Source: Cyclobacteriaceae bacterium | Lineage (GTDB): Bacteria; Bacteroidota; Bacteroidia; Cytophagales; Cyclobacteriaceae | Length of the DNA stretch: 64,000 nt | Assembly (NCBI GenBank): GCA_963664285.2 | Contig: CAXXNX010000060.1 | Span: 14,829 to 78,828, forward strand | Direction of reading: 5' to 3' | Shown: positions 1 to 64,000 of the stretch, piece after piece | How the letters are laid out: each line of letters opens with the position of its first letter | Numbering within the stretch: position 1 is the stretch's first letter | The notes under the pieces: model-generated | Told to the model about the DNA's origin: nothing | The model's database searches: none | Seen by the model: only the letters and a program-made list of their open reading frames with translations | Made by a program: the position numbers and the translations under genes

Positions 1-56
1 ACTATCCCCATGGCGAACTAAATATTTTTACTGATAACCAGCCCATATTTTCTTTT

Positions 57-2057
57 TTGTTGAATCTCATCGATGATCATCTTTTTCCCATAGCACCTTA
101 TGGTGTGGGAATTATGAATTATTTGAACTTCATATCCATTGTTCTCGCAGCGCAGATAGTGTATGGGATATTGCGGTTTTTCAAGATTTCACCATGGGTA
201 GCGATCATCACCGGAGTATTGGTGGTCTTTTTGTCACCTCAGTTGGAAAGGGCTGTTCCACACATTACACTGAGTTACATGGTATTAATTCCTGCAGCCT
301 GGTTGCTTACCATTAAAATATTGGATGGTAATTTCAGCCTAAAAAACACGGTTTTGATCAACCTGGTAATTTTAGTAGCCACTTTTGTCCATATCTACTA
401 TTTCCTGATGCTGATTATACTCATCTGGTTGATGCTCTTTTTAGATACACTACATTCCAGGCAGTCCTTGAGGCGTAACCTGAATGTTTTCGGAAGTACG
501 TTGATTGTTGCGATCGGGGTAATACTTCTGATTAAATATATTGACCCTATTCCAGACCGGCCTGAACAGCCATGGGGAGTGAGCTATTTCAGATCTTATT
601 TCGTTACAATTTTTTTACCTCAAATACCGCCTTTACTAAATGAATTGCAATCTGTATTCAATTACCGACACCGACCATTTGAGGGTATCTCTTATGTTGG
701 GCTACTGGGTATACCAATGTTGTTGTATTTGGGTTATTGCCTTCTTATCAACTTTAGGAAATACAGAAAGTTTCGGATATTAAACCATAAGCTTCTTGAC
801 ATCAGCATAATTTCGGCATTTGTTGTTTTGCTTTTTGCAATGGGGGTCTTCCATGATAACCTTCCGAACTTCATTTTTGATTTCTTAAAACCTTTGAGGC
901 AGATACGATCGCTTGGACGGTTCTCCTGGATTTTCTACTACATTTTCACGGTCAGTTATGGAGTGGTCATTTGGCATACATATTTAAAATACCAAGAGAA
1001 GAAAAAATCGAAATTGGCCTGGTCAATTCTAATCCTTACCCTGGTTGTATGGGCATATGATACCTATAACAACATTAAATATGTCAGCGCTTTTAGCGTT
1101 CATAGAAATACAATAATTACCGAAAATAATTCTGAAATTCTGGAAATTTTTAACAAGATGGGATATGTGCCTTCTGACTTTCAGGCCATTATGGTCTTAC
1201 CCTATGTTCACGTTGGTTCGGAGAAGATATCAAAGATTCAGCATGGAGAGATAATGAATGTTGCATTTGAGTGGTCATTCAAGACAGGTCTACCCATAAC
1301 AAATGTTTTAATGTCAAGAACGTCATTGAGTCAAACACTCGGAAATATTCAGCTATTGAGTTCAGATAAGATCAGGAAGAAGAACCTAAGAAAAATAAAC
1401 GACAAACCCTTTTTGGTTATCACTAAGCTAAAGATCACTGAGAATTCCGAGATCAGACTATTGTCAAAAGCTCTAAAGATCCACACCTTAGGAGACACTG
1501 AAGTATGGGAGTTACCTATTGAGTCATTTATGGATAATGTAGATAATTATAAGCAGAACTTTCAACGAAATCGGGATTCCTTTCAACAGATACAATCGGG
1601 AATATATTCTGACACCATTCCGGACAACCTTGTCTATTTTTCTTTTGACGATGTGATCAATTTAAATTCGTTTTCCGGCTCTGGAGCATATACAGCAAAA
1701 CCCGATATTGACACCATATCTTTCACATTGCCCAACAATTCAGAAAACCGGGATTATGAACTCGCTTTTTGGATGCGGCTTGACCATCGTGTAACGACCA
1801 CCTCAGTCCCGGAATTTCAAATTCCGGGCGATCACTTTCAGGTAATAAAGTTAAATATTAAGCAGCCAAGTGAGATCTATGGTCATTGGATTCGGGTATC
1901 AACTGTTTTTCGACATCTCGTTTCAGATAAGGAATATCACTTAATCCTTACGGATCAAAAAGAGGTGATTGACGAATTAATAGTAAGACCACTTGACCAG
2001 GATATTTATATTGATAAAGGACATGAGCTATTGCTTAACAACTACATTCTGGATTAG
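57..2057 (+). CDS. polytopic membrane protein, possibly a GT-C/YfhO-like glycosyltransferase
   Basis: 666-aa ORF (TTG start as called, internal ATG at codon 20). The N-terminal ~330 aa is a run of hydrophobic helices and the C-terminal half is soluble. It lies tail-to-tail with a GT2 gene. Confidence 0.6.
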   Translation: MLNLIDDHLFPIAPYGVGIMNYLNFISIVLAAQIVYGILRFFKISPWVAIITGVLVVFLSPQLERAVPHITLSYMVLIPAAWLLTIKILDGNFSLKNTVLINLVILVATFVHIYYFLMLIILIWLMLFLDTLHSRQSLRRNLNVFGSTLIVAIGVILLIKYIDPIPDRPEQPWGVSYFRSYFVTIFLPQIPPLLNELQSVFNYRHRPFEGISYVGLLGIPMLLYLGYCLLINFRKYRKFRILNHKLLDISIISAFVVLLFAMGVFHDNLPNFIFDFLKPLRQIRSLGRFSWIFYYIFTVSYGVVIWHTYLKYQEKKKSKLAWSILILTLVVWAYDTYNNIKYVSAFSVHRNTIITENNSEILEIFNKMGYVPSDFQAIMVLPYVHVGSEKISKIQHGEIMNVAFEWSFKTGLPITNVLMSRTSLSQTLGNIQLLSSDKIRKKNLRKINDKPFLVITKLKITENSEIRLLSKALKIHTLGDTEVWELPIESFMDNVDNYKQNFQRNRDSFQQIQSGIYSDTIPDNLVYFSFDDVINLNSFSGSGAYTAKPDIDTISFTLPNNSENRDYELAFWMRLDHRVTTTSVPEFQIPGDHFQVIKLNIKQPSEIYGHWIRVSTVFRHLVSDKEYHLILTDQKEVIDELIVRPLDQDIYIDKGHELLLNNYILD

Positions 2058-2059
2058 GG

Positions 2060-2758
2060 TTATCGGGGTAGCAAAATACGGAGCAGGTTACCAATTTCTT
2101 TTAACAGCACCCGGGTTCCTAAACTTGAAAATTCGACACCTTCACGTAGGTAGACATTAACCGGAGTAACAATCAGATTCTTATGTATTTGGGCCTTTTG
2201 AATGAGCTCCAGATCAAATAGATAACGGTTAACTTCAGTAGAAAGTAGCATCTTCTTCCCTTCCTTACTAAAACCTTTGATCCCACACTGAGTATCTGTG
2301 ACAGGCCATTGTAGTATGTACTTCAGGAATTTTCTAAAAGACTGAGAGATTAGTTTTCTGAGAAAAGGAACGTTATCGTAGTAGCTCTCGTTCCGATAGC
2401 CAAGCGCCACGTCGCAATTGGATTTGAGAGCCTGCAAGATATTATTAAAGCTCTCCATGGTGTAAGGGAAGTCAATATCCGTGAATATCAAATAGTCATT
2501 ATGAGCTACCGCCGCCCCTTCTCTGATGGCATGTCCCTTGCCTGTATTGATTTCATTGTTGACGAACTTGAATGAACTGATTACTTTTTTAAGAAAAGAT
2601 ATTTCAGTGTTGGTTATATTTTCTGAACCGTCATTAACAAGGATTAAGTTAAAAGATATGTCATTATCTAATTGATTTACGTCACTATACCACTTGGATA
2701 CTACTTTGTGCCAGTTTGGAACGGGATTATAACAAGGCAGAACGAGATCAATAATCAA
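2060..2758 (-). CDS. glycosyltransferase family 2 (polyprenyl-phosphate sugar transferase-like)
   Basis: 232 aa. The N-terminal 'LPCYN...LILVNDGS' and 'FTDIDFPY' motifs are typical of GT2 (DxD-type). Confidence 0.8.
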   Translation of the reverse strand: MIIDLVLPCYNPVPNWHKVVSKWYSDVNQLDNDISFNLILVNDGSENITNTEISFLKKVISSFKFVNNEINTGKGHAIREGAAVAHNDYLIFTDIDFPYTMESFNNILQALKSNCDVALGYRNESYYDNVPFLRKLISQSFRKFLKYILQWPVTDTQCGIKGFSKEGKKMLLSTEVNRYLFDLELIQKAQIHKNLIVTPVNVYLREGVEFSSLGTRVLLKEIGNLLRILLPR

Positions 2759-2833
2759 AACGGAATTGTGCTAAGGGATGATAAAAAAACAGATGCAACA
2801 ATAGCATAATTTCCGAAAGGAAGAAAAACAGGA

Positions 2834-3368
2834 TTAACGATCTGCCCCTGGCTGCCAGGTCATGTCATCAAAATAGTAGACATCCTCATGCAGTCCCCCC
2901 CACATCAAAGCTTATTGCAATACGTTTGTATTTATATGGTGCTTTCTTTATCGAAACACTAAGCTCATCCCATTGATTAATTACATCAATGCCAACATAT
3001 ATCTCCGAAGAAGGTATTATTCCTCCTTTCACCTCAAATTTTATTTTGATCAAACCGCCTCTAGTGGGGGCCAACACTTTTAATCGTATAATTCCTCCAT
3101 TACTGAAATCCAAGGTCATTGGTAAATCAGCAGCTACACCGGAATCGTCATGTGATTGACCAACATTTTTGACCACTTTGCCTACCAGTAGACTGAGGTT
3201 ATCATCACTTACCATTGGATTCTCAACCAACTCGTAAGTTGTTCCGATCGACTCAAACATGGGAAGAGTATTTGCAGTCTCGAAATCAAAAACCACATAC
3301 CTCTCGTGAGACTTTTCGGAGATAAAAGTCAGAGAAGAAAACAAAATAGCTATGAAGAACAGTTTCAT
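2834..3368 (-). pseudogene. secreted CBM-like protein, frameshifted in a G7/C7 run
   Basis: The 160-aa ORF has a signal peptide and stops right after the C7 run at 2895-2901. The next frame continues '...LHEDVYYFDDMTWQPGADR*', which looks like a natural C-terminus. Confidence 0.5.
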
Positions 3369-3547
3369 CTCAGTTCTTTGGTACCATACAGTTCAATTAA
3401 CATGCCAAGAACAAAATTAGTATTTAAAAATAAAATAAAAATAATCAGTGGTTTTTATGTCGTTGTACCAGCCTGTATCCCACTGCAGGAGCTTCCGGGA
3501 TATTTCAAGTATGTCAAATTGGAGGTAAATCGCATACAAAACGCCTA

Positions 3548-3784
3548 ATGATTCCAAGCATCAAAGTTACTTCATATTTATTTTACCTATTCTCCATGGC
3601 AATAGGGTCAGTGATAGTATATGTGCGCTTTAGATACCTGGATATTCCCTTCGAGCGTGACGAAGGGGAATACGTTTACGGTGCCCAGTTATTGCTTTCC
3701 GGTAAACCACTTTATAGCAACGTTTACAGTTTGAAATGGCCCGGTATTTTCATTGCTTTTTTTGAGAATCATCCTTTAGCCTAA
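3548..3784 (+). pseudogene. ArnT/GT39-like glycosyltransferase, N-terminal fragment only
   Basis: 78 aa. 'FERDEGEYVYGAQLLLSGKPLY' resembles the first loop of GT-C (ArnT/PMT) enzymes. The ORF ends after ~78 aa and the rest is absent ahead of IS copy A. Confidence 0.45.
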
Positions 3785-3895
3785 TCAATATGTGACGAAT
3801 GGATGGACGAAATAAGAGTTGATCCTCGAGAGTAACCTAGATCAATAAGGAGAATGAGATGTTTAAAAAGATATGGGGCTTTAGTAAGATCTTCA

Positions 3896-5527
3896 TTAAC
3901 CCGCATTATTCATAGGCCACCAATTTTGGGATTAATAATGGGTTGCTAACTATTTTTGATTGGAGTGTATGTATTAATTTGAAGATCAACCAGGTTTCTG
4001 GATTTCAAAGGACATTAGAGCGTTTTTTTTGTTAGAATTTTTCAATTTTCAGTCAAAGCTCTATTGTGTTCTTATGGAAGAACATTTTTTTGATTAAATC
4101 TAAACTGTTTAACTGATCGGTCAGTTCACCGTAAGCAAATCGCCCAGCAGGTATTGATATCTAAAGGCTCTTGAGAATTGTATTGTCAATGATCTTTTCC
4201 TTTCTTTCAGGCACGCCCCAACCTTCATCCAGGTAAAGCCGGATATTGTCCACTTGCCATCGTTTAGCAAAGTGGTGTTTTGTTTTGGCAATTAATAATT
4301 TAATCTGCCGGAACATTTCATAACAGAGGGTAGCGATGATTAAACGCATGAAATTGGCCCAGTAGCGATGACAGGAAAGCCGGTCGGAATAAGTCATGTT
4401 TTTGAGTTCCTTTATTCGATTTTCACTGGCATCACCTCGCTTGACATAAAAATCAAAGTAAATCTGTTGAGCGGTCATCGCTTCAAAGTTGCTCACAAAG
4501 TAACGGACATTCATTCCTTTTCCGGTAGACTCCACTTTGGCGTACAGCTTTTCAGAACGATCCCAGCTTTTGGCCTGGTAAGTAAACGGGCCAACAAACT
4601 CTTGATGTTTGATGATTTTTGAAGCATATTCCTTTTTTACTTCAATGATAGTCTGTTTGGTAAAAGTCTTTAAAACTTCATTACTACTAATACCTAAACA
4701 AAATTGAAGGTCAAACTGCTTAGCTATCCGATAAAAAGATGCTCCTGAAAAGCCACTATCCGCTCGAATAAGGATCTTTACTGAGGGCAGTTTTTTTCTG
4801 ATTTTAATGACAATCCTTTTCAATAAGGCCACAAACCATTTGTTGGAGTGACAATTGCCCGGACGTAGTACTGGTAAAATGACCTGACCGGTGTTCCCGT
4901 CCTTAAAGAACAACTCATGGTACATAGTCTGTCCATAATAGCCATTATACAAACTGAGTTGTTGGGATCCATGAGTAGGGTCATCGGTACCATCTACATC
5001 AATGATGATTTGACCAGTCTTCTCTTTCAACTCCTCTACATAACGGTCTACAAACCATTGACTCATCTGGTAGATCAGACTCCGATCGGCCTTGTTTTCA
5101 AATCGACTTAAAGTAGGCTGGGAACATAATCCGCTATCTAGTACTTTACGGATCACCGGATCCTCTCGGAGTTTTTGTTCGTCATTGCAATCCTGACAGC
5201 CCTGCATCATTAAAAACACCCGTTGGCGAAGCATTTCTTCATAAGTGTATTCGATAAAAAAGGGGTTTCGATAGTCAGGAATCAGTGCGGCGAAGCTTTT
5301 TAATAGACCAGTCTTTCTCTCTACTTTTTCACTTAACAATATCGCTCCGTCTGAGCTAATCGCTGATGCTGAAAAATCAAATTTAAAAGCTTGTTTTCCT
5401 CGATAAAATACGGTATCTTTTTCCTTATATTCAGGCATAAATTAATTGCTTATTTTGTTGTCTAACTATCTCAATATAAGCAATTTATGCCTATTTTTTA
5501 TTGTCTACTATGAATTTTTCGGGTTAA
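3896..5527 (-). mobile_element. IS1380-family-like IS, copy A (TTAA-flanked)
   Basis: TTAA|CCCGCATTATTCATAGG... at 3896 and ...CTATGAATTTTTCGGG|TTAA at 5527. Near-identical to copies B-J, with small indels (8 T instead of 7 at ~4023, extra C at ~4230, extra T at ~4090). Confidence 0.9.
4161..5438 (-). pseudogene. IS transposase, copy A, C-terminal frameshift
   Basis: The 425-aa ORF diverges from the 438-aa consensus after '...DNIRLYL' because of one extra C (catcCagg at ~4230). It also has a Y->C change (MQGCQD). Confidence 0.8.
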
Positions 5528-5879
5528 GTAGCACGGCTATCAAAAAGTGGGAATAGTTGATATTCCGATTGGTAATGGTTCCGTCAGATGGGGATGGCTT
5601 GCGGGAGATGAGGCCATGACGAATAATTTCATTTACGTTTATAAAAGGAACCTTTTGGCCCTGGCATTTGGTGAAAATGTGGAGAGGACTGATAGAACGG
5701 TAGCAAGACCACCTCCCGTCCTTTATAGTCAGAATAGACCCGGTTGTTTTCAAGGTCAAGGCTCAGATATTGATCAGCTTCTTTTGTTCTCGCCAGTGTA
5801 AAATCACCTAAAAGTATGAGCTTACATTGAAAGATAATGTAAGTTCAAGTAATAAATAAATGCTAACAAAAAATCTATA

Positions 5880-6283
5880 ATGATGAAAAGAGTAACTGGA
5901 ATTGGTGGAGTGTTTTTCAAGGTCAAAGACCCCCAGGCTATGCGTGACTGGTATGGTAAACACTTGGGTATACCTCATATGAGTGATATGGAGGCAGCTT
6001 TGAATGGCGACAAAAAGAAAACCCGGATGAGTTGGGTCATACTGCATGGAGCGTAATGGACGAGAAAAGTGAGTATTACAAACCCAGTAACTCAAAATTT
6101 ATGATCAATTACAGGGTCAAAGACCTTGAAGGTCTCCTAAAAGCTTTAAAAGAAGAAGGCGTAGAAACTGTGGGTGAGGTAGAATCATTCGACTATGGCA
6201 AATTTGGCTGGATCCTTGATCCAGAAGGGAATAAGATTGAGTTGTGGGAACCGAATGATGCGGTCTATAGTAAGATGCTCTAG
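5880..6283 (+). pseudogene. VOC/glyoxalase-family protein, frameshifted
   Basis: 'MMKRVTGIGGVFFKVKDPQAMRDWYGKHLGIP' reads in one frame from ATG 5880. 'YGGSFEWRQKENPDELGHTAWSV...GKFGWILDPEGNKIELWEP' continues in another frame. The shift is near 5980. Confidence 0.65.
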
Positions 6284-6292
6284 ACTTGAAGA

Positions 6293-6590
6293 GGCCGTCT
6301 CAAAGTTTAAAATACGATAGCTGTCATGTTGAGCCCACCTGCAGGTAGACCAAAGCTGTCCTGTTAAAAAGCATTTTGGCCATTGCGCACCCTTTTTTCC
6401 CTAAAGGGACCCCCTCTCACTTACGAGGTGCGGTGGATTGCCCCTTTAGAGGTTAGTTTGGAGTGGAAAGGAATCCTTAACCTTAAGGCTATGCTTGGCT
6501 AAGACAGGCATGTCTGAATATGGTCCGATTAATGGGTTTCGACAGGCTCGACTTCACAATCAGAGTTTTTGAGACGGTCAATTTCTTTTT
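6293..6590. repeat. intergenic palindromic (REP-like) element bracketed by a 10-bp inverted repeat
   Basis: CCGTCTCAAA (6295-6304) pairs with TTTGAGACGG (6568-6577). Inside are GTCATGTTGAGCC (6323) and its inverted relative GGTTTCGACAGGCTC (6535). The same 15-mer recurs at 38281. Confidence 0.6.
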
Positions 6591-7199
6591 ATCTTGACAT
6601 CCATTCTGATAATGGATGGAGAGTACTGCCATTTACGATCGTATTATAGAATACCTAACGAAGGGGGGAGAGATATTTACCCAGCCATTATTTACACTCG
6701 GCACAAGCGAAATTAGCCTAAGCACCGTACTTTATTTCTTTCTGGCTTTTATTATTTTATTTTTTGTAGCAAGTAAGATCAAGAAATTTCTTACCAGAAA
6801 AGTTCTTGTAAAAGCACAAATCATTTTAGGTCTGAGGGAATCGATCGGAATGATCACCAAGTTTGTGATCATTATAATAGGATCGACCGTCGTCATTCAA
6901 TCTGCCGGGATTGATCTCAGTACACTAAGTATATTGGCAGGTGCGCTGGGTGTAGGTATTGGTTTTGGCCTTCAAAACATTACCAACAAATCTTGTTTCT
7001 GGTATTATTATTTTATTTGAAAACCCAATCAAAGTAGGAGATCGAATAGAGGTGGGCGACATCAGTGGTGATGTGGTAAACATATCGGTAAGAGCAACCA
7101 CAATCCTTACTAATGATAATATTTCAATCATTGTGCCTAATTCAGAATTTATTTCCAGCACTGGAATCAACTGGAGCCACAATGATCGTAATATCCGAT

Positions 7200-8828
7200 T
7201 TAACCCGAAAAATTCATAGTAGACAATAAAAAACAGGCATAAATTGCTTATATTGAGATAGTTAGACAACAAAATAAGCAATTAATTTATGCCTGAATAT
7301 AAGGAAAAAGATACCGTATTTTATCGAGGAAAACAAGCTTTTAAATTTGATTTTTCAGCATCAGCGATTAGCTCAGACGGAGCGATATTGTTAAGTGAAA
7401 AAGTAGAGAGAAAGACTGGTCTATTAAAAAGCTTCGCCGCACTGATTCCTGACTATCGAAACCCCTTTTTTATCGAATACACTTATGAAGAAATGCTTCG
7501 CCAACGGGTGTTTTTAATGATGCAGGGCTATCAGGATTGCAATGACGAACAAAAACTCCGAGAGGATCCGGTGATCCGTAAAGTACTAGATAGCGGATTA
7601 TGTTCCCAGCCTACTTTAAGTCGATTTGAAAACAAGGCCGATCGGAGTCTGATCTACCAGATGAGTTAATGGTTTGTAGACCGTTATGTAGAGGAGTTGA
7701 AAGAGAAGACTGGTCAAATCATCATTGATGTAGATGGTACCGATGACCCTACTCATGGATCCCAACAACTCAGTTTGTATAATGGCTATTATAGACAGAC
7801 TATGTACCATGAGTTGTTCTTTAAGGACGGGAACACCGGTCAGGTCATTTTACCAGTACTACGTCCGGGCAATTGTCACTCCAACAAATGGTTTGTGGCC
7901 TTATTGAAAAGGATTGTCATTAAAATCAGAAAAAAACTGCCCTCAGTAAAGATCCTTATTCGAGCGGATAGTGGCTTTTCAGGAGCATCTTTTTATCGGA
8001 TAGCTAAGCAGTTTGACCTTCAATTTTGTTTAGGTATTAGTAGTAATGAAGTTTTAAAGACTTTTACCAAACAGACTATCATTGAAGTAAAAAAGGAATA
8101 TGCTTCAAAAATCATCAAACATCAAGAGTTTGTTGGCCCGTTTACTTACCAGGCCAAAAGCTGGGATCGTTCTGAAAAGCTGTACGCCAAAGTGGAGTCT
8201 ACCGGAAAAGGAATGAATGTCCGTTACTTTGTGAGCAACTTTGAAGCGATGACCGCTCAACAGATTTACTTTGATTTTTATGTCAAGCGAGGTGATGCCA
8301 GTGAAAATCGAATAAAGGAACTCAAAAACATGACTTATTCCGACCGGCTTTCCTGTCATCGCTACTGGGCCAATTTTATGCGTTTAATCATCGCTACCCT
8401 CTGTTATGAAATGTTCCGGCAGATTAAATTATTAATTGCCAAAACAAAACACCACTTTGCTAAACGATGGCAAGTGGACAATATCCGGCTTTACCTGATG
8501 AAGGTTGGGGCGTGCCTGAAAGAAAGGAAAAGATCATTGACAATACAATTCTCAAGAGCCTTTAGATATCAATACCTGCTGGGCGATTTGCTTACGGTGA
8601 ACTGACCGATCAGTTAAACAGTTTGATTTAATCAAAAAAATGTTCTTCCATAAGAACACAATAGAGCTTTGACTGAAAATTGAAAAATTCTAACAAAAAA
8701 ACGCTCTAATGTCCTTTGAAATCCAGAAACCTGGTTGATCTTCAAATTAATACATACACTCCAATCAAAAATAGTTAGCAACCCATTATTAATCCCAAAA
8801 TTGGTGGCCTATGAATAATGCGGGTTAA
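7200..8828 (+). mobile_element. IS1380-family-like IS, copy B (simple insertion in mscS)
   Basis: TTAA at 7200-7203 and 8825-8828. The IS proper is 7204-8824 (1,621 bp). Confidence 0.95.
7289..8605 (+). pseudogene. IS transposase, copy B, nonsense mutation
   Basis: The CAA->TAA stop at 7667-7669 (consensus ...YQMSQWF...) splits the ORF into 126 + 302 aa. There is also a G->R change (YYRQTMY). Confidence 0.85.
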
Positions 8829-9142
8829 CATTCTTGTAGGAGTTAGTTACGACGAGGATCCCAAACAGATAGAAGAATTACTAATTGAAGTGGCTGATGA
8901 AAATGTGAACGTTTTGGAGGATCCGGAGCCTACGGTATTCTTTGAGGAATTTGGCGACAGTTCCTTGAATTTCACCTTATTGGTATGGACAAAAACATGT
9001 ACGGATCGTCCACGCAGATTGACTAGTGAATTGAATTTCGCAATTTTCGAGAAATTCAAGCAGCATAATATCGAAATTCCTTTCCCACAACGAGATTTAC
9101 ATATTAAGTCACAACCTGAAGTAGTAGCTGAAAAGAAGTAAT

Positions 9143-9784
9143 CTATTCATTCAACCACCTGTTAAGTAGGGTAGGATCTAGGGAGTGTTTTCCAGGATAG
9201 AATTTAACCTCAATGCTTCGTTCAAACGTTTTTTCTAAATATTCAATGTTAATTTTGTAGTTCTTTTCATTATAGTATTGATCATTCTCTCCTAAAGCCA
9301 CAATCAGCTTATAATCTTTCTTTAAAAAACTAACATCTTTACCAGGAAGCTCTGGAGGAAAACCACCAGCCCAAAGCACTAAGTTGTCGAAAGGGAGCTG
9401 AAGGTGAAACAACAGCCTGGTAATTGCCGAAACACCCTGGCTAAAACCTAATAGGTTTACTTTGACGTTGGAAAGGTCTAAATCACCATAAACGGTGTCA
9501 AAAACACGTTGATAATAAGTGAGTTGATTTTCCAGATCAACTTCGCGGTCATGTTTGGTCATCCAGGAGGCGCCTACGCGCTCGGGTGTGAAGTAAAATT
9601 TATGCAGCCCTTGTAAAACAATCCCAAAATGTCCTTGTTTTTCAAAAACATCAAACTTTCTAATAAAGTACTCCGCTAATTGACCGTAGCCGTGGCAAGC
9701 GATCCAGATAGCTGGAGTGTTCTCGGTAAGCTTCCCGAAAGTATAGTAAGGTGCTTTGAAATCAATTTGAAGATGTTTTAACAT
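9143..9784 (-). CDS. alpha/beta hydrolase (esterase-like)
   Basis: 213 aa with a GFSQG nucleophile-elbow motif and carboxylesterase/phospholipase-like layout. Confidence 0.7.
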   Translation of the reverse strand: MLKHLQIDFKAPYYTFGKLTENTPAIWIACHGYGQLAEYFIRKFDVFEKQGHFGIVLQGLHKFYFTPERVGASWMTKHDREVDLENQLTYYQRVFDTVYGDLDLSNVKVNLLGFSQGVSAITRLLFHLQLPFDNLVLWAGGFPPELPGKDVSFLKKDYKLIVALGENDQYYNEKNYKINIEYLEKTFERSIEVKFYPGKHSLDPTLLNRWLNE

Positions 9785-9811
9785 TCCCTTTGAAATAGCA
9801 TGCGAAGATAG

Positions 9812-10645
9812 TCAAGGTGAAATACGGTCTGAATTTTTGACACAAATTATCCTGTTAGCGAAAATTGAAAATGCCACTTGTTCATTGGCAATTGGCTGGA
9901 GATCAAGATCTAAAAAGTGGTAGCCGTAATCTTTCAATGTGTTAGCTATTGAATCTGGCGTATGGCTGTACCGCTTAATCCATTCGCCATGTAATTCCAA
10001 AAAGATGATAGGATCACTTTTACTTAAAAAGTTGTGCCCACCACGGATCACGGGGCCTTCATAGCCATCTACATCTATCTTGATGATGTCTGGCTTAACC
10101 TCGTTTGACTCAACAAATTGGTCCAACGTAATCATTTCGACCTGAATGGGATGTTGTTTAGGGCTATTATGGTTAGCGATGAGGTGGATCCACTCATAGT
10201 GCATATCTAATTGGCCCTGCTCGGGTCCTAAGGCAAGATTTATCGGTATGATGTCTTTATCAGGATTGAGCTTTCGATTTAGCTCAAGCACTTTGAAACA
10301 CTTGGGAGACGGTTCGATTGCAAAAGCTTTACCGTTCTGATTGAGAGCTGTAAATGTGAGTGAAAATATTCCGTACAAACTTCCAATATCGAGAAAACAA
10401 TTTTTGCCTCTCACCAGCTGCACGAAACGCTCAATCTCCAATCTCATGTCAGGATCATTGTCAGTAAACATTTGAAAAGCTCGTTTTGCAGCAATGTCAA
10501 TGGGAAAGGAAATGTCATTGGTAAGCTGGAAATCCTTTGAGCCTCTACCAAGTTGACGGAGGAAATTCCGTCTTTGCTCTTGTATTGAAGCGGCAATGTG
10601 ATGGAGTCCGATGGTTTTTGAGATTTTTTTAAAAGATTTCCTCAT
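9812..10645 (-). CDS. FkbM-family methyltransferase
   Basis: 277 aa. 'FLDIGSLYGIFS' is a SAM-binding motif and '...IIKIDVDGYEGPVIRG' is typical of FkbM methyltransferases. Confidence 0.75.
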   Translation of the reverse strand: MRKSFKKISKTIGLHHIAASIQEQRRNFLRQLGRGSKDFQLTNDISFPIDIAAKRAFQMFTDNDPDMRLEIERFVQLVRGKNCFLDIGSLYGIFSLTFTALNQNGKAFAIEPSPKCFKVLELNRKLNPDKDIIPINLALGPEQGQLDMHYEWIHLIANHNSPKQHPIQVEMITLDQFVESNEVKPDIIKIDVDGYEGPVIRGGHNFLSKSDPIIFLELHGEWIKRYSHTPDSIANTLKDYGYHFLDLDLQPIANEQVAFSIFANRIICVKNSDRISP

Positions 10646-10767
10646 ATTCTGCCAATGATGGACCGCAGCGTACAGAACTGCCCGTTAACGATCAATCACG
10701 CACATTCAATTACATTTTAATTATCTGATAATCAGTTAATTATTTCTGGTATTTAAATTGATCTGTT

Positions 10768-11001
10768 ATGAGTAACCATATTCGATTAACTGAGTCTGTA
10801 ATATTAGGCGATATCTTAAAAGAAAAAGCTATGTTCCGCAATTACCTCAAGCCAATAGCATTAGCAAGCGATGCTGGGTCTGAATGGAAAAACGGATTAG
10901 CTATCGCCCTTATCGGTGGTTTAAGTAGTTCAATGTTCCTTTCGCTGATACTGGTACCTGTTGTATACTCCGCAATGGACCGACTAATGAAAAAGGGATA
11001 A
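10768..11001 (+). pseudogene. RND efflux permease (AcrB/CzcA-like), orphan C-terminal remnant
   Basis: Only the last ~55 aa motif is present ('GSEW..GLAIALIGGLSSSMFLSLILVPVVYSAMDRL'). No upstream body of the ~1,000-aa protein is present. Confidence 0.55.
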
Positions 11002-11005
11002 TTTT

Positions 11006-12181
11006 TTAGTCATCTTTCTGAAACCTCTTCAATATCTTCTCCATATGTTTGCCGGCCGCCTCGCGTCCTCCAAGGCCGTAAGAAAGCGCCACCGCAACAG
11101 CTAGAGCACCAAGTGTAAGACCGAAAGCCAGTTCTACTATGCTGTTTGCTATACCCATGGTGCGAAGCGAGATTGCGAGGAAAAGTCCTACGATAGCAAC
11201 TCTAGCCACACCTGCCATGTATTTATTGTCATCGGTTTTGCTTAATGAATTGTAAACTAGATAGCCTATAAAGTTGCCGGCCACCATTATGATCAACCCA
11301 AACAAAATGTTACCCAAAAGGTGCAGTATAGTGTGCAATGAGTGTGTCAATCGTTCAAAGCCTAACATCTCTATGCCAGTAACTACTCCAAAAAATACTA
11401 GGAAGAAATAGGCGATTCCCCCAATGATCTTTGATAAGGACTGCCCTTCACCTATCATAGCGGTGATCCTTAATTTTGAGGCTAGAATATCAGTTCCCAT
11501 ATTGCTCAGCAGGTCTTTCAGGAATTCGGTGATGAACCTGCCTCCTACAGCAAATAGGGTAATAATTAATATGGCCCCAATGATATTGGGTACAGCGTCC
11601 AATAAGTTATGTAATAGATTATTGGCCGGTTGTGTTATGGCTTCAAGATGAAGGGCATTTAATGCCTGGATAAGTAAAGGAATGAAGATTATTAAGAAAA
11701 CGATTTGCTGAATGAAATAAACCAGCTTATCCGTGTCTTTAAACCCGATATTGGCCGCTATTCTATCGACCACACTTCCCGCCATCTTTACCAGGTTCGA
11801 TACAAACTTGGCAATAATGTATCCAATAAATCCTATCGCAACACCTGCCAATATGTTTGGAATGAAGCCCAGGAATTCATTGAGCATATTCCTGATTGGA
11901 TCAAGAACATAACTCACGCCGAGCATCTCCAGTACTACTAGTAGTACTATGAGCATCAACACGTAATAGACCAGGTTAGCAATGAACTTATTGGTATCAA
12001 CGATGGTGTTACCGAGTAACCTCTCGTCCCATTCGGTTCTCTTCATCAGGCCATGAACTATCCTTCTTATTAATAAGGAGATTAGCCATCCTATAATAAA
12101 AACGACAATGGCTCCGAATACGCCCGGCAGAGCAGTTCCAATGGTGTGAATTAGGCTGTCAAGATAGCTTGGTAGGCTCAT
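11006..12181 (-). CDS. multi-pass membrane protein with conserved TM-helix repeats (MscS-related small-conductance type)
   Basis: The ORF is called to 12265, but the likely start is 'MSLPSYLDS' at 12181. It has repeated hydrophobic helices throughout. Confidence 0.6.
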   Translation of the reverse strand: MSLPSYLDSLIHTIGTALPGVFGAIVVFIIGWLISLLIRRIVHGLMKRTEWDERLLGNTIVDTNKFIANLVYYVLMLIVLLVVLEMLGVSYVLDPIRNMLNEFLGFIPNILAGVAIGFIGYIIAKFVSNLVKMAGSVVDRIAANIGFKDTDKLVYFIQQIVFLIIFIPLLIQALNALHLEAITQPANNLLHNLLDAVPNIIGAILIITLFAVGGRFITEFLKDLLSNMGTDILASKLRITAMIGEGQSLSKIIGGIAYFFLVFFGVVTGIEMLGFERLTHSLHTILHLLGNILFGLIIMVAGNFIGYLVYNSLSKTDDNKYMAGVARVAIVGLFLAISLRTMGIANSIVELAFGLTLGALAVAVALSYGLGGREAAGKHMEKILKRFQKDD

Positions 12182-12342
12182 AATGCTATTAATTTTTGAT
12201 TTAGCACAACAATTTATTCCAGATTTTTGCCTATCACAAAGATTTTCAACTAATTGTTTGAGCATGTTCCGTATTAATTTCTGTCTGTGACATAAATATT
12301 CTCAGTTGACTAACTAACATTGCGCTTCAAATTTTAGGCTTA

Positions 12343-13413
12343 ATGATTCATTTGGAAGCTTTGCGGGGTGATGTTATAGTACTATCCGGCGGGATTTTGG
12401 AAAGTAAAAGCGCCAAAACTACTCATGGTTTAATCAGGGGGTCCACCCGATTTAATGTTAAGGCAATCATTGACAGTAAATTTGCAGGTCAGAGATCGCC
12501 CGAAGTCATTACCAAAGCCACTATTGACATTCCGATATATTCGAGTGTTGAAGAGTATATAGCTGCCGGTGGAAAAGCTGATTACTGCATTATTGGAGTG
12601 GCGACGAAAGGTGGTATCCTACCGGATCAGATGAAAACTGATGTTATTGATGCCATCAACAATAAGATATCCATTATCAATGGTCTGCACAAATTTCTAA
12701 ATGACGATGAAGAGATTTCATCAGTCGCTGGCCAAAACAACGTGGCAATCCATGATATTCGCAAACCGAGGCCAAAAGATGAACTAGCGTTTTGGACGGG
12801 AGATATTTTCCATGTAAAAACGCCAAAAATTGCCGTGATGGGCACAGATTGTGCTCTCGGAAAGAGAACAACTGCGAAGTTTATTGTCGATGCGTTGAGA
12901 GAAAGAAAACATTCAGCGGAGATGATATTCACTGGTCAGACAGGCTGGCTACAAGGATGGAGGTATGGCTTTATTCTTGATTCAACGGTGAATGATTTCG
13001 TTTCAGGGGAATTGGAAGATGCAATGTTGAGATGTCATCAGGAAATAAACCCTGATTTTATGGTCATCGAAGGGCAGGCCGCATTAAGAAATATTAGTGG
13101 GCCATGTGGGTCGGAGTTTTTAATATCAGGTAATGTTGATGGTGTAATACTCCACCATTCACCAATAAGAAAATATTATCATGGGTATGATCATCTGGGG
13201 ATTGAAATTCCGCCATTGGAAAAAGAAATTGAATTGGTGAACGTCTATGGCAAGAAAGTTTTGGGTGCGACTTTGAATACTTTTGAACTTGATGTGGAGG
13301 ATGCCAGGCGCTATAGGGATGAGTATGAAAACAAACTGGGGATTCCGGTTGCGTTACCAATCGAGGAAGGAGTCGATCGAATTCTTCCTGCAATCGAATC
13401 ACTAAAGAATTGA
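12343..13413 (+). CDS. DUF1611-family protein (DgcN-like)
   Basis: 356 aa with 'VMGTDCALGKRTT', a P-loop-like motif characteristic of DUF1611. It sits directly upstream of an enolase-superfamily epimerase. Confidence 0.7.
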   Translation: MIHLEALRGDVIVLSGGILESKSAKTTHGLIRGSTRFNVKAIIDSKFAGQRSPEVITKATIDIPIYSSVEEYIAAGGKADYCIIGVATKGGILPDQMKTDVIDAINNKISIINGLHKFLNDDEEISSVAGQNNVAIHDIRKPRPKDELAFWTGDIFHVKTPKIAVMGTDCALGKRTTAKFIVDALRERKHSAEMIFTGQTGWLQGWRYGFILDSTVNDFVSGELEDAMLRCHQEINPDFMVIEGQAALRNISGPCGSEFLISGNVDGVILHHSPIRKYYHGYDHLGIEIPPLEKEIELVNVYGKKVLGATLNTFELDVEDARRYRDEYENKLGIPVALPIEEGVDRILPAIESLKN

Positions 13414-13423
13414 CAACGAACAT

Positions 13424-14513
13424 TTGAAATCAGTACAAATGAATCTAAAGATAAAATCAATAAAGGCTGAAATTGTTAATCTCGGACTGACAAAACCTTA
13501 TGCTATTGCATACAAAACAGTAGATAGTGTAGCTAATGTTGTGGTAATTGTAGAATCAGAAAGCGGGTTGATTGGATACGGGGCGGCGAATCCCAGCGAG
13601 TATGTGGTGGGGGAAGAAAATGAAGATGTAATTAAGCAACTTACAGATGAACGTCTCTCAATTTTTATAGGCAGGGATCTGATCAAATTTTATGAACTTA
13701 TCGGGGATGTACATGTGCAATTTACGTCAGTGGGGGCAAGGATCGCCTCTGGAGACGGCCTTTCATGATTTGTTTACTAGCCACTTGGGAATTCCACTAG
13801 TGGATTTTTACGGAAGGAAAATTATGCAACTTCCGACATCCGTAACTATTGGAATCATGGATTTCCGGAAAACTCTGGAGGAGGCGGATCAGTACATTGC
13901 TAATGGGTTCAAAAATCTTAAAGTAAAACTCGGCAAGGCGGTAGATGAAGATATTGAAAAAATTCAGAAATTAAAGGAACATATTCCGGGCAATATCACG
14001 TTGAGAATTGATGCCAACCAGGGATGGACTGTTGATGACACTATTAAATTCTATACTGCAACATCAGGCTTAAATATTGAACTTATTGAACAGCCCCTAA
14101 AACAAGAGGCGACTGATGATATGAGGCGATTGCCAGACGAATTGAAAATGATCATTGCAGCCGATGAGTCGCTCATAACTCCCAGTGATGCATTTGATCT
14201 TGCACAAAAACCTATCGCATCAGGGATCTATAATATCAAACTGATGAAGTGCGGAGGTCTGACTAAAGCTAAGGACATTGCAGTTATTGCTGAAAACGCG
14301 GGCATTGATCTTATGTGGGGATGCAATGACGAAAGTAATATTAGTATTACTGCGGCATTACATATCGCTTTTTCGTGTGTCAACACCAAATATATTGACC
14401 TCGATGGGAGTTTAGACCTTGCTACAGATGTAGTCAAAGGTGGATTCATCCTTAAAGACGGTATGATGTCCATTGGTGACAAGCCGGGGTTAGGGTTGGA
14501 AAGAATGGGGTGA
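13424..14513 (+). pseudogene. enolase-superfamily dipeptide epimerase / N-acyl-amino-acid racemase, frameshifted
   Basis: Two overlapping ORFs (13424-13768 and 13692-14513). '...ARIA' joins 'LETAFHDLF...' if one nt near 13752 is removed. Confidence 0.7.
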
Positions 14514-14561
14514 CCAAGTCTCAAAGGCTACTTATCTTTACAACCAAACAACTCCTTCGCC

Positions 14562-14981
14562 ATGAAGATTGCTATTCTTAACGGACCAAATCTAAATTTA
14601 TTAGGTAAGCGGGAGCCTGAGATCTATGGAAACAGATCCTTTGAGGAATACTATGCAGAATTGGAGCAGGAATTCAAAGATCAAAACTTGCAATATTTCC
14701 AATCGAACAGTGAAAGTGAATTGATAGACAAGCTCCATGAGATCGGATTTGATTATGATGGAATTGTTTTGAACGCCGGGGCATTAACCCACACTTCTAT
14801 TGCCTTAGCTGATGCTGTTGCCGGAATAAAGTCACACGTCATTGAGGTTCACATTTCCAACATCTTTGCCCGGGAAGAATTCAGACATAAAAGTTTCATT
14901 TCGAAGAATGCAGTGGGGATCATTTCCGGATTGGGCCTGAATGGCTATAAACTGGCCATTGAACATCTCATTGAGGGATGA
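14562..14981 (+). CDS. aroQ: type II 3-dehydroquinate dehydratase
   Basis: 139 aa. 'ILNGPNLNLLGKREPEIYG' and 'HISNIFAREEFRHKS' are AroQ signatures. Confidence 0.9.
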   Translation: MKIAILNGPNLNLLGKREPEIYGNRSFEEYYAELEQEFKDQNLQYFQSNSESELIDKLHEIGFDYDGIVLNAGALTHTSIALADAVAGIKSHVIEVHISNIFAREEFRHKSFISKNAVGIISGLGLNGYKLAIEHLIEG

Positions 14982-16027
14982 TTAATTTTTATCCGGGCCC
15001 TTCCAAAATTTACCCCCAGGTCAAAAATTACATTATTGAAGGCCTTGATAGTGGCATACTAAGTATGAATCATCGAAGTTCGGAATTCATGGAATTGATG
15101 GCTGATACAGTTCGTCTTCTTAAAGAAAAATTGAGGATTCCGAAGGACTACCAGGTGGTATTTACATCTTCTGCGACAGAATGTTGGGAGATCATCGCCC
15201 AATCTATCATCAGAAATAGGAGTAGTCATGTACATAACGGAGCTTTTGGAGCAAAATGGATGAACTATACTATTAAACTAGGTAATGAAGTTCAATCAAT
15301 TCAATTTGCATTAAATGAATTACCAGAAGTTGAAGTTGAAAAGGGTACAGAAGTTATTTGTTTCACTCAAAATGAAACCTCAAATGGTACCCAAGTACCT
15401 CAACATTTGATTAGAGAAGCCAGGGTTCAATATCCTGAACTTTTAATTGCTCTAGATGCAACTTCATCCATGGCGGGAATTGAATTAGATTTTGAATTGG
15501 CTGATATCTGGTTTGCCTCGGTACAAAAATGTTTCGGCTTGCCGGCCGGTATGGCTGTATTGATTTGTTCACCAAATGCAGTAGAACGGGCTCAGGGCAT
15601 TAACGAAGTTCAACACTACAACAGTCTGACTTTTCTTTTGGATAATGCCCGAAGGAATCAAACTGCTTATACACCCAACATACTGGATATTTTTCTTCTC
15701 AATAGGGTGTTGAAGGCCAGGTCAACTATTGATCTGGTTCATGAGAGAACAATTGATCGTTTCAATGAAATGGTCAGACGGATTAATCAATCAACGGCCC
15801 TGTCTTTTCTTGTGGAAAATGAGCAAGTTCGTTCTTATACCGTACTCACTATAGTTCCCATAAATTGTTCTGCTCTTGATGTTACGGAAATAGCTAGAAA
15901 GGACAAGATAGTCCTTGGAAGCGGCTACGGGCCATGGAAGGAAAACACCTTCAGGATTGCAAATTTTCCAGCCATAGAAGATGATGACTGGCAGTCATTG
16001 AAGGATTTCTTCTCTAAGCTCGAATGA
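14978..16027 (+). CDS. class V PLP-dependent aminotransferase (SerC/AGXT-like)
   Basis: 349 aa. 'SVQKCFGLPAG' fits the PLP-lysine context. It overlaps the aroQ stop by 4 nt (ATGA). Confidence 0.7.
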   Translation: MINFYPGPSKIYPQVKNYIIEGLDSGILSMNHRSSEFMELMADTVRLLKEKLRIPKDYQVVFTSSATECWEIIAQSIIRNRSSHVHNGAFGAKWMNYTIKLGNEVQSIQFALNELPEVEVEKGTEVICFTQNETSNGTQVPQHLIREARVQYPELLIALDATSSMAGIELDFELADIWFASVQKCFGLPAGMAVLICSPNAVERAQGINEVQHYNSLTFLLDNARRNQTAYTPNILDIFLLNRVLKARSTIDLVHERTIDRFNEMVRRINQSTALSFLVENEQVRSYTVLTIVPINCSALDVTEIARKDKIVLGSGYGPWKENTFRIANFPAIEDDDWQSLKDFFSKLE

Positions 16028-16156
16028 TAGTTTACCGGACTCAAAAAAAGAGTTAAAACCAAGCACTTTAGGGCATTTCGTTTCAGCTTCTAAAAATCAC
16101 AGTTTTTTGGCCGGACAATTGCTTAAAGATCTATAAAGAAGTCGTAAATTAAAGGT

Positions 16157-16792
16157 ATGACCACTAAGTTGAGAAAAAATGCACTTTTGTTAGCCGGGGG
16201 TTTGTTTATGGCAGTAGCTGTTTTTGGGCAGGTTGAAGAAAAAGAGAATGCCCAAAGGCAGGCGGAAAGGAGAGTAGCAAGAATGATCAAGTCTGGTTTT
16301 CAATTCAAAAATGCTGAAAACCTCGAAGCAAGGTTTGCTAATCTGATAAAGAAACGTCAGGAACTTAATGAAAACGGCGAAAATAGATATCTCATACTTG
16401 AGGTCACGACTAAACATAAGGACGAACAGATTGCCGAAGATTTGATGAAATATAAAGCGACAGTGGAATTAGCGTCGAATATCACCGTTGAAATTCAACA
16501 GATGATAGAATCAGAGCTTGTGCAATCAAATAGATATTGGGAATTAGGTGGGCATGAATATTTTCTGGAAGTACAGCAGGCAATAGACGAAGTGGCACTT
16601 TCTACTGCATTGAACCTGGCACCTCTCGAAACCATCTATGAAGCCAAACGACAGAATAATAAGAATTACGAGTATTCTATTGGCGTGATTTACGACCGTC
16701 AGAGAATGCTCGATTTCTTTATATTCGAAGCTAGCGGTTATGAGATACTGGACTCCATTTATTGGTTGACTAAGAATAACGAGCCAGAGTGA
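16157..16792 (+). CDS. hypothetical secreted protein
   Basis: 211 aa with an N-terminal signal-like helix. I recognise no family. Confidence 0.5.
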   Translation: MTTKLRKNALLLAGGLFMAVAVFGQVEEKENAQRQAERRVARMIKSGFQFKNAENLEARFANLIKKRQELNENGENRYLILEVTTKHKDEQIAEDLMKYKATVELASNITVEIQQMIESELVQSNRYWELGGHEYFLEVQQAIDEVALSTALNLAPLETIYEAKRQNNKNYEYSIGVIYDRQRMLDFFIFEASGYEILDSIYWLTKNNEPE

Positions 16793-16891
16793 TTTCATAG
16801 TCTCAACAATATTAATGTTCCAATTTTAGATTTAAGATTGGGCCATCTCATTCCCCATTCTAATTTCGGCTATATTCGCCCACTATTTTTC

Positions 16892-17785
16892 ATGAAGGCG
16901 AATAATCTCATCCTGTTTTTAGTGCCTGCATTTATCTGGGGCTCTACCTGGCTGGTAATCAAATTTCAGCTAGGAGTGGTTGATCCTATGATGTCGGTCG
17001 GCTATCGGTTTTTATTAGCCGGTATAATTCTTCTCGGTTATTGCAAGCTTAAGGGAATCCAACTAACCTTTACTGTCAGAGAACACTTATTCATTGCTCT
17101 ACAAGGATTCTTATTGTTCAGTACGAATTATTGGTTAGTCTATTTAGCAGAGCTGTACCTGACCAGTGGATTAGTGGCCGTTGGATTTTCGACGCTCATA
17201 TTCTTTAACATATTTTTTGCCTCACTGTTTCTCAATCAAAGAGTGGCCGCGACGGTTATTATAGGCGCAGTTTTAGGTCTGGCTGGCACTGCTGTGATTT
17301 TTAAGCCGGAACTAGCGAGCTTCAGTTTTTCAGACGATTCATTTAAAGGATTGACATTCTGTATGATCGGAGTGTTGTTAGCTTCGCTTGGAAATGTGGC
17401 CTCCGCTTTTAATCAACAAATGAAAATACCAGTCATCCAAACCAATGCTTTTGGCATGTTCTACGGTGCCATTTATATGTTACTATTGGGATTAATAACG
17501 GGGAAGGAGCTAGTTTTCGACTGGTCTCCGGACTACGTTCTTTCAATCATATATCTCACAATATTCGGTTCAATCATAGCCTTTGGAAGTTATCTGACAT
17601 TGATCGGTAATATTGGCGCTGGTAAGGCTGCTTATGCTATTTTAACTATCCCAGTGGTGGCGATCTGGCTTTCTATCATTTTCGAAGGTTACCTGTTGTC
17701 GATTTATTCAGTTGTTGGTATTCTCATGATCATTGGGGGCAATGTCCTGGCTTTAAAGATGAAGTGGCTAACCCAATACATCTGA
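16892..17785 (+). CDS. DMT-superfamily (EamA-like) transporter
   Basis: About 10 TM helices with two EamA-like halves. The likely start is 'MKANNLILF' at 16892; the ORF is called from 16838. Confidence 0.75.
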   Translation: MKANNLILFLVPAFIWGSTWLVIKFQLGVVDPMMSVGYRFLLAGIILLGYCKLKGIQLTFTVREHLFIALQGFLLFSTNYWLVYLAELYLTSGLVAVGFSTLIFFNIFFASLFLNQRVAATVIIGAVLGLAGTAVIFKPELASFSFSDDSFKGLTFCMIGVLLASLGNVASAFNQQMKIPVIQTNAFGMFYGAIYMLLLGLITGKELVFDWSPDYVLSIIYLTIFGSIIAFGSYLTLIGNIGAGKAAYAILTIPVVAIWLSIIFEGYLLSIYSVVGILMIIGGNVLALKMKWLTQYI

Positions 17786-18844
17786 GAGTGCCTGGACACA
17801 AAGCTCATTTTCATCGGATGTACCAATGGAAATCCTAACACAATGGCTCAGTGGGCCGCCTAAAAGTCGAACAAAGACACCTCTTTTCATCAATTCATCA
17901 AAAATGCGCCTGGCTTCTTCCGGACTTTTCTGAACGGTCATGATAAAGTTTCCGAAAGAAGGAACATAGGTCACACCTAATCGATCAAATTTTTTGTAAT
18001 AGTAGGAGAGGCCGTTGCTGTTATTCTCCAGTGTAGATTTGAGAAAACTCAAGTCATCAATAGCACCCACACCAGCTGCCTGGGCTAGATTAGAGGGCTC
18101 GAAAGTAAGCCTGACTTTATAAAGCGTAGAAATAATCTCCTCGGATGCAATTCCATATCCTAAGCGAATACCCGCGATTCCATATGCTTTCGAAAATGTC
18201 CTCAGACTAATAACATTGTCAAATCCAAGAATCGTACTATCTGGATAATCATTTGACAGATCATGCGAAAATTCGTAATAGGCCTCGTCCATTATTACCA
18301 GAACCTTATCAGGAATTTTCTCCAGGAAATTAACCAGATCGGTTTTGGTTATCATTGTTCCGGTGGGATTATTGATATTAGATAGGTAGATCACTTTGGT
18401 TTGCCTATTGACTGATTTGAGAATCGCTTTCAAATCAAAAGCATAGTCAGGAGTTAACGGAAGAGCCCTGCAGAAAATATTGTTCACCTTGGCCCAATTA
18501 TACACTATAACGAAAGTCCCCTGTGAAGTCAGGAACTCATCATCGCCGGTGCAGAATGCCCTAATAATGCTCATGAGCAAGCCTTCGGAGCCGTTGCTAA
18601 GGATCACATTTTCGGAATTCATATTTACTCTATTGGCGATCTTGCTACAAAGTAAGGAGGCACGAGGATCAGGATAGTAATTGGAAGACCCCAGAGATTC
18701 CTTTACTGCTTCCATTGCTTTTTCGGAAACTCCCAAAGTGTTTTCATTGTTCCACTGAACTGCGTATTGTTCCCAGTCGTTTTCTTGTACCAATTCTTCA
18801 ACCGTCTTCCCCGGTTTGTAACTTTGTATGGATTTAACCCGCAT
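17768..18844 (-). CDS. hisC: histidinol-phosphate-aminotransferase-like class II aminotransferase, N-terminus replaced by the IS end
   Basis: HisC-like motifs 'NENTLG', 'NNPTG', 'DEAYYEF' and 'RTFSKAYGIAGIRLGYG' are present. The first three codons, ATG CGG G, come from the IS terminus (IS tip at 18838). Confidence 0.65.
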   Translation of the reverse strand: MRVKSIQSYKPGKTVEELVQENDWEQYAVQWNNENTLGVSEKAMEAVKESLGSSNYYPDPRASLLCSKIANRVNMNSENVILSNGSEGLLMSIIRAFCTGDDEFLTSQGTFVIVYNWAKVNNIFCRALPLTPDYAFDLKAILKSVNRQTKVIYLSNINNPTGTMITKTDLVNFLEKIPDKVLVIMDEAYYEFSHDLSNDYPDSTILGFDNVISLRTFSKAYGIAGIRLGYGIASEEIISTLYKVRLTFEPSNLAQAAGVGAIDDLSFLKSTLENNSNGLSYYYKKFDRLGVTYVPSFGNFIMTVQKSPEEARRIFDELMKRGVFVRLLGGPLSHCVRISIGTSDENELCVQALSDVLG

Positions 18845-20461
18845 TATTCATAGGCCACCAATTTTGGGATTAATAATGGGTTGCTAACTATTTTTGATTG
18901 GAGTGTATGTATTAATTTGAAGATCAACCAGGTTTCTGGATTTCAAAGGACATTAGAGCGTTTTTTTGTTAGAATTTTTCAATTTTCAGTCAAAGCTCTA
19001 TTGTGTTCTTATGGAAGAACATTTTTTTGATTAAATCAAACTGTTTAACTGATCGGTCAGTTCACCGTAAGCAAATCGCCCAGCAGGTATTGATATCTAA
19101 AGGCTCTTGAGAATTGTATTGTCAATGATCTTTTCCTTTCTTTCAGGCACGCCCCAACCTTCATCAGGTAAAGCCGGATATTGTCCACTTGCCATCGTTT
19201 AGCAAAGTGGTGTTTTGTTTTGGCAATTCATAATTTAATCTGCCGGAACATTTCATAACAGAGGGTAGCGATGATTAAACGCATGAAATTGGCCCAGTAG
19301 CGATGACAGGAAAGCCGGTCGGAATAAGTCATGTTTTTGAGTTCCTTTATTCGATTTTCACTGGCATCACCTCGCTTGACATAAAAATCAAAGTAAATCT
19401 GTTGAGCGGTCATCGCTTCAAAGTTGCTCACAAAGTAACGGACATTCATTCCCTTTCCGGTAGACTCCACTTTGGCGTACAGCTTTTCAGAACGATCCCA
19501 GCTTTTGGCCTGGTAAGTAAACGGGCCAACAAACTCTTGATGTTTGATGATTTTTGAAGCATATCCCTTTTTTACTTCAATGATAGTCTGTTTGGTAAAA
19601 GTCTTTAAAACTTCATTACTACTAATACCTAAACAAAATTGAAGGTCAAACTGCTTAGCTATCCGATAAAAAGATGCTCCTGAAAAGCCACTATCCGCTC
19701 GAATAAGGATCTTTACTGAGGGCAGTTTTTTTCTGATTTTAATGACAATCCTTTTCAATAAGGCCACAAACCATTTGTTGGAGTGACAATTGCCCGGACG
19801 TAGTACTGGTAAAATGACCTGACCGGTGTTCCCGTCCTTAAAGAACAACTCATGGTACATAGTCTGTCCATAATAGCCATTATACAAACTGAGTTGTTGG
19901 GATCCATGAGTAGGGTCATCGGTACCATCTACATCAATGATGATTTGACCAGTCTTCTCTTTCAACTCCTCTACATAACGGTCTACAAGCCATTGACTCA
20001 TCTGGTAGATCAGACTCCGATCGGCCTTGTTTTCAAATCGACTTAAAGTAGGCTGGGAACATAATCCGCTATCTAGTACTTTACGGATCACCGGATCCTC
20101 TCGGAGTTTTTGTTCGTCATTGCAATCCTGATAGCCCTGCATCATTAAAAACACCCGTTGGCGAAGCATTTCTTCATAAGTGTATTCGATAAAAAAGGGG
20201 TTTCGATAGTCAGGAATCAGTGCGGCGAAGCTTTTTAATAGACCAGTCTTTCTCTCTACTTTTTCACTTAACAATATCGCTCCGTCTGAGCTAATCGCTG
20301 ATGCTGAAAAATCAAATTTAAAAGCTTGTTTTCCTCGATAAAATACGGTATCTTTTTCCTTATATTTAGGCATAAATTAATTGCTTATTTTGTTGTCTAA
20401 CTATCTCAATATAAGCAATTTATGCCTGTTTTTTATTGTCTACTATGAATTTTCGGGTTAA
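18834..20461 (-). mobile_element. IS1380-family-like IS, copy C
   Basis: TTAA at 18834-18837, IS proper 18838-20457. The IRL variant has 4 T (gaattttcggg). The right flank is the internal TTAAGTCG site of another IS copy (D). Confidence 0.9.
19228..20373 (-). pseudogene. IS transposase, copy C, premature stop
   Basis: 381 aa. TTA->TGA at 19228-19230 removes the last 57 aa. Substitutions are E3K, F->L and E->G. Confidence 0.8.
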
Positions 20462-21670
20462 GTCGATTTGAAAACAAGGCCGATCGGAGTCTGATCTACC
20501 AGATGAGTCAATGGTTTGTAGACCGTTATGTAGAGGAGTTGAAAGAGAAGACTGGTCAAATCATCATTGATGTAGATGGTACCGATGACCCTACTCATGG
20601 ATCCCAACAACTCAGTTTGTATAATGGCTATTATGGACAGACTATGTACCATGAGTTGTTCTTTAAGGACGGGAACACCGGTCAGGTCATTTTACCAGTA
20701 CTACGTCCGGGCAATTGTCACTCCAACAAATGGTTTGTGGCCTTATTGAAAAGGATTGTCATTAAAATCAGAAAAAAACTGCCCTCAGTAAAGATCCTTA
20801 TTCGAGCGGATAGTGGCTTTTCAGGAGCATCTTTTTATCGGATAGCTAAGCAGTTTGACCTTCAATTTTGTTTAGGTATTAGTAGTAATGAAGTTTTAAA
20901 GACTTTTACCAAACAGACTATCATTGAAGTAAAAAAGGAATATGCTTCAAAAATCATCAAACATCAAGAGTTTGTTGGCCCGTTTACTTACCAGGCCAAA
21001 AGCTGGGATCGTTCTGAAAAGCTGTACGCCAAAGTGGAGTCTACCGGAAAAGGAATGAATGTCCGTTACTTTGTGAGCAACTTTGAAGCGATGACCGCTC
21101 AACAGATTTACTTTGATTTTTATGTCAAGCGAGGTGATGCCAGTGAAAATCGAATAAAGGAACTCAAAAACATGACTTATTCCGACCGGCTTTCCTGTCA
21201 TCGCTACTGGGCCAATTTCATGCGTTTAATCATCGCTACCCTCTGTTATGAAATGTTCCGGCAGATTAAATTATTAATTGCCAAAACAAAACACCACTTT
21301 GCTAAACGATGGCAAGTGGACAATATCCGGCTTTACCTGATGAAGGTTGGGGCGTGCCTGAAAGAAAGGAAAAGATCATTGACAATACAATTCTCAAGAG
21401 CCTTTAGATATCAATACCTGCTGGGCGATTTGCTTACGGTGAACTGACCGATCAGTTAAACAGTTTGGTTTAATCAAAAAAATGTTCTTCCATAAGAACA
21501 CAATAGAGCTTTGACTGAAAATTGAAAAATTCTAACAAAAAAACGCTCTAATGTCCTTTGAAATCCAGAAACCTGGTTGATCTTCAAATTAATACATACA
21601 CTCCAATCAAAAATAGTTAGCAACCCATTATTAATCCCAAAATTGGTGGCCTATGAATAATGCGGGTTAA
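20458..21670 (+). mobile_element. IS1380-family-like IS, partial copy D (3' 1,209 bp only)
   Basis: It starts at the internal TTAA (20458) and ends CGGG|TTAA at 21666/21670. It carries the transposase C-terminal 314 codons (20503-21447). Confidence 0.9.
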
Positions 21671-22124
21671 AATTAATCACTTCTCCCTGGTCCTTGTCTA
21701 GAGAGAACTGCCGGAATAATTGATTCTGATAGTAAAGTGATCGGCTATTATTGACCTTTGATTGCTTAGTGGTAAAATGAGTATGGAAAAACAATGTTAT
21801 TTTTTCTCTGGCCGCAAAAGGCAATCTCAGCTCCTGTGATACACCGGCGCTAAGCATTTGTCTAATAAACCAGCCCTTAAAATATTCCTGCAAAGTGTCG
21901 TCTTCTTCGGCACTTTCCCGGGTAACCCATTCTTCTCCGGTACCTGGGTCCAGTGGCATAACAGGGTTTAGTACCTCACCAGGAAACAAGCGGCTGATGG
22001 CCTCACTTACCGTCAAGGAAGCGAATTGATCTATTTCCTCTTTGGTTCCCCCAAAGGTGGCTCTACGTAATAAATGAGCCGCTCTCTTGGTTCCGAGGAT
22101 ACCAACAAAAGGTTGCAAAGGCAT
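21667..22124 (-). pseudogene. DUF1800-family protein, N-terminal ~150 aa only (IS-truncated)
   Basis: 'AAHLLRRATFGGTKEEI' is the DUF1800 signature. The ORF runs into the IS end (tail ...NPHYS*). Confidence 0.7.
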
Positions 22125-22365
22125 GGTTGGATAATGCTCGTTTAAATGTTAAAATTATAAGATCGAATATTAATATTGTAAGCTATCAATATTAAAAGTT
22201 ATTTATTTTTAAATCACGATTTTAAAACATACAGACTATCAGCAATATAGGCCTGTTAGCTTCAACTATCAGTAAAAGAGATGACTGTAATATTTCAGGG
22301 AACCGATCAGAATATATAAACCGAATTTCTTGATTACTGCCAAGCTCCCCATGAATTGAAGGCAG

Positions 22366-23959
22366 TTAATCCTCTTTGATGAATCTTTCGATAAAGATCT
22401 TATCCTTATAGGTTATTTTTAAGATCTAACGCCTGATTTTAAATGAGTTATATTAAAAACACTTATCTGATCTTTATCCAGAATCAATCCTGTTTCATAC
22501 CAATATGTAATGCCGGCAAGATTGTATATAGAAATATTCACCTCTGATTTATGACTGTATGAATTATGAACACTAATTGAACCTTTGTCACTGTTGGAAA
22601 TACCAATATTGATTCAATCATATTCTCTTCCACTCCAGTTATCAAAAATTGAAACTCAATCGATAAGTCCGATGTGCAACTATTGATTGTGGTTTGAACC
22701 TGATAAACGCTTCCTTCTACTGGTAGGATCGAATTGGGAGTTTGATTCTCAAGTGTTATACCATCCTGGATCCATGTATGAATTCCATCCAGCCCTGTAG
22801 TCAGTTCCCCACTGAGTATGGAAATTGTCGGACTTGCAGGAACCTGATCATTGTTATCATCACAATCTGTTCCATTCAATACGAAGCCCACGGGTTGAGT
22901 ACAGGAAGCAGTAGGATCATTGGGATCCCCAAATCCATCACCATCAACATCACGATGCCATGTTTGTTCGATTGTGACTTCTGCATTGTTGTCATCACAA
23001 TCATCGTCATTTGAAGCACTGCCAGCAATTTCGTCACAACTCATAACCGGTGTACTATTTGGGTCACCAAAACCATCTCCATCGGAATCAACATACCAAG
23101 CAACTAATTGATTGACCGTCACTGCTAAATTTACCGAACCGACACCGCCGTCGCCATTTGTTTCAGTCACGGAGACATTTCCGCTTTCTGCTCCTGACCA
23201 ATTGATTGTGATACTATTTCCATTATTGTTAGAAATCATTGCTCCAGTTGGAACAGACCAGTCATACGAAGTACTGAATAAATTATTTGTACCTAAGCTT
23301 GATGTTGCTAATTTCCAATCTGTTATATTTATTCCAGAATTATCATAATTAACTGTTTCTCCTTCAGTTAATGTACCTACATCAATAAAAGCATCGTTAA
23401 CCCAAATACCTTTAGCTACAGCCACTGATTCCCGGCCAATATTTGAACCTTCATATTGCATGAAATGTACCATTTTGGTTTGGTCGCCGAAATTGGAAGT
23501 GCCAGGAAGATACAGTCCCACATCAGCACTAACATCATTCAGATTCAACTCGCCGATAACCACAATCTCACCGGAAGAAAGCAACAAATCCCCTGAAACC
23601 GCATTACCTGAGCTAATTGTCGGATATATGAAACGGGTACATAGGCGATAACCAGTAAGATCCACCTCTCCTACTCCAACATTTTTTAACTCAATTTGAT
23701 CTTGTCCAGAGGTACCATCAAATTTAACTTCATTAATAATTATACTAGGATCCGTGTTAACTGAGTATATCGAGTTTTCATCCTCACACACTTCCCTGGA
23801 ACCAGATATTGGTGAAGTCGTGGGAACGGTTTGAGCCAACAAAGAAATTGGAACAACAACGGAGCATATAAATAAACATGATATGAAATGTCGATTACTT
23901 TTCACGTCTGTAAATACACTGGAGACAAATCCGAGGTTGCTTTCTAACCTATTAGACAT
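22366..23959 (-). pseudogene. secreted lamin-tail-domain / metal-binding-repeat protein with a broken T9SS C-terminal domain
   Basis: It has a signal peptide, an LTD-like segment 'IIINEVKFDG...IELKNVG..VDLTGYRLC' and two 'DGDGFGDP...DCDDNN' repeats. The C-terminal sorting domain ('VNISIYNLAGI...', '...ILKITYKDKIFIERFIKED*') lies in two further frames. Confidence 0.55.
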
Positions 23960-23963
23960 AAAA

Positions 23964-25088
23964 CTAATGAAGCTCTAAAAATTCCATTGGCTCCTGTTGG
24001 TAGATCTCAAACTTTATGTCCTCTAAGGCCAATTCGTAGTATTGCTTAGCCTTATCCTGGTCATTAAGCAATAGGGATAGTCTGGCTAATCCACAATAAG
24101 CTAAGTTTTTGAGGTTGTCAATCTCTTCATTTACTCCCAGCCTAGAGAGTTCAAGTGATTTATTGTACAATGTTTCAGCCAATTCATATTGGAATTCACT
24201 TTCGCTGATAATCGCCTTAAAGACAGTTTTCGCCATTCGATAGTAGGCATGACTACTGTACGGAAAATTATCCAGTGCCATCGCAGCTTCATCATATTGC
24301 CCAAGGAATAGCAGATTTTCAATGTAATTGGCCTTGAAAAAGAGGTTTTTAGGATATTCTTCAGCCAGTATTTTTGCGTATTTTAGCGCTTCTTCAGGCC
24401 TCATTTCATATCTCAGCAAAATGTGACCGCTATAATGAGCTGCTTCAGGTCTCGCAAAAAATGATTCCTCAACGGCTAATTTCAAAAGCCTAAGACCCTC
24501 CTCTTTATCCCCACTTTTGAAAAGCCAGATTATGGTCTTATATATGGGATAGACCTCCGGATATTTCTCCCTGTAGTAGCTATAAAGGCCGGATGAAAAG
24601 TAGAATTCCTTATAATCATCCATTAATTCAAACCCATCCCTGAAATAATTGTATGCTTTTTTTGCCGCAGCCGCAGCCCTAAAATATTGATGGTTACGTG
24701 AATAGTTCAAGGCCATCATTGCATGGGCAATCATGTCAAGATACTTTACTTCAAAATTATCTTCATTTTCATCCAACAAATCGTGGCACTTATCTATTGT
24801 TACGCTCAAAGAGGCCTTCATTCTTTCGAGATCACTCCCATTCAGATTCAAAGGATATTTAGCCCAATAAATACTTAAAGCAATTAACAGATCATTGGCC
24901 GGGTGATCAGGAATTGCTTCTTCCAATGCAGAAGCAGCCTCAGGAAAACTGATTGTATCTGAGTTATAAATATGAAAAAAGCATTCAAAAAGCTTAGACT
25001 TTACCGGCTCTTTCTGGAGAATCAATTGCTGACCAATTGCTCTTGAGAAAATGAAAATGCCAAAAACAATTAAAAGCCAACACTTCAT
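23964..25088 (-). CDS. TPR-repeat protein with signal peptide
   Basis: 374 aa, helical-repeat composition and an N-terminal hydrophobic leader. Confidence 0.6.
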   Translation of the reverse strand: MKCWLLIVFGIFIFSRAIGQQLILQKEPVKSKLFECFFHIYNSDTISFPEAASALEEAIPDHPANDLLIALSIYWAKYPLNLNGSDLERMKASLSVTIDKCHDLLDENEDNFEVKYLDMIAHAMMALNYSRNHQYFRAAAAAKKAYNYFRDGFELMDDYKEFYFSSGLYSYYREKYPEVYPIYKTIIWLFKSGDKEEGLRLLKLAVEESFFARPEAAHYSGHILLRYEMRPEEALKYAKILAEEYPKNLFFKANYIENLLFLGQYDEAAMALDNFPYSSHAYYRMAKTVFKAIISESEFQYELAETLYNKSLELSRLGVNEEIDNLKNLAYCGLARLSLLLNDQDKAKQYYELALEDIKFEIYQQEPMEFLELH

Positions 25089-25387
25089 ATAAAAAGTAAT
25101 GCAATAAGAGGTAAAATAGTTGAAAGGGAAAGATGAATTAAAAAAATGGGATTAACAAGAACGAGCTATAAGCAGTAGCACATAATGTCCGCAGGAGCGT
25201 CTCTGAATGGTGTAAGTTGGTAACTGTCGGGTAACAGAGATACCGGGGCGGGGAATATTATATATATCTAAAAAGATCAAACATGTGTTAATAATTTGAC
25301 CAAAGATCGTAGACAAGATTCCACATATTATGAGATATATCATGCTGTCAAAATACTATCGATCAGCTCGGTACAAATGATAATCTT

Positions 25388-25479
25388 GAAGTGGACTACT
25401 CCCTTTCTTATCATTTTCACATAAATCTCGTTAATTGGTACATGTAAAACGTTAATTTACCCTTAAACAGTAGTCCACT
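25388..25479. promoter_or_regulatory. candidate MocR/PdxR-type operator: 10-bp perfect inverted repeat
   Basis: GAAGTGGACTACT (25388-25400) and AGTAGTCCACT (25469-25479). The second abuts the ATG of the MocR gene. Confidence 0.4.
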
Positions 25480-26985
25480 ATGTTTCCCTGGCAAACTATA
25501 ATAGAAATTGACCGCAGTTGCAGTGTTCCTGTCTACATGCAGGTATCTAACACGATAGCTATTGAGATCCAATCAGGGCGTTTACCGGCCAAAACGAGGT
25601 TACCAAGCACCCGGGTAATGGCAGACATGCTTCGTCTTCACAGAAAAACTGTAACTGCCGCTTATGATGAGCTGTACAGCCAGGGTTGGGTTGATATCAA
25701 ACCCAATAGAGGAACTTATGTTACAGACCTGAACCGTATATTTGAGTCGCAACGTATCGACAGTTTACTAACTAAACCCCACGAAACAGCCAATTTCGAT
25801 TTCAATCATTTTGAGAAACTCGGCGATGCATTCTATCAAAAGCAAAAAATCCTTGAAATCAATGATGGGTTACCAGACGAACGACTTGCTCCCATAGATG
25901 AATTGGCAGCAACTTACCGAAGCATCATAAAAACCAGGGTTTATCGATCCCTATTAGGCATATCTGATGTGCAGGGTGACCTGAAATTAAGGGAAGTATT
26001 GGCCCGCTATCTTGGTGAGACCAGGGGATTGAATTGTGATCCCGACAATATACTCATCACCAGGGGCGGTCAGATGTCTATGTTTCTTATCGCCAATGTA
26101 CTGCTACAACAAGGGGATAACCTGGTGGTCAGCGAGCGCAATTTCTACCTTGCTAACCAGGCATTTAAATATAATGGCGCCAATCTAATTGAAGTGCCTA
26201 GTGATGACGAGGGCATTATGGTAAATGAGGTAGAAAAAATCTGTCAAAAAAGACCCATCAGAGGAATTTTTATCACACCACATCATCATCACCCAACCAC
26301 TGTTACATCTTCATTGGAAAGAAGGATGCACTTACTGGAACTGGCCAGAAAATATCATTTTTCCATTATTGAAGATGATTATGACTACGACTTTCATTAC
26401 GAGAGCGGGCCCATTTTACCTCTGGCCAGTTCTGACAACGCCGGTAACGTTCTCTATTTTGGTTCCTTTTCAAAGATTCTATCCTCATTAATCAGGATTG
26501 GATACCTCATAGCCCCTAAGGAAGTAATCATAGAGCTAAAGAAGGTGAAGCGGCTTTTCGATTACCCTGGAGACACGGTCATGGAGAGAACTTTAGCCGA
26601 GTTGATTCGTGATGGGGTAATCCAGCGTTATTTAAAAAAAGCCCTGAAGGCCTACAAACTGAGGCGGGATCTCTTCTGTGAAATCCTTGACAGGGATTTT
26701 AAAGATGTTTTGAAATATCACAAACCCTCGGGTGGGATGGCAATTTGGGCAGAAATATTACCGCCACATAAGCTCAGTGAACTTTCAGATGCGGCGTTAA
26801 AAAAGCGATTGTATATAGCTAAAGGTGATAATTATTGCTTGCCCGGGCAGGAACCGAACCATCTGAGACTAGGTTTTGCAGGTTTGAACGAAAATGAGAT
26901 AATAACGGCCCTGAAATTGCTAAAGGAGGCTTCCGGTACATTATCATCTAAAAAACATGCAATATTGTCCGAGTTTTCCGTTTGA
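25480..26985 (+). CDS. MocR-family regulator (GntR HTH fused to an aminotransferase-like domain)
   Basis: 501 aa. The N-terminal winged HTH is 'LPSTRVMADMLRLHRKTVTAAYDELYSQGWV'. The C-terminal fold-type I PLP domain has 'GSFSK'. Confidence 0.85.
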   Translation: MFPWQTIIEIDRSCSVPVYMQVSNTIAIEIQSGRLPAKTRLPSTRVMADMLRLHRKTVTAAYDELYSQGWVDIKPNRGTYVTDLNRIFESQRIDSLLTKPHETANFDFNHFEKLGDAFYQKQKILEINDGLPDERLAPIDELAATYRSIIKTRVYRSLLGISDVQGDLKLREVLARYLGETRGLNCDPDNILITRGGQMSMFLIANVLLQQGDNLVVSERNFYLANQAFKYNGANLIEVPSDDEGIMVNEVEKICQKRPIRGIFITPHHHHPTTVTSSLERRMHLLELARKYHFSIIEDDYDYDFHYESGPILPLASSDNAGNVLYFGSFSKILSSLIRIGYLIAPKEVIIELKKVKRLFDYPGDTVMERTLAELIRDGVIQRYLKKALKAYKLRRDLFCEILDRDFKDVLKYHKPSGGMAIWAEILPPHKLSELSDAALKKRLYIAKGDNYCLPGQEPNHLRLGFAGLNENEIITALKLLKEASGTLSSKKHAILSEFSV

Positions 26986-27063
26986 GTGATAAAATTCAGG
27001 TAGGGTATCTATACCGATATCAGTTGTATAGGCAATTACATTAAACACTCAAATAAATTGAAA

Positions 27064-27957
27064 ATGGAAGGAAGATCTATGACAGCAATGATCATAGAAG
27101 GATTAGAGAAAGAGGGATTTCAATGCACTGCAAGGGATAAACAGGTTTACCAACAAATTTTAGATAGTTCTGAAAATTGGCTGGTACCTACAAATAGATC
27201 TGAGTCTGAAATTTGGACTTCCCTTGAAGAGACGCTAGCAAAACCCAAGGCCAGAACAATAATTTTAAAACCTTGGCTAAAATGGGCCGCATCTGTAGCA
27301 ATTATTGCCGCCATTGCAGCGTCATTAATACTTATTATGCCAGATACGCAATCGTTTAAGGCATATGAAATTCAGGAGATTAGCTTACCCGATGGCAGTA
27401 TTGTATCTCTTAATGCCGGTAGTAGCCTGGCTTACAGTGAGAACTTTTTTGGAGCGAGAATACTCACACTTGATGGCAAAGCATTTTTTGACGTTGTAAA
27501 AGGAGATGAATTTCTGATAAATACTGCTAATGGAACGATTGCAGTTCTTGGCACCAGCTTTAATGTCAATACATTTAATAATGAACTGATCGTTGAATGT
27601 TTTACCGGTAAAGTTAAAGTTGATGTGCCCGACAAAAGTTTGTTCTTGACGCCCGGTTTGTCTGTAAAAGCTTCTAATGGTCATCTGGGAGAGGTCTCGG
27701 AATTTGATGTTACAAAATCAAAAAGTTGGATCGACGGAGAGTTTTACTTTCAAAACACTTCTCTCGCCGAGGTTTTTGTAGAAGTAGAAAGGCAATTTGG
27801 GGTTGAAATAAAACTTGAGATTGACATTAAAAATCGAACCTACACCGGTTTATTTAATAATACTGACAATGTTGTAGAGGTGTTAAAAACAATCTGTCTG
27901 CCCATGAGCCTTGTCTTCGACAAAGCCCAAAACAACACTTACGTTGTAACAGATTAG
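27064..27957 (+). CDS. FecR-family anti-sigma/sensor protein
   Basis: One TM segment, then a FecR domain 'DGSIVSLNAGSSLAY...GKAFFDVVKG...VLGTSFNV'. There is no ECF sigma gene upstream. Confidence 0.8.
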   Translation: MEGRSMTAMIIEGLEKEGFQCTARDKQVYQQILDSSENWLVPTNRSESEIWTSLEETLAKPKARTIILKPWLKWAASVAIIAAIAASLILIMPDTQSFKAYEIQEISLPDGSIVSLNAGSSLAYSENFFGARILTLDGKAFFDVVKGDEFLINTANGTIAVLGTSFNVNTFNNELIVECFTGKVKVDVPDKSLFLTPGLSVKASNGHLGEVSEFDVTKSKSWIDGEFYFQNTSLAEVFVEVERQFGVEIKLEIDIKNRTYTGLFNNTDNVVEVLKTICLPMSLVFDKAQNNTYVVTD

Positions 27958-27980
27958 TTGAATAAAGTTTAAAGTTCCTT

Positions 27981-28008
27981 AAAAGGCGGCTTTTGGCCGC
28001 CTTTTTTG
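27981..28008 (+). terminator. rho-independent terminator after fecR-like gene
   Basis: The AAAAGGCGGC-TTTTG-GCCGCCTTTTTT hairpin is followed by a T-run. Confidence 0.7.
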
Positions 28009-28065
28009 TGTTAGATAGGCATCAAATACCTGATTGGCATATTCTCTTTTTGTATATTGTAGCTC

Positions 28066-29067
28066 ATGCAGGATATCATTCATGGCATTAAGCAGCTAAC
28101 TGATAAGGGATCTCATTTTGTAACCGCAACTGTAATAAAAACATGGGGTTCAGGTCCAAGAAAAGTTGGTGCAGGAATGATCATTGGTCCTGAAGGTAGT
28201 ATCCTGGGCTCCGTCAGTGGTGGCTGTGTGGAAGGAGACGTAATAAAAGAAGCCAATCAGGTATGGCTCAATGAAGGAAGTCAATTGCTTCACTACGGCA
28301 TAACTGATGATGAGGCCTGGGAAGTTGGTCTCAGTTGTGGTGGAAAGATAGATATTCTTATAGAGAAAGTTGATCCGTCAAAATCAACGGCCTGGAAGCA
28401 ATTGACTGAACTGGTTACTACCAACTCCGGCTGCGTCTTAACCTCTCCCCTGTCCGGAAGCCATAAGCAGTTGATAATTCAGTTAACCGATGATAATAAT
28501 GACGCGGTAGTCAATTCCGCTTTGGAGGCTTACCGTAAACGAAAAAGTGGGATTTACGACATAGAAGGCGAGGAATACCTTCACAATGTATTTCCAATAA
28601 AATCCCAACTGATAATTGTGGGCGCTGCACACATTTCTTCACAGCTTGTAGAATTGGCCTCAATGCATGACTTTGAGACCATCGTAGTAGATCCCAGAGG
28701 TTTGTTCACTGACAAAACCAGTTTCAATGTAAAACCGGATCAGAGTCATAAGATGTGGCCGGCAGAAATACTAGAAACCATGAAGTTGAATTCCGATGTT
28801 TTTGCCGTACTGCTTACCCATGATCCCAAAATAGATGATCAGGCGCTGCATATCTTTCTACGATCGGGCGTATCATATATAGGAGCCCTAGGAAGCAGCC
28901 GTACGCATGAGAAGCGTAAAACCCGATTAGTGGATGCTGGATTCTCCGAAGATGAAATCTCCAGAATCGATGCACCTATTGGAGTGGATATTAGGGCTAA
29001 GGATCCAAAGGAAATTGCTCTAAGCATTGTTGCGGAACTGATAAAAACAAGAAACAAATTTTTATAG
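28066..29067 (+). CDS. XdhC/CoxI-family accessory protein
   Basis: 333 aa with 'GSGPRKVGAGMII...GSVSGGCVEGDV' and a Rossmann-like C-terminal half. Confidence 0.8.
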   Translation: MQDIIHGIKQLTDKGSHFVTATVIKTWGSGPRKVGAGMIIGPEGSILGSVSGGCVEGDVIKEANQVWLNEGSQLLHYGITDDEAWEVGLSCGGKIDILIEKVDPSKSTAWKQLTELVTTNSGCVLTSPLSGSHKQLIIQLTDDNNDAVVNSALEAYRKRKSGIYDIEGEEYLHNVFPIKSQLIIVGAAHISSQLVELASMHDFETIVVDPRGLFTDKTSFNVKPDQSHKMWPAEILETMKLNSDVFAVLLTHDPKIDDQALHIFLRSGVSYIGALGSSRTHEKRKTRLVDAGFSEDEISRIDAPIGVDIRAKDPKEIALSIVAELIKTRNKFL

Positions 29068-30069
29068 ATGAAAAATCCATTTAAGAATATCCTTCTACTC
29101 ATTGCTATAACTGTCAGTATCGAGAATAGCAATGCTCAAAACTATGCCCTTACTAATGCGAACGTCCTGGATATCGAGTCTGGTAAGATTAATGCGAACC
29201 AAACTGTACTTACCTCCGGGGGGAAAATCGAAAAGATTGATTCTGGTGTTAAAATTCCATCGGATTATGAACGGATTGATATTGGTGGAAGATACGTACT
29301 GCCTGGTCTTATTGACGCTCACACCCATATAAGTTCTATTGATGCAGCATTAAGGGCCTTAAACTCTGGTGTGACTACTGCCAGGAGTGCTAGCACACCG
29401 GCGTATCAGGATGTGGTACTTTCGAGAGATGGTAAGAAAAGGTCAATTAGCTGGTCCTGAAATATTGGCCGCCGGAGTCTTTGTTACACCAGATCTTGGT
29501 GAGTCTATTCTTGCTGATAGTCGTTTGGGAGAATTAATTGAAGGCGTTGAGTCTGAAGAAGTGCTGAGAAAAATAGTAAATATTAATGCTGATCGCGGGG
29601 CAAATGTGATAAAAACCAGGGGTACGGAAAGGGCCGGTCTACCCGACACTGATCCCAGGAAACAGACCTACACGGAGAAGCAGCTTTCAATAATCGTAGA
29701 TGAAGCCACTAAACGAGGTATTCCTGTGATGGCTCATGCTCATGGTGACGAAGGAGCCTATGCTGCGGTTAAAGCTGGAGTTGTTAGCATTGAACATGGT
29801 ACTTACCTCTCCATGAGAACACTGCAATTGATGAAAGAGAAAGGCACTTATTTGGTACCGACCTATACGACGGTAGTAGATCTAGCCGAGCCCGGCGGAG
29901 ATTATGACAATCCCATATTGACATTCCGCGGAAAGCACATGCTACCAGCCCTTGAACAGGCTGTCCAAAACGCTAGGAAGATCGGTGTCAAAATCGTAAC
30001 CGGTGCTGATACCCGTTATGGCCCGGAAAGTATTACCAGGATATCAACCGAAATCGAGAACTTAGTTAA
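29068..30069 (+). pseudogene. secreted amidohydrolase, frameshifted and C-terminally truncated by IS copy E
   Basis: It has a signal peptide and the 'LPGLIDAHTHI' metal motif. The frameshift is at 'gtacTTTcgagag' (~29424). The ORF runs into the IS end (tail ...NPKNS*). Confidence 0.75.
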
Positions 30070-33069
30070 CCCGAAAAATTCATAGTAGACAATAAAAAAC
30101 AGGCATAAATTGCTTATATTGAGATAGTTAGACAACAAAATAAGCAATTAATTTATGCCTGAATATAAGGAAAAAGATACCGTATTTTATCGAGGAAAAC
30201 AAGCTTTTAAATTTGATTTTTCAGCATCAGCGATTAGCTCAGACGGAGCGATATTGTTAAGTGAAAAAGTAGAGAGAAAGACTGGTCTATTAAAAAGCTT
30301 CGCCGCACTGATTCCTGACTATCGAAACCCCTTTTTTATCGAATACACTTATGAAGAAATGCTTCACCAACGGGTGTTTTTAATGATGCAGGGCTATCAG
30401 GATTGCAATGACGAACAAAAACTCCGAGAGGATCCGGTGATCCGTAAAGTACTAGATAGCGGATTATGTTCCCAGCCTACTTTAAGCATTATTCATAGGC
30501 CACAATTTTGGGATTAATAATGGGTTGCTAACTATTTTTGATTGGAGTGTATGTATTAAAAATCAAAGACATTAGAGCAGAATTTTTCAATTTTCAGTCA
30601 AATCTATTGTGTTCTTATGGAAGAACATTTTTTTGATTAATGTTTAACTGATCGGTCAGTTCACCGTAAGCAAATCGCCCAGCAGGTATTGATATCTAAA
30701 GGCTCTTGAGAATTGTATTGTCAATGATCTTTTCCTTTCTTTCAGGCACGCCCCAACCTTCATCAGGTAAAAATTGTCCACTTGCCATCGTTTAGCAAAG
30801 TGGTGTTTTGTTTTGGCAATTAATAATTTAATCTGCCGGAACATTTATAACAGAGGGTAGATGAAAACGCATGAAATTGGCCCAGTAGCGATGACAGGAA
30901 AGCCGGTCGGAATAAGTCATGTTTTTGAGTTCCTTTATTGATTTTCACTGGCATCACCTCGCTTGACATAAAAATCAAAGTAAATCAGCGGTCATCGCTT
31001 CAAAGTTGCTCACAAAGTAACGGACATTCATTCCTCGGTAGACTCCACTTTGGCGTACAGCTTTTCAGAACGATCCCAGCTTTTGCCTTAAGTGAAAACG
31101 GGCCAACAAACTCTTGATGTTTGATGATTTTTGAAGCATATTCCTTTTTTACTTCAATGATAGTCTGTTTGGTAAAAGCTAATACCTAAACAAAATTGAA
31201 GGTCAAACTGCTTAGCTATCCGATAAAAAGACTGAAAAGACTATCCGCTCGAATAAGAATCTTTACTGAGGGCAGTTTTTTTCGATAAGGCCACAAACCA
31301 TTTGTTGGAGTGACAATTGCCCGGACGTATACGTAAAATGACCTGACTTAAAGAACAACTATGGATAGTCTGATAATGCCATTTCTGAGTTGTTGGGATC
31401 CATGAGTAGGGTCATCGGTACCATCTACATCAATGATGATTTGACCAGTCTTCTCTTTCAACTCCTCTACATAACGGTCTTTGACTCATCTGGTAGATCA
31501 GACTCCGATAGGCCTTGTTTTCAAATCGACTTAAAGTAGGCTGGGAACATAATCCGCTATCTAGTACTTTACGGATCACCGGATCCTCTCGGAGTTTTTG
31601 TTCGTCATTGCAATCCTGAATCATTAAAAAACCCGTTGGCGAAATTTCTTCATAAGTGTATTCCGAGTCAGGAGTGCGGCGAAGCTTTTTAATGATCGTA
31701 CTGAGCTAATCGCTGATGTGAAAAATCTAAAAGCTTGTTTTCCTCGATAAAATACGGTATCTTTTTCCGGCATAAATTAATTGCTTATTTTGTTGTCTAA
31801 CTATCTCAATATAAGCAATTTAGCCTGTTTTTTATTGTCTACTATGAATTTTCGGGTTAAGTCGATTTGAAAACAAGGCCGATCGGAGTCTGATCTACCA
31901 GATGAGTCAATGGTTTGTAGACCGTTATGTAGAGGAGTTGAAAGAGAAGACTGGTCAAATCATCATTGATGTAGATGGTACCGATGACCCTACTCATGGA
32001 TCCCAACAACTCAGTTTGTATAATGGCTATTATGGACAGACTATGTACCATGAGTTGTTCTTTAAGGACGGGAACACCGGTCAGGTCATTTTACCAGTAC
32101 TACGTCCGGGCAATTGTCACTCCAACAAATGGTTTGTGGCCTTATTGAAAAGGATTGTCATTAAAATCAGAAAAAAACTGCCCTCAGTAAAGATCCTTAT
32201 TCGAGCGGATAGTGGCTTTTCAGGAGCATCTTTTTATCGGATAGCTAAGCAGTTTGACCTTCAATTTTGTTTAGGTATTAGTAGTAATGAAGTTTTAAAG
32301 ACTTTTACCAAACAGACTATCATTGAAGTAAAAAAGGAATATGCTTCAAAAATCATCAAACATCAAGAGTTTGTTGGCCCGTTTACTTACCAGGCCAAAA
32401 GCTGGGATCGTTCTGAAAAGCTGTACGCCAAAGTGGAGTCTACCGGAAAAGGAATGAATGTCCGTTACTTTGTGAGCAACTTTGAAGCGATGACCGCTCA
32501 ACAGATTTACTTTGATTTTTATGTCAAGCGAGGTGATGCCAGTGAAAATCGAATAAAGGAACTCAAAAACATGACTTATTCCGACCGGCTTTCCTGTCAT
32601 CGCTACTGGGCCAATTTCATGCGTTTAATCATCGCTACCCTCTGTTATGAAATGTTCCGGCAGATTAAATTATTAATTGCCAAAACAAAACACCACTTTG
32701 CTAAACGATGGCAAGTGGACAATATCCGGCTTTACCTGATGAAGGTTGGGGCGTGCCTGAAAGAAAGGAAAAGATCATTGACAATACAATTCTCAAGAGC
32801 CTTTAGATATCAATACCTGCTGGGCGATTTGCTTACGGTGAACTGACCGATCAGTTAAACAGTTTGGTTTAATCAAAAAAATGTTCTTCCATAAGAACAC
32901 AATAGAGCTTTGACTGAAAATTGAAAAATTCTAACAAAAAAACGCTCTAATGTCCTTTGAAATCCAGAAACCTGGTTGATCTTCAAATTAATACATACAC
33001 TCCAATCAAAAATAGTTAGCAACCCATTATTAATCCCAAAATTGGTGGCCTATGAATAATGCGGGATAA
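30066..33069 (+). mobile_element. IS1380-family-like IS, copy E, split by nested copy F
   Basis: E-left is 30070-30485 (416 bp) and E-right is 31861-33065 (1,205 bp), which sum to 1,621 bp. The TTAA at 30482 is duplicated at 31857. The outer flanks are TTAA and ATAA. Confidence 0.9.
30486..31856 (-). mobile_element. degenerate nested IS copy F (1,371 bp, riddled with small deletions)
   Basis: It is collinear with the consensus in reverse orientation but lacks ~250 bp, spread over roughly 30 deletions of 1 to a few tens of nt. The IRR tip CCC is missing. The IRL is the 4-T variant. Confidence 0.85.
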
Positions 33070-34222
33070 GGCTAGGTAGAAAAATATCATCGTCCCTTGC
33101 TGCCTGCATATTTAGCAATCCGACTCGTAATCGGTTATTGATTTTACCATTCAATCTAAAACCAGCAAAAATCCTATTCTGAACATTTGCAGTATCTATG
33201 GCAACACCTATTCGTCGAGAGAAAAAAGGCCTGGCATCTTCAGTACCAAATGAGGCAAACAAGTCGGCATTTTCCAGGAAGAACTGCCGCCGCTCCGGAA
33301 AGAATATTTCAAAACGATCTACATTGGTTACTTGGCGGTCAACTTCTACCTGTGAGAAATCCGGATTAAAAGTAAGATCTAAGTTCATAGATGGAGTTAG
33401 GGCGATTTTGACATCCCCTCCTATCTCTCTTTCAAATTGAGTAGCATCATCTTCCTCAAAATCCTTACTTGCACCACCTGCCAGGTACGGAATTACAGAA
33501 ATATTAGAACCCGGTTTTGGTAGGGGTTTATCCCAAATAAGTTCACCGGTATAGGAAAGAGAATAGAGTCTAAAATTACGAGGAACCCTATTCCAGGCCG
33601 CCCGCTCATTAGTTTTACTTATCAACCCGGTAGGCGTTGAAATACCAGCGATCTGAACCTTCGGGAAATCGGATAGTTTTAAACGGAATGGCTAGCTCCG
33701 CTGACCAGGAATTGTCATTCATGCTGGACTCACCAATCCATTTGTTATCCCAGTCTAAAGAGAGGTCTTCTGGTAAACTACCACCATTGGCTATCAATCC
33801 TTCACGCTGTACCCATATGGATTGATACCGAAAGTATAAGCATTTGTCTGGTCACGAAATGTATCGAATATAAGGTTAACACTTTCAATCCCAGGACCTC
33901 GAAAATCGCGGCGTTGTGATAACATCACAAAATCACTACCCGGATCTGTGTCGTTGCATTTTATTCCCACATAGAGGTACACTTTATTGTAAGTAAGAAG
34001 TACCTCACACTGTGAAATAGAAAGTGAAGAGTCGTAAGGAAACGTTTGAATGAAATCCCTGGCCGGTTCTACATTAACCCAGGCTTCATCATCCAGAACA
34101 CCATCAATATTAATAGTGGAATTAACTTCATTAATATGAACAGTCTTTTTTTTAATTTCTTGCGCATGGTTTACATGAAACAGCAAGTTTAAAAGCAATA
34201 TTTGTATACCAAGAAATTTCAC
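33066..34222 (-). pseudogene. CBM9-like/DUF5916 outer-membrane-associated protein: two frameshifts, C-terminus cut by IS E
   Basis: Three consecutive ORF pieces (33794-34222 with signal peptide, 33615-33797, 33050-33625) overlap by a few nt. The last piece runs into the IS end (...NPHYS-type tail). Confidence 0.6.
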
Positions 34223-34414
34223 CCCTCCCCTAATAATGACAAATTTATTTCAAAAAAACTGGGGATTAATTTCATTCAATGCTCACTATACGATAAGAGG
34301 TATCTTATCCTTATAAATATTATATATAAGTCATAGTACTTGAACTTACAATATTATATTACTGTCAGAAAACAAGGCTTGCTAAGTACTGAAAAAGAAA
34401 CAACCTTTACGAAA

Positions 34415-35710
34415 ATGAAAAATCCAAAAATCACCACGTACTGCATTCTGTTAATAGCTATTTGTACGATTGCCTGTAGTAGATCTGTCAATGAGCATCA
34501 GGAGAGCACAGTTGTCTTCAAAGGAGGGCAAATCATTGATGGTAAAGGCAATGTCATAAATAATGGAGTGTTGGTCACCAAAAACGGTAAAATTGAATCG
34601 GTAACTGATTCCAATCAATACGAAATTTCCGAAAATGCTGAAGTGATTGACATAACAGGCAAAACAATCATGCCCGGTTTGATCAATTCTCATGGTCATA
34701 TTGGCGATGTTAAGGGTCTGGAGTCAGGGAATTATTCCAGCGAAAATATTCTGGTTCAATTAAGGCTCAATGCGAGGTATGGAGTAACTACTATTCTCAG
34801 TCTCGGCGGTGATGGTAGTGAGGTGACAGATATAACTGCATCTCAGCAATCAGCCGGTCTTGACTATTCCCGGCTTTTCATCGCCGGTCAGGTTGTAACC
34901 GGAAGCACACCTGAAGAAGCGATTGCCATTGTTAATCAAAACGCTTCTCTACCAACTGATTTTATCAAGATCAGGGTGGACGATAACCTGGGGTCATCTG
35001 AAAAAATGTCTCCGGAAATATATCAGGCAGTTATAGATCGGGCACATGAACTCAATCTGCCTTTAGCCGCACATCTCTTCTATCTTAATGACGCAAAATC
35101 ATTATTAGCATCCGGAGCAGATTTTATCGCTCATAGTATCAGGGATAGATCTGTTGACAACGAAGTAATTGCTCTGTTCAAAGAAAAGAATGTCTGTTAC
35201 TGTCCCACCCTAACCAGAGAGATTTCTACTTTTATTTACGAATCGACTCCCGAATTTTTCAGTGACCCATTCTTTCTTAAGGAAGTGGACCCCAACATTA
35301 TAAACACATTAAATGACCCTGAAAGGCAGCAAAAGATAAGAGAAAGTCGAAGCGCTCAGCTCTATAAACAAGCGCTTGATACTGCTCTTTTAAACTTAAA
35401 ACTTCTGAGTGATTCAGGAGTAACAATTGCTTTCGGAACTGATTCAGGGCCTCCTGCTCGTTTTCAAGGCTACTTTGAACACCTTGAACTTGAATTGATG
35501 GTTCAAGCAGGTCTTACACCCATGCAAGCCATTGTATCAGCAACCGGTCAGGCGGCAGAGTGCTTGAAGTTAAATGACATTGGAACATTGGAAAAAGGAA
35601 AATGGGCCGATTTTATCATTCTTACTAATAGTCCGCTTGAGAATATAATCAATACACGATCTATAGAATCGGTTTGGATATCTGGTAATAAAGTCCCGGA
35701 GAAATTATAA
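34415..35710 (+). CDS. amidohydrolase-family lipoprotein
   Basis: The likely start 'MKNPKITTYCILLIAICTIACS' is a lipobox-like leader. It has the 'MPGLINSHGHI' metal motif and the ORF is intact. Confidence 0.8.
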   Translation: MKNPKITTYCILLIAICTIACSRSVNEHQESTVVFKGGQIIDGKGNVINNGVLVTKNGKIESVTDSNQYEISENAEVIDITGKTIMPGLINSHGHIGDVKGLESGNYSSENILVQLRLNARYGVTTILSLGGDGSEVTDITASQQSAGLDYSRLFIAGQVVTGSTPEEAIAIVNQNASLPTDFIKIRVDDNLGSSEKMSPEIYQAVIDRAHELNLPLAAHLFYLNDAKSLLASGADFIAHSIRDRSVDNEVIALFKEKNVCYCPTLTREISTFIYESTPEFFSDPFFLKEVDPNIINTLNDPERQQKIRESRSAQLYKQALDTALLNLKLLSDSGVTIAFGTDSGPPARFQGYFEHLELELMVQAGLTPMQAIVSATGQAAECLKLNDIGTLEKGKWADFIILTNSPLENIINTRSIESVWISGNKVPEKL

Positions 35711-35809
35711 ACATTCACCTACCAGCTATCGGGATACCATTTTTGGCGACAATTCACCTTGTCGGTCGTTGAATGAAATTGTTCTGATTAATAGGTACCT
35801 ACTTACCGT

Positions 35810-36067
35810 CTACAAAAGTTCCATCTTCTTTAGATGATCAACCCAGGGCTTATATCCATTTCTATTCAGATGCAGACCATCATCGGTCGGCTCTTCTCTA
35901 AGTCGCTGACGTGAGTCAAGAAAGAGTGGGAAGAAATTGATGAAACGTACCCCGCTGTCCGATGCTATTATGAATAAAAGCTGGTTAGTCATTAGAACGT
36001 GATATTGTTTATCGTAGCGCTGTGGAAATCCTGGATACTCCGGGTTAACAGGGAGACTAATAATCAA
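35810..36067 (-). pseudogene. SGNH/GDSL hydrolase, C-terminal fragment
   Basis: 85 aa ending in the catalytic 'DDGLHLN' block. The N-terminal GDS block is absent and the upstream gene abuts directly. Confidence 0.5.
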
Positions 36068-38133
36068 GTACTTCCTTAATGGCGATCACAACTTTGTCAA
36101 CAGAGGGTATCATTGTTTTTTCCAATGCGGAATTCAAAGGAATAGCAGGCATGTTTTCTGAACCCATCATTTTAACCGGTGCATCAAGGTGTTCAAAACA
36201 ATTTTCCTGTATTCTGGCGGCGATACTTTGAGCGAATGAGTTATCTACGGGCTCTTCTGTAATCACCAGACATCTCCCATGCTTCCTGACAGCATCGAAA
36301 ATCAGGTTCGTATCAAGGGGAAAAAGTGTTCTGAGATCAATTATCTCAACGCGACCTTTGAATTTTTTCGAGGCATTCAGCGCCCAGTGAACACCCATAC
36401 CATAGGTGATGACAGCCAATGTACTTTCTGACGGTGTCGTTGATTCTAAAACAATACTTCCTTTGCCAAATGGTATGACATAGTCACTGGATGGCTCTAT
36501 ACATTTAGCAGCCTCTGTTCCCTTCACTTTGGACCAGTAAAGTCCTTTGTGTTCAAACATCACTACAGGATTGGGATCAAGGAAGGCTGACTTCATCAGA
36601 CCCTTCATGTCAGCGGCGTTACTGGGATAAGCTACTTTGATTCCCTTAATATTACAGACCACCGATTCGACACTAGTACTATGGTAAGGCCCCCCGCTAC
36701 CGTATGCACCTATAGGAACTCTTATTATAGTGGTCACTGGCCATTTTCCATTGGATAAGTAATAGGAGCGACTGACTTCTGAGAACAATTGATTCAAACC
36801 GGGCCATATGTAATCAGCAAATTGTACTTCAACGATGGGCTTAAGACCAACAGCTGACATTCCTACAGTACTGCCAATAATAAAAGCCTCCTGGATGGGT
36901 GTATTAAATACCCTATTTTTCCCAAATTTCTCAGCTAAAGTCGCTGCTTCTCTAAAAACACCTCCCAATCTTAATCCAACATCCTGGCCATACAATAGAC
37001 ATTCAGGATATTCTTCCATTAGTTCTTCCACCGCATGCAAGGCAGCGTCTACCATCATAGTGGTTTCGCCATTTTCCGGTTTACGCACACCCTTTTCCTC
37101 CGTTACGTTTGTCGGAGCAAAATCATATGTAAACAAATCTTCTGGCTTAGGGTCGGCTGCCATCGTGGCACGTTCAAAATCTTGGTCAACCACTTTATGT
37201 GCGTCACTTTGAATTTTATTCAGTTTCTTGACCAAAATACCTTCCTCGACCAATTGATCTTTAAAAAAGGGAAAAGGATCATACTCTTTATGGTAATCAA
37301 GATCATCTCGATACCACTCTTTCCTTACCCCTGAAGTATGATGACTCAGCAATGGCACTTTGGCATGTATCAACGCTGGTTTCCTGGTATTTCTTACCGT
37401 TTCAATAACTTCCGTCACTATAGGATAGCACTTGAAAAAGTTAGTACCATTTAATTTATAAACCTCTATACCGGGAAATCCCTTCACATATTCTGATGAG
37501 TCCATAGCCCGGATCTCACTAGCATGCGCTGAAATATCCCACTCATTATCCTGCGCCAGGTATACTATAGGTAACTGTCTCAAAGCAGCCATTTGAAAAG
37601 CTTCTGCAACCTCTCCTTCTGTAACGGATGCATCACCCCAGAGAGAAAACCACTACTGGCGCTTCTCCGGTTGTCTTATACTTATTCAGTCCCTGCTGTT
37701 CGCGATATTGAATGCCGAGGGCAATACCAGTAGTTGGAGTGGCTTGCATTCCAGTTGCAGAGGATTGATGTGGTATTTTGGGCTTATCAGGATCTCTTAG
37801 GCTGGGGTGTGAATAGTATGATCGCCCTCCTGAAAAAGGGTCGTCTCGCTTGGCCATCAGTTGAAGCATTAGATCATAGGGCGTGCATCCGATGCCTAAC
37901 AAAATAGCGTCATCCCGGTAATAGGGAGCTATAAAATCCTGGAGTTTTAGCTGCAATCCTACCGCGAGCTGAATGGCCTCATGCCCCCTGGAGGTGGCAT
38001 GGACATATTTGGAGGTTAATTTTGCATTAGCCTCATATTTTTCAGACATGGCCTTAGCTGTGGCCATGAGTTCAAAGGCTTTCAGCAAAACATCCTCAGT
38101 TATCGCTAACTGATCCAATACTGTTTTACTCAT
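36057..38133 (-). pseudogene. fused alpha/beta E1 component of a 2-oxoacid dehydrogenase, frameshifted
   Basis: ORFs 37633-38133 (E1-alpha part) and 36057-37592 (rest plus the transketolase-like beta part). '...VVFSLG' joins 'DASVTEGEVAEAFQMAAL' if one G is removed from the GGGG run near 37640. Confidence 0.75.
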
Positions 38134-38235
38134 TCTTGGGTCTTAATACAAATATAAGGCTATTCAACGCTTAGCCTCGAAATTACAGGACCATCATATT
38201 GTTCTATGAAGGGGTATGGCCCCAAGTCAAAGAAG

Positions 38236-38295
38236 GTCACATTGAACCGGTCGAAATGTAAGCTAAGGAGCAATAAATGAGGTTTCGACAGGCTC
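38236..38295. repeat. REP-like palindromic element
   Basis: GTCACATTGAACCGGTCGAAA (38236-38256) faces GGTTTCGACAGGCTC (38281-38295). The latter is identical to 6535-6549. Confidence 0.55.
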
Positions 38296-38338
38296 CTGAT
38301 AACAATTGAACTTTTGAAACAGCTTCTCTAAAATTTTT

Positions 38339-39730
38339 TTAACCGCCTCCGGCAAATATTCCAAAGATACCGAGCATATTCAAAAGTACGGCCAGGATAA
38401 CCAATGGGCATATGAATCGGATAAAGAATATAAATACCTTGGATGGCGTGCCACCCGGAGTAAATAATTCCGACCCCTCTCCAAGTTCAGTGACAATCTT
38501 ATCAATAGGCATAACCCATCCCACATAGACGCAGGTTGCCAAGGCTACAACAACAATAAAGAATGTTCCCCAGAAATAGTCTAATAATGCTTGATAACCT
38601 ACAATAGGTGCATCCAACCAGGGCAAACTGACACTCATCTCGGTAAAAAATGAATTGGCTCCCCATGATAAGGATGAGGGGACACCAAACAAAAAGACCA
38701 AACCTCCAACTACCCAAGCTGATTTCTTACGTGACCACTTCTTCTCATCAATAAAATAGGATGAAGGAACTTCAAGCATAGAAATTGATGAAGTGAGTGC
38801 GGCCACCATCAATAACAAGAAGAAAAAGGCACCGATGATTGAGCCACCAGGCATAGAATTAAAGATTTCAGGAAGTACAACAAATACTAGAGCTTGTCCC
38901 TCCGCAGGGTCTTTGCCAAAAGCGAAAACTGCTGGAAAGATCATAAAGCCAGCCAACAGTGCGACACTTGCGTCCATAAACCCTACCCAGACAGCACTAC
39001 TGACAATGTTCGCATCTTTAGGTAAATAAGAGCCATAGGTTATCATGATGCCCCAGCCTATACTCATAGAGAAAAAAGCCTGACCAAGTGCCACTAAAAA
39101 TGTATTTCCAGTTACTTTGCTGAAATCAGGATTTAGATAAAAGTCAAGACCAGCCATAGCACCATCAAGCATTAATGCTCTGATCGCGACGATCAGAATT
39201 AGCACAAACAGCAGGGGCATAAGGATTTTTGCAGCTTTCTCAATGCCGCCGGAAACTCCCAATTGAACTATGAAGATGGTAATTAGAACAAAAAGAGCCA
39301 TTAGCGGTATTGTATATCCAGCATTGGCTGCAAAATCAGCAAAGCTTCCCGTTGACCCAGTTATTGATTTAAAAATGAAAGCAATGGTCCAACCAGCGAT
39401 ATTGGCATAGTAAGCAAGAACAAAGAAACTTACTCCTATGGCCATTACAGCACCTATACCTACCCAGAATGGAGATGCGCCGGTGCCTTTGAACGCTCCA
39501 ATAGGACTCTTACTGCTTAACCTGCCTAGTCCGATCTCAGTGAAAAGGAGTGGTACTCCTATGAGGATCACACACATGACATAAATCAACACAAATGCTC
39601 CTCCACCGTTTTCACCTGTGATATAAGGGAATCTCCAAATATTACCCAAGCCAACTGCAGAACCTGCGGTGGCCATAATAAAACCAAACTTACTACTCCA
39701 TTTTTCTCTAGATGCGTCCATTGTTTCCAT
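38339..39730 (-). CDS. neurotransmitter:sodium symporter (NSS/SNF) family transporter
   Basis: 'GFIMATAGSAVGLGNIWRFPY' signature with ~12 TM helices. The likely start is METMD at 39730. Confidence 0.85.
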   Translation of the reverse strand: METMDASREKWSSKFGFIMATAGSAVGLGNIWRFPYITGENGGGAFVLIYVMCVILIGVPLLFTEIGLGRLSSKSPIGAFKGTGASPFWVGIGAVMAIGVSFFVLAYYANIAGWTIAFIFKSITGSTGSFADFAANAGYTIPLMALFVLITIFIVQLGVSGGIEKAAKILMPLLFVLILIVAIRALMLDGAMAGLDFYLNPDFSKVTGNTFLVALGQAFFSMSIGWGIMITYGSYLPKDANIVSSAVWVGFMDASVALLAGFMIFPAVFAFGKDPAEGQALVFVVLPEIFNSMPGGSIIGAFFFLLLMVAALTSSISMLEVPSSYFIDEKKWSRKKSAWVVGGLVFLFGVPSSLSWGANSFFTEMSVSLPWLDAPIVGYQALLDYFWGTFFIVVVALATCVYVGWVMPIDKIVTELGEGSELFTPGGTPSKVFIFFIRFICPLVILAVLLNMLGIFGIFAGGG

Positions 39731-39946
39731 ATAAATTCTTTTAAAGCGGCTAAAATAAAACATTCCTACTGTTAGGCAGTAGTTTTAATATTTCCCATGA
39801 TTTTTAATAGATTTAATGTTAGGAAATCGAGATAGTATGTGCACATTACGTTTAGATGAATATTTTCTGATCGAAATTCCCTGTCTGCAGACAGGCAAGC
39901 AACTCTGCGATGAAATCAATTGTTTACATGAAACCAAGCGCGCTAC

Positions 39947-40675
39947 ATGAAAATACTGACGCTAATATTATTATTCACAGTTTTATTTAGCGCAACGCAC
40001 GCTGATAACTATGTATATAAAGTTATTCTTGTAAGAGCTGCACCCGATAAATTACAGGAGTTAATCGAGCTGCTCAAGCAAGATATGGTTAACTACCAAA
40101 AATTCGGAATGGAAAAACCCTATATGATGCGACACAGCCAGGGAGATCAATGGGATCTTTTCATTATCTGGCCGATCGAATCAATGGGTAAGTATTTTAA
40201 CGAAACTAACATGCTTAAACGAGCTGAATCCGTATTACTGGATAAGCCCTATGACAATATAATTTGGGATTATATCGCACACCACGAAGAACTTTTTGTT
40301 GAAGGACCTAAGCTGACAGAATTCAAAAATATGTTTGATAGTTATGACTATTATCATGTGGAAATGTTCATAGCGCTCGCCAATAAAAGACGTGAACTAC
40401 TCAATGAGCGGGTAATGGAAAACGACTATCTAATAGCAATTGGCAGAAGGCCAAATCTGATCTTCAATAAGGTCGCTGGGAGCAGATGGGATAATTTTTC
40501 CATTGGTTTTTATGAAGATATTAAAGATTATGCGGCCAGCGCAGATATTGATCCAATGCTCAAAGAGAAAGCAGCACGGGAAGCAGGGTTTAAAGGAGCA
40601 GATTTTATTGGTAGTTACTTAAGACGCTTCATCAATGAGCATCACGATACACTGGCTGGTGCTATAAAAAATTAA
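39947..40675 (+). CDS. hypothetical secreted protein
   Basis: 242 aa with a signal peptide. I recognise no family. Confidence 0.5.
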   Translation: MKILTLILLFTVLFSATHADNYVYKVILVRAAPDKLQELIELLKQDMVNYQKFGMEKPYMMRHSQGDQWDLFIIWPIESMGKYFNETNMLKRAESVLLDKPYDNIIWDYIAHHEELFVEGPKLTEFKNMFDSYDYYHVEMFIALANKRRELLNERVMENDYLIAIGRRPNLIFNKVAGSRWDNFSIGFYEDIKDYAASADIDPMLKEKAAREAGFKGADFIGSYLRRFINEHHDTLAGAIKN

Positions 40676-40686
40676 ATTATAAACCA

Positions 40687-41283
40687 CTATTTGTCATACC
40701 CTTCATAATTCTTCACACACCGTACACTATTTCTATTTTTGTTGCTAACAGCCGAATGAGTGATATCATCCAATTGGTAGTGAATGCTAATTACGCCACC
40801 ACTAGTTTCCGATACATGGTGACTTTCAGAATCCCAGAAATTAGCCAAATGACCGGCGCTGTAAAACCGATTGTTAGTATCACCCATGCCTCCAAACTCA
40901 GCATTAAAATTGCTCATACCCTCGGGACGTAATTCTTTCCCGGCTTTTTTGATACCGCCAAACATGTTAAAAAGGGAAGCCCATTCATCAAAATTGGGCA
41001 CATGCCACCCTGTTGGACAGGATTCATGGGCGTCATGCCAATCATAAAGACGACCCAAACCTTCACAATAGGCGTCTTCAAATTTGTAACATTCGGAATG
41101 TGGAGATTTATATCTCAAATTTTGTGCTAGCCATACCCTGTCAACCGTATCGCTTACCAGTTTGGTTCGTATAGTGACTATTCTGCAAACCGTGCCATCT
41201 CTCGGGTCTGTGAAAGATCCTGCTTCCTGTGAATTAGCTTGAATTGTGTTTAATACAATAAGAATGAATAATAAAGCCCGCAT
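40687..41283 (-). CDS. Fibrobacter succinogenes major paralogous domain (FISUMP) protein
   Basis: It has a signal peptide and the pattern 'DPRDG..Y..V.I......WLAQNL...GRLYDW..A...CPTGWHVP...EW'. Confidence 0.7.
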   Translation of the reverse strand: MRALLFILIVLNTIQANSQEAGSFTDPRDGTVCRIVTIRTKLVSDTVDRVWLAQNLRYKSPHSECYKFEDAYCEGLGRLYDWHDAHESCPTGWHVPNFDEWASLFNMFGGIKKAGKELRPEGMSNFNAEFGGMGDTNNRFYSAGHLANFWDSESHHVSETSGGVISIHYQLDDITHSAVSNKNRNSVRCVKNYEGYDK

Positions 41284-41436
41284 TTTATTTCAGTTAAAGA
41301 CGTAAGATTAACGCATTCCCCGTTTTTACTATTAAAGGGTTATTCTACAGTATTTTCAAATGCAATAATATCCTATGATCATCTTAATACGCCTTAACAA
41401 TTGAGCAAATGAACTAAAAATGTGTATATTGATGTT

Positions 41437-41452
41437 GTTACATATATGTAAC
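41437..41452. promoter_or_regulatory. 16-bp perfect palindrome upstream of the DoxX gene (candidate operator)
   Basis: GTTACATATATGTAAC lies 30 bp before the ATG at 41482. Confidence 0.3.
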
Positions 41453-41481
41453 CCACTGTTCAACCTAAAAATCCATAAAAA

Positions 41482-41841
41482 ATGAACAAACTACCTCTAA
41501 GTCTTATTGGCCGTATTATGTTTGCTATTCCCATGCTTGTTTTTGGCATATTCCACTTTGGTAATGCTGATGCTATGGCTGGCATGGTTCCAATTCCAGG
41601 CGGCGTTATTTGGATATATCTGACTGGAACTGCTTTAATAGCAGCCGCTGTGTCAATGTTTATCAACAAAAAGATGAAATTGGCAACTTTTCTATTAGGA
41701 ATTATGCTGTTGATCTTTGTTTTATCAATGCATTTGCCCGGAGTGATAGGCGGAAATGAATCCTCAATGCCTATGTTATTGAAAGACTTTGCATTGGCAG
41801 GCGGTGCATTTGTTATTTCAGGAAACTCAAGTGATGAGTAA
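41482..41841 (+). CDS. DoxX-family membrane protein
   Basis: 119 aa with four hydrophobic helices and a DoxX-like N-terminus ('RIMFAIPMLVFGIFHF'). Confidence 0.6.
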   Translation: MNKLPLSLIGRIMFAIPMLVFGIFHFGNADAMAGMVPIPGGVIWIYLTGTALIAAAVSMFINKKMKLATFLLGIMLLIFVLSMHLPGVIGGNESSMPMLLKDFALAGGAFVISGNSSDE

Positions 41842-41902
41842 AAAACCACCTTCTAAGAATGTGGCTTTGACTTGCCCCCAAAGGGGGCTTTAAAAATCAA
41901 AC

Positions 41903-42331
41903 TTATGTTGTTGCTCCTCTGCTTGTTTTTCCCTGTTTCTCCTGATACTTCATGTATCTTTTTATTGTCTCTTCATCTATTCCAACTGTGCTAGCAATGT
42001 ATCCTCTTGCCCAAAAGTGATTTCCCCAGGAGGGCTTTTGCTTCAGTTTTGGATAACTCTTAAACATCTTGATCGCCAACTTACCTTTCAATACACCCAT
42101 CAAGGTCGAGACAGACACCTTTGGAGGAATCGACACCACAAGATGAATGTGATTGGTTTGTACATTCATCTCTTCAATAACACAACCCTTCCATTCACAC
42201 AACATTCTTATATCTTCTTCGATCAGCGTCTTGATCTGACCTGTCAAAATCCTAAACCGATATTTAGGCGCCCACACAATGTGGTAATCGCATTTGTATA
42301 CTACATGCGACAGCTTCTTATATTTACTCAT
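41903..42331 (-). CDS. tnpA: IS200/IS605-family Y1 transposase TnpA (intact)
   Basis: 142 aa with a 'HIHLVV' HUH motif and 'GYIASTVG' tyrosine region. Flanking hairpins are GCCCCCAAAGGGGGC (41874-41888) and CCACCGTCAAAGACGGTGG (42366-42384). No tnpB is present. Confidence 0.85.
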   Translation of the reverse strand: MSKYKKLSHVVYKCDYHIVWAPKYRFRILTGQIKTLIEEDIRMLCEWKGCVIEEMNVQTNHIHLVVSIPPKVSVSTLMGVLKGKLAIKMFKSYPKLKQKPSWGNHFWARGYIASTVGIDEETIKRYMKYQEKQGKTSRGATT

Positions 42332-42550
42332 GCCGCAAAGTTACGGCACAGCCTTAACAACATGACCACCGTCAAAGACGGTGGGTTTTTAAGTTAAACT
42401 AAAAATCGAGATCATAAAATGTAAAATAGAGGCTACGTTACCGTAGCCTTTTTTTATTTCCTCTGGATGACTGAAACTCATAGGGACCTTAAAACCAGCT
42501 TGGTACAACAACAAAGTAAAGCCTGACATCTTCAACATTAAGTTTGTCCC

Positions 42551-43612
42551 TTATTCGAAAAGACTATAACTACCACCCCGCCTGAACCTCGTCAGGTCCA
42601 GGTCAGGCAGACTCTTCCCTTTCATAAATCTTTTTTTAGATATCTCCATCATTTGTCTAATTGATTCCGCCAGATTACCATCGCCTCTCAATCTTCGTCC
42701 CCATTCCGTGTCATTTCACTTTTCCACCATGCAGCGTTGTTACCAGGTTCCAAACTTTATTGGCCCTGTCGGGAAAGTTCTTAAAAAGCCAATCTCGGAA
42801 TAGAGTACTCACTGAACCGTTTAATCTTACCACATTGTATCCGGCACTAACTGCGCCATTATCTGCTGCTTTTCTAACGATATCTGATATTTCGTGATTG
42901 TTGAGACCGGGGATAATTGGAGCAACCATCACGCCTACCGGAATTCCGGCTTCCGATAACTTTTTGATCGTTTCCATTCTTTTGGATGCCGTCGCCGTTC
43001 GTGGTTCCATAATGGATCTCAGCTTTTCTTCAAAAGTTGTTACAGATATGTGAACGGTAATCAAATTTAACTTTGCTAATTCTGAGAGAATATCGATATC
43101 ACGGGTGATCAGACTGTTTTTTGTGATCATCCCCACTGGGTTCCGGTAATTTCAGGAGGATCTCCAGTATTCCCCTGGTTAATCGATATTTCTTCTCCAA
43201 AGGCTGATAACAATCCGTGTTGCCAGAGAGCGTGATCACAGCCGGCTTCCAATAACTGGACAGGAGCTTTTTCTCCAGTAATTGAGGCGCTTTCGGTTTC
43301 ACAACAATCTTGGTTTCAAAATCGAGGCCAGCGCTGAATCCCCAATACTGGTGTGCATTTCTGGCGTAGCAGTAGATACATCCATGCTCGTAACCTTGGT
43401 AAGGGTTAATGGAATTGACCCAACCTAAATCCGGACTATCATTCCTACTGATAATATTTTTAGGATTTTCGAAAAATAATTCGGTAGATGGCTTTTTTTC
43501 AATGAACGCCTCATCCAGGCCTTCAATATGCTCAAATACATATTCTTTCGCCGAAAATGGGTTTTTAGTGTTTATCTGCGCTCCCTTGGCCCTTTATATA
43601 GCCTCGCTCCAT
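42551..43612 (-). pseudogene. PA0069-type radical SAM protein, multiply frameshifted with a damaged Cys motif
   Basis: The pieces 'MERGYIKG', 'AKGAQINTKNPF...NPYQGYEHGCIYCYAR...', 'MITKNSLITRD...HGGKV' and 'NDTEWGRRLRGDG...SLFE*' lie in alternating frames. The CxxxCxxC motif reads YEHGCIYC. Confidence 0.7.
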
Positions 43613-43780
43613 TCAGCTAATATAAATAGTATTACTAATATATTTAGTATAATTGAAACAAAAAACAGCCGGCTTGGGGAACCGGCTGATATTAGTGGTA
43701 GGAATGAATTTGGGTTAGCGTATTTTAAAAATACACTATTGTAAATATAGACCTTTAGGTGACTATTACAAATATGCACC

Positions 43781-43966
43781 TCACTCCTCTCGTAGTCCAT
43801 TCACAGGATTTGAAGTAGCTGCTTTTATGGTTTGCGTACTTATGGTGGAAACAGCAATTAAGACCGAAATCACTCCGGCAGCCAGAAAGGGAACTATACC
43901 CAAATCAATCCTGTAGGAATATCCCTCTAACCAGTCAGAACAGGAAGAAGGAAAAGTTAATCTCAA
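43781..43966 (-). pseudogene. FtsX-like ABC permease, C-terminal remnant
   Basis: 'WLEGYSYRIDLGIVPFLAAGVISVLIAVSTISTQTIKAATSNPVNGLREE*' is the typical last TM and tail of MacB/FtsX-like permeases. Nothing lies upstream. Confidence 0.55.
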
Positions 43967-44762
43967 TGATAAAGTAAGGGATGTCGTAACTGAAATCGAA
44001 TTTGAAAATCAATGGGAAGATACTGACCCTGTCCGTGTAGCCCATTTACTGGAACACACCACCGGCTGGGATGACATTCATCTGGTTGAGTATGCACATA
44101 GTAATCCGGATTCGGTCACGGTTAAAGAAGGGCTCGACTTTCATCCACACTCTCGTAAATCAGGGTGGGTTCCCGGCACCCGCATGAGTTATTGTAATGC
44201 CGGTCCACCGGTTGCTGCATACATCGTCAAGAAACTAACCGGTCAAAGCTATGAATACTCTGTGGAAGAAAACTTCTTTCAGCCCATGGGTATGGAGACC
44301 ATGACTTATTTTTTTGTCCGAAGATTATAAGAAATATGGCGCAGTCCTTTACCAGGAAGGAGAGCCCCAGGATTATTGGCACATATTAATTCGCCCTTCG
44401 GGTTCCATTAATGCCTCACCCAGGGATATGGCAAAATTGGTGAAATTTTACCTTGATCGAGCTCTGATAGACAGTGTTCAAGTGATCAGTGAGGGCTTCC
44501 CTTAAAAGAATGGAGACTCCGGCTACAACCACAGGAGCTGCCCCTGGATTGGAAGCTGGTTACGGTCTAAGTAATTATTCCTCATCACACAAAGAATTTG
44601 TTTTTCGATCACACAATGGTGGGGTGAATGGAGGTATTACAGAACTGGCCTACCTTCCTGAATTCGGTTATCGGTCATGCCTTTATGATTAATGCCGGCA
44701 ATGGGGATGCTTTCAATCGCATATCCATACTTATCAGGAATTTTGGGCTAAGTTCTAAATAA
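43917..44762 (+). pseudogene. beta-lactamase-related serine hydrolase, N-terminally truncated with at least 3 frameshifts
   Basis: 'VAHLLEHTTGWDD...PGTRMSYCNAGPPVAAYIVKKLTGQSY...FQPMGM' is followed by pieces at 44314, 44489 and ~44680 in other frames. The first shift is at a T7 run (44309-44315). Confidence 0.6.
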
Positions 44763-44786
44763 CACAGCAATTATTATCTTCGCTAT

Positions 44787-45266
44787 ATGATATCAAGTCA
44801 AGAGATCAAAAAATTTATTTGCACAATTTGGCCGATAAGTTCCCAAACCGAATTGTTGGATGAGTTGCTCCAGGAGCAGGAATTACAAGGCAAAGTATTG
44901 ATTGCCGCTCAACAACAAATAGCAGAGAAAAGAAAGAAGAAACCCTGTCCAAATTGCACAAGCGAGAAGGTATATAAGAGGGGCAGACAAAAAGGTGTGC
45001 AGATGTATCAGTGCAATGAATGTAAAAGATGGTACAGTGAAACAACAGGGGACACCTTTGTATGACATCAAGCTTAAATCAAAATGGCAATCTTATCTGC
45101 GCTGCATGGAGCAGGGCATGCCGATAAAAAAGATAGCAAAACAAATCGGAATAAGCATCCAGACAAGCTTCGACTGGCGGCATAAGATATTGAGTTCACT
45201 AAATGAGTTTGTTCCCGAACAGTTATCCTCGGAAGTAGAATGTGATGAATTGGAACTGGCACTTAA
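44787..45266 (+). pseudogene. IS1595-family (ISXO2-like) transposase, N-terminal remnant, frameshifted and cut by IS copy G
   Basis: Zinc ribbon 'CPNCTSEKVYKRG...YQCNECKRWYSETTG', then 'TPLYDIKLKSKWQSYL...IAKQIGISIQTSFDWRHKI...EVECDELEL'. The shift is in a GGGG run (~45050). The DDE domain is missing. Confidence 0.65.
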
Positions 45267-46891
45267 CCCGAAAAATTCATAGTAGACAATAAAAAACAGG
45301 CATAAATTGCTTATATTGAGATAGTTAGACAACAAAATAAGCAATTAATTTATGCCTGAATATAAGGAAAAAGATACCGTATTTTATCGAGGAAAACAAG
45401 CTTTTAAATTTGATTTTTCAGCATCAGCGATTAGCTCAGACGGAGCGATATTGTTAAGTGAAAAAGTAGAGAGAAAGACTGGTCTATTAAAAAGCTTCGC
45501 CGCACTGATTCCTGACTATCGAAACCCCTTTTTTATCGAATACACTTATGAAGAAATGCTTCGCCAACGGGTGTTTTTAATGATGCAGGGCTATCAGGAT
45601 TGCAATGACGAACAAAAACTCCGAGAGGATCCGGTGATCCGTAAAGTACTAGATAGCGGATTATGTTCCCAGCCTACTTTAAGTCGATTTGAAAACAAGG
45701 CCGATCGGAGTCTGATCTACCAGATGAGTCAATGGTTTGTAGACCGTTATGTAGAGGAGTTGAAAGAGAAGACTGGTCAAATCATCATTGATGTAGATGG
45801 TACCGATGACCCTACTCATGGATCCCAACAACTCAGTTTGTATAATGGCTATTATGGACAGACTATGTACCATGAGTTGTTCTTTAAGGACGGGAACACC
45901 GGTCAGGTCATTTTACCAGTACTACGTCCGGGCAATTGTCACTCCAACAAATGGTTTGTGGCCTTATTGAAAAGGATTGTCATTAAAATCAGAAAAAAAC
46001 TGCCCTCAGTAAAGATCCTTATTCGAGCGGATAGTGGCTTTTCAGGAGCATCTTTTTATCGGATAGCTAAGCAGTTTGACCTTCAATTTTGTTTAGGTAT
46101 TAGTAGTAATGAAGTTTTAAAGACTTTTACCAAACAGACTATCATTGAAGTAAAAAAGGAATATGCTTCAAAAATCATCAAACATCAAGAGTTTGTTGGC
46201 CCGTTTACTTACCAGGCCAAAAGCTGGGATCGTTCTGAAAAGCTGTACGCCAAAGTGGAGTCTACCGGAAAAGGAATGAATGTCCGTTACTTTGTGAGCA
46301 ACTTTGAAGCGATGACCGCTCAACAGATTTACTTTGATTTTTATGTCAAGCGAGGTGATGCCAGTGAAAATCGAATAAAGGAACTCAAAAACATGACTTA
46401 TTCCGACCGGCTTTCCTGTCATCGCTACTGGGCCAATTTCATGCGTTTAATCATCGCTACCCTCTGTTATGAAATGTTCCGGCAGATTAAATTATTAATT
46501 GCCAAAACAAAACACCACTTTGCTAAACGATGGCAAGTGGACAATATCCGGCTTTACCTGATGAAGGTTGGGGCGTGCCTGAAAGAAAGGAAAAGATCAT
46601 TGACAATACAATTCTCAAGAGCCTTTAGATATCAATACCTGCTGGGCGATTTGCTTACGGTGAACTGACCGATCAGTTAAACAGTTTAGTTTAATCAAAA
46701 AAATGTTCTTCCATAAGAACACAATAGAGCTTTGACTGAAAATTGAAAAATTCTAACAAAAAAACGCTCTAATGTCCTTTGAAATCCAGAAACCTGGTTG
46801 ATCTTCAAATTAATACATACACTCCAATCAAAAATAGTTAGCAACCCATTATTAATCCCAAAATTGGTGGCCTATGAATAATGCGGGTTAA
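45263..46891 (+). mobile_element. IS1380-family-like IS, copy G (intact)
   Basis: TTAA at 45263-45266 and 46888-46891. The IS proper is 45267-46887 (1,621 bp). IRL is CCCGAAAAATTCATAGTAGAC and IRR (rc) is CCCGCATTATTCATAGGCCAC, matching at 15/21 positions. Confidence 0.95.
45352..46668 (+). CDS. IS1380-family-like DDE transposase (438 aa, intact)
   Basis: 'SSDGAILL', 'CSQPTLSRFEN', 'IIDVDGTDDPTHGSQQLSLYNGYYG', 'IRADSGF' and 'KRGDASENRIKELK' match the pattern I associate with IS1380-group transposases. Confidence 0.85.
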   Translation: MPEYKEKDTVFYRGKQAFKFDFSASAISSDGAILLSEKVERKTGLLKSFAALIPDYRNPFFIEYTYEEMLRQRVFLMMQGYQDCNDEQKLREDPVIRKVLDSGLCSQPTLSRFENKADRSLIYQMSQWFVDRYVEELKEKTGQIIIDVDGTDDPTHGSQQLSLYNGYYGQTMYHELFFKDGNTGQVILPVLRPGNCHSNKWFVALLKRIVIKIRKKLPSVKILIRADSGFSGASFYRIAKQFDLQFCLGISSNEVLKTFTKQTIIEVKKEYASKIIKHQEFVGPFTYQAKSWDRSEKLYAKVESTGKGMNVRYFVSNFEAMTAQQIYFDFYVKRGDASENRIKELKNMTYSDRLSCHRYWANFMRLIIATLCYEMFRQIKLLIAKTKHHFAKRWQVDNIRLYLMKVGACLKERKRSLTIQFSRAFRYQYLLGDLLTVN

Positions 46892-47240
46892 ATGATTCTT
46901 CTTCGATCACCTGATTGGTGAAGAATTGATCGGACTCTAATTCATATATCAATGCATCTTCATGTTTATGTCGAACTGCCTGATGCTTAAGATGATTGAG
47001 ACAATTATTTCTTACAGATGTATATATGAAAGTTTTTATGGTATCTGCATGATCAAAATTTCTTCTTCTCTCCCAAAAACTTACGAAGACATCCTGAACC
47101 AAGTCTTCAACTTCGTTATGGTCATTAATGTATTTATTGCCAAATGCACACAAGGGATTAAAAAATGTTTCAAAAATTTCTTTGAATGCATTTTTATCTC
47201 CTGATTTGAATCGCTCAATAATTTCTTGTTGAAGAGTCAC
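46888..47240 (-). pseudogene. ECF-type sigma-70 factor, region 2 only (C-terminus cut by IS G)
   Basis: 'FKEIFETFFNPLCAFGNKYI...AEDLVQDVFVSFWERR' covers regions 2.1-2.4. Region 4 is missing and the ORF runs into the IS end (...NPHYS*). Confidence 0.7.
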
Positions 47241-47445
47241 CCTGGAAAAATCATCAATTTATTTGCAAAATGAAATTTCGTTACGAAAAATGATTGATAT
47301 TTTTCCATATACGCTAGTTTGTTATATATGCAAAATTGAATGCCCTCACCTAGCCCTTCCATCAAACCATTAAATTCAATACATTGGCTCCTTAAGGAGG
47401 GTCAAGTGCTCTCATTTTGCACACGTTCGTTACCCTTTATTGTAT

Positions 47446-48695
47446 ACTAGTATATAGTTTCCTATATAGTATATCAATAATAAAAGTTCTATCTTAGCAG
47501 TTGGACCAAAAATAGTGAACCCTATGCCATTTGAGAGTAAAAGAGCGAAAATATCATTTACGACAAAGGAACAGCAAACATTGGAGGTTATAAGTAAATC
47601 ACGGGTTGAGGCCAAATCACGGGTTGAAAGGGCGAAAATGCTTCTTGGTTATTGGAAAGGGCAAAGCATCAATTCGATAGCAAAACAACTTGGCACGAAT
47701 CGGCCAAAGGTTGAAAGGACTGTTGATAGGGCAATAGGATACGGTATACTGACCTCTCTGAACGACCTTCCCAGAAAAGGGGCAACCCCAAAGATCACCA
47801 ATGAGGCCAGGGCATGGTTTTTATCGATAGCTTGCACAAAACCAAAAGACTTGGGCATGGCCTCAGAATTTTGGACCTATAATGCATTGGCCAAGTATGT
47901 AAGGGGCAATTGCAAACAGGCGGGCCATCTTTCATTAGGCGAAATACAGAAAGGGACCGTTTCAAAGATACTGTCGAAAAGTGATGTAAAGCCCCACAAA
48001 CTATCTTATTACCTAGAAAAGAAAGACCCTGACTTTGACCGAAAGATGTCCCAGGTATTGCATGTTTATAAAGAAGTGGCACTTTACAAAGCTAACAAAC
48101 CGGAAGGATCAATGATTGCCATCTTGTCCTACGATGAAAAACCTGGAATGCAGGCGATAGAAAATACCGCCACTGACCTAAGCCTCATAGCAGGCAAGCA
48201 CCCAAATTGGGGCAGGGACCATGAATATAAAAGACACGGTACAGTTTCGTTGTTGGCATCAATCGACTTGATTACCGGCAAGATATATGCACGGGTCGAG
48301 GATAGACATAGAAGTAGGGAATTTGTGGAATATTTGAAAGGGCTTGATGAACTCTACCCAGTCAGCTTTAAGATCAAGATAATCTTAGATAATCATTCGG
48401 CCCATATTTCAAAAGAGACAAAAGCATTCCTGAAAACAGTGCCTAATAGGTTTGAATTTGTATTTACACCTGTACATGCTTCCTGGCTAAATCTTATTGA
48501 AGTCTTCTTTAGCAAAATGACCAGGAGCTTTTTAAGGGGGATCCGTGTAAAATCAAAGAAAGAGCTCAAAGACCGGATATTGAAATACATTAATGAAATC
48601 AATGAAATGCCAACAATCTTTAAATGGAAGTGGAAAATGGAAGATTTAACTATCGCGTAATCATTGATATGTTAATTAAGAAACTTAATACTAGT
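47446..48695 (+). mobile_element. IS630-family element
   Basis: Imperfect terminal IRs: ACTAGTATATAGTTTCCTA at 47446 and the reverse complement of 48677-48695, ACTAGTATTAAGTTTCTTA. They enclose one transposase ORF. The boundaries are approximate. Confidence 0.6.
47515..48660 (+). CDS. IS630-family transposase (HTH + DDE_3)
   Basis: 381 aa (first ATG at 47524). The 'DEKPGMQA', 'ILDNHSAH' and 'SWLNLIEVFFSKM' motifs are present and the ORF is intact. Confidence 0.85.
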   Translation: MNPMPFESKRAKISFTTKEQQTLEVISKSRVEAKSRVERAKMLLGYWKGQSINSIAKQLGTNRPKVERTVDRAIGYGILTSLNDLPRKGATPKITNEARAWFLSIACTKPKDLGMASEFWTYNALAKYVRGNCKQAGHLSLGEIQKGTVSKILSKSDVKPHKLSYYLEKKDPDFDRKMSQVLHVYKEVALYKANKPEGSMIAILSYDEKPGMQAIENTATDLSLIAGKHPNWGRDHEYKRHGTVSLLASIDLITGKIYARVEDRHRSREFVEYLKGLDELYPVSFKIKIILDNHSAHISKETKAFLKTVPNRFEFVFTPVHASWLNLIEVFFSKMTRSFLRGIRVKSKKELKDRILKYINEINEMPTIFKWKWKMEDLTIA

Positions 48696-48793
48696 GCCAT
48701 TCCCTTCCCATTTGGCTAGAATAAAAAAGAGAAATTGGAACTATTCTGCAAACCAGGATCTAAATTTCAACTCATTCTTAATCCCTTTTCACC

Positions 48794-48955
48794 CAGGCGG
48801 GTAAGCCGTAAAATAACGGCGGAGTCCTTCGCCAAAGGCTACAGCCGCGGGCGAGAATAAGCGACAGGGCTGTGTTGGCAGCTGATGATGGCCTTGCGGG
48901 CAGTGGGCAGTGTGCGGGCCGCGGGTTATTGATTTTCCAAAGGCTTTCCCGCCTG
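48794..48955. other. GC-rich island closed by a 14-position helix; unidentified (candidate structured RNA or foreign remnant)
   Basis: CAGGCGGGTAAGCC (48794-48807) is complementary to GGCTTTCCCGCCTG (48942-48955) with a single mismatch. The interior is strongly G-skewed on the + strand with five GCGGG motifs. Confidence 0.3.
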
Positions 48956-49159
48956 CCAGAGTACCTCAGTACGGCGGACAGGTTTGTTTCGTTTTTTGGC
49001 CTCAAAAAATGAAAAACAAAACAACACTAGTACTCCGTTATTTTCAATAGATTGCTACTTTTGATTAAGCCGATTTTTCATGCATGAGGCGTTATTTCTC
49101 TCCTAATCAAATTCTTACATCAGAGACAATGTCAAGAGTGTAAAATCGTAGCCACCAGA

Positions 49160-50050
49160 TCACCTGTGTGTCTCGTACCTCTTTGCCTCAATCGAACCCT
49201 TTAAAAGTTCCACTTCTTCTTTGGTCAATTTATCCGATTGCAAAACTGCAATCGCCTCCTCCAAATGCTGCTCCGTTCTTATTCCTACAGTGATGGTAGT
49301 CACTTCAGGTCTAATCAATACGTAGTTCATGGCAATTTCTGTGAGGGTTCGGCCGGTCATGGCTTTCATTTGATCTACCAAATGCGCTATCTCCTGTTTG
49401 CTATGTTCCAAACGGTCTTCAATGGGTTTATCTGCCAATAGCCCCTTTGCTAATGCTCCACGAACAACCACCCCGATTTCCTGGTCTCCCAAATATTTAA
49501 GGCACGTTTCTTCAGGCCTCCTGTCCAGTAGACTGTACTGCATCATCACGCTAACCATATTGGATCTAGTAGCCCATTCACGAATCACATTCGGTCTGAT
49601 AGAAGAAATGCCATAGTGTCTGATAACTCCTTTTTCTTTAAGCAGTTCAAAAGCTTCTATGGTTTCATCGATAGGGTCCTCAATTGTACCTCCATGTAAT
49701 TGGTAGAGATCAATATAATCTGTTTGGAGGCGCTTTAGACTTTTTTCAACAGCATCTAAGATGTACTTTTTGCGAGGATTCCAGTCCCAACCGCTACCAT
49801 CAGGTCTCAATTGATTACCCACTTTCGTAGCGATGATTATTTCCTTGCGATTTCCCATGAATGCTTTCCCAACCGTTACTTCATTTTCGCCGTTTTGGTA
49901 AAGGTCTGCCGTATCAAAGTAATTGATCCCCTCATCCAAGGCAGCTCTAAGTAAAATAGTATTTTCCCGATGATCTGATCCCAAAGACATGCAACCAAAG
50001 GAGATTTCACTAACTTCTAAATCAGTTTTTGGAAGACTTCTATAATTCAC
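49160..50050 (-). CDS. aldo/keto reductase
   Basis: 296 aa with AKR-typical 'GINYFDTADLYQNG', 'IIIATKVG' and 'YIDLYQLH' motifs. Confidence 0.85.
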   Translation of the reverse strand: MNYRSLPKTDLEVSEISFGCMSLGSDHRENTILLRAALDEGINYFDTADLYQNGENEVTVGKAFMGNRKEIIIATKVGNQLRPDGSGWDWNPRKKYILDAVEKSLKRLQTDYIDLYQLHGGTIEDPIDETIEAFELLKEKGVIRHYGISSIRPNVIREWATRSNMVSVMMQYSLLDRRPEETCLKYLGDQEIGVVVRGALAKGLLADKPIEDRLEHSKQEIAHLVDQMKAMTGRTLTEIAMNYVLIRPEVTTITVGIRTEQHLEEAIAVLQSDKLTKEEVELLKGSIEAKRYETHR

Positions 50051-50164
50051 TTTATAACGGTCTTTTAGTGTTAAATATTTCGAAAGTTAACATCCCTTTA
50101 CCTTTGCCTTGCAGGCAGGCTTTAAGGGGGGACTGATCTCGATGCAGTTGACAAAACAGTAACT

Positions 50165-50720
50165 GAACCACTATGCACTGAAAGTGCATAGGTTTTTAAA
50201 AATAGGCATAAGAATGAAATTCTTATTCAATTATAAAATTATCACTGCCAGGATCTGTCGGACTACGGTGATGTTCAAGGTATTCATCCACCATTTTGTC
50301 TGTTATATTTCCCGTACTCCAGGCTCCATATCCAACAGCCCAAAAATGCCGACCCCAATATTGTTTCCTAAGCGCAGGAAACTCTTCTTGAATACGACGA
50401 GAAGTTCTGCCTTTCAACCGCTTCACAACGTTACTTATAGAGATGGATGGGGATATTCAATGTGAATATGAACGCGATCTTTGCTCACTACACCTTTCAA
50501 TATTTTGACATCTTCCGATTCACATATTTGGCGTACCAATTCTCTACATCTTTCTTGAATATCTCCTTTCAAAACATCATAGCGATATTTCGTAACCCAT
50601 ACTATATGAGCTGTCAACCACGTAACAGTATGGCTTCCAAGTCGTTGCTTTTCACTCATGAGTTAAATTTACTAAAGTGTGTAGCAACTAAAGTCTTGCA
50701 CTAAAAGTGCATAGTTTTAA
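50165..50720 (-). mobile_element. second IS200/IS605-type element (tnpA only) with matching subterminal hairpins
   Basis: CTATGCACTGAAAGTGCATAG (50171-50191) and TGCACTAAAAGTGCA(TAG) (50697-50714) lie in direct orientation on either side of tnpA. The boundaries are approximate. Confidence 0.6.
50223..50659 (-). pseudogene. tnpA: IS200/IS605-family Y1 transposase, frameshifted
   Basis: '...KDRVHIHIEYP' (50435-50659) and 'SISISNVVKRLKGRTSRRIQEEF...' (50223-50426) join if one C is added to the CCCC run near 50445. Confidence 0.7.
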
Positions 50721-50752
50721 CTAACGATTGGGACCAATAAATCGAGATCAAC

Positions 50753-50770
50753 TCTCCCCTTGAGGGGAGA
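50753..50770 (-). terminator. hairpin immediately after the sulP stop codon
   Basis: TCTCCCC-TTGA-GGGGAGA lies one nt from the stop. The downstream U-tract is weak. Confidence 0.4.
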
Positions 50771-50771
50771 T

Positions 50772-52502
50772 TCAGAGGGGTGTTTCTTTTACACACTCCT
50801 TATAAATCTTAACCGAACAACTATCACAAATTGAGCGGTCTAATCGCTGATAAATCTCCTGTATGGCTTTGTGCTTCGTCTCAAATATGTTTTCCTCACC
50901 AATTTCGTTTAAATATCCACCCTTCTTTAAAAATTCTCTCGCACCAATACGAATACTACTTAGATAAAATTGACCACCCATTTCCTTCCATCTCAGCGAT
51001 TGATTTACCAACAATTCGGCTCCTGAAACATCGATTATATTTATTCCACTGGCAACAATTAAAATGTTCTTCACTCCACTATCTCTTAATTCTCTGAGAT
51101 GAGCTCGAACATGATCAACTGCGCCGTAAAAAAGGGAACCGTCAATCCTAATCACCTTGAGTTGAGGGCATTCGTCTAAAGCAATCCTTTTAATATTAGT
51201 AAACTTCCTTTTTTCGTGATTCGGATCGGGGGAAACAGATACAATTAATGGGCGCGAAGTTCTCTGCAAATAAAAAATGAGGGAGAACAACACACCGAAA
51301 TAAATGGCATACTCCAATTGAAAAAATAAGGTCGACAGGAAGGTTATGAACATCACCGTTGCTTCCTGCCAGCTTGCTTTGAGGATCTTATTAATGTGGT
51401 GAAAATCAATCAAACGATAAGCCACCAGGAATATAATTCCACCCATTACGGGCATAGGTAAATGAGCAGCATAAGGAGCGACCAATAAAACGATGGCCAT
51501 CAAAGAAATTGCCGCAAAAAAAGCTGATAATGGTGTTTTAGCTCCGGATTCATAATTAATTCCTGAGCGGGAAAACGACCCTGTTCCCGCATAACAAGAA
51601 AAGAAAGAGCCAACAATATTTGACATTCCCTGACCTATAAATTCCTGATTGTTATCGATTGTCTGACCAGACTTTATGGCTATTGATTTTCCAATAGCCA
51701 CCGCTTCAATCAACCCTAACATGGCTATGGCAAATGCCTTTGGGGCCAGTGATTGAATGTTTTCCAGTGAAAATTCTGGTATTGAAAAGGGAGGTAAATC
51801 ATTTGGTATCAAACCAACGTATTTGACTCCATTGGTGGAGCCATCCAAGAAGTAGCTTACAAGACTCCCAGTGATCATGGCTATCAATAAATGAGGTAAC
51901 CTTTTTGAGATCTTCGGAGTGACCAAAGCCATAGCAATCGTTATCGAAGCTATTGCTAATACAATAACATTTAAGTTACTTATATTCAATATGTTATGAG
52001 CAACTACTTCAATAAAAAACTTTGATGTCCCCGAATCGATTCCTGTAATATGCTTGAGTTGGCTAAAACCAATTAAAATAGCGGCTCCGGAGGTAAAACC
52101 AACCACCACACTATGTGAGATGAAATTCACCAGTGTTCCTAAACGGGTAATTCCCAGAATCCACTGAATAACTCCTGCAATAAAGGTTAGCAGTAGAGCC
52201 AACTCGATAAACTGCTGACTGAACGGTTCTGCAATTGGAGTCAGGGAAGAGTATATGACTAACGATATAGCAGTTGTTGGCCCTGAAATAAGGTGCATGG
52301 AGGAGCCGAAAAAAGCAGCCACTATTGGGGTGACCATTGCAGAATACAAACCGTATATTGGTGGTAATCCTGCGATTAAAGCAAAAGCCACACCTTGAGG
52401 CAAGACGATTACTGCATTGGTCAGGCCTGCTAATAAGTCAGGTTTAAGGGTTGAACTATTAACCTGAAGCCACCATTGCAGAAAGGGGAAAAAGCGATTC
52501 AT
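50772..52502 (-). CDS. SulP-family anion transporter with C-terminal STAS domain
   Basis: 576 aa with a SulP-typical N-terminus ('LKPDLLAGLTNAVIVLPQGVAFALIAGLPP'), a multi-TM core and a STAS tail. Confidence 0.85.
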   Translation of the reverse strand: MNRFFPFLQWWLQVNSSTLKPDLLAGLTNAVIVLPQGVAFALIAGLPPIYGLYSAMVTPIVAAFFGSSMHLISGPTTAISLVIYSSLTPIAEPFSQQFIELALLLTFIAGVIQWILGITRLGTLVNFISHSVVVGFTSGAAILIGFSQLKHITGIDSGTSKFFIEVVAHNILNISNLNVIVLAIASITIAMALVTPKISKRLPHLLIAMITGSLVSYFLDGSTNGVKYVGLIPNDLPPFSIPEFSLENIQSLAPKAFAIAMLGLIEAVAIGKSIAIKSGQTIDNNQEFIGQGMSNIVGSFFSCYAGTGSFSRSGINYESGAKTPLSAFFAAISLMAIVLLVAPYAAHLPMPVMGGIIFLVAYRLIDFHHINKILKASWQEATVMFITFLSTLFFQLEYAIYFGVLFSLIFYLQRTSRPLIVSVSPDPNHEKRKFTNIKRIALDECPQLKVIRIDGSLFYGAVDHVRAHLRELRDSGVKNILIVASGINIIDVSGAELLVNQSLRWKEMGGQFYLSSIRIGAREFLKKGGYLNEIGEENIFETKHKAIQEIYQRLDRSICDSCSVKIYKECVKETPL

Positions 52503-52599
52503 ACATTATACGATGGCGCAAATTAAAAAACAACTACCGTCTACCCTTGTAACTCTAATCAATACATTAATTCTAAATCAATCCGTTTTTATATTAATT

Positions 52600-52675
52600 A
52601 GGGTGTTTATACCAAACCCTGTACTTGTCGAAACCTTCGATACACTAAGTACACTTCGACAAGCTCAGTGTGACA
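52600..52675. repeat. REP-like palindromic element
   Basis: CTTGTCGAA (52624-52632) pairs with TTCGACAAG (52655-52663). 'CTTCGACAAGCTCAGTGTGAC' is related to the 6323/6535 and 38236/38281 motifs. Confidence 0.5.
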
Positions 52676-53036
52676 TATATTTTTGAATGAATTGGGGCGT
52701 TAATCCTTAATATAATAGGTCTCCTCCGCCGGCCTCAAAGCCCTTGAAAGATGGACTCCACCATCGCTCCAGAAAATCCTGGAGGTATCATTATCCTCGG
52801 TTTTTGAAGGATGGATGTTTTTGTGAACCCTCATCTTCCATACTCCTGGCTGGTTATTTTTGATCTCGACCAGATTAGTGGCCCAGCGATTGCCTTTTGG
52901 GTCCTGCGCCCTACGCCATCTCCCAAGGTGGTGCGAACAAGCTAGAATACCTGGCTTCATTCCTTCAGTAACCCATACCTTATCTACAAAGTAACCGATC
53001 TCAGTACTGACCCTTACCAAGTCACCTGAGACCAAA

Positions 53037-54665
53037 TTAACCCGAAAAATTCATAGTAGACAATAAAAAACAGGCATAAATTGCTTATATTGAGATAGTT
53101 AGACAACAAAATAAGCAATTAATTTATGCCTGAATATAAGGAAAAAGATACCGTATTTTATCGAGGAAAACAAGCTTTTAAATTTGATTTTTCAGCATCA
53201 GCGATTAGCTCAGACGGAGCGATATTGTTAAGTGAAAAAGTAGAGAGAAAGACTGGTCTATTAAAAAGCTTCGCCGCACTGATTCCTGACTATCGAAACC
53301 CCTTTTTTATCGAATACACTTATGAAGAAATGCTTCGCCAACGGGTGTTTTTAATGATGCAGGGCTATCAGGATTGCAATGACGAACAAAAACTCCGAGA
53401 GGATCCGGTGATCCGTAAAGTACTAGATAGCGGATTATGTTCCCAGCCTACTTTAAGTCGATTTGAAAACAAGGCCGATCGGAGTCTGATCTACCAGATG
53501 AGTCAATGGTTTGTAGACCGTTATGTAGAGGAGTTGAAAGAGAAGACTGGTCAAATCATCATTGATGTAGATGGTACCGATGACCCTACTCATGGATCCC
53601 AACAACTCAGTTTGTATAATGGCTATTATGGACAGACTATGTACCATGAGTTGTTCTTTAAGGACGGGAACACCGGTCAGGTCATTTTACCAGTACTACG
53701 TCCGGGCAATTGTCACTCCAACAAATGGTTTGTGGCCTTATTGAAAAGGATTGTCATTAAAATCAGAAAAAAACTGCCCTCAGTAAAGATCCTTATTCGA
53801 GCGGATAGTGGCTTTTCAGGAGCATCTTTTTATCGGATAGCTAAGCAGTTTGACCTTCAATTTTGTTTAGGTATTAGTAGTAATGAAGTTTTAAAGACTT
53901 TTACCAAACAGACTATCATTGAAGTAAAAAAGGAATATGCTTCAAAAATCATCAAACATCAAGAGTTTGTTGGCCCGTTTACTTACCAGGCCAAAAGCTG
54001 GGATCGTTCTGAAAAGCTGTACGCCAAAGTGGAGTCTACCGGAAAAGGAATGAATGTCCGTTACTTTGTGAGCAACTTTGAAGCGATGACCGCTCAACAG
54101 ATTTACTTTGATTTTTATGTCAAGCGAGGTGATGCCAGTGAAAATCGAATAAAGGAACTCAAAAACATGACTTATTCCGACCGGCTTTCCTGTCATCGCT
54201 ACTGGGCCAATTTCATGCGTTTAATCATCGCTACCCTCTGTTATGAAATGTTCCGGCAGATTAAATTATTAATTGCCAAAACAAAACACCACTTTGCTAA
54301 ACGATGGCAAGTGGACAATATCCGGCTTTACCTGATGAAGGTTGGGGCGTGCCTGAAAGAAAGGAAAAGATCATTGACAATACAATTCTCAAGAGCCTTT
54401 AGATATCAATACCTGCTGGGCGATTTGCTTACGGTGAACTGACCGATCAGTTAAACAGTTTGGTTTAATCAAAAAAATGTTCTTCCATAAGAACACAATA
54501 GAGCTTTGACTGAAAATTGAAAAATTCTAACAAAAAAACGCTCTAATGTCCTTTGAAATCCAGAAACCTGGTTGATCTTCAAATTAATACATACACTCCA
54601 ATCAAAAATAGTTAGCAACCCATTATTAATCCCAAAATTGGTGGCCTATGAATAATGCGGGCTAA
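53037..54665 (+). mobile_element. IS1380-family-like IS, copy H (intact, simple insertion)
   Basis: TTAA at 53037-53040. The IS proper is 53041-54661 (1,621 bp). The right flank is CTAA (54662-54665). Confidence 0.95.
53126..54442 (+). CDS. IS1380-family-like DDE transposase (438 aa, intact)
   Basis: The protein is identical to the copy G ORF. Confidence 0.85.
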   Translation: MPEYKEKDTVFYRGKQAFKFDFSASAISSDGAILLSEKVERKTGLLKSFAALIPDYRNPFFIEYTYEEMLRQRVFLMMQGYQDCNDEQKLREDPVIRKVLDSGLCSQPTLSRFENKADRSLIYQMSQWFVDRYVEELKEKTGQIIIDVDGTDDPTHGSQQLSLYNGYYGQTMYHELFFKDGNTGQVILPVLRPGNCHSNKWFVALLKRIVIKIRKKLPSVKILIRADSGFSGASFYRIAKQFDLQFCLGISSNEVLKTFTKQTIIEVKKEYASKIIKHQEFVGPFTYQAKSWDRSEKLYAKVESTGKGMNVRYFVSNFEAMTAQQIYFDFYVKRGDASENRIKELKNMTYSDRLSCHRYWANFMRLIIATLCYEMFRQIKLLIAKTKHHFAKRWQVDNIRLYLMKVGACLKERKRSLTIQFSRAFRYQYLLGDLLTVN

Positions 54666-55447
54666 ACCTTTGAGCATCTGAAGTATGCATCCAAATAGGA
54701 TTGCGATTCGCAATTTCAGCCAACCACTTGGCATTACCCGATCTTGTATGAATGAGAACGGGGAGCCTGAAAGTTGGAACCAGTGGAAACTCCCCAGCTT
54801 CTCTATCCATATTATCCTCATGTATGTGACTCTTAATATAAGTCGGCAATCGATATTCAGGCCACTTCCAGTCCACCATGGTTTGGGAAAAAAATTCCTG
54901 CTTTTTTGAAGGTGATGCAAAACCAGTTACAGATTTGCCATCAACCTCTATCCCTACCACTTTACCTTCCTTGATCAAATGTCCTTTACCATCTGATGTT
55001 GCCTTTTGCAACGTCTCTTTGTCAAGATCTTTTAGGTGTTTGTTATAAGAGTGCTTTTCCACTTCAAAGGCACCGTACTTCCTCATATAATCCAGCGGTG
55101 ACAACCCTTCACCGGATGCCTTTTCATTTAATCCCGGAGTATGCTCAAAGATGAACTGGTAGTACTCCTCAACGGTAACCTTCTCCCCTTTTCGGTAGGG
55201 AGAAATGAAGTGTTCCTTTATACCTAATTCTCCGGTGGGGTCAATCCTCCATGACAACTCGATCCAGAACTCATCTTCCTCCCATACTTCGCCTGGATTC
55301 GACTCATAATTAAATTTCACCTCCTTCCCCGACCGTCTGGCAGCTTCTCTCAGCACTGGTTGCCTGAATGCAATCCAGGTGCCACCATGGGTTTCATAGC
55401 TATTAATATCATGACGTTCACTGGCGTGACCCATTGGCAAAACATAA

Positions 55448-55663
55448 TCAGCAAAAATAGGCAGTTTCATTCCAGGTTGGTGCAGGCTTGTAATGCCGAT
55501 CAACTAAGCAGATCTCCTGTTCAGCTCCAATGTGCATTTGTCCTTCGTTAAACCAGCCATCCTCTAACATTTTCTCTAATGCATGAGTGTCCTGTAATAA
55601 ATGGCGGGTAAAACTGTTAAGATCCTTTTGATTGGTGACTAGCCTGACATTTGCACTTCCCAT
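55448..55663 (-). pseudogene. carboxylate-amine/glutamate-cysteine-ligase-like protein, N-terminal ~65 aa only
   Basis: 'IGAEQEICLVD' is a GCS2-like motif. The frame collapses at ~55495, where the molybdopterin oxidoreductase fragment begins. Confidence 0.3.
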
Positions 55664-55895
55664 ATTCGTAATCTTTTAAAGGGCCTAAAACGGCACTAAA
55701 ATAAATATAGTAAATCTACACCTATCCGCGGATGCTATTTTCTTTTTCAATATTAAATGAGATTGTGTATCCTAAAAATGGTTCATGCGTTTTATTAACT
55801 TTGCAATGATTAGGGAAGACTGAATAGGATTTTTAGAGATGCCCTATAATATTTGACTGGAATTCCGTTTTATTCATCAGATCGTTCGACAGGGT

Positions 55896-57524
55896 TTAAC
55901 CCGCATTATTCATAGGCCACCAATTTTGGGATTAATAATGGGTTGCTAACTATTTTTGATTGGAGTGTATGTATTAATTTGAAGATCAACCAGGTTTCTG
56001 GATTTCAAAGGACATTAGAGCGTTTTTTTGTTAGAATTTTTCAATTTTCAGTCAAAGCTCTATTGTGTTCTTATGGAAGAACATTTTTTTGATTAAATCA
56101 AACTGTTTAACTGATCGGTCAGTTCACCGTAAGCAAATCGCCCAGCAGGTATTGATATCTAAAGGCTCTTGAGAATTGTATTGTCAATGATCTTTTCCTT
56201 TCTTTCAGGCACGCCCCAACCTTCATCAGGTAAAGCCGGATATTGTCCACTTGCCATCGTTTAGCAAAGTGGTGTTTTGTTTTGGCAATTAATAATTTAA
56301 TCTGCCGGAACATTTCATAACAGAGGGTAGCGATGATTAAACGCATGAAATTGGCCCAGTAGCGATGACAGGAAAGCCGGTCGGAATAAGTCATGTTTTT
56401 GAGTTCCTTTATTCGATTTTCACTGGCATCACCTCGCTTGACATAAAAATCAAAGTAAATCTGTTGAGCGGTCATCGCTTCAAAGTTGCTCACAAAGTAA
56501 CGGACATTCATTCCTTTTCCGGTAGACTCCACTTTGGCGTACAGCTTTTCAGAACGATCCCAGCTTTTGGCCTGGTAAGTAAACGGGCCAACAAACTCTT
56601 GATGTTTGATGATTTTTGAAGCATATTCCTTTTTTACTTCAATGATAGTCTGTTTGGTAAAAGTCTTTAAAACTTCATTACTACTAATACCTAAACAAAA
56701 TTGAAGGTCAAACTGCTTAGCTATCCGATAAAAAGATGCTCCTGAAAAGCCACTATCCGCTCGAATAAGGATCTTTACTGAGGGCAGTTTTTTTCTGATT
56801 TTAATGACAATCCTTTTCAATAAGGCCACAAACCATTTGTTGGAGTGACAATTGCCCGGACGTAGTACTGGTAAAATGACCTGACCGGTGTTCCCGTCCT
56901 TAAAGAACAACTCATGGTACATAGTCTGTCCATAATAGCCATTATACAAACTGAGTTGTTGGAATCCATGAGTAGGGTCATCGGTACCATCTACATCAAT
57001 GATGATTTGACCAGTCTTCTCTTTCAACTCCTCTACATAACGGTCTACAAACCATTGACTCATCTGGTAGATCAGACTCCGATCGGCCTTGTTTTCAAAT
57101 CGACTTAAAGTAGGCTGGGAACATAATCCGCTATCTAGTACTTTACGGATCACCGGATCCTCTCGGAGTTTTTGTTCGTCATTGCAATCCTGATAGCTCT
57201 GCATCATTAAAAACACCCGTTGGCGAAGCATTTCTTCATAAGTGTATTCGATAAAAAAGGGGTTTCGATAGTCAGGAATCAGTGCGGCGAAGCTTTTTAA
57301 TAGACCAGTCTTTCTCTCTACTTTTTCACTTAACAATATCGCTCCGTCTGAGCTAATCGCTGATGCTGAAAAATCAAATTTAAAAGCTTGTTTTCCTCGA
57401 TAAAATACGGTATCTTTTTCCTTATATTCAGGCATAAATTAATTGCTTATTTTGCTGTCTAACTATCTCAATATAAGCAATTTATGCCTGTTTTTTATTG
57501 TCTACTATGAATTTTTCGGGCTAA
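55896..57524 (-). mobile_element. IS1380-family-like IS, copy I
   Basis: TTAA at 55896-55899. The IS proper is 55900-57520 (1,621 bp). The right flank is CTAA. The two flanks belong to unrelated genes. Confidence 0.95.
56119..57435 (-). CDS. IS1380-family-like DDE transposase (438 aa, two substitutions)
   Basis: Full-length ORF with G->S (MMQSYQ) and S->F (THGFQQ) relative to copies G/H. Confidence 0.8.
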   Translation of the reverse strand: MPEYKEKDTVFYRGKQAFKFDFSASAISSDGAILLSEKVERKTGLLKSFAALIPDYRNPFFIEYTYEEMLRQRVFLMMQSYQDCNDEQKLREDPVIRKVLDSGLCSQPTLSRFENKADRSLIYQMSQWFVDRYVEELKEKTGQIIIDVDGTDDPTHGFQQLSLYNGYYGQTMYHELFFKDGNTGQVILPVLRPGNCHSNKWFVALLKRIVIKIRKKLPSVKILIRADSGFSGASFYRIAKQFDLQFCLGISSNEVLKTFTKQTIIEVKKEYASKIIKHQEFVGPFTYQAKSWDRSEKLYAKVESTGKGMNVRYFVSNFEAMTAQQIYFDFYVKRGDASENRIKELKNMTYSDRLSCHRYWANFMRLIIATLCYEMFRQIKLLIAKTKHHFAKRWQVDNIRLYLMKVGACLKERKRSLTIQFSRAFRYQYLLGDLLTVN

Positions 57525-58966
57525 GGAAACGATTTTGGCGACCGGTTTCAATAGAAATCATAAAATAACCCAGGAAGGTGGAATCATTCAGGAGGAATAC
57601 CGCGTGGAGTACGTTACCGATCGAACCAATACACTGGGGAAAGGAATTTTGGGTGTGACGCTAGAATGTGCGAAGTGCCACGATCACAAGTTTGATCCGA
57701 TCTCCCAAAAAGATTATTACAGCACCTTTGCTTTTTTTGACAAAGTCCCTGAGAAAGGTATTTACCGGACCATTGGCTATGCTTCCCTAGCTGACCCCCC
57801 CCCCCAAGATGGCCATCACTGAGGAAGATATTTCTGGTATTCTCAATTTCATTAACAAGAAAAATCCCGGAAGACTGGAGGTGATGATCATGCAGGATTC
57901 GGCTGACATAAGAGAAACCTACGTTCTGAATCGGGGAAATTACGATGCCAAAACAGATGTTGTTGATTTCGGTACACCCTCAGCCATTTTGGAATTCGAT
58001 ACTACCAAATTCGATCGCAACCGTTATGGTTTAGCCTAATGGCTTTTTGATGAAAGGAATCCTTTAACGGCCCGGGTTTATGTAAATAGAATATGGCAGG
58101 AATTCTTTGGTAGAGGAATCGTAAATACCGTGGGGGACTTTGGAGTTCAGGGCAACCTACCGTCACATCCCGAACTTCTCGACTGGCTCGCAGTTGATTT
58201 TATGGAAAATGGCTGGGACATCAAACGATTGGTCAAAAAGGTAGTGATGTCTTCCACTTACACTCAATCTGCCGTGGTCGAAGAAGAAGTGTTAGAAAAG
58301 GATGCAAACAATGTCTATTTGTCCCGGATGCCCAGGCTGAGATTGTTAGCAGAGCATATCCGTGATCTTATATTGGCCAGCAGTGGATTGCTTAATAGAG
58401 AGATCGGTGGGCCTAGTGTGAAACCCTATCAACCGGATGGCCTTTGGAATGCGGCAACTTCAGGCAGAAGTATTCTCCAAAAATATGTACGGGATCACGG
58501 GACTGATTTGTATCGAAGAGGGATGTATACTTTCATTAAAAGGACAGTGCCTCCTCCAGTGATGCTCACTTTTGATGCCTCTAACCGTGATCAATGTGAA
58601 GTCAATCGCTATTCTACCAATACGCTATTACAGGCATTGATCATGCTGAATGATCCTACAGTACTAGAGTCTTCGAGGGTTCTCGCCGAAAGATTAATCA
58701 AAGAAAATGAGGACTTTTCTCAACAGGTTGAACAAGCATTTAAGTTGATCCTCAATAGGAAGATTAAAGAAGACGAAAAACCACTCTTCGTTGATTTCTA
58801 CCAAAAAAATCTTGATCGGTTTGAAACCAAACCGGATTTAGTAGAGGCTACTCTGAATGTTGGTGAATATCGCATGAAATCAGAAGATAAAAGAATTGAA
58901 ATTGTTTCTCTAATGCAGGTTATCCATATGATTTACAATCTGGATGAAGCTATAGTAAAAAGTTAA
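57525..58966 (+). pseudogene. DUF1553 (PSD1-type) protein: N-terminus removed by IS I, frameshift in a C11 tract, in-frame TAA
   Basis: 'LECAKCHDHKFDPISQKDYY' and 'NPLTARVYVNRIWQEFFGRGIV' are DUF1553 motifs. The C11 tract is at 57795-57805. TAA at 58037-58039 interrupts an otherwise continuous frame. Confidence 0.8.
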
Positions 58967-60427
58967 TGGACCATGGACAAGAATTTTTTAGAGTACAAAC
59001 TGAATATCAACAGGCGTCATTTCTTTAGTAAGGGTTGGTGCAGGGTATCGGTGGAGCTGCTTTAGGCTCACTCTTAATACCGGATTTGTTTAAAAGTTCC
59101 GGCTCAGACCAACTACCTGCCGGTATAAAGCATTTTGCATCTAAGGCTAAGAGGGTAATTTATCTTTTTCAAAATGGAGCGCCCTCACAATTTGAAAGTT
59201 TTGATTACAAACCTTTGTTAAACAAGATGTATGGGGAGGATCCTGCCCGAATCCATACGGCAGGGTCAACGGCTGACAACCATGACTTCCGGTCAGGAAC
59301 ACTTTCCCCTTGTTGGGTCAAAATTTGAGTTTAAACAATATGGGAATTCAGGAACATGGGTGAGTGACCTTTTTCCAAAATATTGCCCAAATCACCGACG
59401 ATATATGTGTAATCAAAACGATCCATACTGAGGCTATCAACCATGACCCCGCTCTGACATTTCTTCAAACCGGTGCTCAGGTGGGCAACCGACCGAGCCT
59501 AGGTGCCTGGTTAAGTTATGGCTTAGGTAGCGAAAACAAAAACCTGCCAGCTTTCTGTGTTCTGCTCTCAAGAAGTAGGGGAAACGGACAAGGTGTATAT
59601 TCTAAATTGTGGAGCAATGGTTTTCTGGACAGTATACACCAGGGAGTTCAATTTACTGCAGGAGATGATCCAATTCTGTATCTCAACAACCCGGAAGGTA
59701 TTTCCAAAGACAATCGAAGGGAAATGCTGGACTACCTGGCACAGCTCAACGAAAAGAGCTACGAGGAATTCGGTGACCCTGAGATCCAAACGCGGATACG
59801 GCAATACGAAATGGCTTTTAGGATGCAAACGGCTGTTCCGGAGCTCATGGATTTGAGTAAGGAACCTGACCATATCATTAAAATGTATGGCGCAGACTGC
59901 CTGGTACCAGGTACTTATGCGGCAAATTGTTTGCTGGCGCGGAAGTTATCGGAGTCAGGCGTGAGATTCGTACAAACTCTATCACCAGGGTTGGGATCAG
60001 CATGGAGATCTTCCTAAAGATATGCCACTACAAGCAGAAGACGTAGACCGGCCATCGGCTGCATTAATCAGGGATTTTAAAACAACGAGGGTTTCTGGAT
60101 GAAACATTGGTGATTTGGGGTGGTGAATTTGGTCGCACTAATTACTGCCAGGGAAAATTGGAAAAAGGAAACTATGGGTGAGATCATCATCCTCGATGCT
60201 ACAGTCTCTGGATGGCGGGAGGCGGCGTTAAAGCCGGGACAACTTACGGTGAAACGGATGAATTTGGCTACAATATTGTGCGTGATCCTGTCCACATTCA
60301 TGATCTGCATGCCACAATATTGCACCTCCTTGGATTTAACCATGAAAAACTCACTTACAAATACCTCGGTCGGAGGTTTAGACTGACAGATGTGCATGGT
60401 GAAGTGGTGAAAGGACTAGTAGCTTGA
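58966..60427 (+). pseudogene. DUF1501 (sulfatase-fold) protein, at least 6 frameshifts
   Basis: The ATG overlaps the upstream stop (TAATG). A Tat-like 'NRRHFFSKG.VQGIGGAALG' leader is followed by fragments at 59035, 59231, 59364, ~60000 and 60212, ending '...[19 protein letters not shown]'. Confidence 0.8.
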
Positions 60428-60431
60428 GCTA

Positions 60432-62572
60432 GTGCAGAAATTAAAGTCACTATCGGAGAGTGTTGCGCTTTTCACTATCTCAGCACTGACAATTCTATTT
60501 ATATTCGAGCAGTACATTGAAGTTCCGTCCTTAGTTCAGGTGTTTGGCAGAACGCATCCACTGCTGCTTCATTTTCCCATCGTCTTGATCACTGTTGCTG
60601 TACTGCTGGAATTAGGCAAAAATCAACTGGAATTTAAATCATACTCCAAAATCAGACTGTGGTTACTCATTCTCATTGTACTCTCCTCAGCCTTATCTGC
60701 ATTAATGGGTTTAATTCTCTCGCAGGAAGGCGGTTATGACCAATCAAGCCTGAACTGGCATAAATGGACCGGTATATCCCTTGGTTACAATCATGTTCCT
60801 CGTGTACAAGTTAAGAGATACCAAAATTTATCGGATTTTAATTGCAGGCTTCATTTATGTTGACCATTGTTGTAGGACATCTAGGGGGTAACCTCACTCA
60901 CGGATCCGGCTATTTGACCAACCCCATTCAAATAAAGGAAAAAATTCAATTTGATCCTCAGGCACCCATATTCGCGGGTGTGATCAACCCAATATTCGAT
61001 CAGCGTTGTCAAAGCTGCCATAATCCTGACAAGTACAAAGGGGAGCTTGATCTAACCAGTTATGAAGCGATGCTGAAAGGGGGAGAAAGCGGCACTTCAA
61101 TTGTACCTGGCGACCTGAATAATAGCGAAATGATCCGAAGAATCAATCTCCCGCTTGATGATGAAGACCATATGCCACCCCCTGATAAGTCTCAACTGAC
61201 AATTCCAGAGATTACCTTATTGACTGCATGGGTTGCTCGCGGCGCTGACCCAGACGTTATGCTGAGTGACCTTGGAGCAACTGATACCCTGGTAGTTTTG
61301 GTCGAAGCAATTACACAAGACCTGGTTCAAGACGAAAGTTCTCATGATTTTGATTTCGCCTCTACCAAACTGGTTGCCCGATCTTAATAACGCATTTCGA
61401 AGTGTTATACAAAGCACACCTGCAACACCTGGCCTGGAAGCCAGTATTATTGTTAGAACAGCTTACGAACCAAACCAACTAACAGAACTAACCTCAGTAA
61501 AGGACCAGCTTTGGGTTTCTTTGAATTTGAGTACGCTACCCATTAAAGATGACGATCTTTCGGACCATAGCTTCATTCAAAAAACTGGAGAAACTCAATC
61601 TTAATGGGACAGATATTTTCGGTGAGCAATTGGGGGAATTAATGACCCTTAAAAAGCTGAAATCGCTAGCCCTCTCATCAACAGCAGGTAGGTTACGAAT
61701 CCATCTCTCAGGCTCTCGCAAATTATGAATCGTTGGAAAATGTCTACTTGTGGAACACTTCATTAAGTGCTGAGCAAGAAGAAGCTTTGAAAACAGAATT
61801 CCCTCAGCTGGTATTTGATTTTGGATTTAGAGATGATAAGGAAGAGATGCTAAGGTTAAGCTCTCCCATATTGAAAAATGATAAGCAAGTCATTGCCTCC
61901 GGCGAGAAGATAGTCTTAGAGCATAAAATGAAAGGAGTTTCTGTCCGATACACCATGGATGATACTGAACCGGACAGCATCAATTCCCCGATTTATACAG
62001 AACCACTAATCCTGACGGAATCTGCCACACTGAAGGCCAAAGCTTACAAGCATGGATGGATGAGTAGTGGAGCAGCCACTTTTAAATTTTATATAAGGGG
62101 AATCGAACCCACCAATGTCGAATTGCTAAGCCACCCCGACCCTATGTATCCTGGAGCTGGAGTAAGATCGCTCACAGACGGTATAATAGGGAATCCCAAC
62201 CTGCATGATTATCCAGTCTGGTTGGGATATATTGAACCTGCAGAATTTTTAGTTGACCTTGGGTCATCTCCTCAATCAGTCAGAGAAATTAAGGTCAATT
62301 ACCTTGTCAACTTGGATAACCGGGCTTTCCCCCCTTCATCAGCTGAAATTTGGGGTGGAAATGATCCCAATCAAATGAATAAGCTCAGCAAAAAAACCTC
62401 GACCCGACCAACCGAGTACGTTGACACTCAGGTGGAAATGTTAGATTTCGATTTGGAAAATGCCTCGTATCGTTATTACAAAATCGTCCTAAATTCTTTT
62501 GGCCCACTTCCTAAGTGGATGAAACGAGAGGGTGACTCGTTTGTATTCGTTGGTGAGATATTTTTGTATTGA
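60432..62572 (+). pseudogene. membrane-anchored c-type-cytochrome-domain (PSCyt1) / LRR / discoidin-like protein, at least 3 frameshifts
   Basis: 'CQSCHNPDKYKGELDLTSYEAMLKGGESG' is a heme-binding CxxCH in a PSCyt1-like context. The pieces are 60432-60863, 60842-61387, 61344-61604 and 61733-62572. Confidence 0.7.
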
Positions 62573-62665
62573 GTTTATATGCCTTGTCGTTTACAAACCG
62601 AACTATTTACCTAGACGATAGATGTCAGAAAAAAGTATATTGAACGTGAAAGCTCGTAGTTAAAT

Positions 62666-62796
62666 ATGGCATTGTTTTCATTCTTAGATAGAGTGCATTC
62701 TTTAGCCAAACCTGGTTACAACCGCTGGTTGGTCCCTCCTGCCGCCTTGTCCATCCATCTTTGCATCGGTCAGATTTATGCATACAGTGTATTTAA
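62666..62796 (+). pseudogene. MFS transporter (oxalate/formate antiporter-like), cut after ~43 codons by IS copy J
   Basis: 'MALFSFLDRVHSLAKPGYNRWLVPPAALSIHLCIGQIYAYSVF' is followed directly by the IS terminus. Confidence 0.6.
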
Positions 62797-64000
62797 CCCG
62801 AAAAATTCATAGTAGACAATAAAAAACAGGCATAAATTGCTTATATTGAGATAGTTAGACAACAAAATAAGCAATTAATTTATGCCTGAATATAAGGAAA
62901 AAGATACCGTATTTTATCGAGGAAAACAAGCTTTTAAATTTGATTTTTCAGCATCAGCGATTAGCTCAGACGGAGCGATATTGTTAAGTGAAAAAGTAGA
63001 GAGAAAGACTGGTCTATTAAAAAGCTTCGCCGCACTGATTCCTGACTATCGAAACCCCTTTTTTATCGAATACACTTATGAAGAAATGCTTCGCCAACGG
63101 GTGTTTTTAATGATGCAGGGCTATCAGGATTGCAATGACGAACAAAAACTCCGAGAGGATCCGGTGATCCGTAAAGTACTAGATAGCGGATTATGTTCCC
63201 AGCCTACTTTAAGTCGATTTGAAAACAAGGCCGATCGGAGTCTGATCTACCAGATGAGTCAATGGTTTGTAGACCGTTATGTAGAGGAGTTGAAAGAGAA
63301 GACTGGTCAAATCATCATTGATGTAGATGGTACCGATGACCCTACTCATGGATCCCAACAACTCAGTTTGTATAATGGCTATTATGGACAGACTATGTAC
63401 CATGAGTTGTTCTTTAAGGACGGGAACACCGGTCAGGTCATTTTACCAGTACTACGTCCGGGCAATTGTCACTCCAACAAATGGTTTGTGGCCTTATTGA
63501 AAAGGATTGTCATTAAAATCAGAAAAAAACTGCCCTCAGTAAAGATCCTTATTCGAGCGGATAGTGGCTTTTCAGGAGCATCTTTTTATCGGATAGCTAA
63601 GCAGTTTGACCTTCAATTTTGTTTAGGTATTAGTAGTAATGAAGTTTTAAAGACTTTTACCAAACAGACTATCATTGAAGTAAAAAAGGAATATGCTTCA
63701 AAAATCATCAAACATCAAGAGTTTGTTGGCCCGTTTACTTACCAGGCCAAAAGCTGGGATCGTTCTGAAAAGCTGTACGCCAAAGTGGAGTCTACCGGAA
63801 AAGGAATGAATGTCCGTTACTTTGTGAGCAACTTTGAAGCGATGACCGCTCAACAGATTTACTTTGATTTTTATGTCAAGCGAGGTGATGCCAGTGAAAA
63901 TCGAATAAAGGAACTCAAAAACATGACTTATTCCGACCGGCTTTCCTGTCATCGCTACTGGGCCAATTTTATGCGTTTAATCATCGCTACCCTCTGTTAT
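62793..64000 (+). mobile_element. IS1380-family-like IS, copy J (runs off the window)
   Basis: TTAA at 62793-62796, then CCCGAAAAATTCATAG from 62797. It matches the consensus to the window end. Confidence 0.9.
62882..64000 (+). CDS. IS1380-family-like DDE transposase, partial at window edge
   Basis: ATG at 62882. The frame stays open and matches the consensus through 64000. It is not in the ORF track because no stop is reached. Confidence 0.8.
   Translation, partial: MPEYKEKDTVFYRGKQAFKFDFSASAISSDGAILLSEKVERKTGLLKSFAALIPDYRNPFFIEYTYEEMLRQRVFLMMQGYQDCNDEQKLREDPVIRKVLDSGLCSQPTLSRFENKADRSLIYQMSQWFVDRYVEELKEKTGQIIIDVDGTDDPTHGSQQLSLYNGYYGQTMYHELFFKDGNTGQVILPVLRPGNCHSNKWFVALLKRIVIKIRKKLPSVKILIRADSGFSGASFYRIAKQFDLQFCLGISSNEVLKTFTKQTIIEVKKEYASKIIKHQEFVGPFTYQAKSWDRSEKLYAKVESTGKGMNVRYFVSNFEAMTAQQIYFDFYVKRGDASENRIKELKNMTYSDRLSCHRYWANFMRLIIATLCY

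Follow-up and report, generated by a model that had tools for sequence, protein, structure and literature searches.

A single insertion sequence (IS) is present in the genome of a Cyclobacteriaceae bacterium in about 300 full copies and about 80 further ends, and it fills almost a quarter of the window, that is, the whole 64-kb stretch of DNA that was analysed. We consider it very probable that this is an autonomous IS of the IS1380 family which targets TTAA and has recently multiplied within one lineage of the Cyclobacteriaceae. With a length of 1,621 bp, it has a single open reading frame (ORF) at IS positions 86-1402 encoding 438 aa, and is bounded by imperfect, CCCG-tipped terminal inverted repeats of 16 bp, the left and right versions of which match at 12 of 16 bases. 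Copy G, which differs from the genome-wide consensus by one base (position 1422), served as the reference:

45267..46887, plus strand: copy G, full 1,621 bp, flanks TTAA/TTAA
45267..45282, plus strand: left inverted repeat CCCGAAAAATTCATAG, 376 exact copies genome-wide
46872..46887, plus strand: right inverted repeat CTATGAATAATGCGGG (reverse complement CCCGCATTATTCATAG), 364 exact copies genome-wide
45297..45358, plus strand: leader stem-loop predicted by folding (IS positions 31-92), transposase ATG in its 3' arm
45352..46668, plus strand: ORF of the 438-aa DDE transposase

The leader stem-loop has a predicted energy of -21 kcal/mol (z -5.2), and none of 200 shuffled sequences folded equally well. 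Such a hairpin would bury the start codon of the transposase.

Assignment to the IS1380 family, as put forward in the original prediction, is supported by profile searches. The transposase matched the NCBIfam equivalog model NF033539 (IS1380 family transposase) with 321.8 bits (cut-off 180), the alignment spanning model positions 1-418 of 419, and this was its sole NCBIfam match. Pfam PF13701 (DDE_Tnp_1_4) matched with an E value of 1e-112 and PF01609 weakly, with 48.8 bits. The single ORF, the element size (about 1.55-2.0 kb in the family), the CC-tipped repeats and the 4-bp duplication (4-5 bp in the family) all agree with this assignment. Membership of the IS4 family (Tn5/IS50) was considered and rejected because IS1380 was the only NCBIfam match and the duplication is 4 bp rather than 9-12 bp. 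The closest protein in a database of 5.8 billion proteins was 86% identical, and the nearest relatives belong to other organisms.

Among 22 transposase homologues, D147/D149, D227 and E339 were invariant; E339 lies in a YREK-like motif (Y331-R334-E339-K346) and is probably the third catalytic residue. An AlphaFold2 model (pLDDT 82, pTM 0.83) showed a predicted fold of the Tn5/piggyBac type: its best PDB match was Tn5 transposase (1muh, E 4e-9, TM about 0.41-0.46), and it also matched piggyBac (strand-transfer complex 6x67, E 2.6e-7) and piggyBat (5e-5). The link to piggyBac is at the level of the fold only. No piggyBac-family Pfam model matched at E <=0.01, and searches of the PDB with phmmer and a 22-sequence profile returned spurious matches only, reaching neither Tn5 nor piggyBac. 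A C-terminal cysteine-rich domain is absent, as a single cysteine occurs in the last 60 residues, for which helices and a beta hairpin are predicted.

With copy G as the query, blastn recovered every one of the ten copies or fragments listed in the original prediction. It gave seven copies that are either full or cut by the window end, together with four pieces, and these cover 23.6% of the window and agree with the quarter first estimated. The genome-wide mean is 11.4%, and only 4% of 64-kb windows in the genome reach 23%. Besides copy G, the window contains:

3900..5523, minus strand: copy A, full, 1,624 bp, flanks TTAA/TTAA
7204..8824, plus strand: copy B, full, inserted within an mscS-type channel gene, nonsense change at codon 127
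18838..20457, minus strand: copy C, full, nonsense change at codon 382
20462..21666, plus strand: partial copy D, IS positions 417-1621, 5' part absent from the window
30070..30485, plus strand: E-left, belonging to the outer copy of a nested pair (IS positions 1-416)
30486..31856, minus strand: inner copy F, decayed and inverted, at the TTAA of the outer copy (position 413)
31857..33065, plus strand: duplicated TTAA and E-right (IS positions 417-1621)
53041..54661, plus strand: copy H, full, ORF intact, splits a molybdopterin oxidoreductase gene
55900..57520, minus strand: copy I, full, ORF intact with two nucleotide changes
62797..64000, plus strand: copy J, runs past the window end, full 1,621 bp in the contig

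The sequence relationships first described among these copies held: G and H have identical protein products, I is nearly identical, and B and C carry one nonsense change each. A +1 frameshift at IS position 1293 of copy A, the site of which has no long open frame across it, had been missed. The inner copy F shows about 48 deletions of 1-35 bp but only two substitutions.

Of the genes said to be hit, that for mscS is split by copy B between its beta and C-terminal domains; with the IS removed, it reads in frame from NIRFN into ILVGVSY, and it is uninterrupted in four congeners. The molybdopterin oxidoreductase gene split by copy H is likewise uninterrupted in congener G003, and the amidohydrolase gene was found truncated in the left flank of E-left, with a truncated DUF5916 gene in the right flank of E-right. 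In place of the hisC-like gene, a class I/II aminotransferase gene adjoins copy C, with its 5' end forming the left flank. On the right, copy C borders the internal TTAA of partial copy D (413-416), so that its flanks stem from two different original sites. A DUF1800 gene is truncated at the right flank of copy D. The supposed MFS transporter at copy J turned out to be a 45-aa fragment without a Pfam match, and one gene is not continued across the flanks of this copy (TTAA/TTAC). Copy I, with TTAA on its low-coordinate side and CTAA on the right in the plus orientation of the window, has one flank entering a PSCyt2/DUF1549 gene that lacks its N-terminal part. Altogether, the flanks do not continue one gene at five of the eight window loci (C/D, E, G, I and J), for which either true rearrangement or mis-joining in the assembly could account.

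The bloom proposed for the window is real, but it is a property of the whole genome rather than of this locus, and the element is not the only one to have expanded. Counted in the assembly, there are 298 end-to-end copies, about 376-378 left ends and 364 right ends, and the IS amounts to 627 kb of the 5.5-Mb genome (11.4%). Its targets include genes, other IS elements and its own copies.

These copies are neither chance matches nor simple assembly duplicates. Given that the genome is a 92-contig bin, apparently from a long-read metagenome, an assembler might have reused or mis-joined a few real copies and thereby inflated the count and created false joins. Several window copies do join unrelated gene fragments, some long stretches of the assembly are duplicated in inverted orientation, in part at the ends of contigs (C11, C69, C60), and about 20 copies with many small deletions and few substitutions could represent poor local consensus. 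Nevertheless, we regard this account as extremely improbable, and duplication of one or two loci in particular is not supported. Both flanks are unique in 190 of the 298 copies and one flank in a further 63, and 83% carry the same 4-bp duplication on both sides, including ten that are not TTAA. The copies bear private substitutions in a neutral pattern (synonymous, nonsynonymous and stop changes at 31/62/7%, with 31/65/5% expected under neutrality), genes that are split cleanly and in frame have intact orthologues in congeners, and no more than 7 of the 184 contig ends fall within the IS. Mis-joins could give some discontinuous flanks, but not 376 left and 364 right ends. A contig-scale fold-back artefact at a palindrome in C10 was also rejected, the palindrome being confined to about 2 kb of IS sequence. 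Many copies across the genome now join unrelated gene fragments, which fits later recombination between copies; assembly mis-joins could produce the same pattern.

The suggestion of a recent, possibly ongoing burst is supported by the divergence among copies. Relative to the consensus, the median is two substitutions per 1,621-bp copy, and 37 copies are identical to it. In the site-frequency spectrum, 241 of 356 variable sites are singletons. The ORF is intact in 204 copies, 108 of which encode an identical protein; since sequencing errors may account for 131 one-base indels, which are enriched in homopolymers, 204 is a lower bound. Nested self-insertions point the same way, and within the assembly, activity that may still be ongoing is supported by a filled/empty pair: an IS lies at C9:7516-9136, while the same TTAA is empty in C40, with flanks 99.7% identical. 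Four congeners contain 23, 1, 0 and 1 left ends, where the 23 belong to a different relative in congener G001, showing that the expansion is lineage-specific.

Low divergence would not date the burst if ancient copies had been kept 99.8% alike by gene conversion. Compatible with this are the haplotypes at positions 1422/1423 (GG in 161, GA in 70 and AG in 64 copies), which form a mosaic among composite copies, and a decayed tail of about 20 copies with identities down to 75%, which shows that the IS has been present for some time. However, the near absence of left ends from three congeners, the intact state of the tested target genes in congeners, and the close identity of the flanks of the filled/empty pair all argue against this. 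In addition, 42% of analysable insertions lie within open frames of at least 150 aa, which would be hard to maintain for long, and six other IS families are equally homogeneous. We therefore hold gene conversion to be highly improbable as the source of the homogeneity, and a recent burst remains the preferred reading.

The composite copies contain a second IS, inserted at 859-861 (seven copies) or 1480-1487 (six copies) of the IS1380 element. Movement of these composites as units was considered and set aside, because they share no private mutations and differ in their 1422/1423 haplotypes; repeated site-specific insertion by the second IS is an explanation as likely as such movement.

The IS explains many broken genes and much of the lost synteny in this genome, and probably also its lower completeness (93.9%, compared to 98-100% in most relatives). 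Separately, a 7.7-kb stretch of the sulfate permease region of congener G002 maps to four contigs here, and these breaks in synteny were not tied to IS1380 copies.

The original prediction had spoken of a 4-bp-compatible duplication. The length of 4 bp was correct, but the statement was too weak, as the target is specifically TTAA. This tetranucleotide stands on both sides of 239 of the 298 end-to-end copies, and the base frequencies at the target are T 0.93, T 0.99, A 1.00 and A 0.96. That the 4 bp are duplicated is shown by self-insertions at internal TTAAs (413, 188, 618, 851), which overlap by 4 bp, by the matched non-TTAA pairs and by the in-frame restoration of mscS. Moreover, seven independent relatives (50-62% protein identity) and congener G001 carry the end CCCGAAAAATTCA; the tetranucleotide before it is TTAA in six cases and TAAA in one. 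A TTAA target together with this end thus appears, from the sequences compared, to be a trait of the clade. In a metagenome scan with the left end CCCGAAAAATTCAYNG, a transposase was found downstream in 3 of the 121 matches listed, which were mostly chance matches.

Based on the TTAA duplication and the predicted Tn5/piggyBac-type fold, we infer a cut-and-paste chemistry. The IS would be released via hairpins on the transposon ends and joined, by strand transfer staggered by 4 bp, to the palindrome TTAA, the 4 bp of which it duplicates. Copy number would rise through the sister chromosome, which would either serve as template for repair of the broken donor or take its place, and this is how IS10 and IS50 gain copies. 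To our knowledge, the transposition mechanism of the IS1380 family has been little studied, and our literature search returned no account of it.

One detail may point further. Among 50 insertions that cleanly split genes, four have duplications mismatched by one base, while the rate at which the copies themselves have gained substitutions would predict about 0.5 (P about 0.002). Copy H is one of them (left TTAA, right CTAA), and the G003 orthologue is too divergent at this site to decide the ancestral tetranucleotide. In a piggyBac-like scheme, the excised IS would carry 4-nt TTAA overhangs from the donor site and be joined to the target without gap-filling synthesis, and seamless excision could follow. 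Mismatched duplications would then arise when an overhang brought from the donor paired with a target other than TTAA, an outcome that gap-fill repair cannot yield. That a Bacteroidota-centred IS1380 clade uses piggyBac chemistry in full, and not the target only, is nonetheless a doubtful proposition. If true, the roughly 300 natural insertions would offer a bacterial model for the origin of piggyBac TTAA specificity.

As for the cause of the expansion, an IS30-family element and five others, six families in all, have also expanded at >=99% identity (IS30, ISNCY-like, IS5, IS630 and IS1595 among them), and repeated DNA makes up 24-29% of the genome. Since these families share the same homogeneity, we infer a genome-wide loss of transposition control, for instance through small population size or relaxed selection, rather than a special property of this IS. 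Alternatively, the IS itself might be hyperactive, for example as a new arrival in a naive host, without the population being permissive. It is the most abundant element (each of the others accounts for a few percent), its nearest relatives are found in other organisms, and its target is plentiful, with 38,511 TTAA sites in the genome. Against this stand the parallel expansion of six unrelated families, the decayed copies, which indicate long residence, and congener G001, in which a related IS occupies no more than about 23 sites. Hyperactivity of the IS is therefore unlikely, and loss of control across the genome is favoured. General gene decay, a sign of a bottleneck, was not evident: open-frame coverage of unique DNA equals that of G002 and is somewhat below that of G004.

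Like IS1380A of Acetobacter pasteurianus, ISMex4 and ISEcp1, the IS has a single transposase gene, whose DDE-type product falls in the range of about 430-460 aa and is matched by NF033539 and PF13701, and it shares with the family a size of about 1.6 kb, short inverted repeats and duplication of a palindromic tetranucleotide. Nevertheless, its transposase is only about 31% identical to named members. IS1380A is flanked by TCGA in the five copies examined and has ends beginning CGCGG, whereas TTAA and CCCG are found here. High copy number in some hosts is common to the family, and IS1380A matches 17 places on one A. pasteurianus plasmid, but about 300 copies is far higher. In the papers searched, we found no statement that bacterial IS1380 members target TTAA. 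The near-identical, dated insertions provide an unusually clean natural target-site map for a transposase of this family.

Tn5/IS50 of the IS4 family has a YREK-type motif in common with the transposase, and the mechanism we propose is modelled on its hairpin-based cut-and-paste reaction. In contrast to the 4-bp duplication at TTAA, IS50 generates duplications of 9 bp without a strict target, and the curated model that fits our protein is IS1380, not IS4. The target and duplication are instead those of piggyBac, a superfamily of DNA transposons in eukaryotes. The termini of piggyBac begin with CCC and end with GGG directly adjoining TTAA, and the IS likewise has CCC/GGG termini beside TTAA. 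The signature is thus shared with a widely used genome-engineering tool. In piggyBac, however, the third catalytic residue is D, where the IS probably has E339, and the IS lacks the cysteine-rich C-terminal domain and resides in a prokaryote. PiggyBac and IS1380 are recognised distant relatives (PMC5718144), and this pairing is often stated in the literature.

IS expansions are known from Shigella, Bordetella pertussis, Mycobacterium ulcerans, Sodalis-type weevil symbionts and Candidatus Amoebophilus asiaticus, with repeat loads in the range of 10-25%, and the present genome ranks with the most IS-laden prokaryotes known to us. It shares with them hundreds of near-identical copies, gene disruption, rearrangement at copies and several IS families expanding together. 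In contrast to those cases, the host belongs to the Cyclobacteriaceae, a free-living family not known for host restriction; no evidence of such restriction was seen in this genome, which has no excess ORF loss in unique DNA, and the papers found describe no IS expansion in the family. With 24-29% repeats and one IS at 11.4%, it therefore offers a case for studying what releases IS control. The IS is a new member of a known family, and its unusually large, recent and lineage-specific expansion takes a well-known process to an extreme.

Searching the window by blastn with copy G (45263-46887) recovered every element listed in the original prediction, and all copies and pieces summed account for 23.6% of the window:

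3900-5523, minus strand, full copy A
7204-8824, plus strand, full copy B
18838-20457, minus strand, full copy C
20462-21666, piece D
30070-30485, left piece of E
30486-31856, decayed inverted copy F
31857-33065, right piece of E
45267-46887, plus strand, full copy G
53041-54661, plus strand, full copy H
55900-57520, minus strand, full copy I
62797-64000, plus strand, copy J, its end cut off by the window edge

The element is 1,621 bp long, with the ends CCCGAAAAATTCATAG and, as reverse complement, CCCGCATTATTCATAG, and carries its transposase as a single ORF at positions 86-1402. Checked on the sequences, G and H do encode an identical 438-aa protein, copy I has the two changes claimed for it, and nonsense changes are present at codon 127 of B and codon 382 of C; a +1 frameshift in copy A had escaped the first reading. 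A stem-loop at element positions 31-92 (-21 kcal/mol, z -5.2) holds the ATG inside its 3' arm. Comparable leader stem-loops occur in other IS elements, where they prevent translation of read-in transcripts from outside. A sigma-70 promoter scan of the element gave sites no commoner than in shuffled sequence, using a consensus unlike Bacteroidota promoters. Remnants of IS630 and IS1595 elements lie near 47500-48700.

The proposed IS1380 membership was borne out by the NCBIfam model NF033539 'IS1380 family transposase' (321.8 bits, cut-off 180) and by Pfam DDE_Tnp_1_4 (E 1e-112). The named members IS1380A and ISMex4 share only ~31% identity with the transposase. A 5.8-billion-protein collection placed it in a 311-member cluster at 90% identity, whose entry has no outside source, as is usual for proteins encoded in the window; the next relatives (86% identity) are unnamed, one being labelled Cyclobacteriaceae. 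A sulfate permease near the element is 83% identical to its homologue in the congener G002, a Cyclobacteriaceae metagenome-assembled genome. The element is a novel IS1380-family member, well diverged from those named so far.

Across the 5.50-Mb genome (92 contigs), blastn detected 532 pieces of the element and 298 end-to-end copies, with 376 exact left and 364 exact right ends, totalling 627 kb or 11.4% of the genome. That the burst is recent, as predicted, is upheld by a median distance of 2 substitutions from the consensus, which itself occurs in 37 copies. Singletons make up 241 of 356 variable sites, transitions outnumber transversions (228 vs 34), and the synonymous, nonsynonymous and stop fractions (31/62/7%) match neutral expectation (31/65/5%). 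At least 204 copies retain a complete ORF; this is a lower bound because the one-base indels, which often fall in homopolymers, may reflect sequencing error. The three haplotypes seen at positions 1422/1423 (GG 161, GA 70, AG 64) suggest that several lineages served as sources, and ~20 decayed copies show that the element did not arrive only just now. Among 40 relatives, only the congener G001 carries a related IS, at ~23 sites; the congeners G002-G004 gave 0-1 chance matches. The expansion is unusually large, recent and lineage-specific.

Substitutions among the 298 full copies are chiefly C-to-T where a purine follows the C, on both strands, with a 1.6-fold higher rate on the antisense strand (0.286 G>A changes per G vs 0.174 C>T changes per C; p 0.0045); possible causes are the host's mutation spectrum, deamination linked to transcription, and biased base calling. 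Separately, the inner copy F of the nested pair (30486-31856) differs by just 2 substitutions but has lost sequence in ~48 deletions, each of 1-35 bp, while the adjoining outer halves are 99.8-99.9% intact. About 20 such 'moth-eaten' loci, where gaps are many for the number of substitutions (650 gap openings vs 662 mismatches overall), occur in the genome, for example C25:142319-143078, C30:46897-47968, C68:101146-102133 and C36:40033-41716. Instability of inverted repeats of this length could explain them, as could a consensus of poor quality at these places.

Unique 300-bp flanks were found on both sides of 190 copies and on one side of 63, the remainder adjoining other repeats, and only 7 of 184 contig ends lie inside the element. 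One filled/empty pair, with the element at a TTAA in contig C9 and the same TTAA empty in C40 (flanks 99.7% identical over 3 kb), reflects either variation between strains or an insertion made very recently, after a duplication. Long inverted duplications of 99.8-99.95% identity, two of which reach contig ends, were also observed (C11:1-15085 vs 40261-56405; C69:41003-47420 vs 72025-78442; C60:82517-85629 vs 96674-99785). A 1,072-bp IS is present in one arm of the C11 duplication and absent from the other; all three are either true segmental duplications or alternative-strain contigs.

TTAA stands on both flanks of 239 of the 298 end-to-end copies (base frequencies T 0.93, T 0.99, A 1.00, A 0.96), with a slight preference for C just ahead of it and G just behind. 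This tetranucleotide is the duplicated target and lies outside the element proper, because ten copies have matched non-TTAA flanking pairs, self-insertions at internal TTAAs (positions 413, 188, 618 and 851) overlap by exactly 4 bp, and the mscS frame reads NIRFN|ILVGVSY once copy B and one TTAA are taken out. These results confirm the 4-bp duplication suspected earlier, and the target is specifically TTAA. Four congeners have an unbroken NIRFN[IV]PVGVSY at the copy B site, and the molybdopterin oxidoreductase split by copy H is a single 943-aa frame in congener G003, so both predicted gene hits stand. The start CCCGAAAAATTCA is common to all relatives examined, preceded by TTAA in six and TAAA in one. 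These relatives comprise congener G001, three metagenome elements (50-62% identity), a further element from a coral metagenome (57%), and contigs from Lutibacter (58%) and from a bin carrying the label Chloroflexia (61%). By contrast, TCGA flanks the archetype IS1380A at five sites of an Acetobacter plasmid. Palindromic 4-bp targets thus seem to be the rule in the family, and TTAA is the one used by this clade.

Some clean gene splits have flanking tetranucleotides one base apart, TTAA vs CTAA, TTTA, ATAA or TTAG (4 of 50, vs ~0.5 expected by mutation; copy H at window 53037-54665, C48:26165, C6:4572 and C31:36506). Such mismatches are commoner at loci with discontinuous flanks (24 of 110). 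In the coral-metagenome relative (L015, 57% identity), two sequences resembling right ends lie 73 bp from each other, ~200-280 bp past the transposase stop: ATGAATAATACGGG|CTAA and then ATGAATAATGTGGG|TTAA, the latter of which may be a solo or an alternative end.

After in silico removal of the element, 42% of 160 analysable insertions fell within an open frame of at least 150 aa, compared with 69% of 3,000 random unique TTAA sites, which indicates that selection or site choice purged genic insertions only in part. Within the window, only B and H split genes cleanly and the copy A site appears intergenic. At C/D, E, G, I and J unrelated or truncated genes are joined, among them an amidohydrolase with DUF5916, DUF1800, an ECF sigma factor without region 4, and PSCyt2. 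This fits recombination between copies, and assembly mis-joins would look the same. A 7.7-kb G002 stretch around the sulfate permease is spread over four contigs here (C15, C60, C82 and C61), so that gene order is heavily scrambled; the breaks in this stretch could not be assigned to particular IS copies.

The bloom extends beyond one element. Six other IS families are expanded, nearly all their copies at >=99% identity: an IS30-family element (~145 near-full copies), an ISNCY/IS5-like element (61), an IS630 element (27), two IS5 types (24 and 19) and an IS1595 element (16). Repeated DNA constitutes 24-29% of the genome; the 3.9 Mb of unique DNA equals G002 in open-frame coverage and hence gives no further sign of gene decay. 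Two other ~1.1-kb elements are lodged at fixed positions inside element copies, at 859-861 (7 copies, 3-bp overlap, e.g., C54:45884-48617) and 1480-1487 (6 copies, 8-bp overlap, e.g., C25:131246-133949). These composites have TTAA flanks, each at its own locus, and no private mutations common to the 7 and 6 copies were found; either the other IS are strongly site-specific or the composites moved in trans.

The underlying process is ordinary; noteworthy are its scale and the target data. An AlphaFold2 model of the transposase (pLDDT 82, pTM 0.83) best matched the fold of Tn5 transposase (E 4e-9), followed by piggyBac (E 3e-7) and piggyBat (E 5e-5). D147/D149, D227 and E339, the latter within a YREK-like motif, are invariant across 22 homologues. 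Both Tn5 and piggyBac cleave DNA by way of hairpins formed at the ends of the transposon. Given the similar predicted fold, we propose that the element would follow the same cut-and-paste route via hairpins on its ends, with strand transfer probably staggered by 4 bp. Membership of the piggyBac family itself was ruled out, as the transposase has no sequence-level match to it and is missing the cysteine-rich C-terminal domain of piggyBac. We found no open literature linking bacterial IS1380 members with TTAA; the piggyBac-IS1380 relationship has already been published (PMC5718144; bioRxiv 10.1101/2021.09.26.461848). The TTAA-plus-CCC signature provides a functional link between this element and piggyBac.

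Follow-up and report, generated by a model that had tools for sequence, protein, structure and literature searches.

The stretch of DNA analysed here (the window, 64,000 nucleotides from a Cyclobacteriaceae bacterium) comes from a very IS-rich genome and contains ten copies of one insertion sequence (IS). One copy (E) is split by a second, inverted copy (F), and 11 kb upstream a full-length inverted copy (C) abuts the right part of another split element (D). The features of the two loci are as follows.

18838-20457, reverse strand: C, full-length inverted copy of 1,620 bp with five private substitutions and the A4 variant of the left inverted repeat (IRL), abutting D at the internal TTAA
20458-21666, forward strand: TTAA and D, another split element of which just the right part (IS positions 417-1621) is present
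30066-30069, forward strand: target-site TTAA at the left end of E, as flanks nearly all ends of the IS
30070-30485, forward strand: E-left, IS positions 1-416 (416 bp), closing with the internal TTAA at 30482-30485
30486-31856, reverse strand: F, the inverted inner copy, 1,371 bp against 1,621 bp (global alignment and blastn)
31857-31860, forward strand: duplicate of E's internal TTAA, the target-site duplication from the insertion of F
31861-33065, forward strand: E-right, IS positions 417-1621 (1,205 bp), fully matching partial copy D (20462-21666)
33066-33069, forward strand: ATAA instead of TTAA at the right end of E, also present in an independent contig

The element is 1,621 bp long and has CCCG...CGGG tips (left end CCCGAAAAATTCATAG, right end CCCGCATTATTCATAG) with 4-bp TTAA flanks in nearly every copy. 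Its single ORF encodes a 438-aa transposase that matches both family models end to end, NF033539 with 321.8 bits (cut-off 180, residues 19-424) and PF13701 (DDE_Tnp_1_4) with 376.8 bits (residues 17-435). Members of the IS1380 family, as defined in ISfinder, measure 1.55-2.0 kb, have one ORF and are bounded by terminal inverted repeats that begin with CC, with direct repeats of 4-5 bp. The element agrees with these in model matches, size (1.6 kb), ORF, repeats (starting with CC) and 4-bp target duplication, and belongs to this family. By contrast, its strict targeting of TTAA and its CCC...GGG tips are hallmarks of eukaryotic piggyBac, and no description of them among IS1380 members was found in the searchable literature. 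TTAA was present at 37 of 45 listed ends, some of them from overlapping loci, and the other eight were ATAA (4), TTAG (2), a further single TTAG and a single CTAA; the CCCG...CGGG tips were present in every copy, except at the right end of F. An inversion between copies H and I was considered as a source of their TTAA/CTAA and TTAG/TTAA flanks and was rejected, as it did not restore matching duplications. TTAA duplication and CCC...GGG termini are features of the piggyBac superfamily, yet a Pfam scan gave only PF13701 and PF01609 and no piggyBac-type transposase (DDE_Tnp_1_7 with a C-terminal cysteine-rich domain). Thus, the element is piggyBac-like at its target but is not a member of that superfamily. 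IS1380 has been regarded as a distant prokaryotic relative of piggyBac (PMC10140906).

The original prediction placed F in inverted orientation at an internal TTAA of E and argued that F had entered a pre-existing element. The first statement holds and the second is supported. The two halves of E (span 30070-33065) add up to a complete element (416 + 1,205 = 1,621 bp) and are contiguous in an empty-site allele from an independent assembly (L001), the TTAA occurs at both 30482 and 31857, and both ends of F are present, minus 3 bp at the right end. Also correct was the estimate that the halves of E lie about one substitution from the consensus: G301A, at 30366, is the sole private difference from a seven-copy consensus, and no indels were found in 1,621 bp. 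E-left is 100% identical to the same stretch of an independent contig, G301A included. Unique sequence flanks the nest, with an amidohydrolase gene on the left (about 29.9 kb) and a DUF5916 gene on the right (about 33.2 kb). The arrangement resembles other nested IS-in-IS insertions, in which the host is split at one site, the target is duplicated, the halves together complete the element and there is an allele with the empty site. It is unlike them in that the guest appears far more damaged than the host, a difference that we attribute to an assembly effect.

Global alignment of F with the consensus gave 48 deletion gaps of 1-35 bp (16 of 1 bp, nine of 2 bp, 253 bp in total), two insertions (1 and 2 bp) and two substitutions, G441T and C755T, both private to F; with blastn, there were 42 gap openings (251 gap bases in all) and 11 mismatches. 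The earlier figures of about 250 bp lost and a handful of substitutions are therefore supported, whereas roughly 30 deletions was an undercount. Comparison of ends confirmed that the right inverted repeat (IRR) of F lacks its terminal GGG/CCC tip, as had been noticed before, whereas every other end, in the window as well as in ten related loci, keeps CCCG/CGGG. With the terminal GGG gone, F cannot have transposed in its current state. In addition, the IRL of F is of the A4 and not the A5 type, and A4 was found only in C and F.

Indels outnumbered substitutions by 50 to 2 in F, compared with four indels and 16 variable sites in the other seven copies combined. They end exactly at the borders of F, and the contrast between 50 indels in F and none in the surrounding E cannot be due to chance. 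Neutral pseudogene decay would require more substitutions than indels and a similar decay of host and guest. Neither was seen (50 indels and two substitutions in F, no indels and one substitution in E), in line with the earlier judgment that the pattern is abnormal for a decaying pseudogene.

Microhomology at the deletion borders, which the original prediction had proposed to score, was depleted. Its mean was 0.29 at the 48 borders versus 0.75-0.81 expected from random placement, scored with and without re-alignment, and values this low occurred in 0 of 150 and 0 of 2,000 simulations. Moreover, 13 of the 16 one-base deletions were at non-homopolymer bases (p = 0.007). Replication slippage would enrich direct repeats or homopolymers at the borders and is thus disfavored. 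Hairpin bypass was also rejected, since deleted segments plus flanks did not differ in folding energy from random segments (summed, -26.0 versus -22.4 +/- 6.7). The depletion of microhomology is accounted for by none of the models considered.

An independent view of the locus was provided by an ENA metagenome contig, ctg52890 (L001/L007/L008), which matches the window at 22898-30486 and 31857-46891 with 99.89-99.97% identity. Over about 24 kb the two are 99.9% identical, E is intact, F is precisely absent and one TTAA remains; a nearly identical genome with an intact E and without F therefore exists. We compared about 29.6 kb of the window with contigs ctg52890 and ctg37188 of that assembly. 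The window carried 14 substitutions (a divergence of approximately 0.05% in the flanks) and 13 extra bases, and no deletions were found in the flanks. One extra base, at 32933, resembles a variant of the independent contig itself, and the remaining 12 are located at two places.

13748, no strand: a single extra T that breaks an MR_MLE (enolase-superfamily) gene, intact with 357 aa in independent contig L010
41931-45048, no strand: eleven inserted bases at ten sites, with zero substitutions relative to the independent contig, breaking a radical-SAM gene, which is whole (352 aa) in the independent contig, and others

At least five of these 12 bases fall inside genes left unbroken in the other assembly, namely those for the MR_MLE protein, the radical SAM protein and an IS200/IS605-type Y1 transposase (146 aa). 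All insertions at 41931-45048, with one possible exception, repeat the neighboring base. Copy A carries three further +1 insertions. Together with the 12 window-specific bases, these suggest that local indel-only errors occur elsewhere in this assembly.

We lean toward the view that the insertion of F is recent and polymorphic in the population, and that its apparent erosion arose during consensus building and not in the cell. Among the four explanations offered originally (mobilization of an eroded copy in trans, gene conversion that rescues E, an unusual deletion process and an assembly or consensus artefact), the last is favored by the absence of F from ctg52890, where E is intact, and by the other error-like, indel-only discrepancies of the window assembly. 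It is further supported by the excess of indels over substitutions, which stops at the borders of F and spares E, by microhomology below random expectation, by the missing GGG tip, without which the eroded F could not have transposed, and by the lack of matches to F-specific junctions in GTDB representative genomes and JGI metagenomes and of any record of three F-specific ORF products. According to this proposal, F would have nested in E recently and would be carried by only some members of the sampled population. Molecules without F, or otherwise ambiguous repeat reads, would supply "gap" evidence across exactly the F segment, and a polisher could then strip scattered bases and short blocks from it. 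The outcome would be deletions only, with hardly any substitutions and sharp limits at the borders of F, and the halves of E would be spared. On this view, the true F is probably a full-length copy from the lineage that also gave rise to C, as both carry the rare A4 variant in the IRL.

A precedent also argues for a consensus artefact: where alleles of different length are collapsed, indel errors are documented to enter the consensus of long-read assemblies (PMC8445201). The two cases share indel-only errors where the sampled molecules vary in length, and genes that are broken in one assembly and intact in another. However, the documented cases are small frameshifts, whereas F, with 48 patches that remove 15% of a 1.6-kb segment, shows a more extreme pattern, for which we found no documented case. 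Several points weigh against an artefact. The other error-like discrepancies of the contig are +1 insertions, which indicate an imperfect assembly but not the same failure mode. Under simple error models, such as raw nanopore or PacBio noise or pile-up voting, homopolymer-associated deletions should be in excess, but a deficit was observed. Furthermore, G441T and C755T are not required by an artefact, the contig without F may be just another strain, and we know of no specific polisher that produces patchy deletions of 1-35 bp. Strand-specific nanopore errors are known to occur at inverted repeats; these would affect the arms in E equally and do not explain the confinement to F, and they were rejected as the cause.

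A second possibility, which we consider unlikely, is that F really eroded in the cell, with about 48 small microhomology-free deletions occurring in situ within a very short time and the outer copy being spared. F and E form long inverted repeats (1,205-bp arms 420 bp apart, and 416-bp arms), and candidate processes include breakage provoked by hairpins in these repeats or by the transposase, followed by end joining, and faulty or non-processive gap-repair synthesis following excision attempts. Here the sequence would stand as described, the low microhomology would fit end joining better than slippage, the long-tailed distribution of deletion sizes looks natural, and the two private substitutions suggest an identity of F of its own. 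However, all of the roughly 48 independent events would have to fall in F and none in E, the other arm of the same inverted repeats, within a period in which the flanks could diverge by only about 0.05% in substitutions. In addition, the hairpin signal is absent from the deleted segments, the pattern was found in no other copy, neither in the remaining nine of the window nor in the dozen or so from related contigs, and we know of no bacterial process that does such damage. If true, this would represent a localized deletion-only mutational process to which the inner copy is subject when a piggyBac-like bacterial IS nests in itself in inverted orientation, i.e., an unknown and highly local bacterial process that possibly disarms inverted repeat nests.

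Slightly less probable still is that the whole of F is a misassembly and a mere ghost of C, with reads that belong to C/D placed at the E locus and then badly polished. The C/D junction is the same as the F/E-right junction, at the same internal TTAA and including the rare A4 IRL, E-right matches D at 100% identity along 1,205 bp, and F is absent from the independent assembly. Moreover, the E-left/F junction, the sole one unique to the nest, is imperfect, lacking CCC. However, F has the consensus allele at two of the five positions private to C (898 and 1234), two others being deleted and one ambiguous. A spurious 1.4-kb insert with a correctly duplicated TTAA and both IS ends would also need supporting reads, and both loci, which lie within one contig, are otherwise clean. 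As for C/D itself, the left part of D is absent. A composite with two right ends that moved as a unit was rejected, since the outer flanks are unrelated truncated genes (the 5' end of an aminotransferase gene and the N-terminal part of another protein). The junction between the right end of C and the aminotransferase gene was confirmed in independent contig L010.

It is very improbable that F represents a shorter, non-autonomous subfamily, or that it had eroded before the transposase of an intact copy mobilized it in trans. The ends of F are largely present, the TTAA is duplicated and many intact transposase genes lie close by, but one end lacks the terminal GGG. Neither the F-specific junction TTTAGGTATTAGCTTTTACCAAAC nor the E-left/F junction was found in GTDB representative genomes or JGI metagenomes, and look-ups of three F-specific ORF products returned none on record; these results disfavor the mobilization of an eroded copy that had been suggested. 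A distinct subfamily, also suggested earlier, found no support either, since no F-like copy and no second copy with any of the F-specific junctions examined was found in the window, ten related loci, GTDB representatives or JGI metagenomes, whereas a family of deletion derivatives would comprise several copies with shared internal deletions and intact termini. All other copies in the window and these loci reach at least 99.3% identity, and none has more than four gap bases. In addition, an indel-to-substitution ratio of 25:1 is equally unexplained wherever the erosion happened. Ds elements derived from Ac, and deletion derivatives of the P element, are internally deleted non-autonomous transposons that arise via abortive gap repair. 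They resemble F in having internal deletions and largely kept ends. However, such derivatives form families and have each lost sequence at one or a few places, often with microhomology or filler, whereas the 48 deletions of F are depleted of microhomology, its tip is damaged and no relatives of it were found.

The least probable explanation is decay of E and F alike, followed by gene conversion that repaired E alone from intact copies. It draws on many near-identical donors and on evident IS-mediated rearrangements (e.g., the non-contiguous flanks of C/D and of E), but is unsupported. F shows no substitution excess to begin with, and no mechanism would skip F, whose homology to the donors equals that of E. 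E retains its private substitution, shared with an independent contig, and so was not recently overwritten, which already points to an unconverted orthologue.

Given a consensus artefact as the preferred reading, the erosion of F is probably not a biological oddity, and its main implication is one of caution. A population-polymorphic repeat copy in long-read metagenome contigs can emerge from the consensus resembling a decayed pseudogene, and such artefacts would mislead work on IS age, decay rates and pseudogene content. The nesting of a TTAA-specific IS1380 element in itself is ordinary, and is a small addition to the picture of this very IS-rich genome.

The IS contains 16 internal TTAAs, and the one at site 417 was used by three nests (E/F, D/C and L002). 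We do not claim an insertion hot spot, given sampling bias and shared ancestry: loci L002-L006 were retrieved via the 314-aa ORF of E-right and were hence selected for a break there, and C/D and F/E probably share ancestry through the A4 variant. The third nest, L002, is intact and in direct orientation at the same internal TTAA.

Ten full or partial copies (A to J) of a 1,621-bp insertion sequence were detected in the window. The consensus, built from seven copies, encodes a single 438-aa transposase, which matched Pfam PF13701 with 376.8 bits and the NCBIfam model NF033539 "IS1380 family transposase" with 321.8 bits (cut-off 180); its nearest named relative (83% identity) came from a Cyclobacteriaceae metagenome-assembled genome. 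The termini are CCCG...CGGG, and TTAA adjoins nearly every element end in the window and in ten related loci, except for ATAA at the right end of E, CTAA at the right end of H, and TTAG at the left end of I and at one copy in locus L009. Every feature that could be tested places the element in the IS1380 family.

Copies of the element in the window (coordinates include the 4-bp flanks)
Copy A: 3896-5527, minus strand
Copy B: 7200-8828, plus strand
Copy C: 18834-20461, minus strand
Copy D: 20458-21670, plus strand, right part only
Copy E: 30066-30485 plus 31857-33069, plus strand
Copy F: 30486-31860, minus strand
Copy G: 45263-46891, plus strand
Copy H: 53037-54665, plus strand
Copy I: 55896-57524, minus strand
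Copy J: 62793 to window end, plus strand

IS1380 is regarded as a remote prokaryotic relative of piggyBac (PMC10140906). The element resembles piggyBac in its near-strict TTAA duplication and CCC...GGG tips, but its transposase lacks a piggyBac-type transposase domain (Pfam). No description of these two features in IS1380 members was found in the literature searched. Imperfect target-site pairs were observed for E (TTAA/ATAA, 33066-33069), H (TTAA/CTAA, 54662-54665) and I (TTAG/TTAA, 57521-57524), which may represent non-canonical targets, point changes or inter-copy recombination; an inversion between H and I did not restore matching repeats and was rejected as the source of the H and I flanks. 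In addition, the transposase ORF of copy A (3896-5527) is 425 aa rather than 438 aa, and neither B (longest ORF, 302 aa) nor C (381 aa) has a full-length transposase ORF.

The nest formed by E and F has the geometry originally predicted. The left half of E (30070-30485, 416 bp) ends at the element's internal TTAA and is directly followed by F in inverted orientation; TTAA is repeated after F (31857-31860), and the right half of E (31861-33065, 1,205 bp) brings the sum to 1,621 bp. E was correctly described as near-intact, with a single private substitution relative to the consensus (G301A, at 30366). It is flanked by two convergent truncated genes. To its left, both the window and an independent contig carry an amidohydrolase gene (29068-30085) broken into two overlapping ORFs, one of 130 aa and one of about 224-232 aa; this frameshift is probably genuine rather than introduced by assembly.

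Aligned globally against the consensus, F showed 48 deletion gaps totaling 253 bp, so that the predicted loss of about 250 bp with few substitutions held, whereas the estimate of roughly 30 deletions was too low. Sixteen deletions were of 1 bp and nine of 2 bp, and the largest were of 35, 22 and 20 bp; F also carries two insertions, of 1 bp and 2 bp, and the two substitutions G441T and C755T. With its own gap costs, blastn opened 42 gaps, comprising 251 bases, and counted 11 mismatches. The GGG tip of the right inverted repeat of F is absent, as had been noted, and the indels end exactly at the borders of F. Microhomology at the deletion borders, a check suggested with the original prediction, was below random (mean 0.29, compared to 0.81 for random placement and 0.75 for simulated deletions re-aligned), and no simulation among the 2,000 and the 150 run, respectively, gave a value this low. 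Among the 16 one-base deletions, 13 removed a base unlike both neighbors (p = 0.007). No excess secondary structure was found in the deleted segments of F.

A protein look-up identified an independent ENA metagenome contig (ERZ28669063 ctg52890, containing loci L001, L007 and L008) that matched window positions 22898-30486 and 31857-46891 with 99.89-99.97% identity. In this contig, E is unbroken, with one TTAA at the position occupied by F in the window. Its left half of E is 100% identical to that of the window, including the private G301A, and thus both genomes carry the same E insertion. F inserted into a pre-existing E, as the original prediction had ordered these events, and the insertion is polymorphic; at the nest locus the two assemblies differ in the presence of F only. 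Relative to the independent assembly, 14 substitutions and no deletions in the window were observed across 29.6 kb of flanking sequence.

The erosion of F, although confirmed as a sequence observation, most probably does not reflect real biology. Judging from the assembled sequence, the most likely explanation is a consensus artefact. F would be a genuine recent insertion carried by only part of the sampled population; an F-less allele demonstrably exists (ctg52890). F-less molecules aligned across the nest, at consensus building or polishing, would contribute gap evidence covering precisely the F interval, and bases would be stripped from F in patches. The deletion-only spectrum, sharp borders, pristine E halves and damaged junction tip would thereby be explained. 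When alleles of unequal length are merged, long-read consensus assemblies are known to acquire indel errors (PMC8445201).

Indel-only discrepancies were also detected elsewhere in this assembly. Compared to ctg52890, the window contains eleven extra bases at ten sites, with zero substitutions, in a 3.1-kb cluster (41931-45048); all but possibly one duplicate an adjacent base. A radical-SAM gene (352 aa) and an IS200/IS605-type (Y1) transposase (146 aa) are intact in the contig and fragmented in the window. Similarly, an IS1595-like fragment (44738-45267) differs from four paralogous copies on other contigs almost entirely by gaps, and copy A has three +1 insertions absent from all other copies. 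A second independent contig (ctg37188, locus L010), spanning window positions 12025-19041, showed four substitutions; in addition, the window has a single extra T, at 13748, which disrupts an MR_MLE (enolase-superfamily) gene of 357 aa in ctg37188. The twelve window-specific inserted bases (41931-45048 and 13748) are, by this comparison, probably consensus errors. When gene-breaking indels are as numerous as substitutions between genomes of 99.95% identity, and one assembly carries all of them, this is typical of consensus error and not of evolution.

A weakness of the artefact explanation is that the simple voting models considered do not predict such a deficit of microhomology. The deletion pattern is also unlike raw long-read homopolymer errors. 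Some polishers treat homopolymer lengths as a step of their own, and errors of the homopolymer type could be removed selectively in this way. Together, the microhomology deficit and the avoidance of homopolymers by one-base deletions are predicted by no model considered, biological or technical.

F could also be a "ghost" of copy C generated by read mis-recruitment. C adjoins D in inverted orientation at the internal TTAA that F also occupies in E, D is 100% identical to the right half of E, and a run of four rather than five A in the left inverted repeat occurs only in C and F among eight ends in the window and about ten in independent contigs. Since no other deletion in F is clearly of the homopolymer type, this shortened run was probably inherited as a true variant rather than generated as noise, and it ties F to C through descent or read mis-recruitment. 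However, at positions 898 and 1234, two of the five that are private to C, F matches the consensus, which argues against a pure ghost. C and D (18834-21670) form a second inverted nest, in which the left part of the outer element is missing; the outer flanks are unrelated truncated genes, namely an aminotransferase 5' end (17768-18837) and, at 21671-22124, the N-terminal 150 aa of a different protein. This arrangement is an IS-mediated rearrangement, and the right-end junction of C was confirmed in ctg37188.

A real, local deletion-only process, such as end joining of breaks within the inner arm or non-processive repair synthesis following attempted excision, appears improbable: it would have to strike F about 48 times and E not once while the flanks diverged by only about 0.05%. 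A process dependent on hairpin geometry should strike both E and F, since both are arms of the same inverted repeats. Replication slippage was rejected as a source given microhomology below random and one-base losses mostly outside homopolymers.

Mobilization in trans of an already eroded F, which had been proposed, is unlikely. Throughout the window and the related loci, the CCCG/CGGG tip is lost only at the right end of F and retained at all remaining ends; thus, at least the tip deletion post-dates insertion, beside an untouched left half of E. A 24-mer across the 20-bp deletion of F was absent from GTDB representative genomes and JGI metagenomes, the junction between F and the left half of E (with or without CCC) was absent from JGI metagenomes, none of three queried F-specific ORF products was on record, and no other eroded copies were present in the window or in L001-L010. 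These searches likewise gave no indication of a distinct shorter subfamily. Judged by sequence comparison, ordinary decay cannot account for F, as originally argued (50 indels and 2 substitutions, versus 4 one-base indels and 16 variable sites in the seven other copies combined).

Nested self-insertion is ordinary: locus L002 contains a clean direct-orientation nest whose inner copy, inserted at the same TTAA, is intact. The paradox would gain interest only if spanning reads carried the deletions of F. Three nests occur at one of 16 internal TTAAs; we do not claim an insertion hot spot, since L002-L006 were retrieved through the ORF in the right half of E, and were thereby selected for a break there, and the C/D and F/E nests are probably related.

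Insertion sequences are very abundant in this genome. Near these copies are an IS200/IS605-type Y1 transposase (41903-42331) and an IS1595-family fragment (44738-45282) cut by copy G. ctg52890 (L008) tracks the window to the end of G (46891) and then continues into other genes (FtsX, Rieske and others), so a structural breakpoint separating these two genomes lies at G. An IS630-like (DDE_3) element (47445-48694) is 99.5% identical to one interrupting the IS in locus L003.
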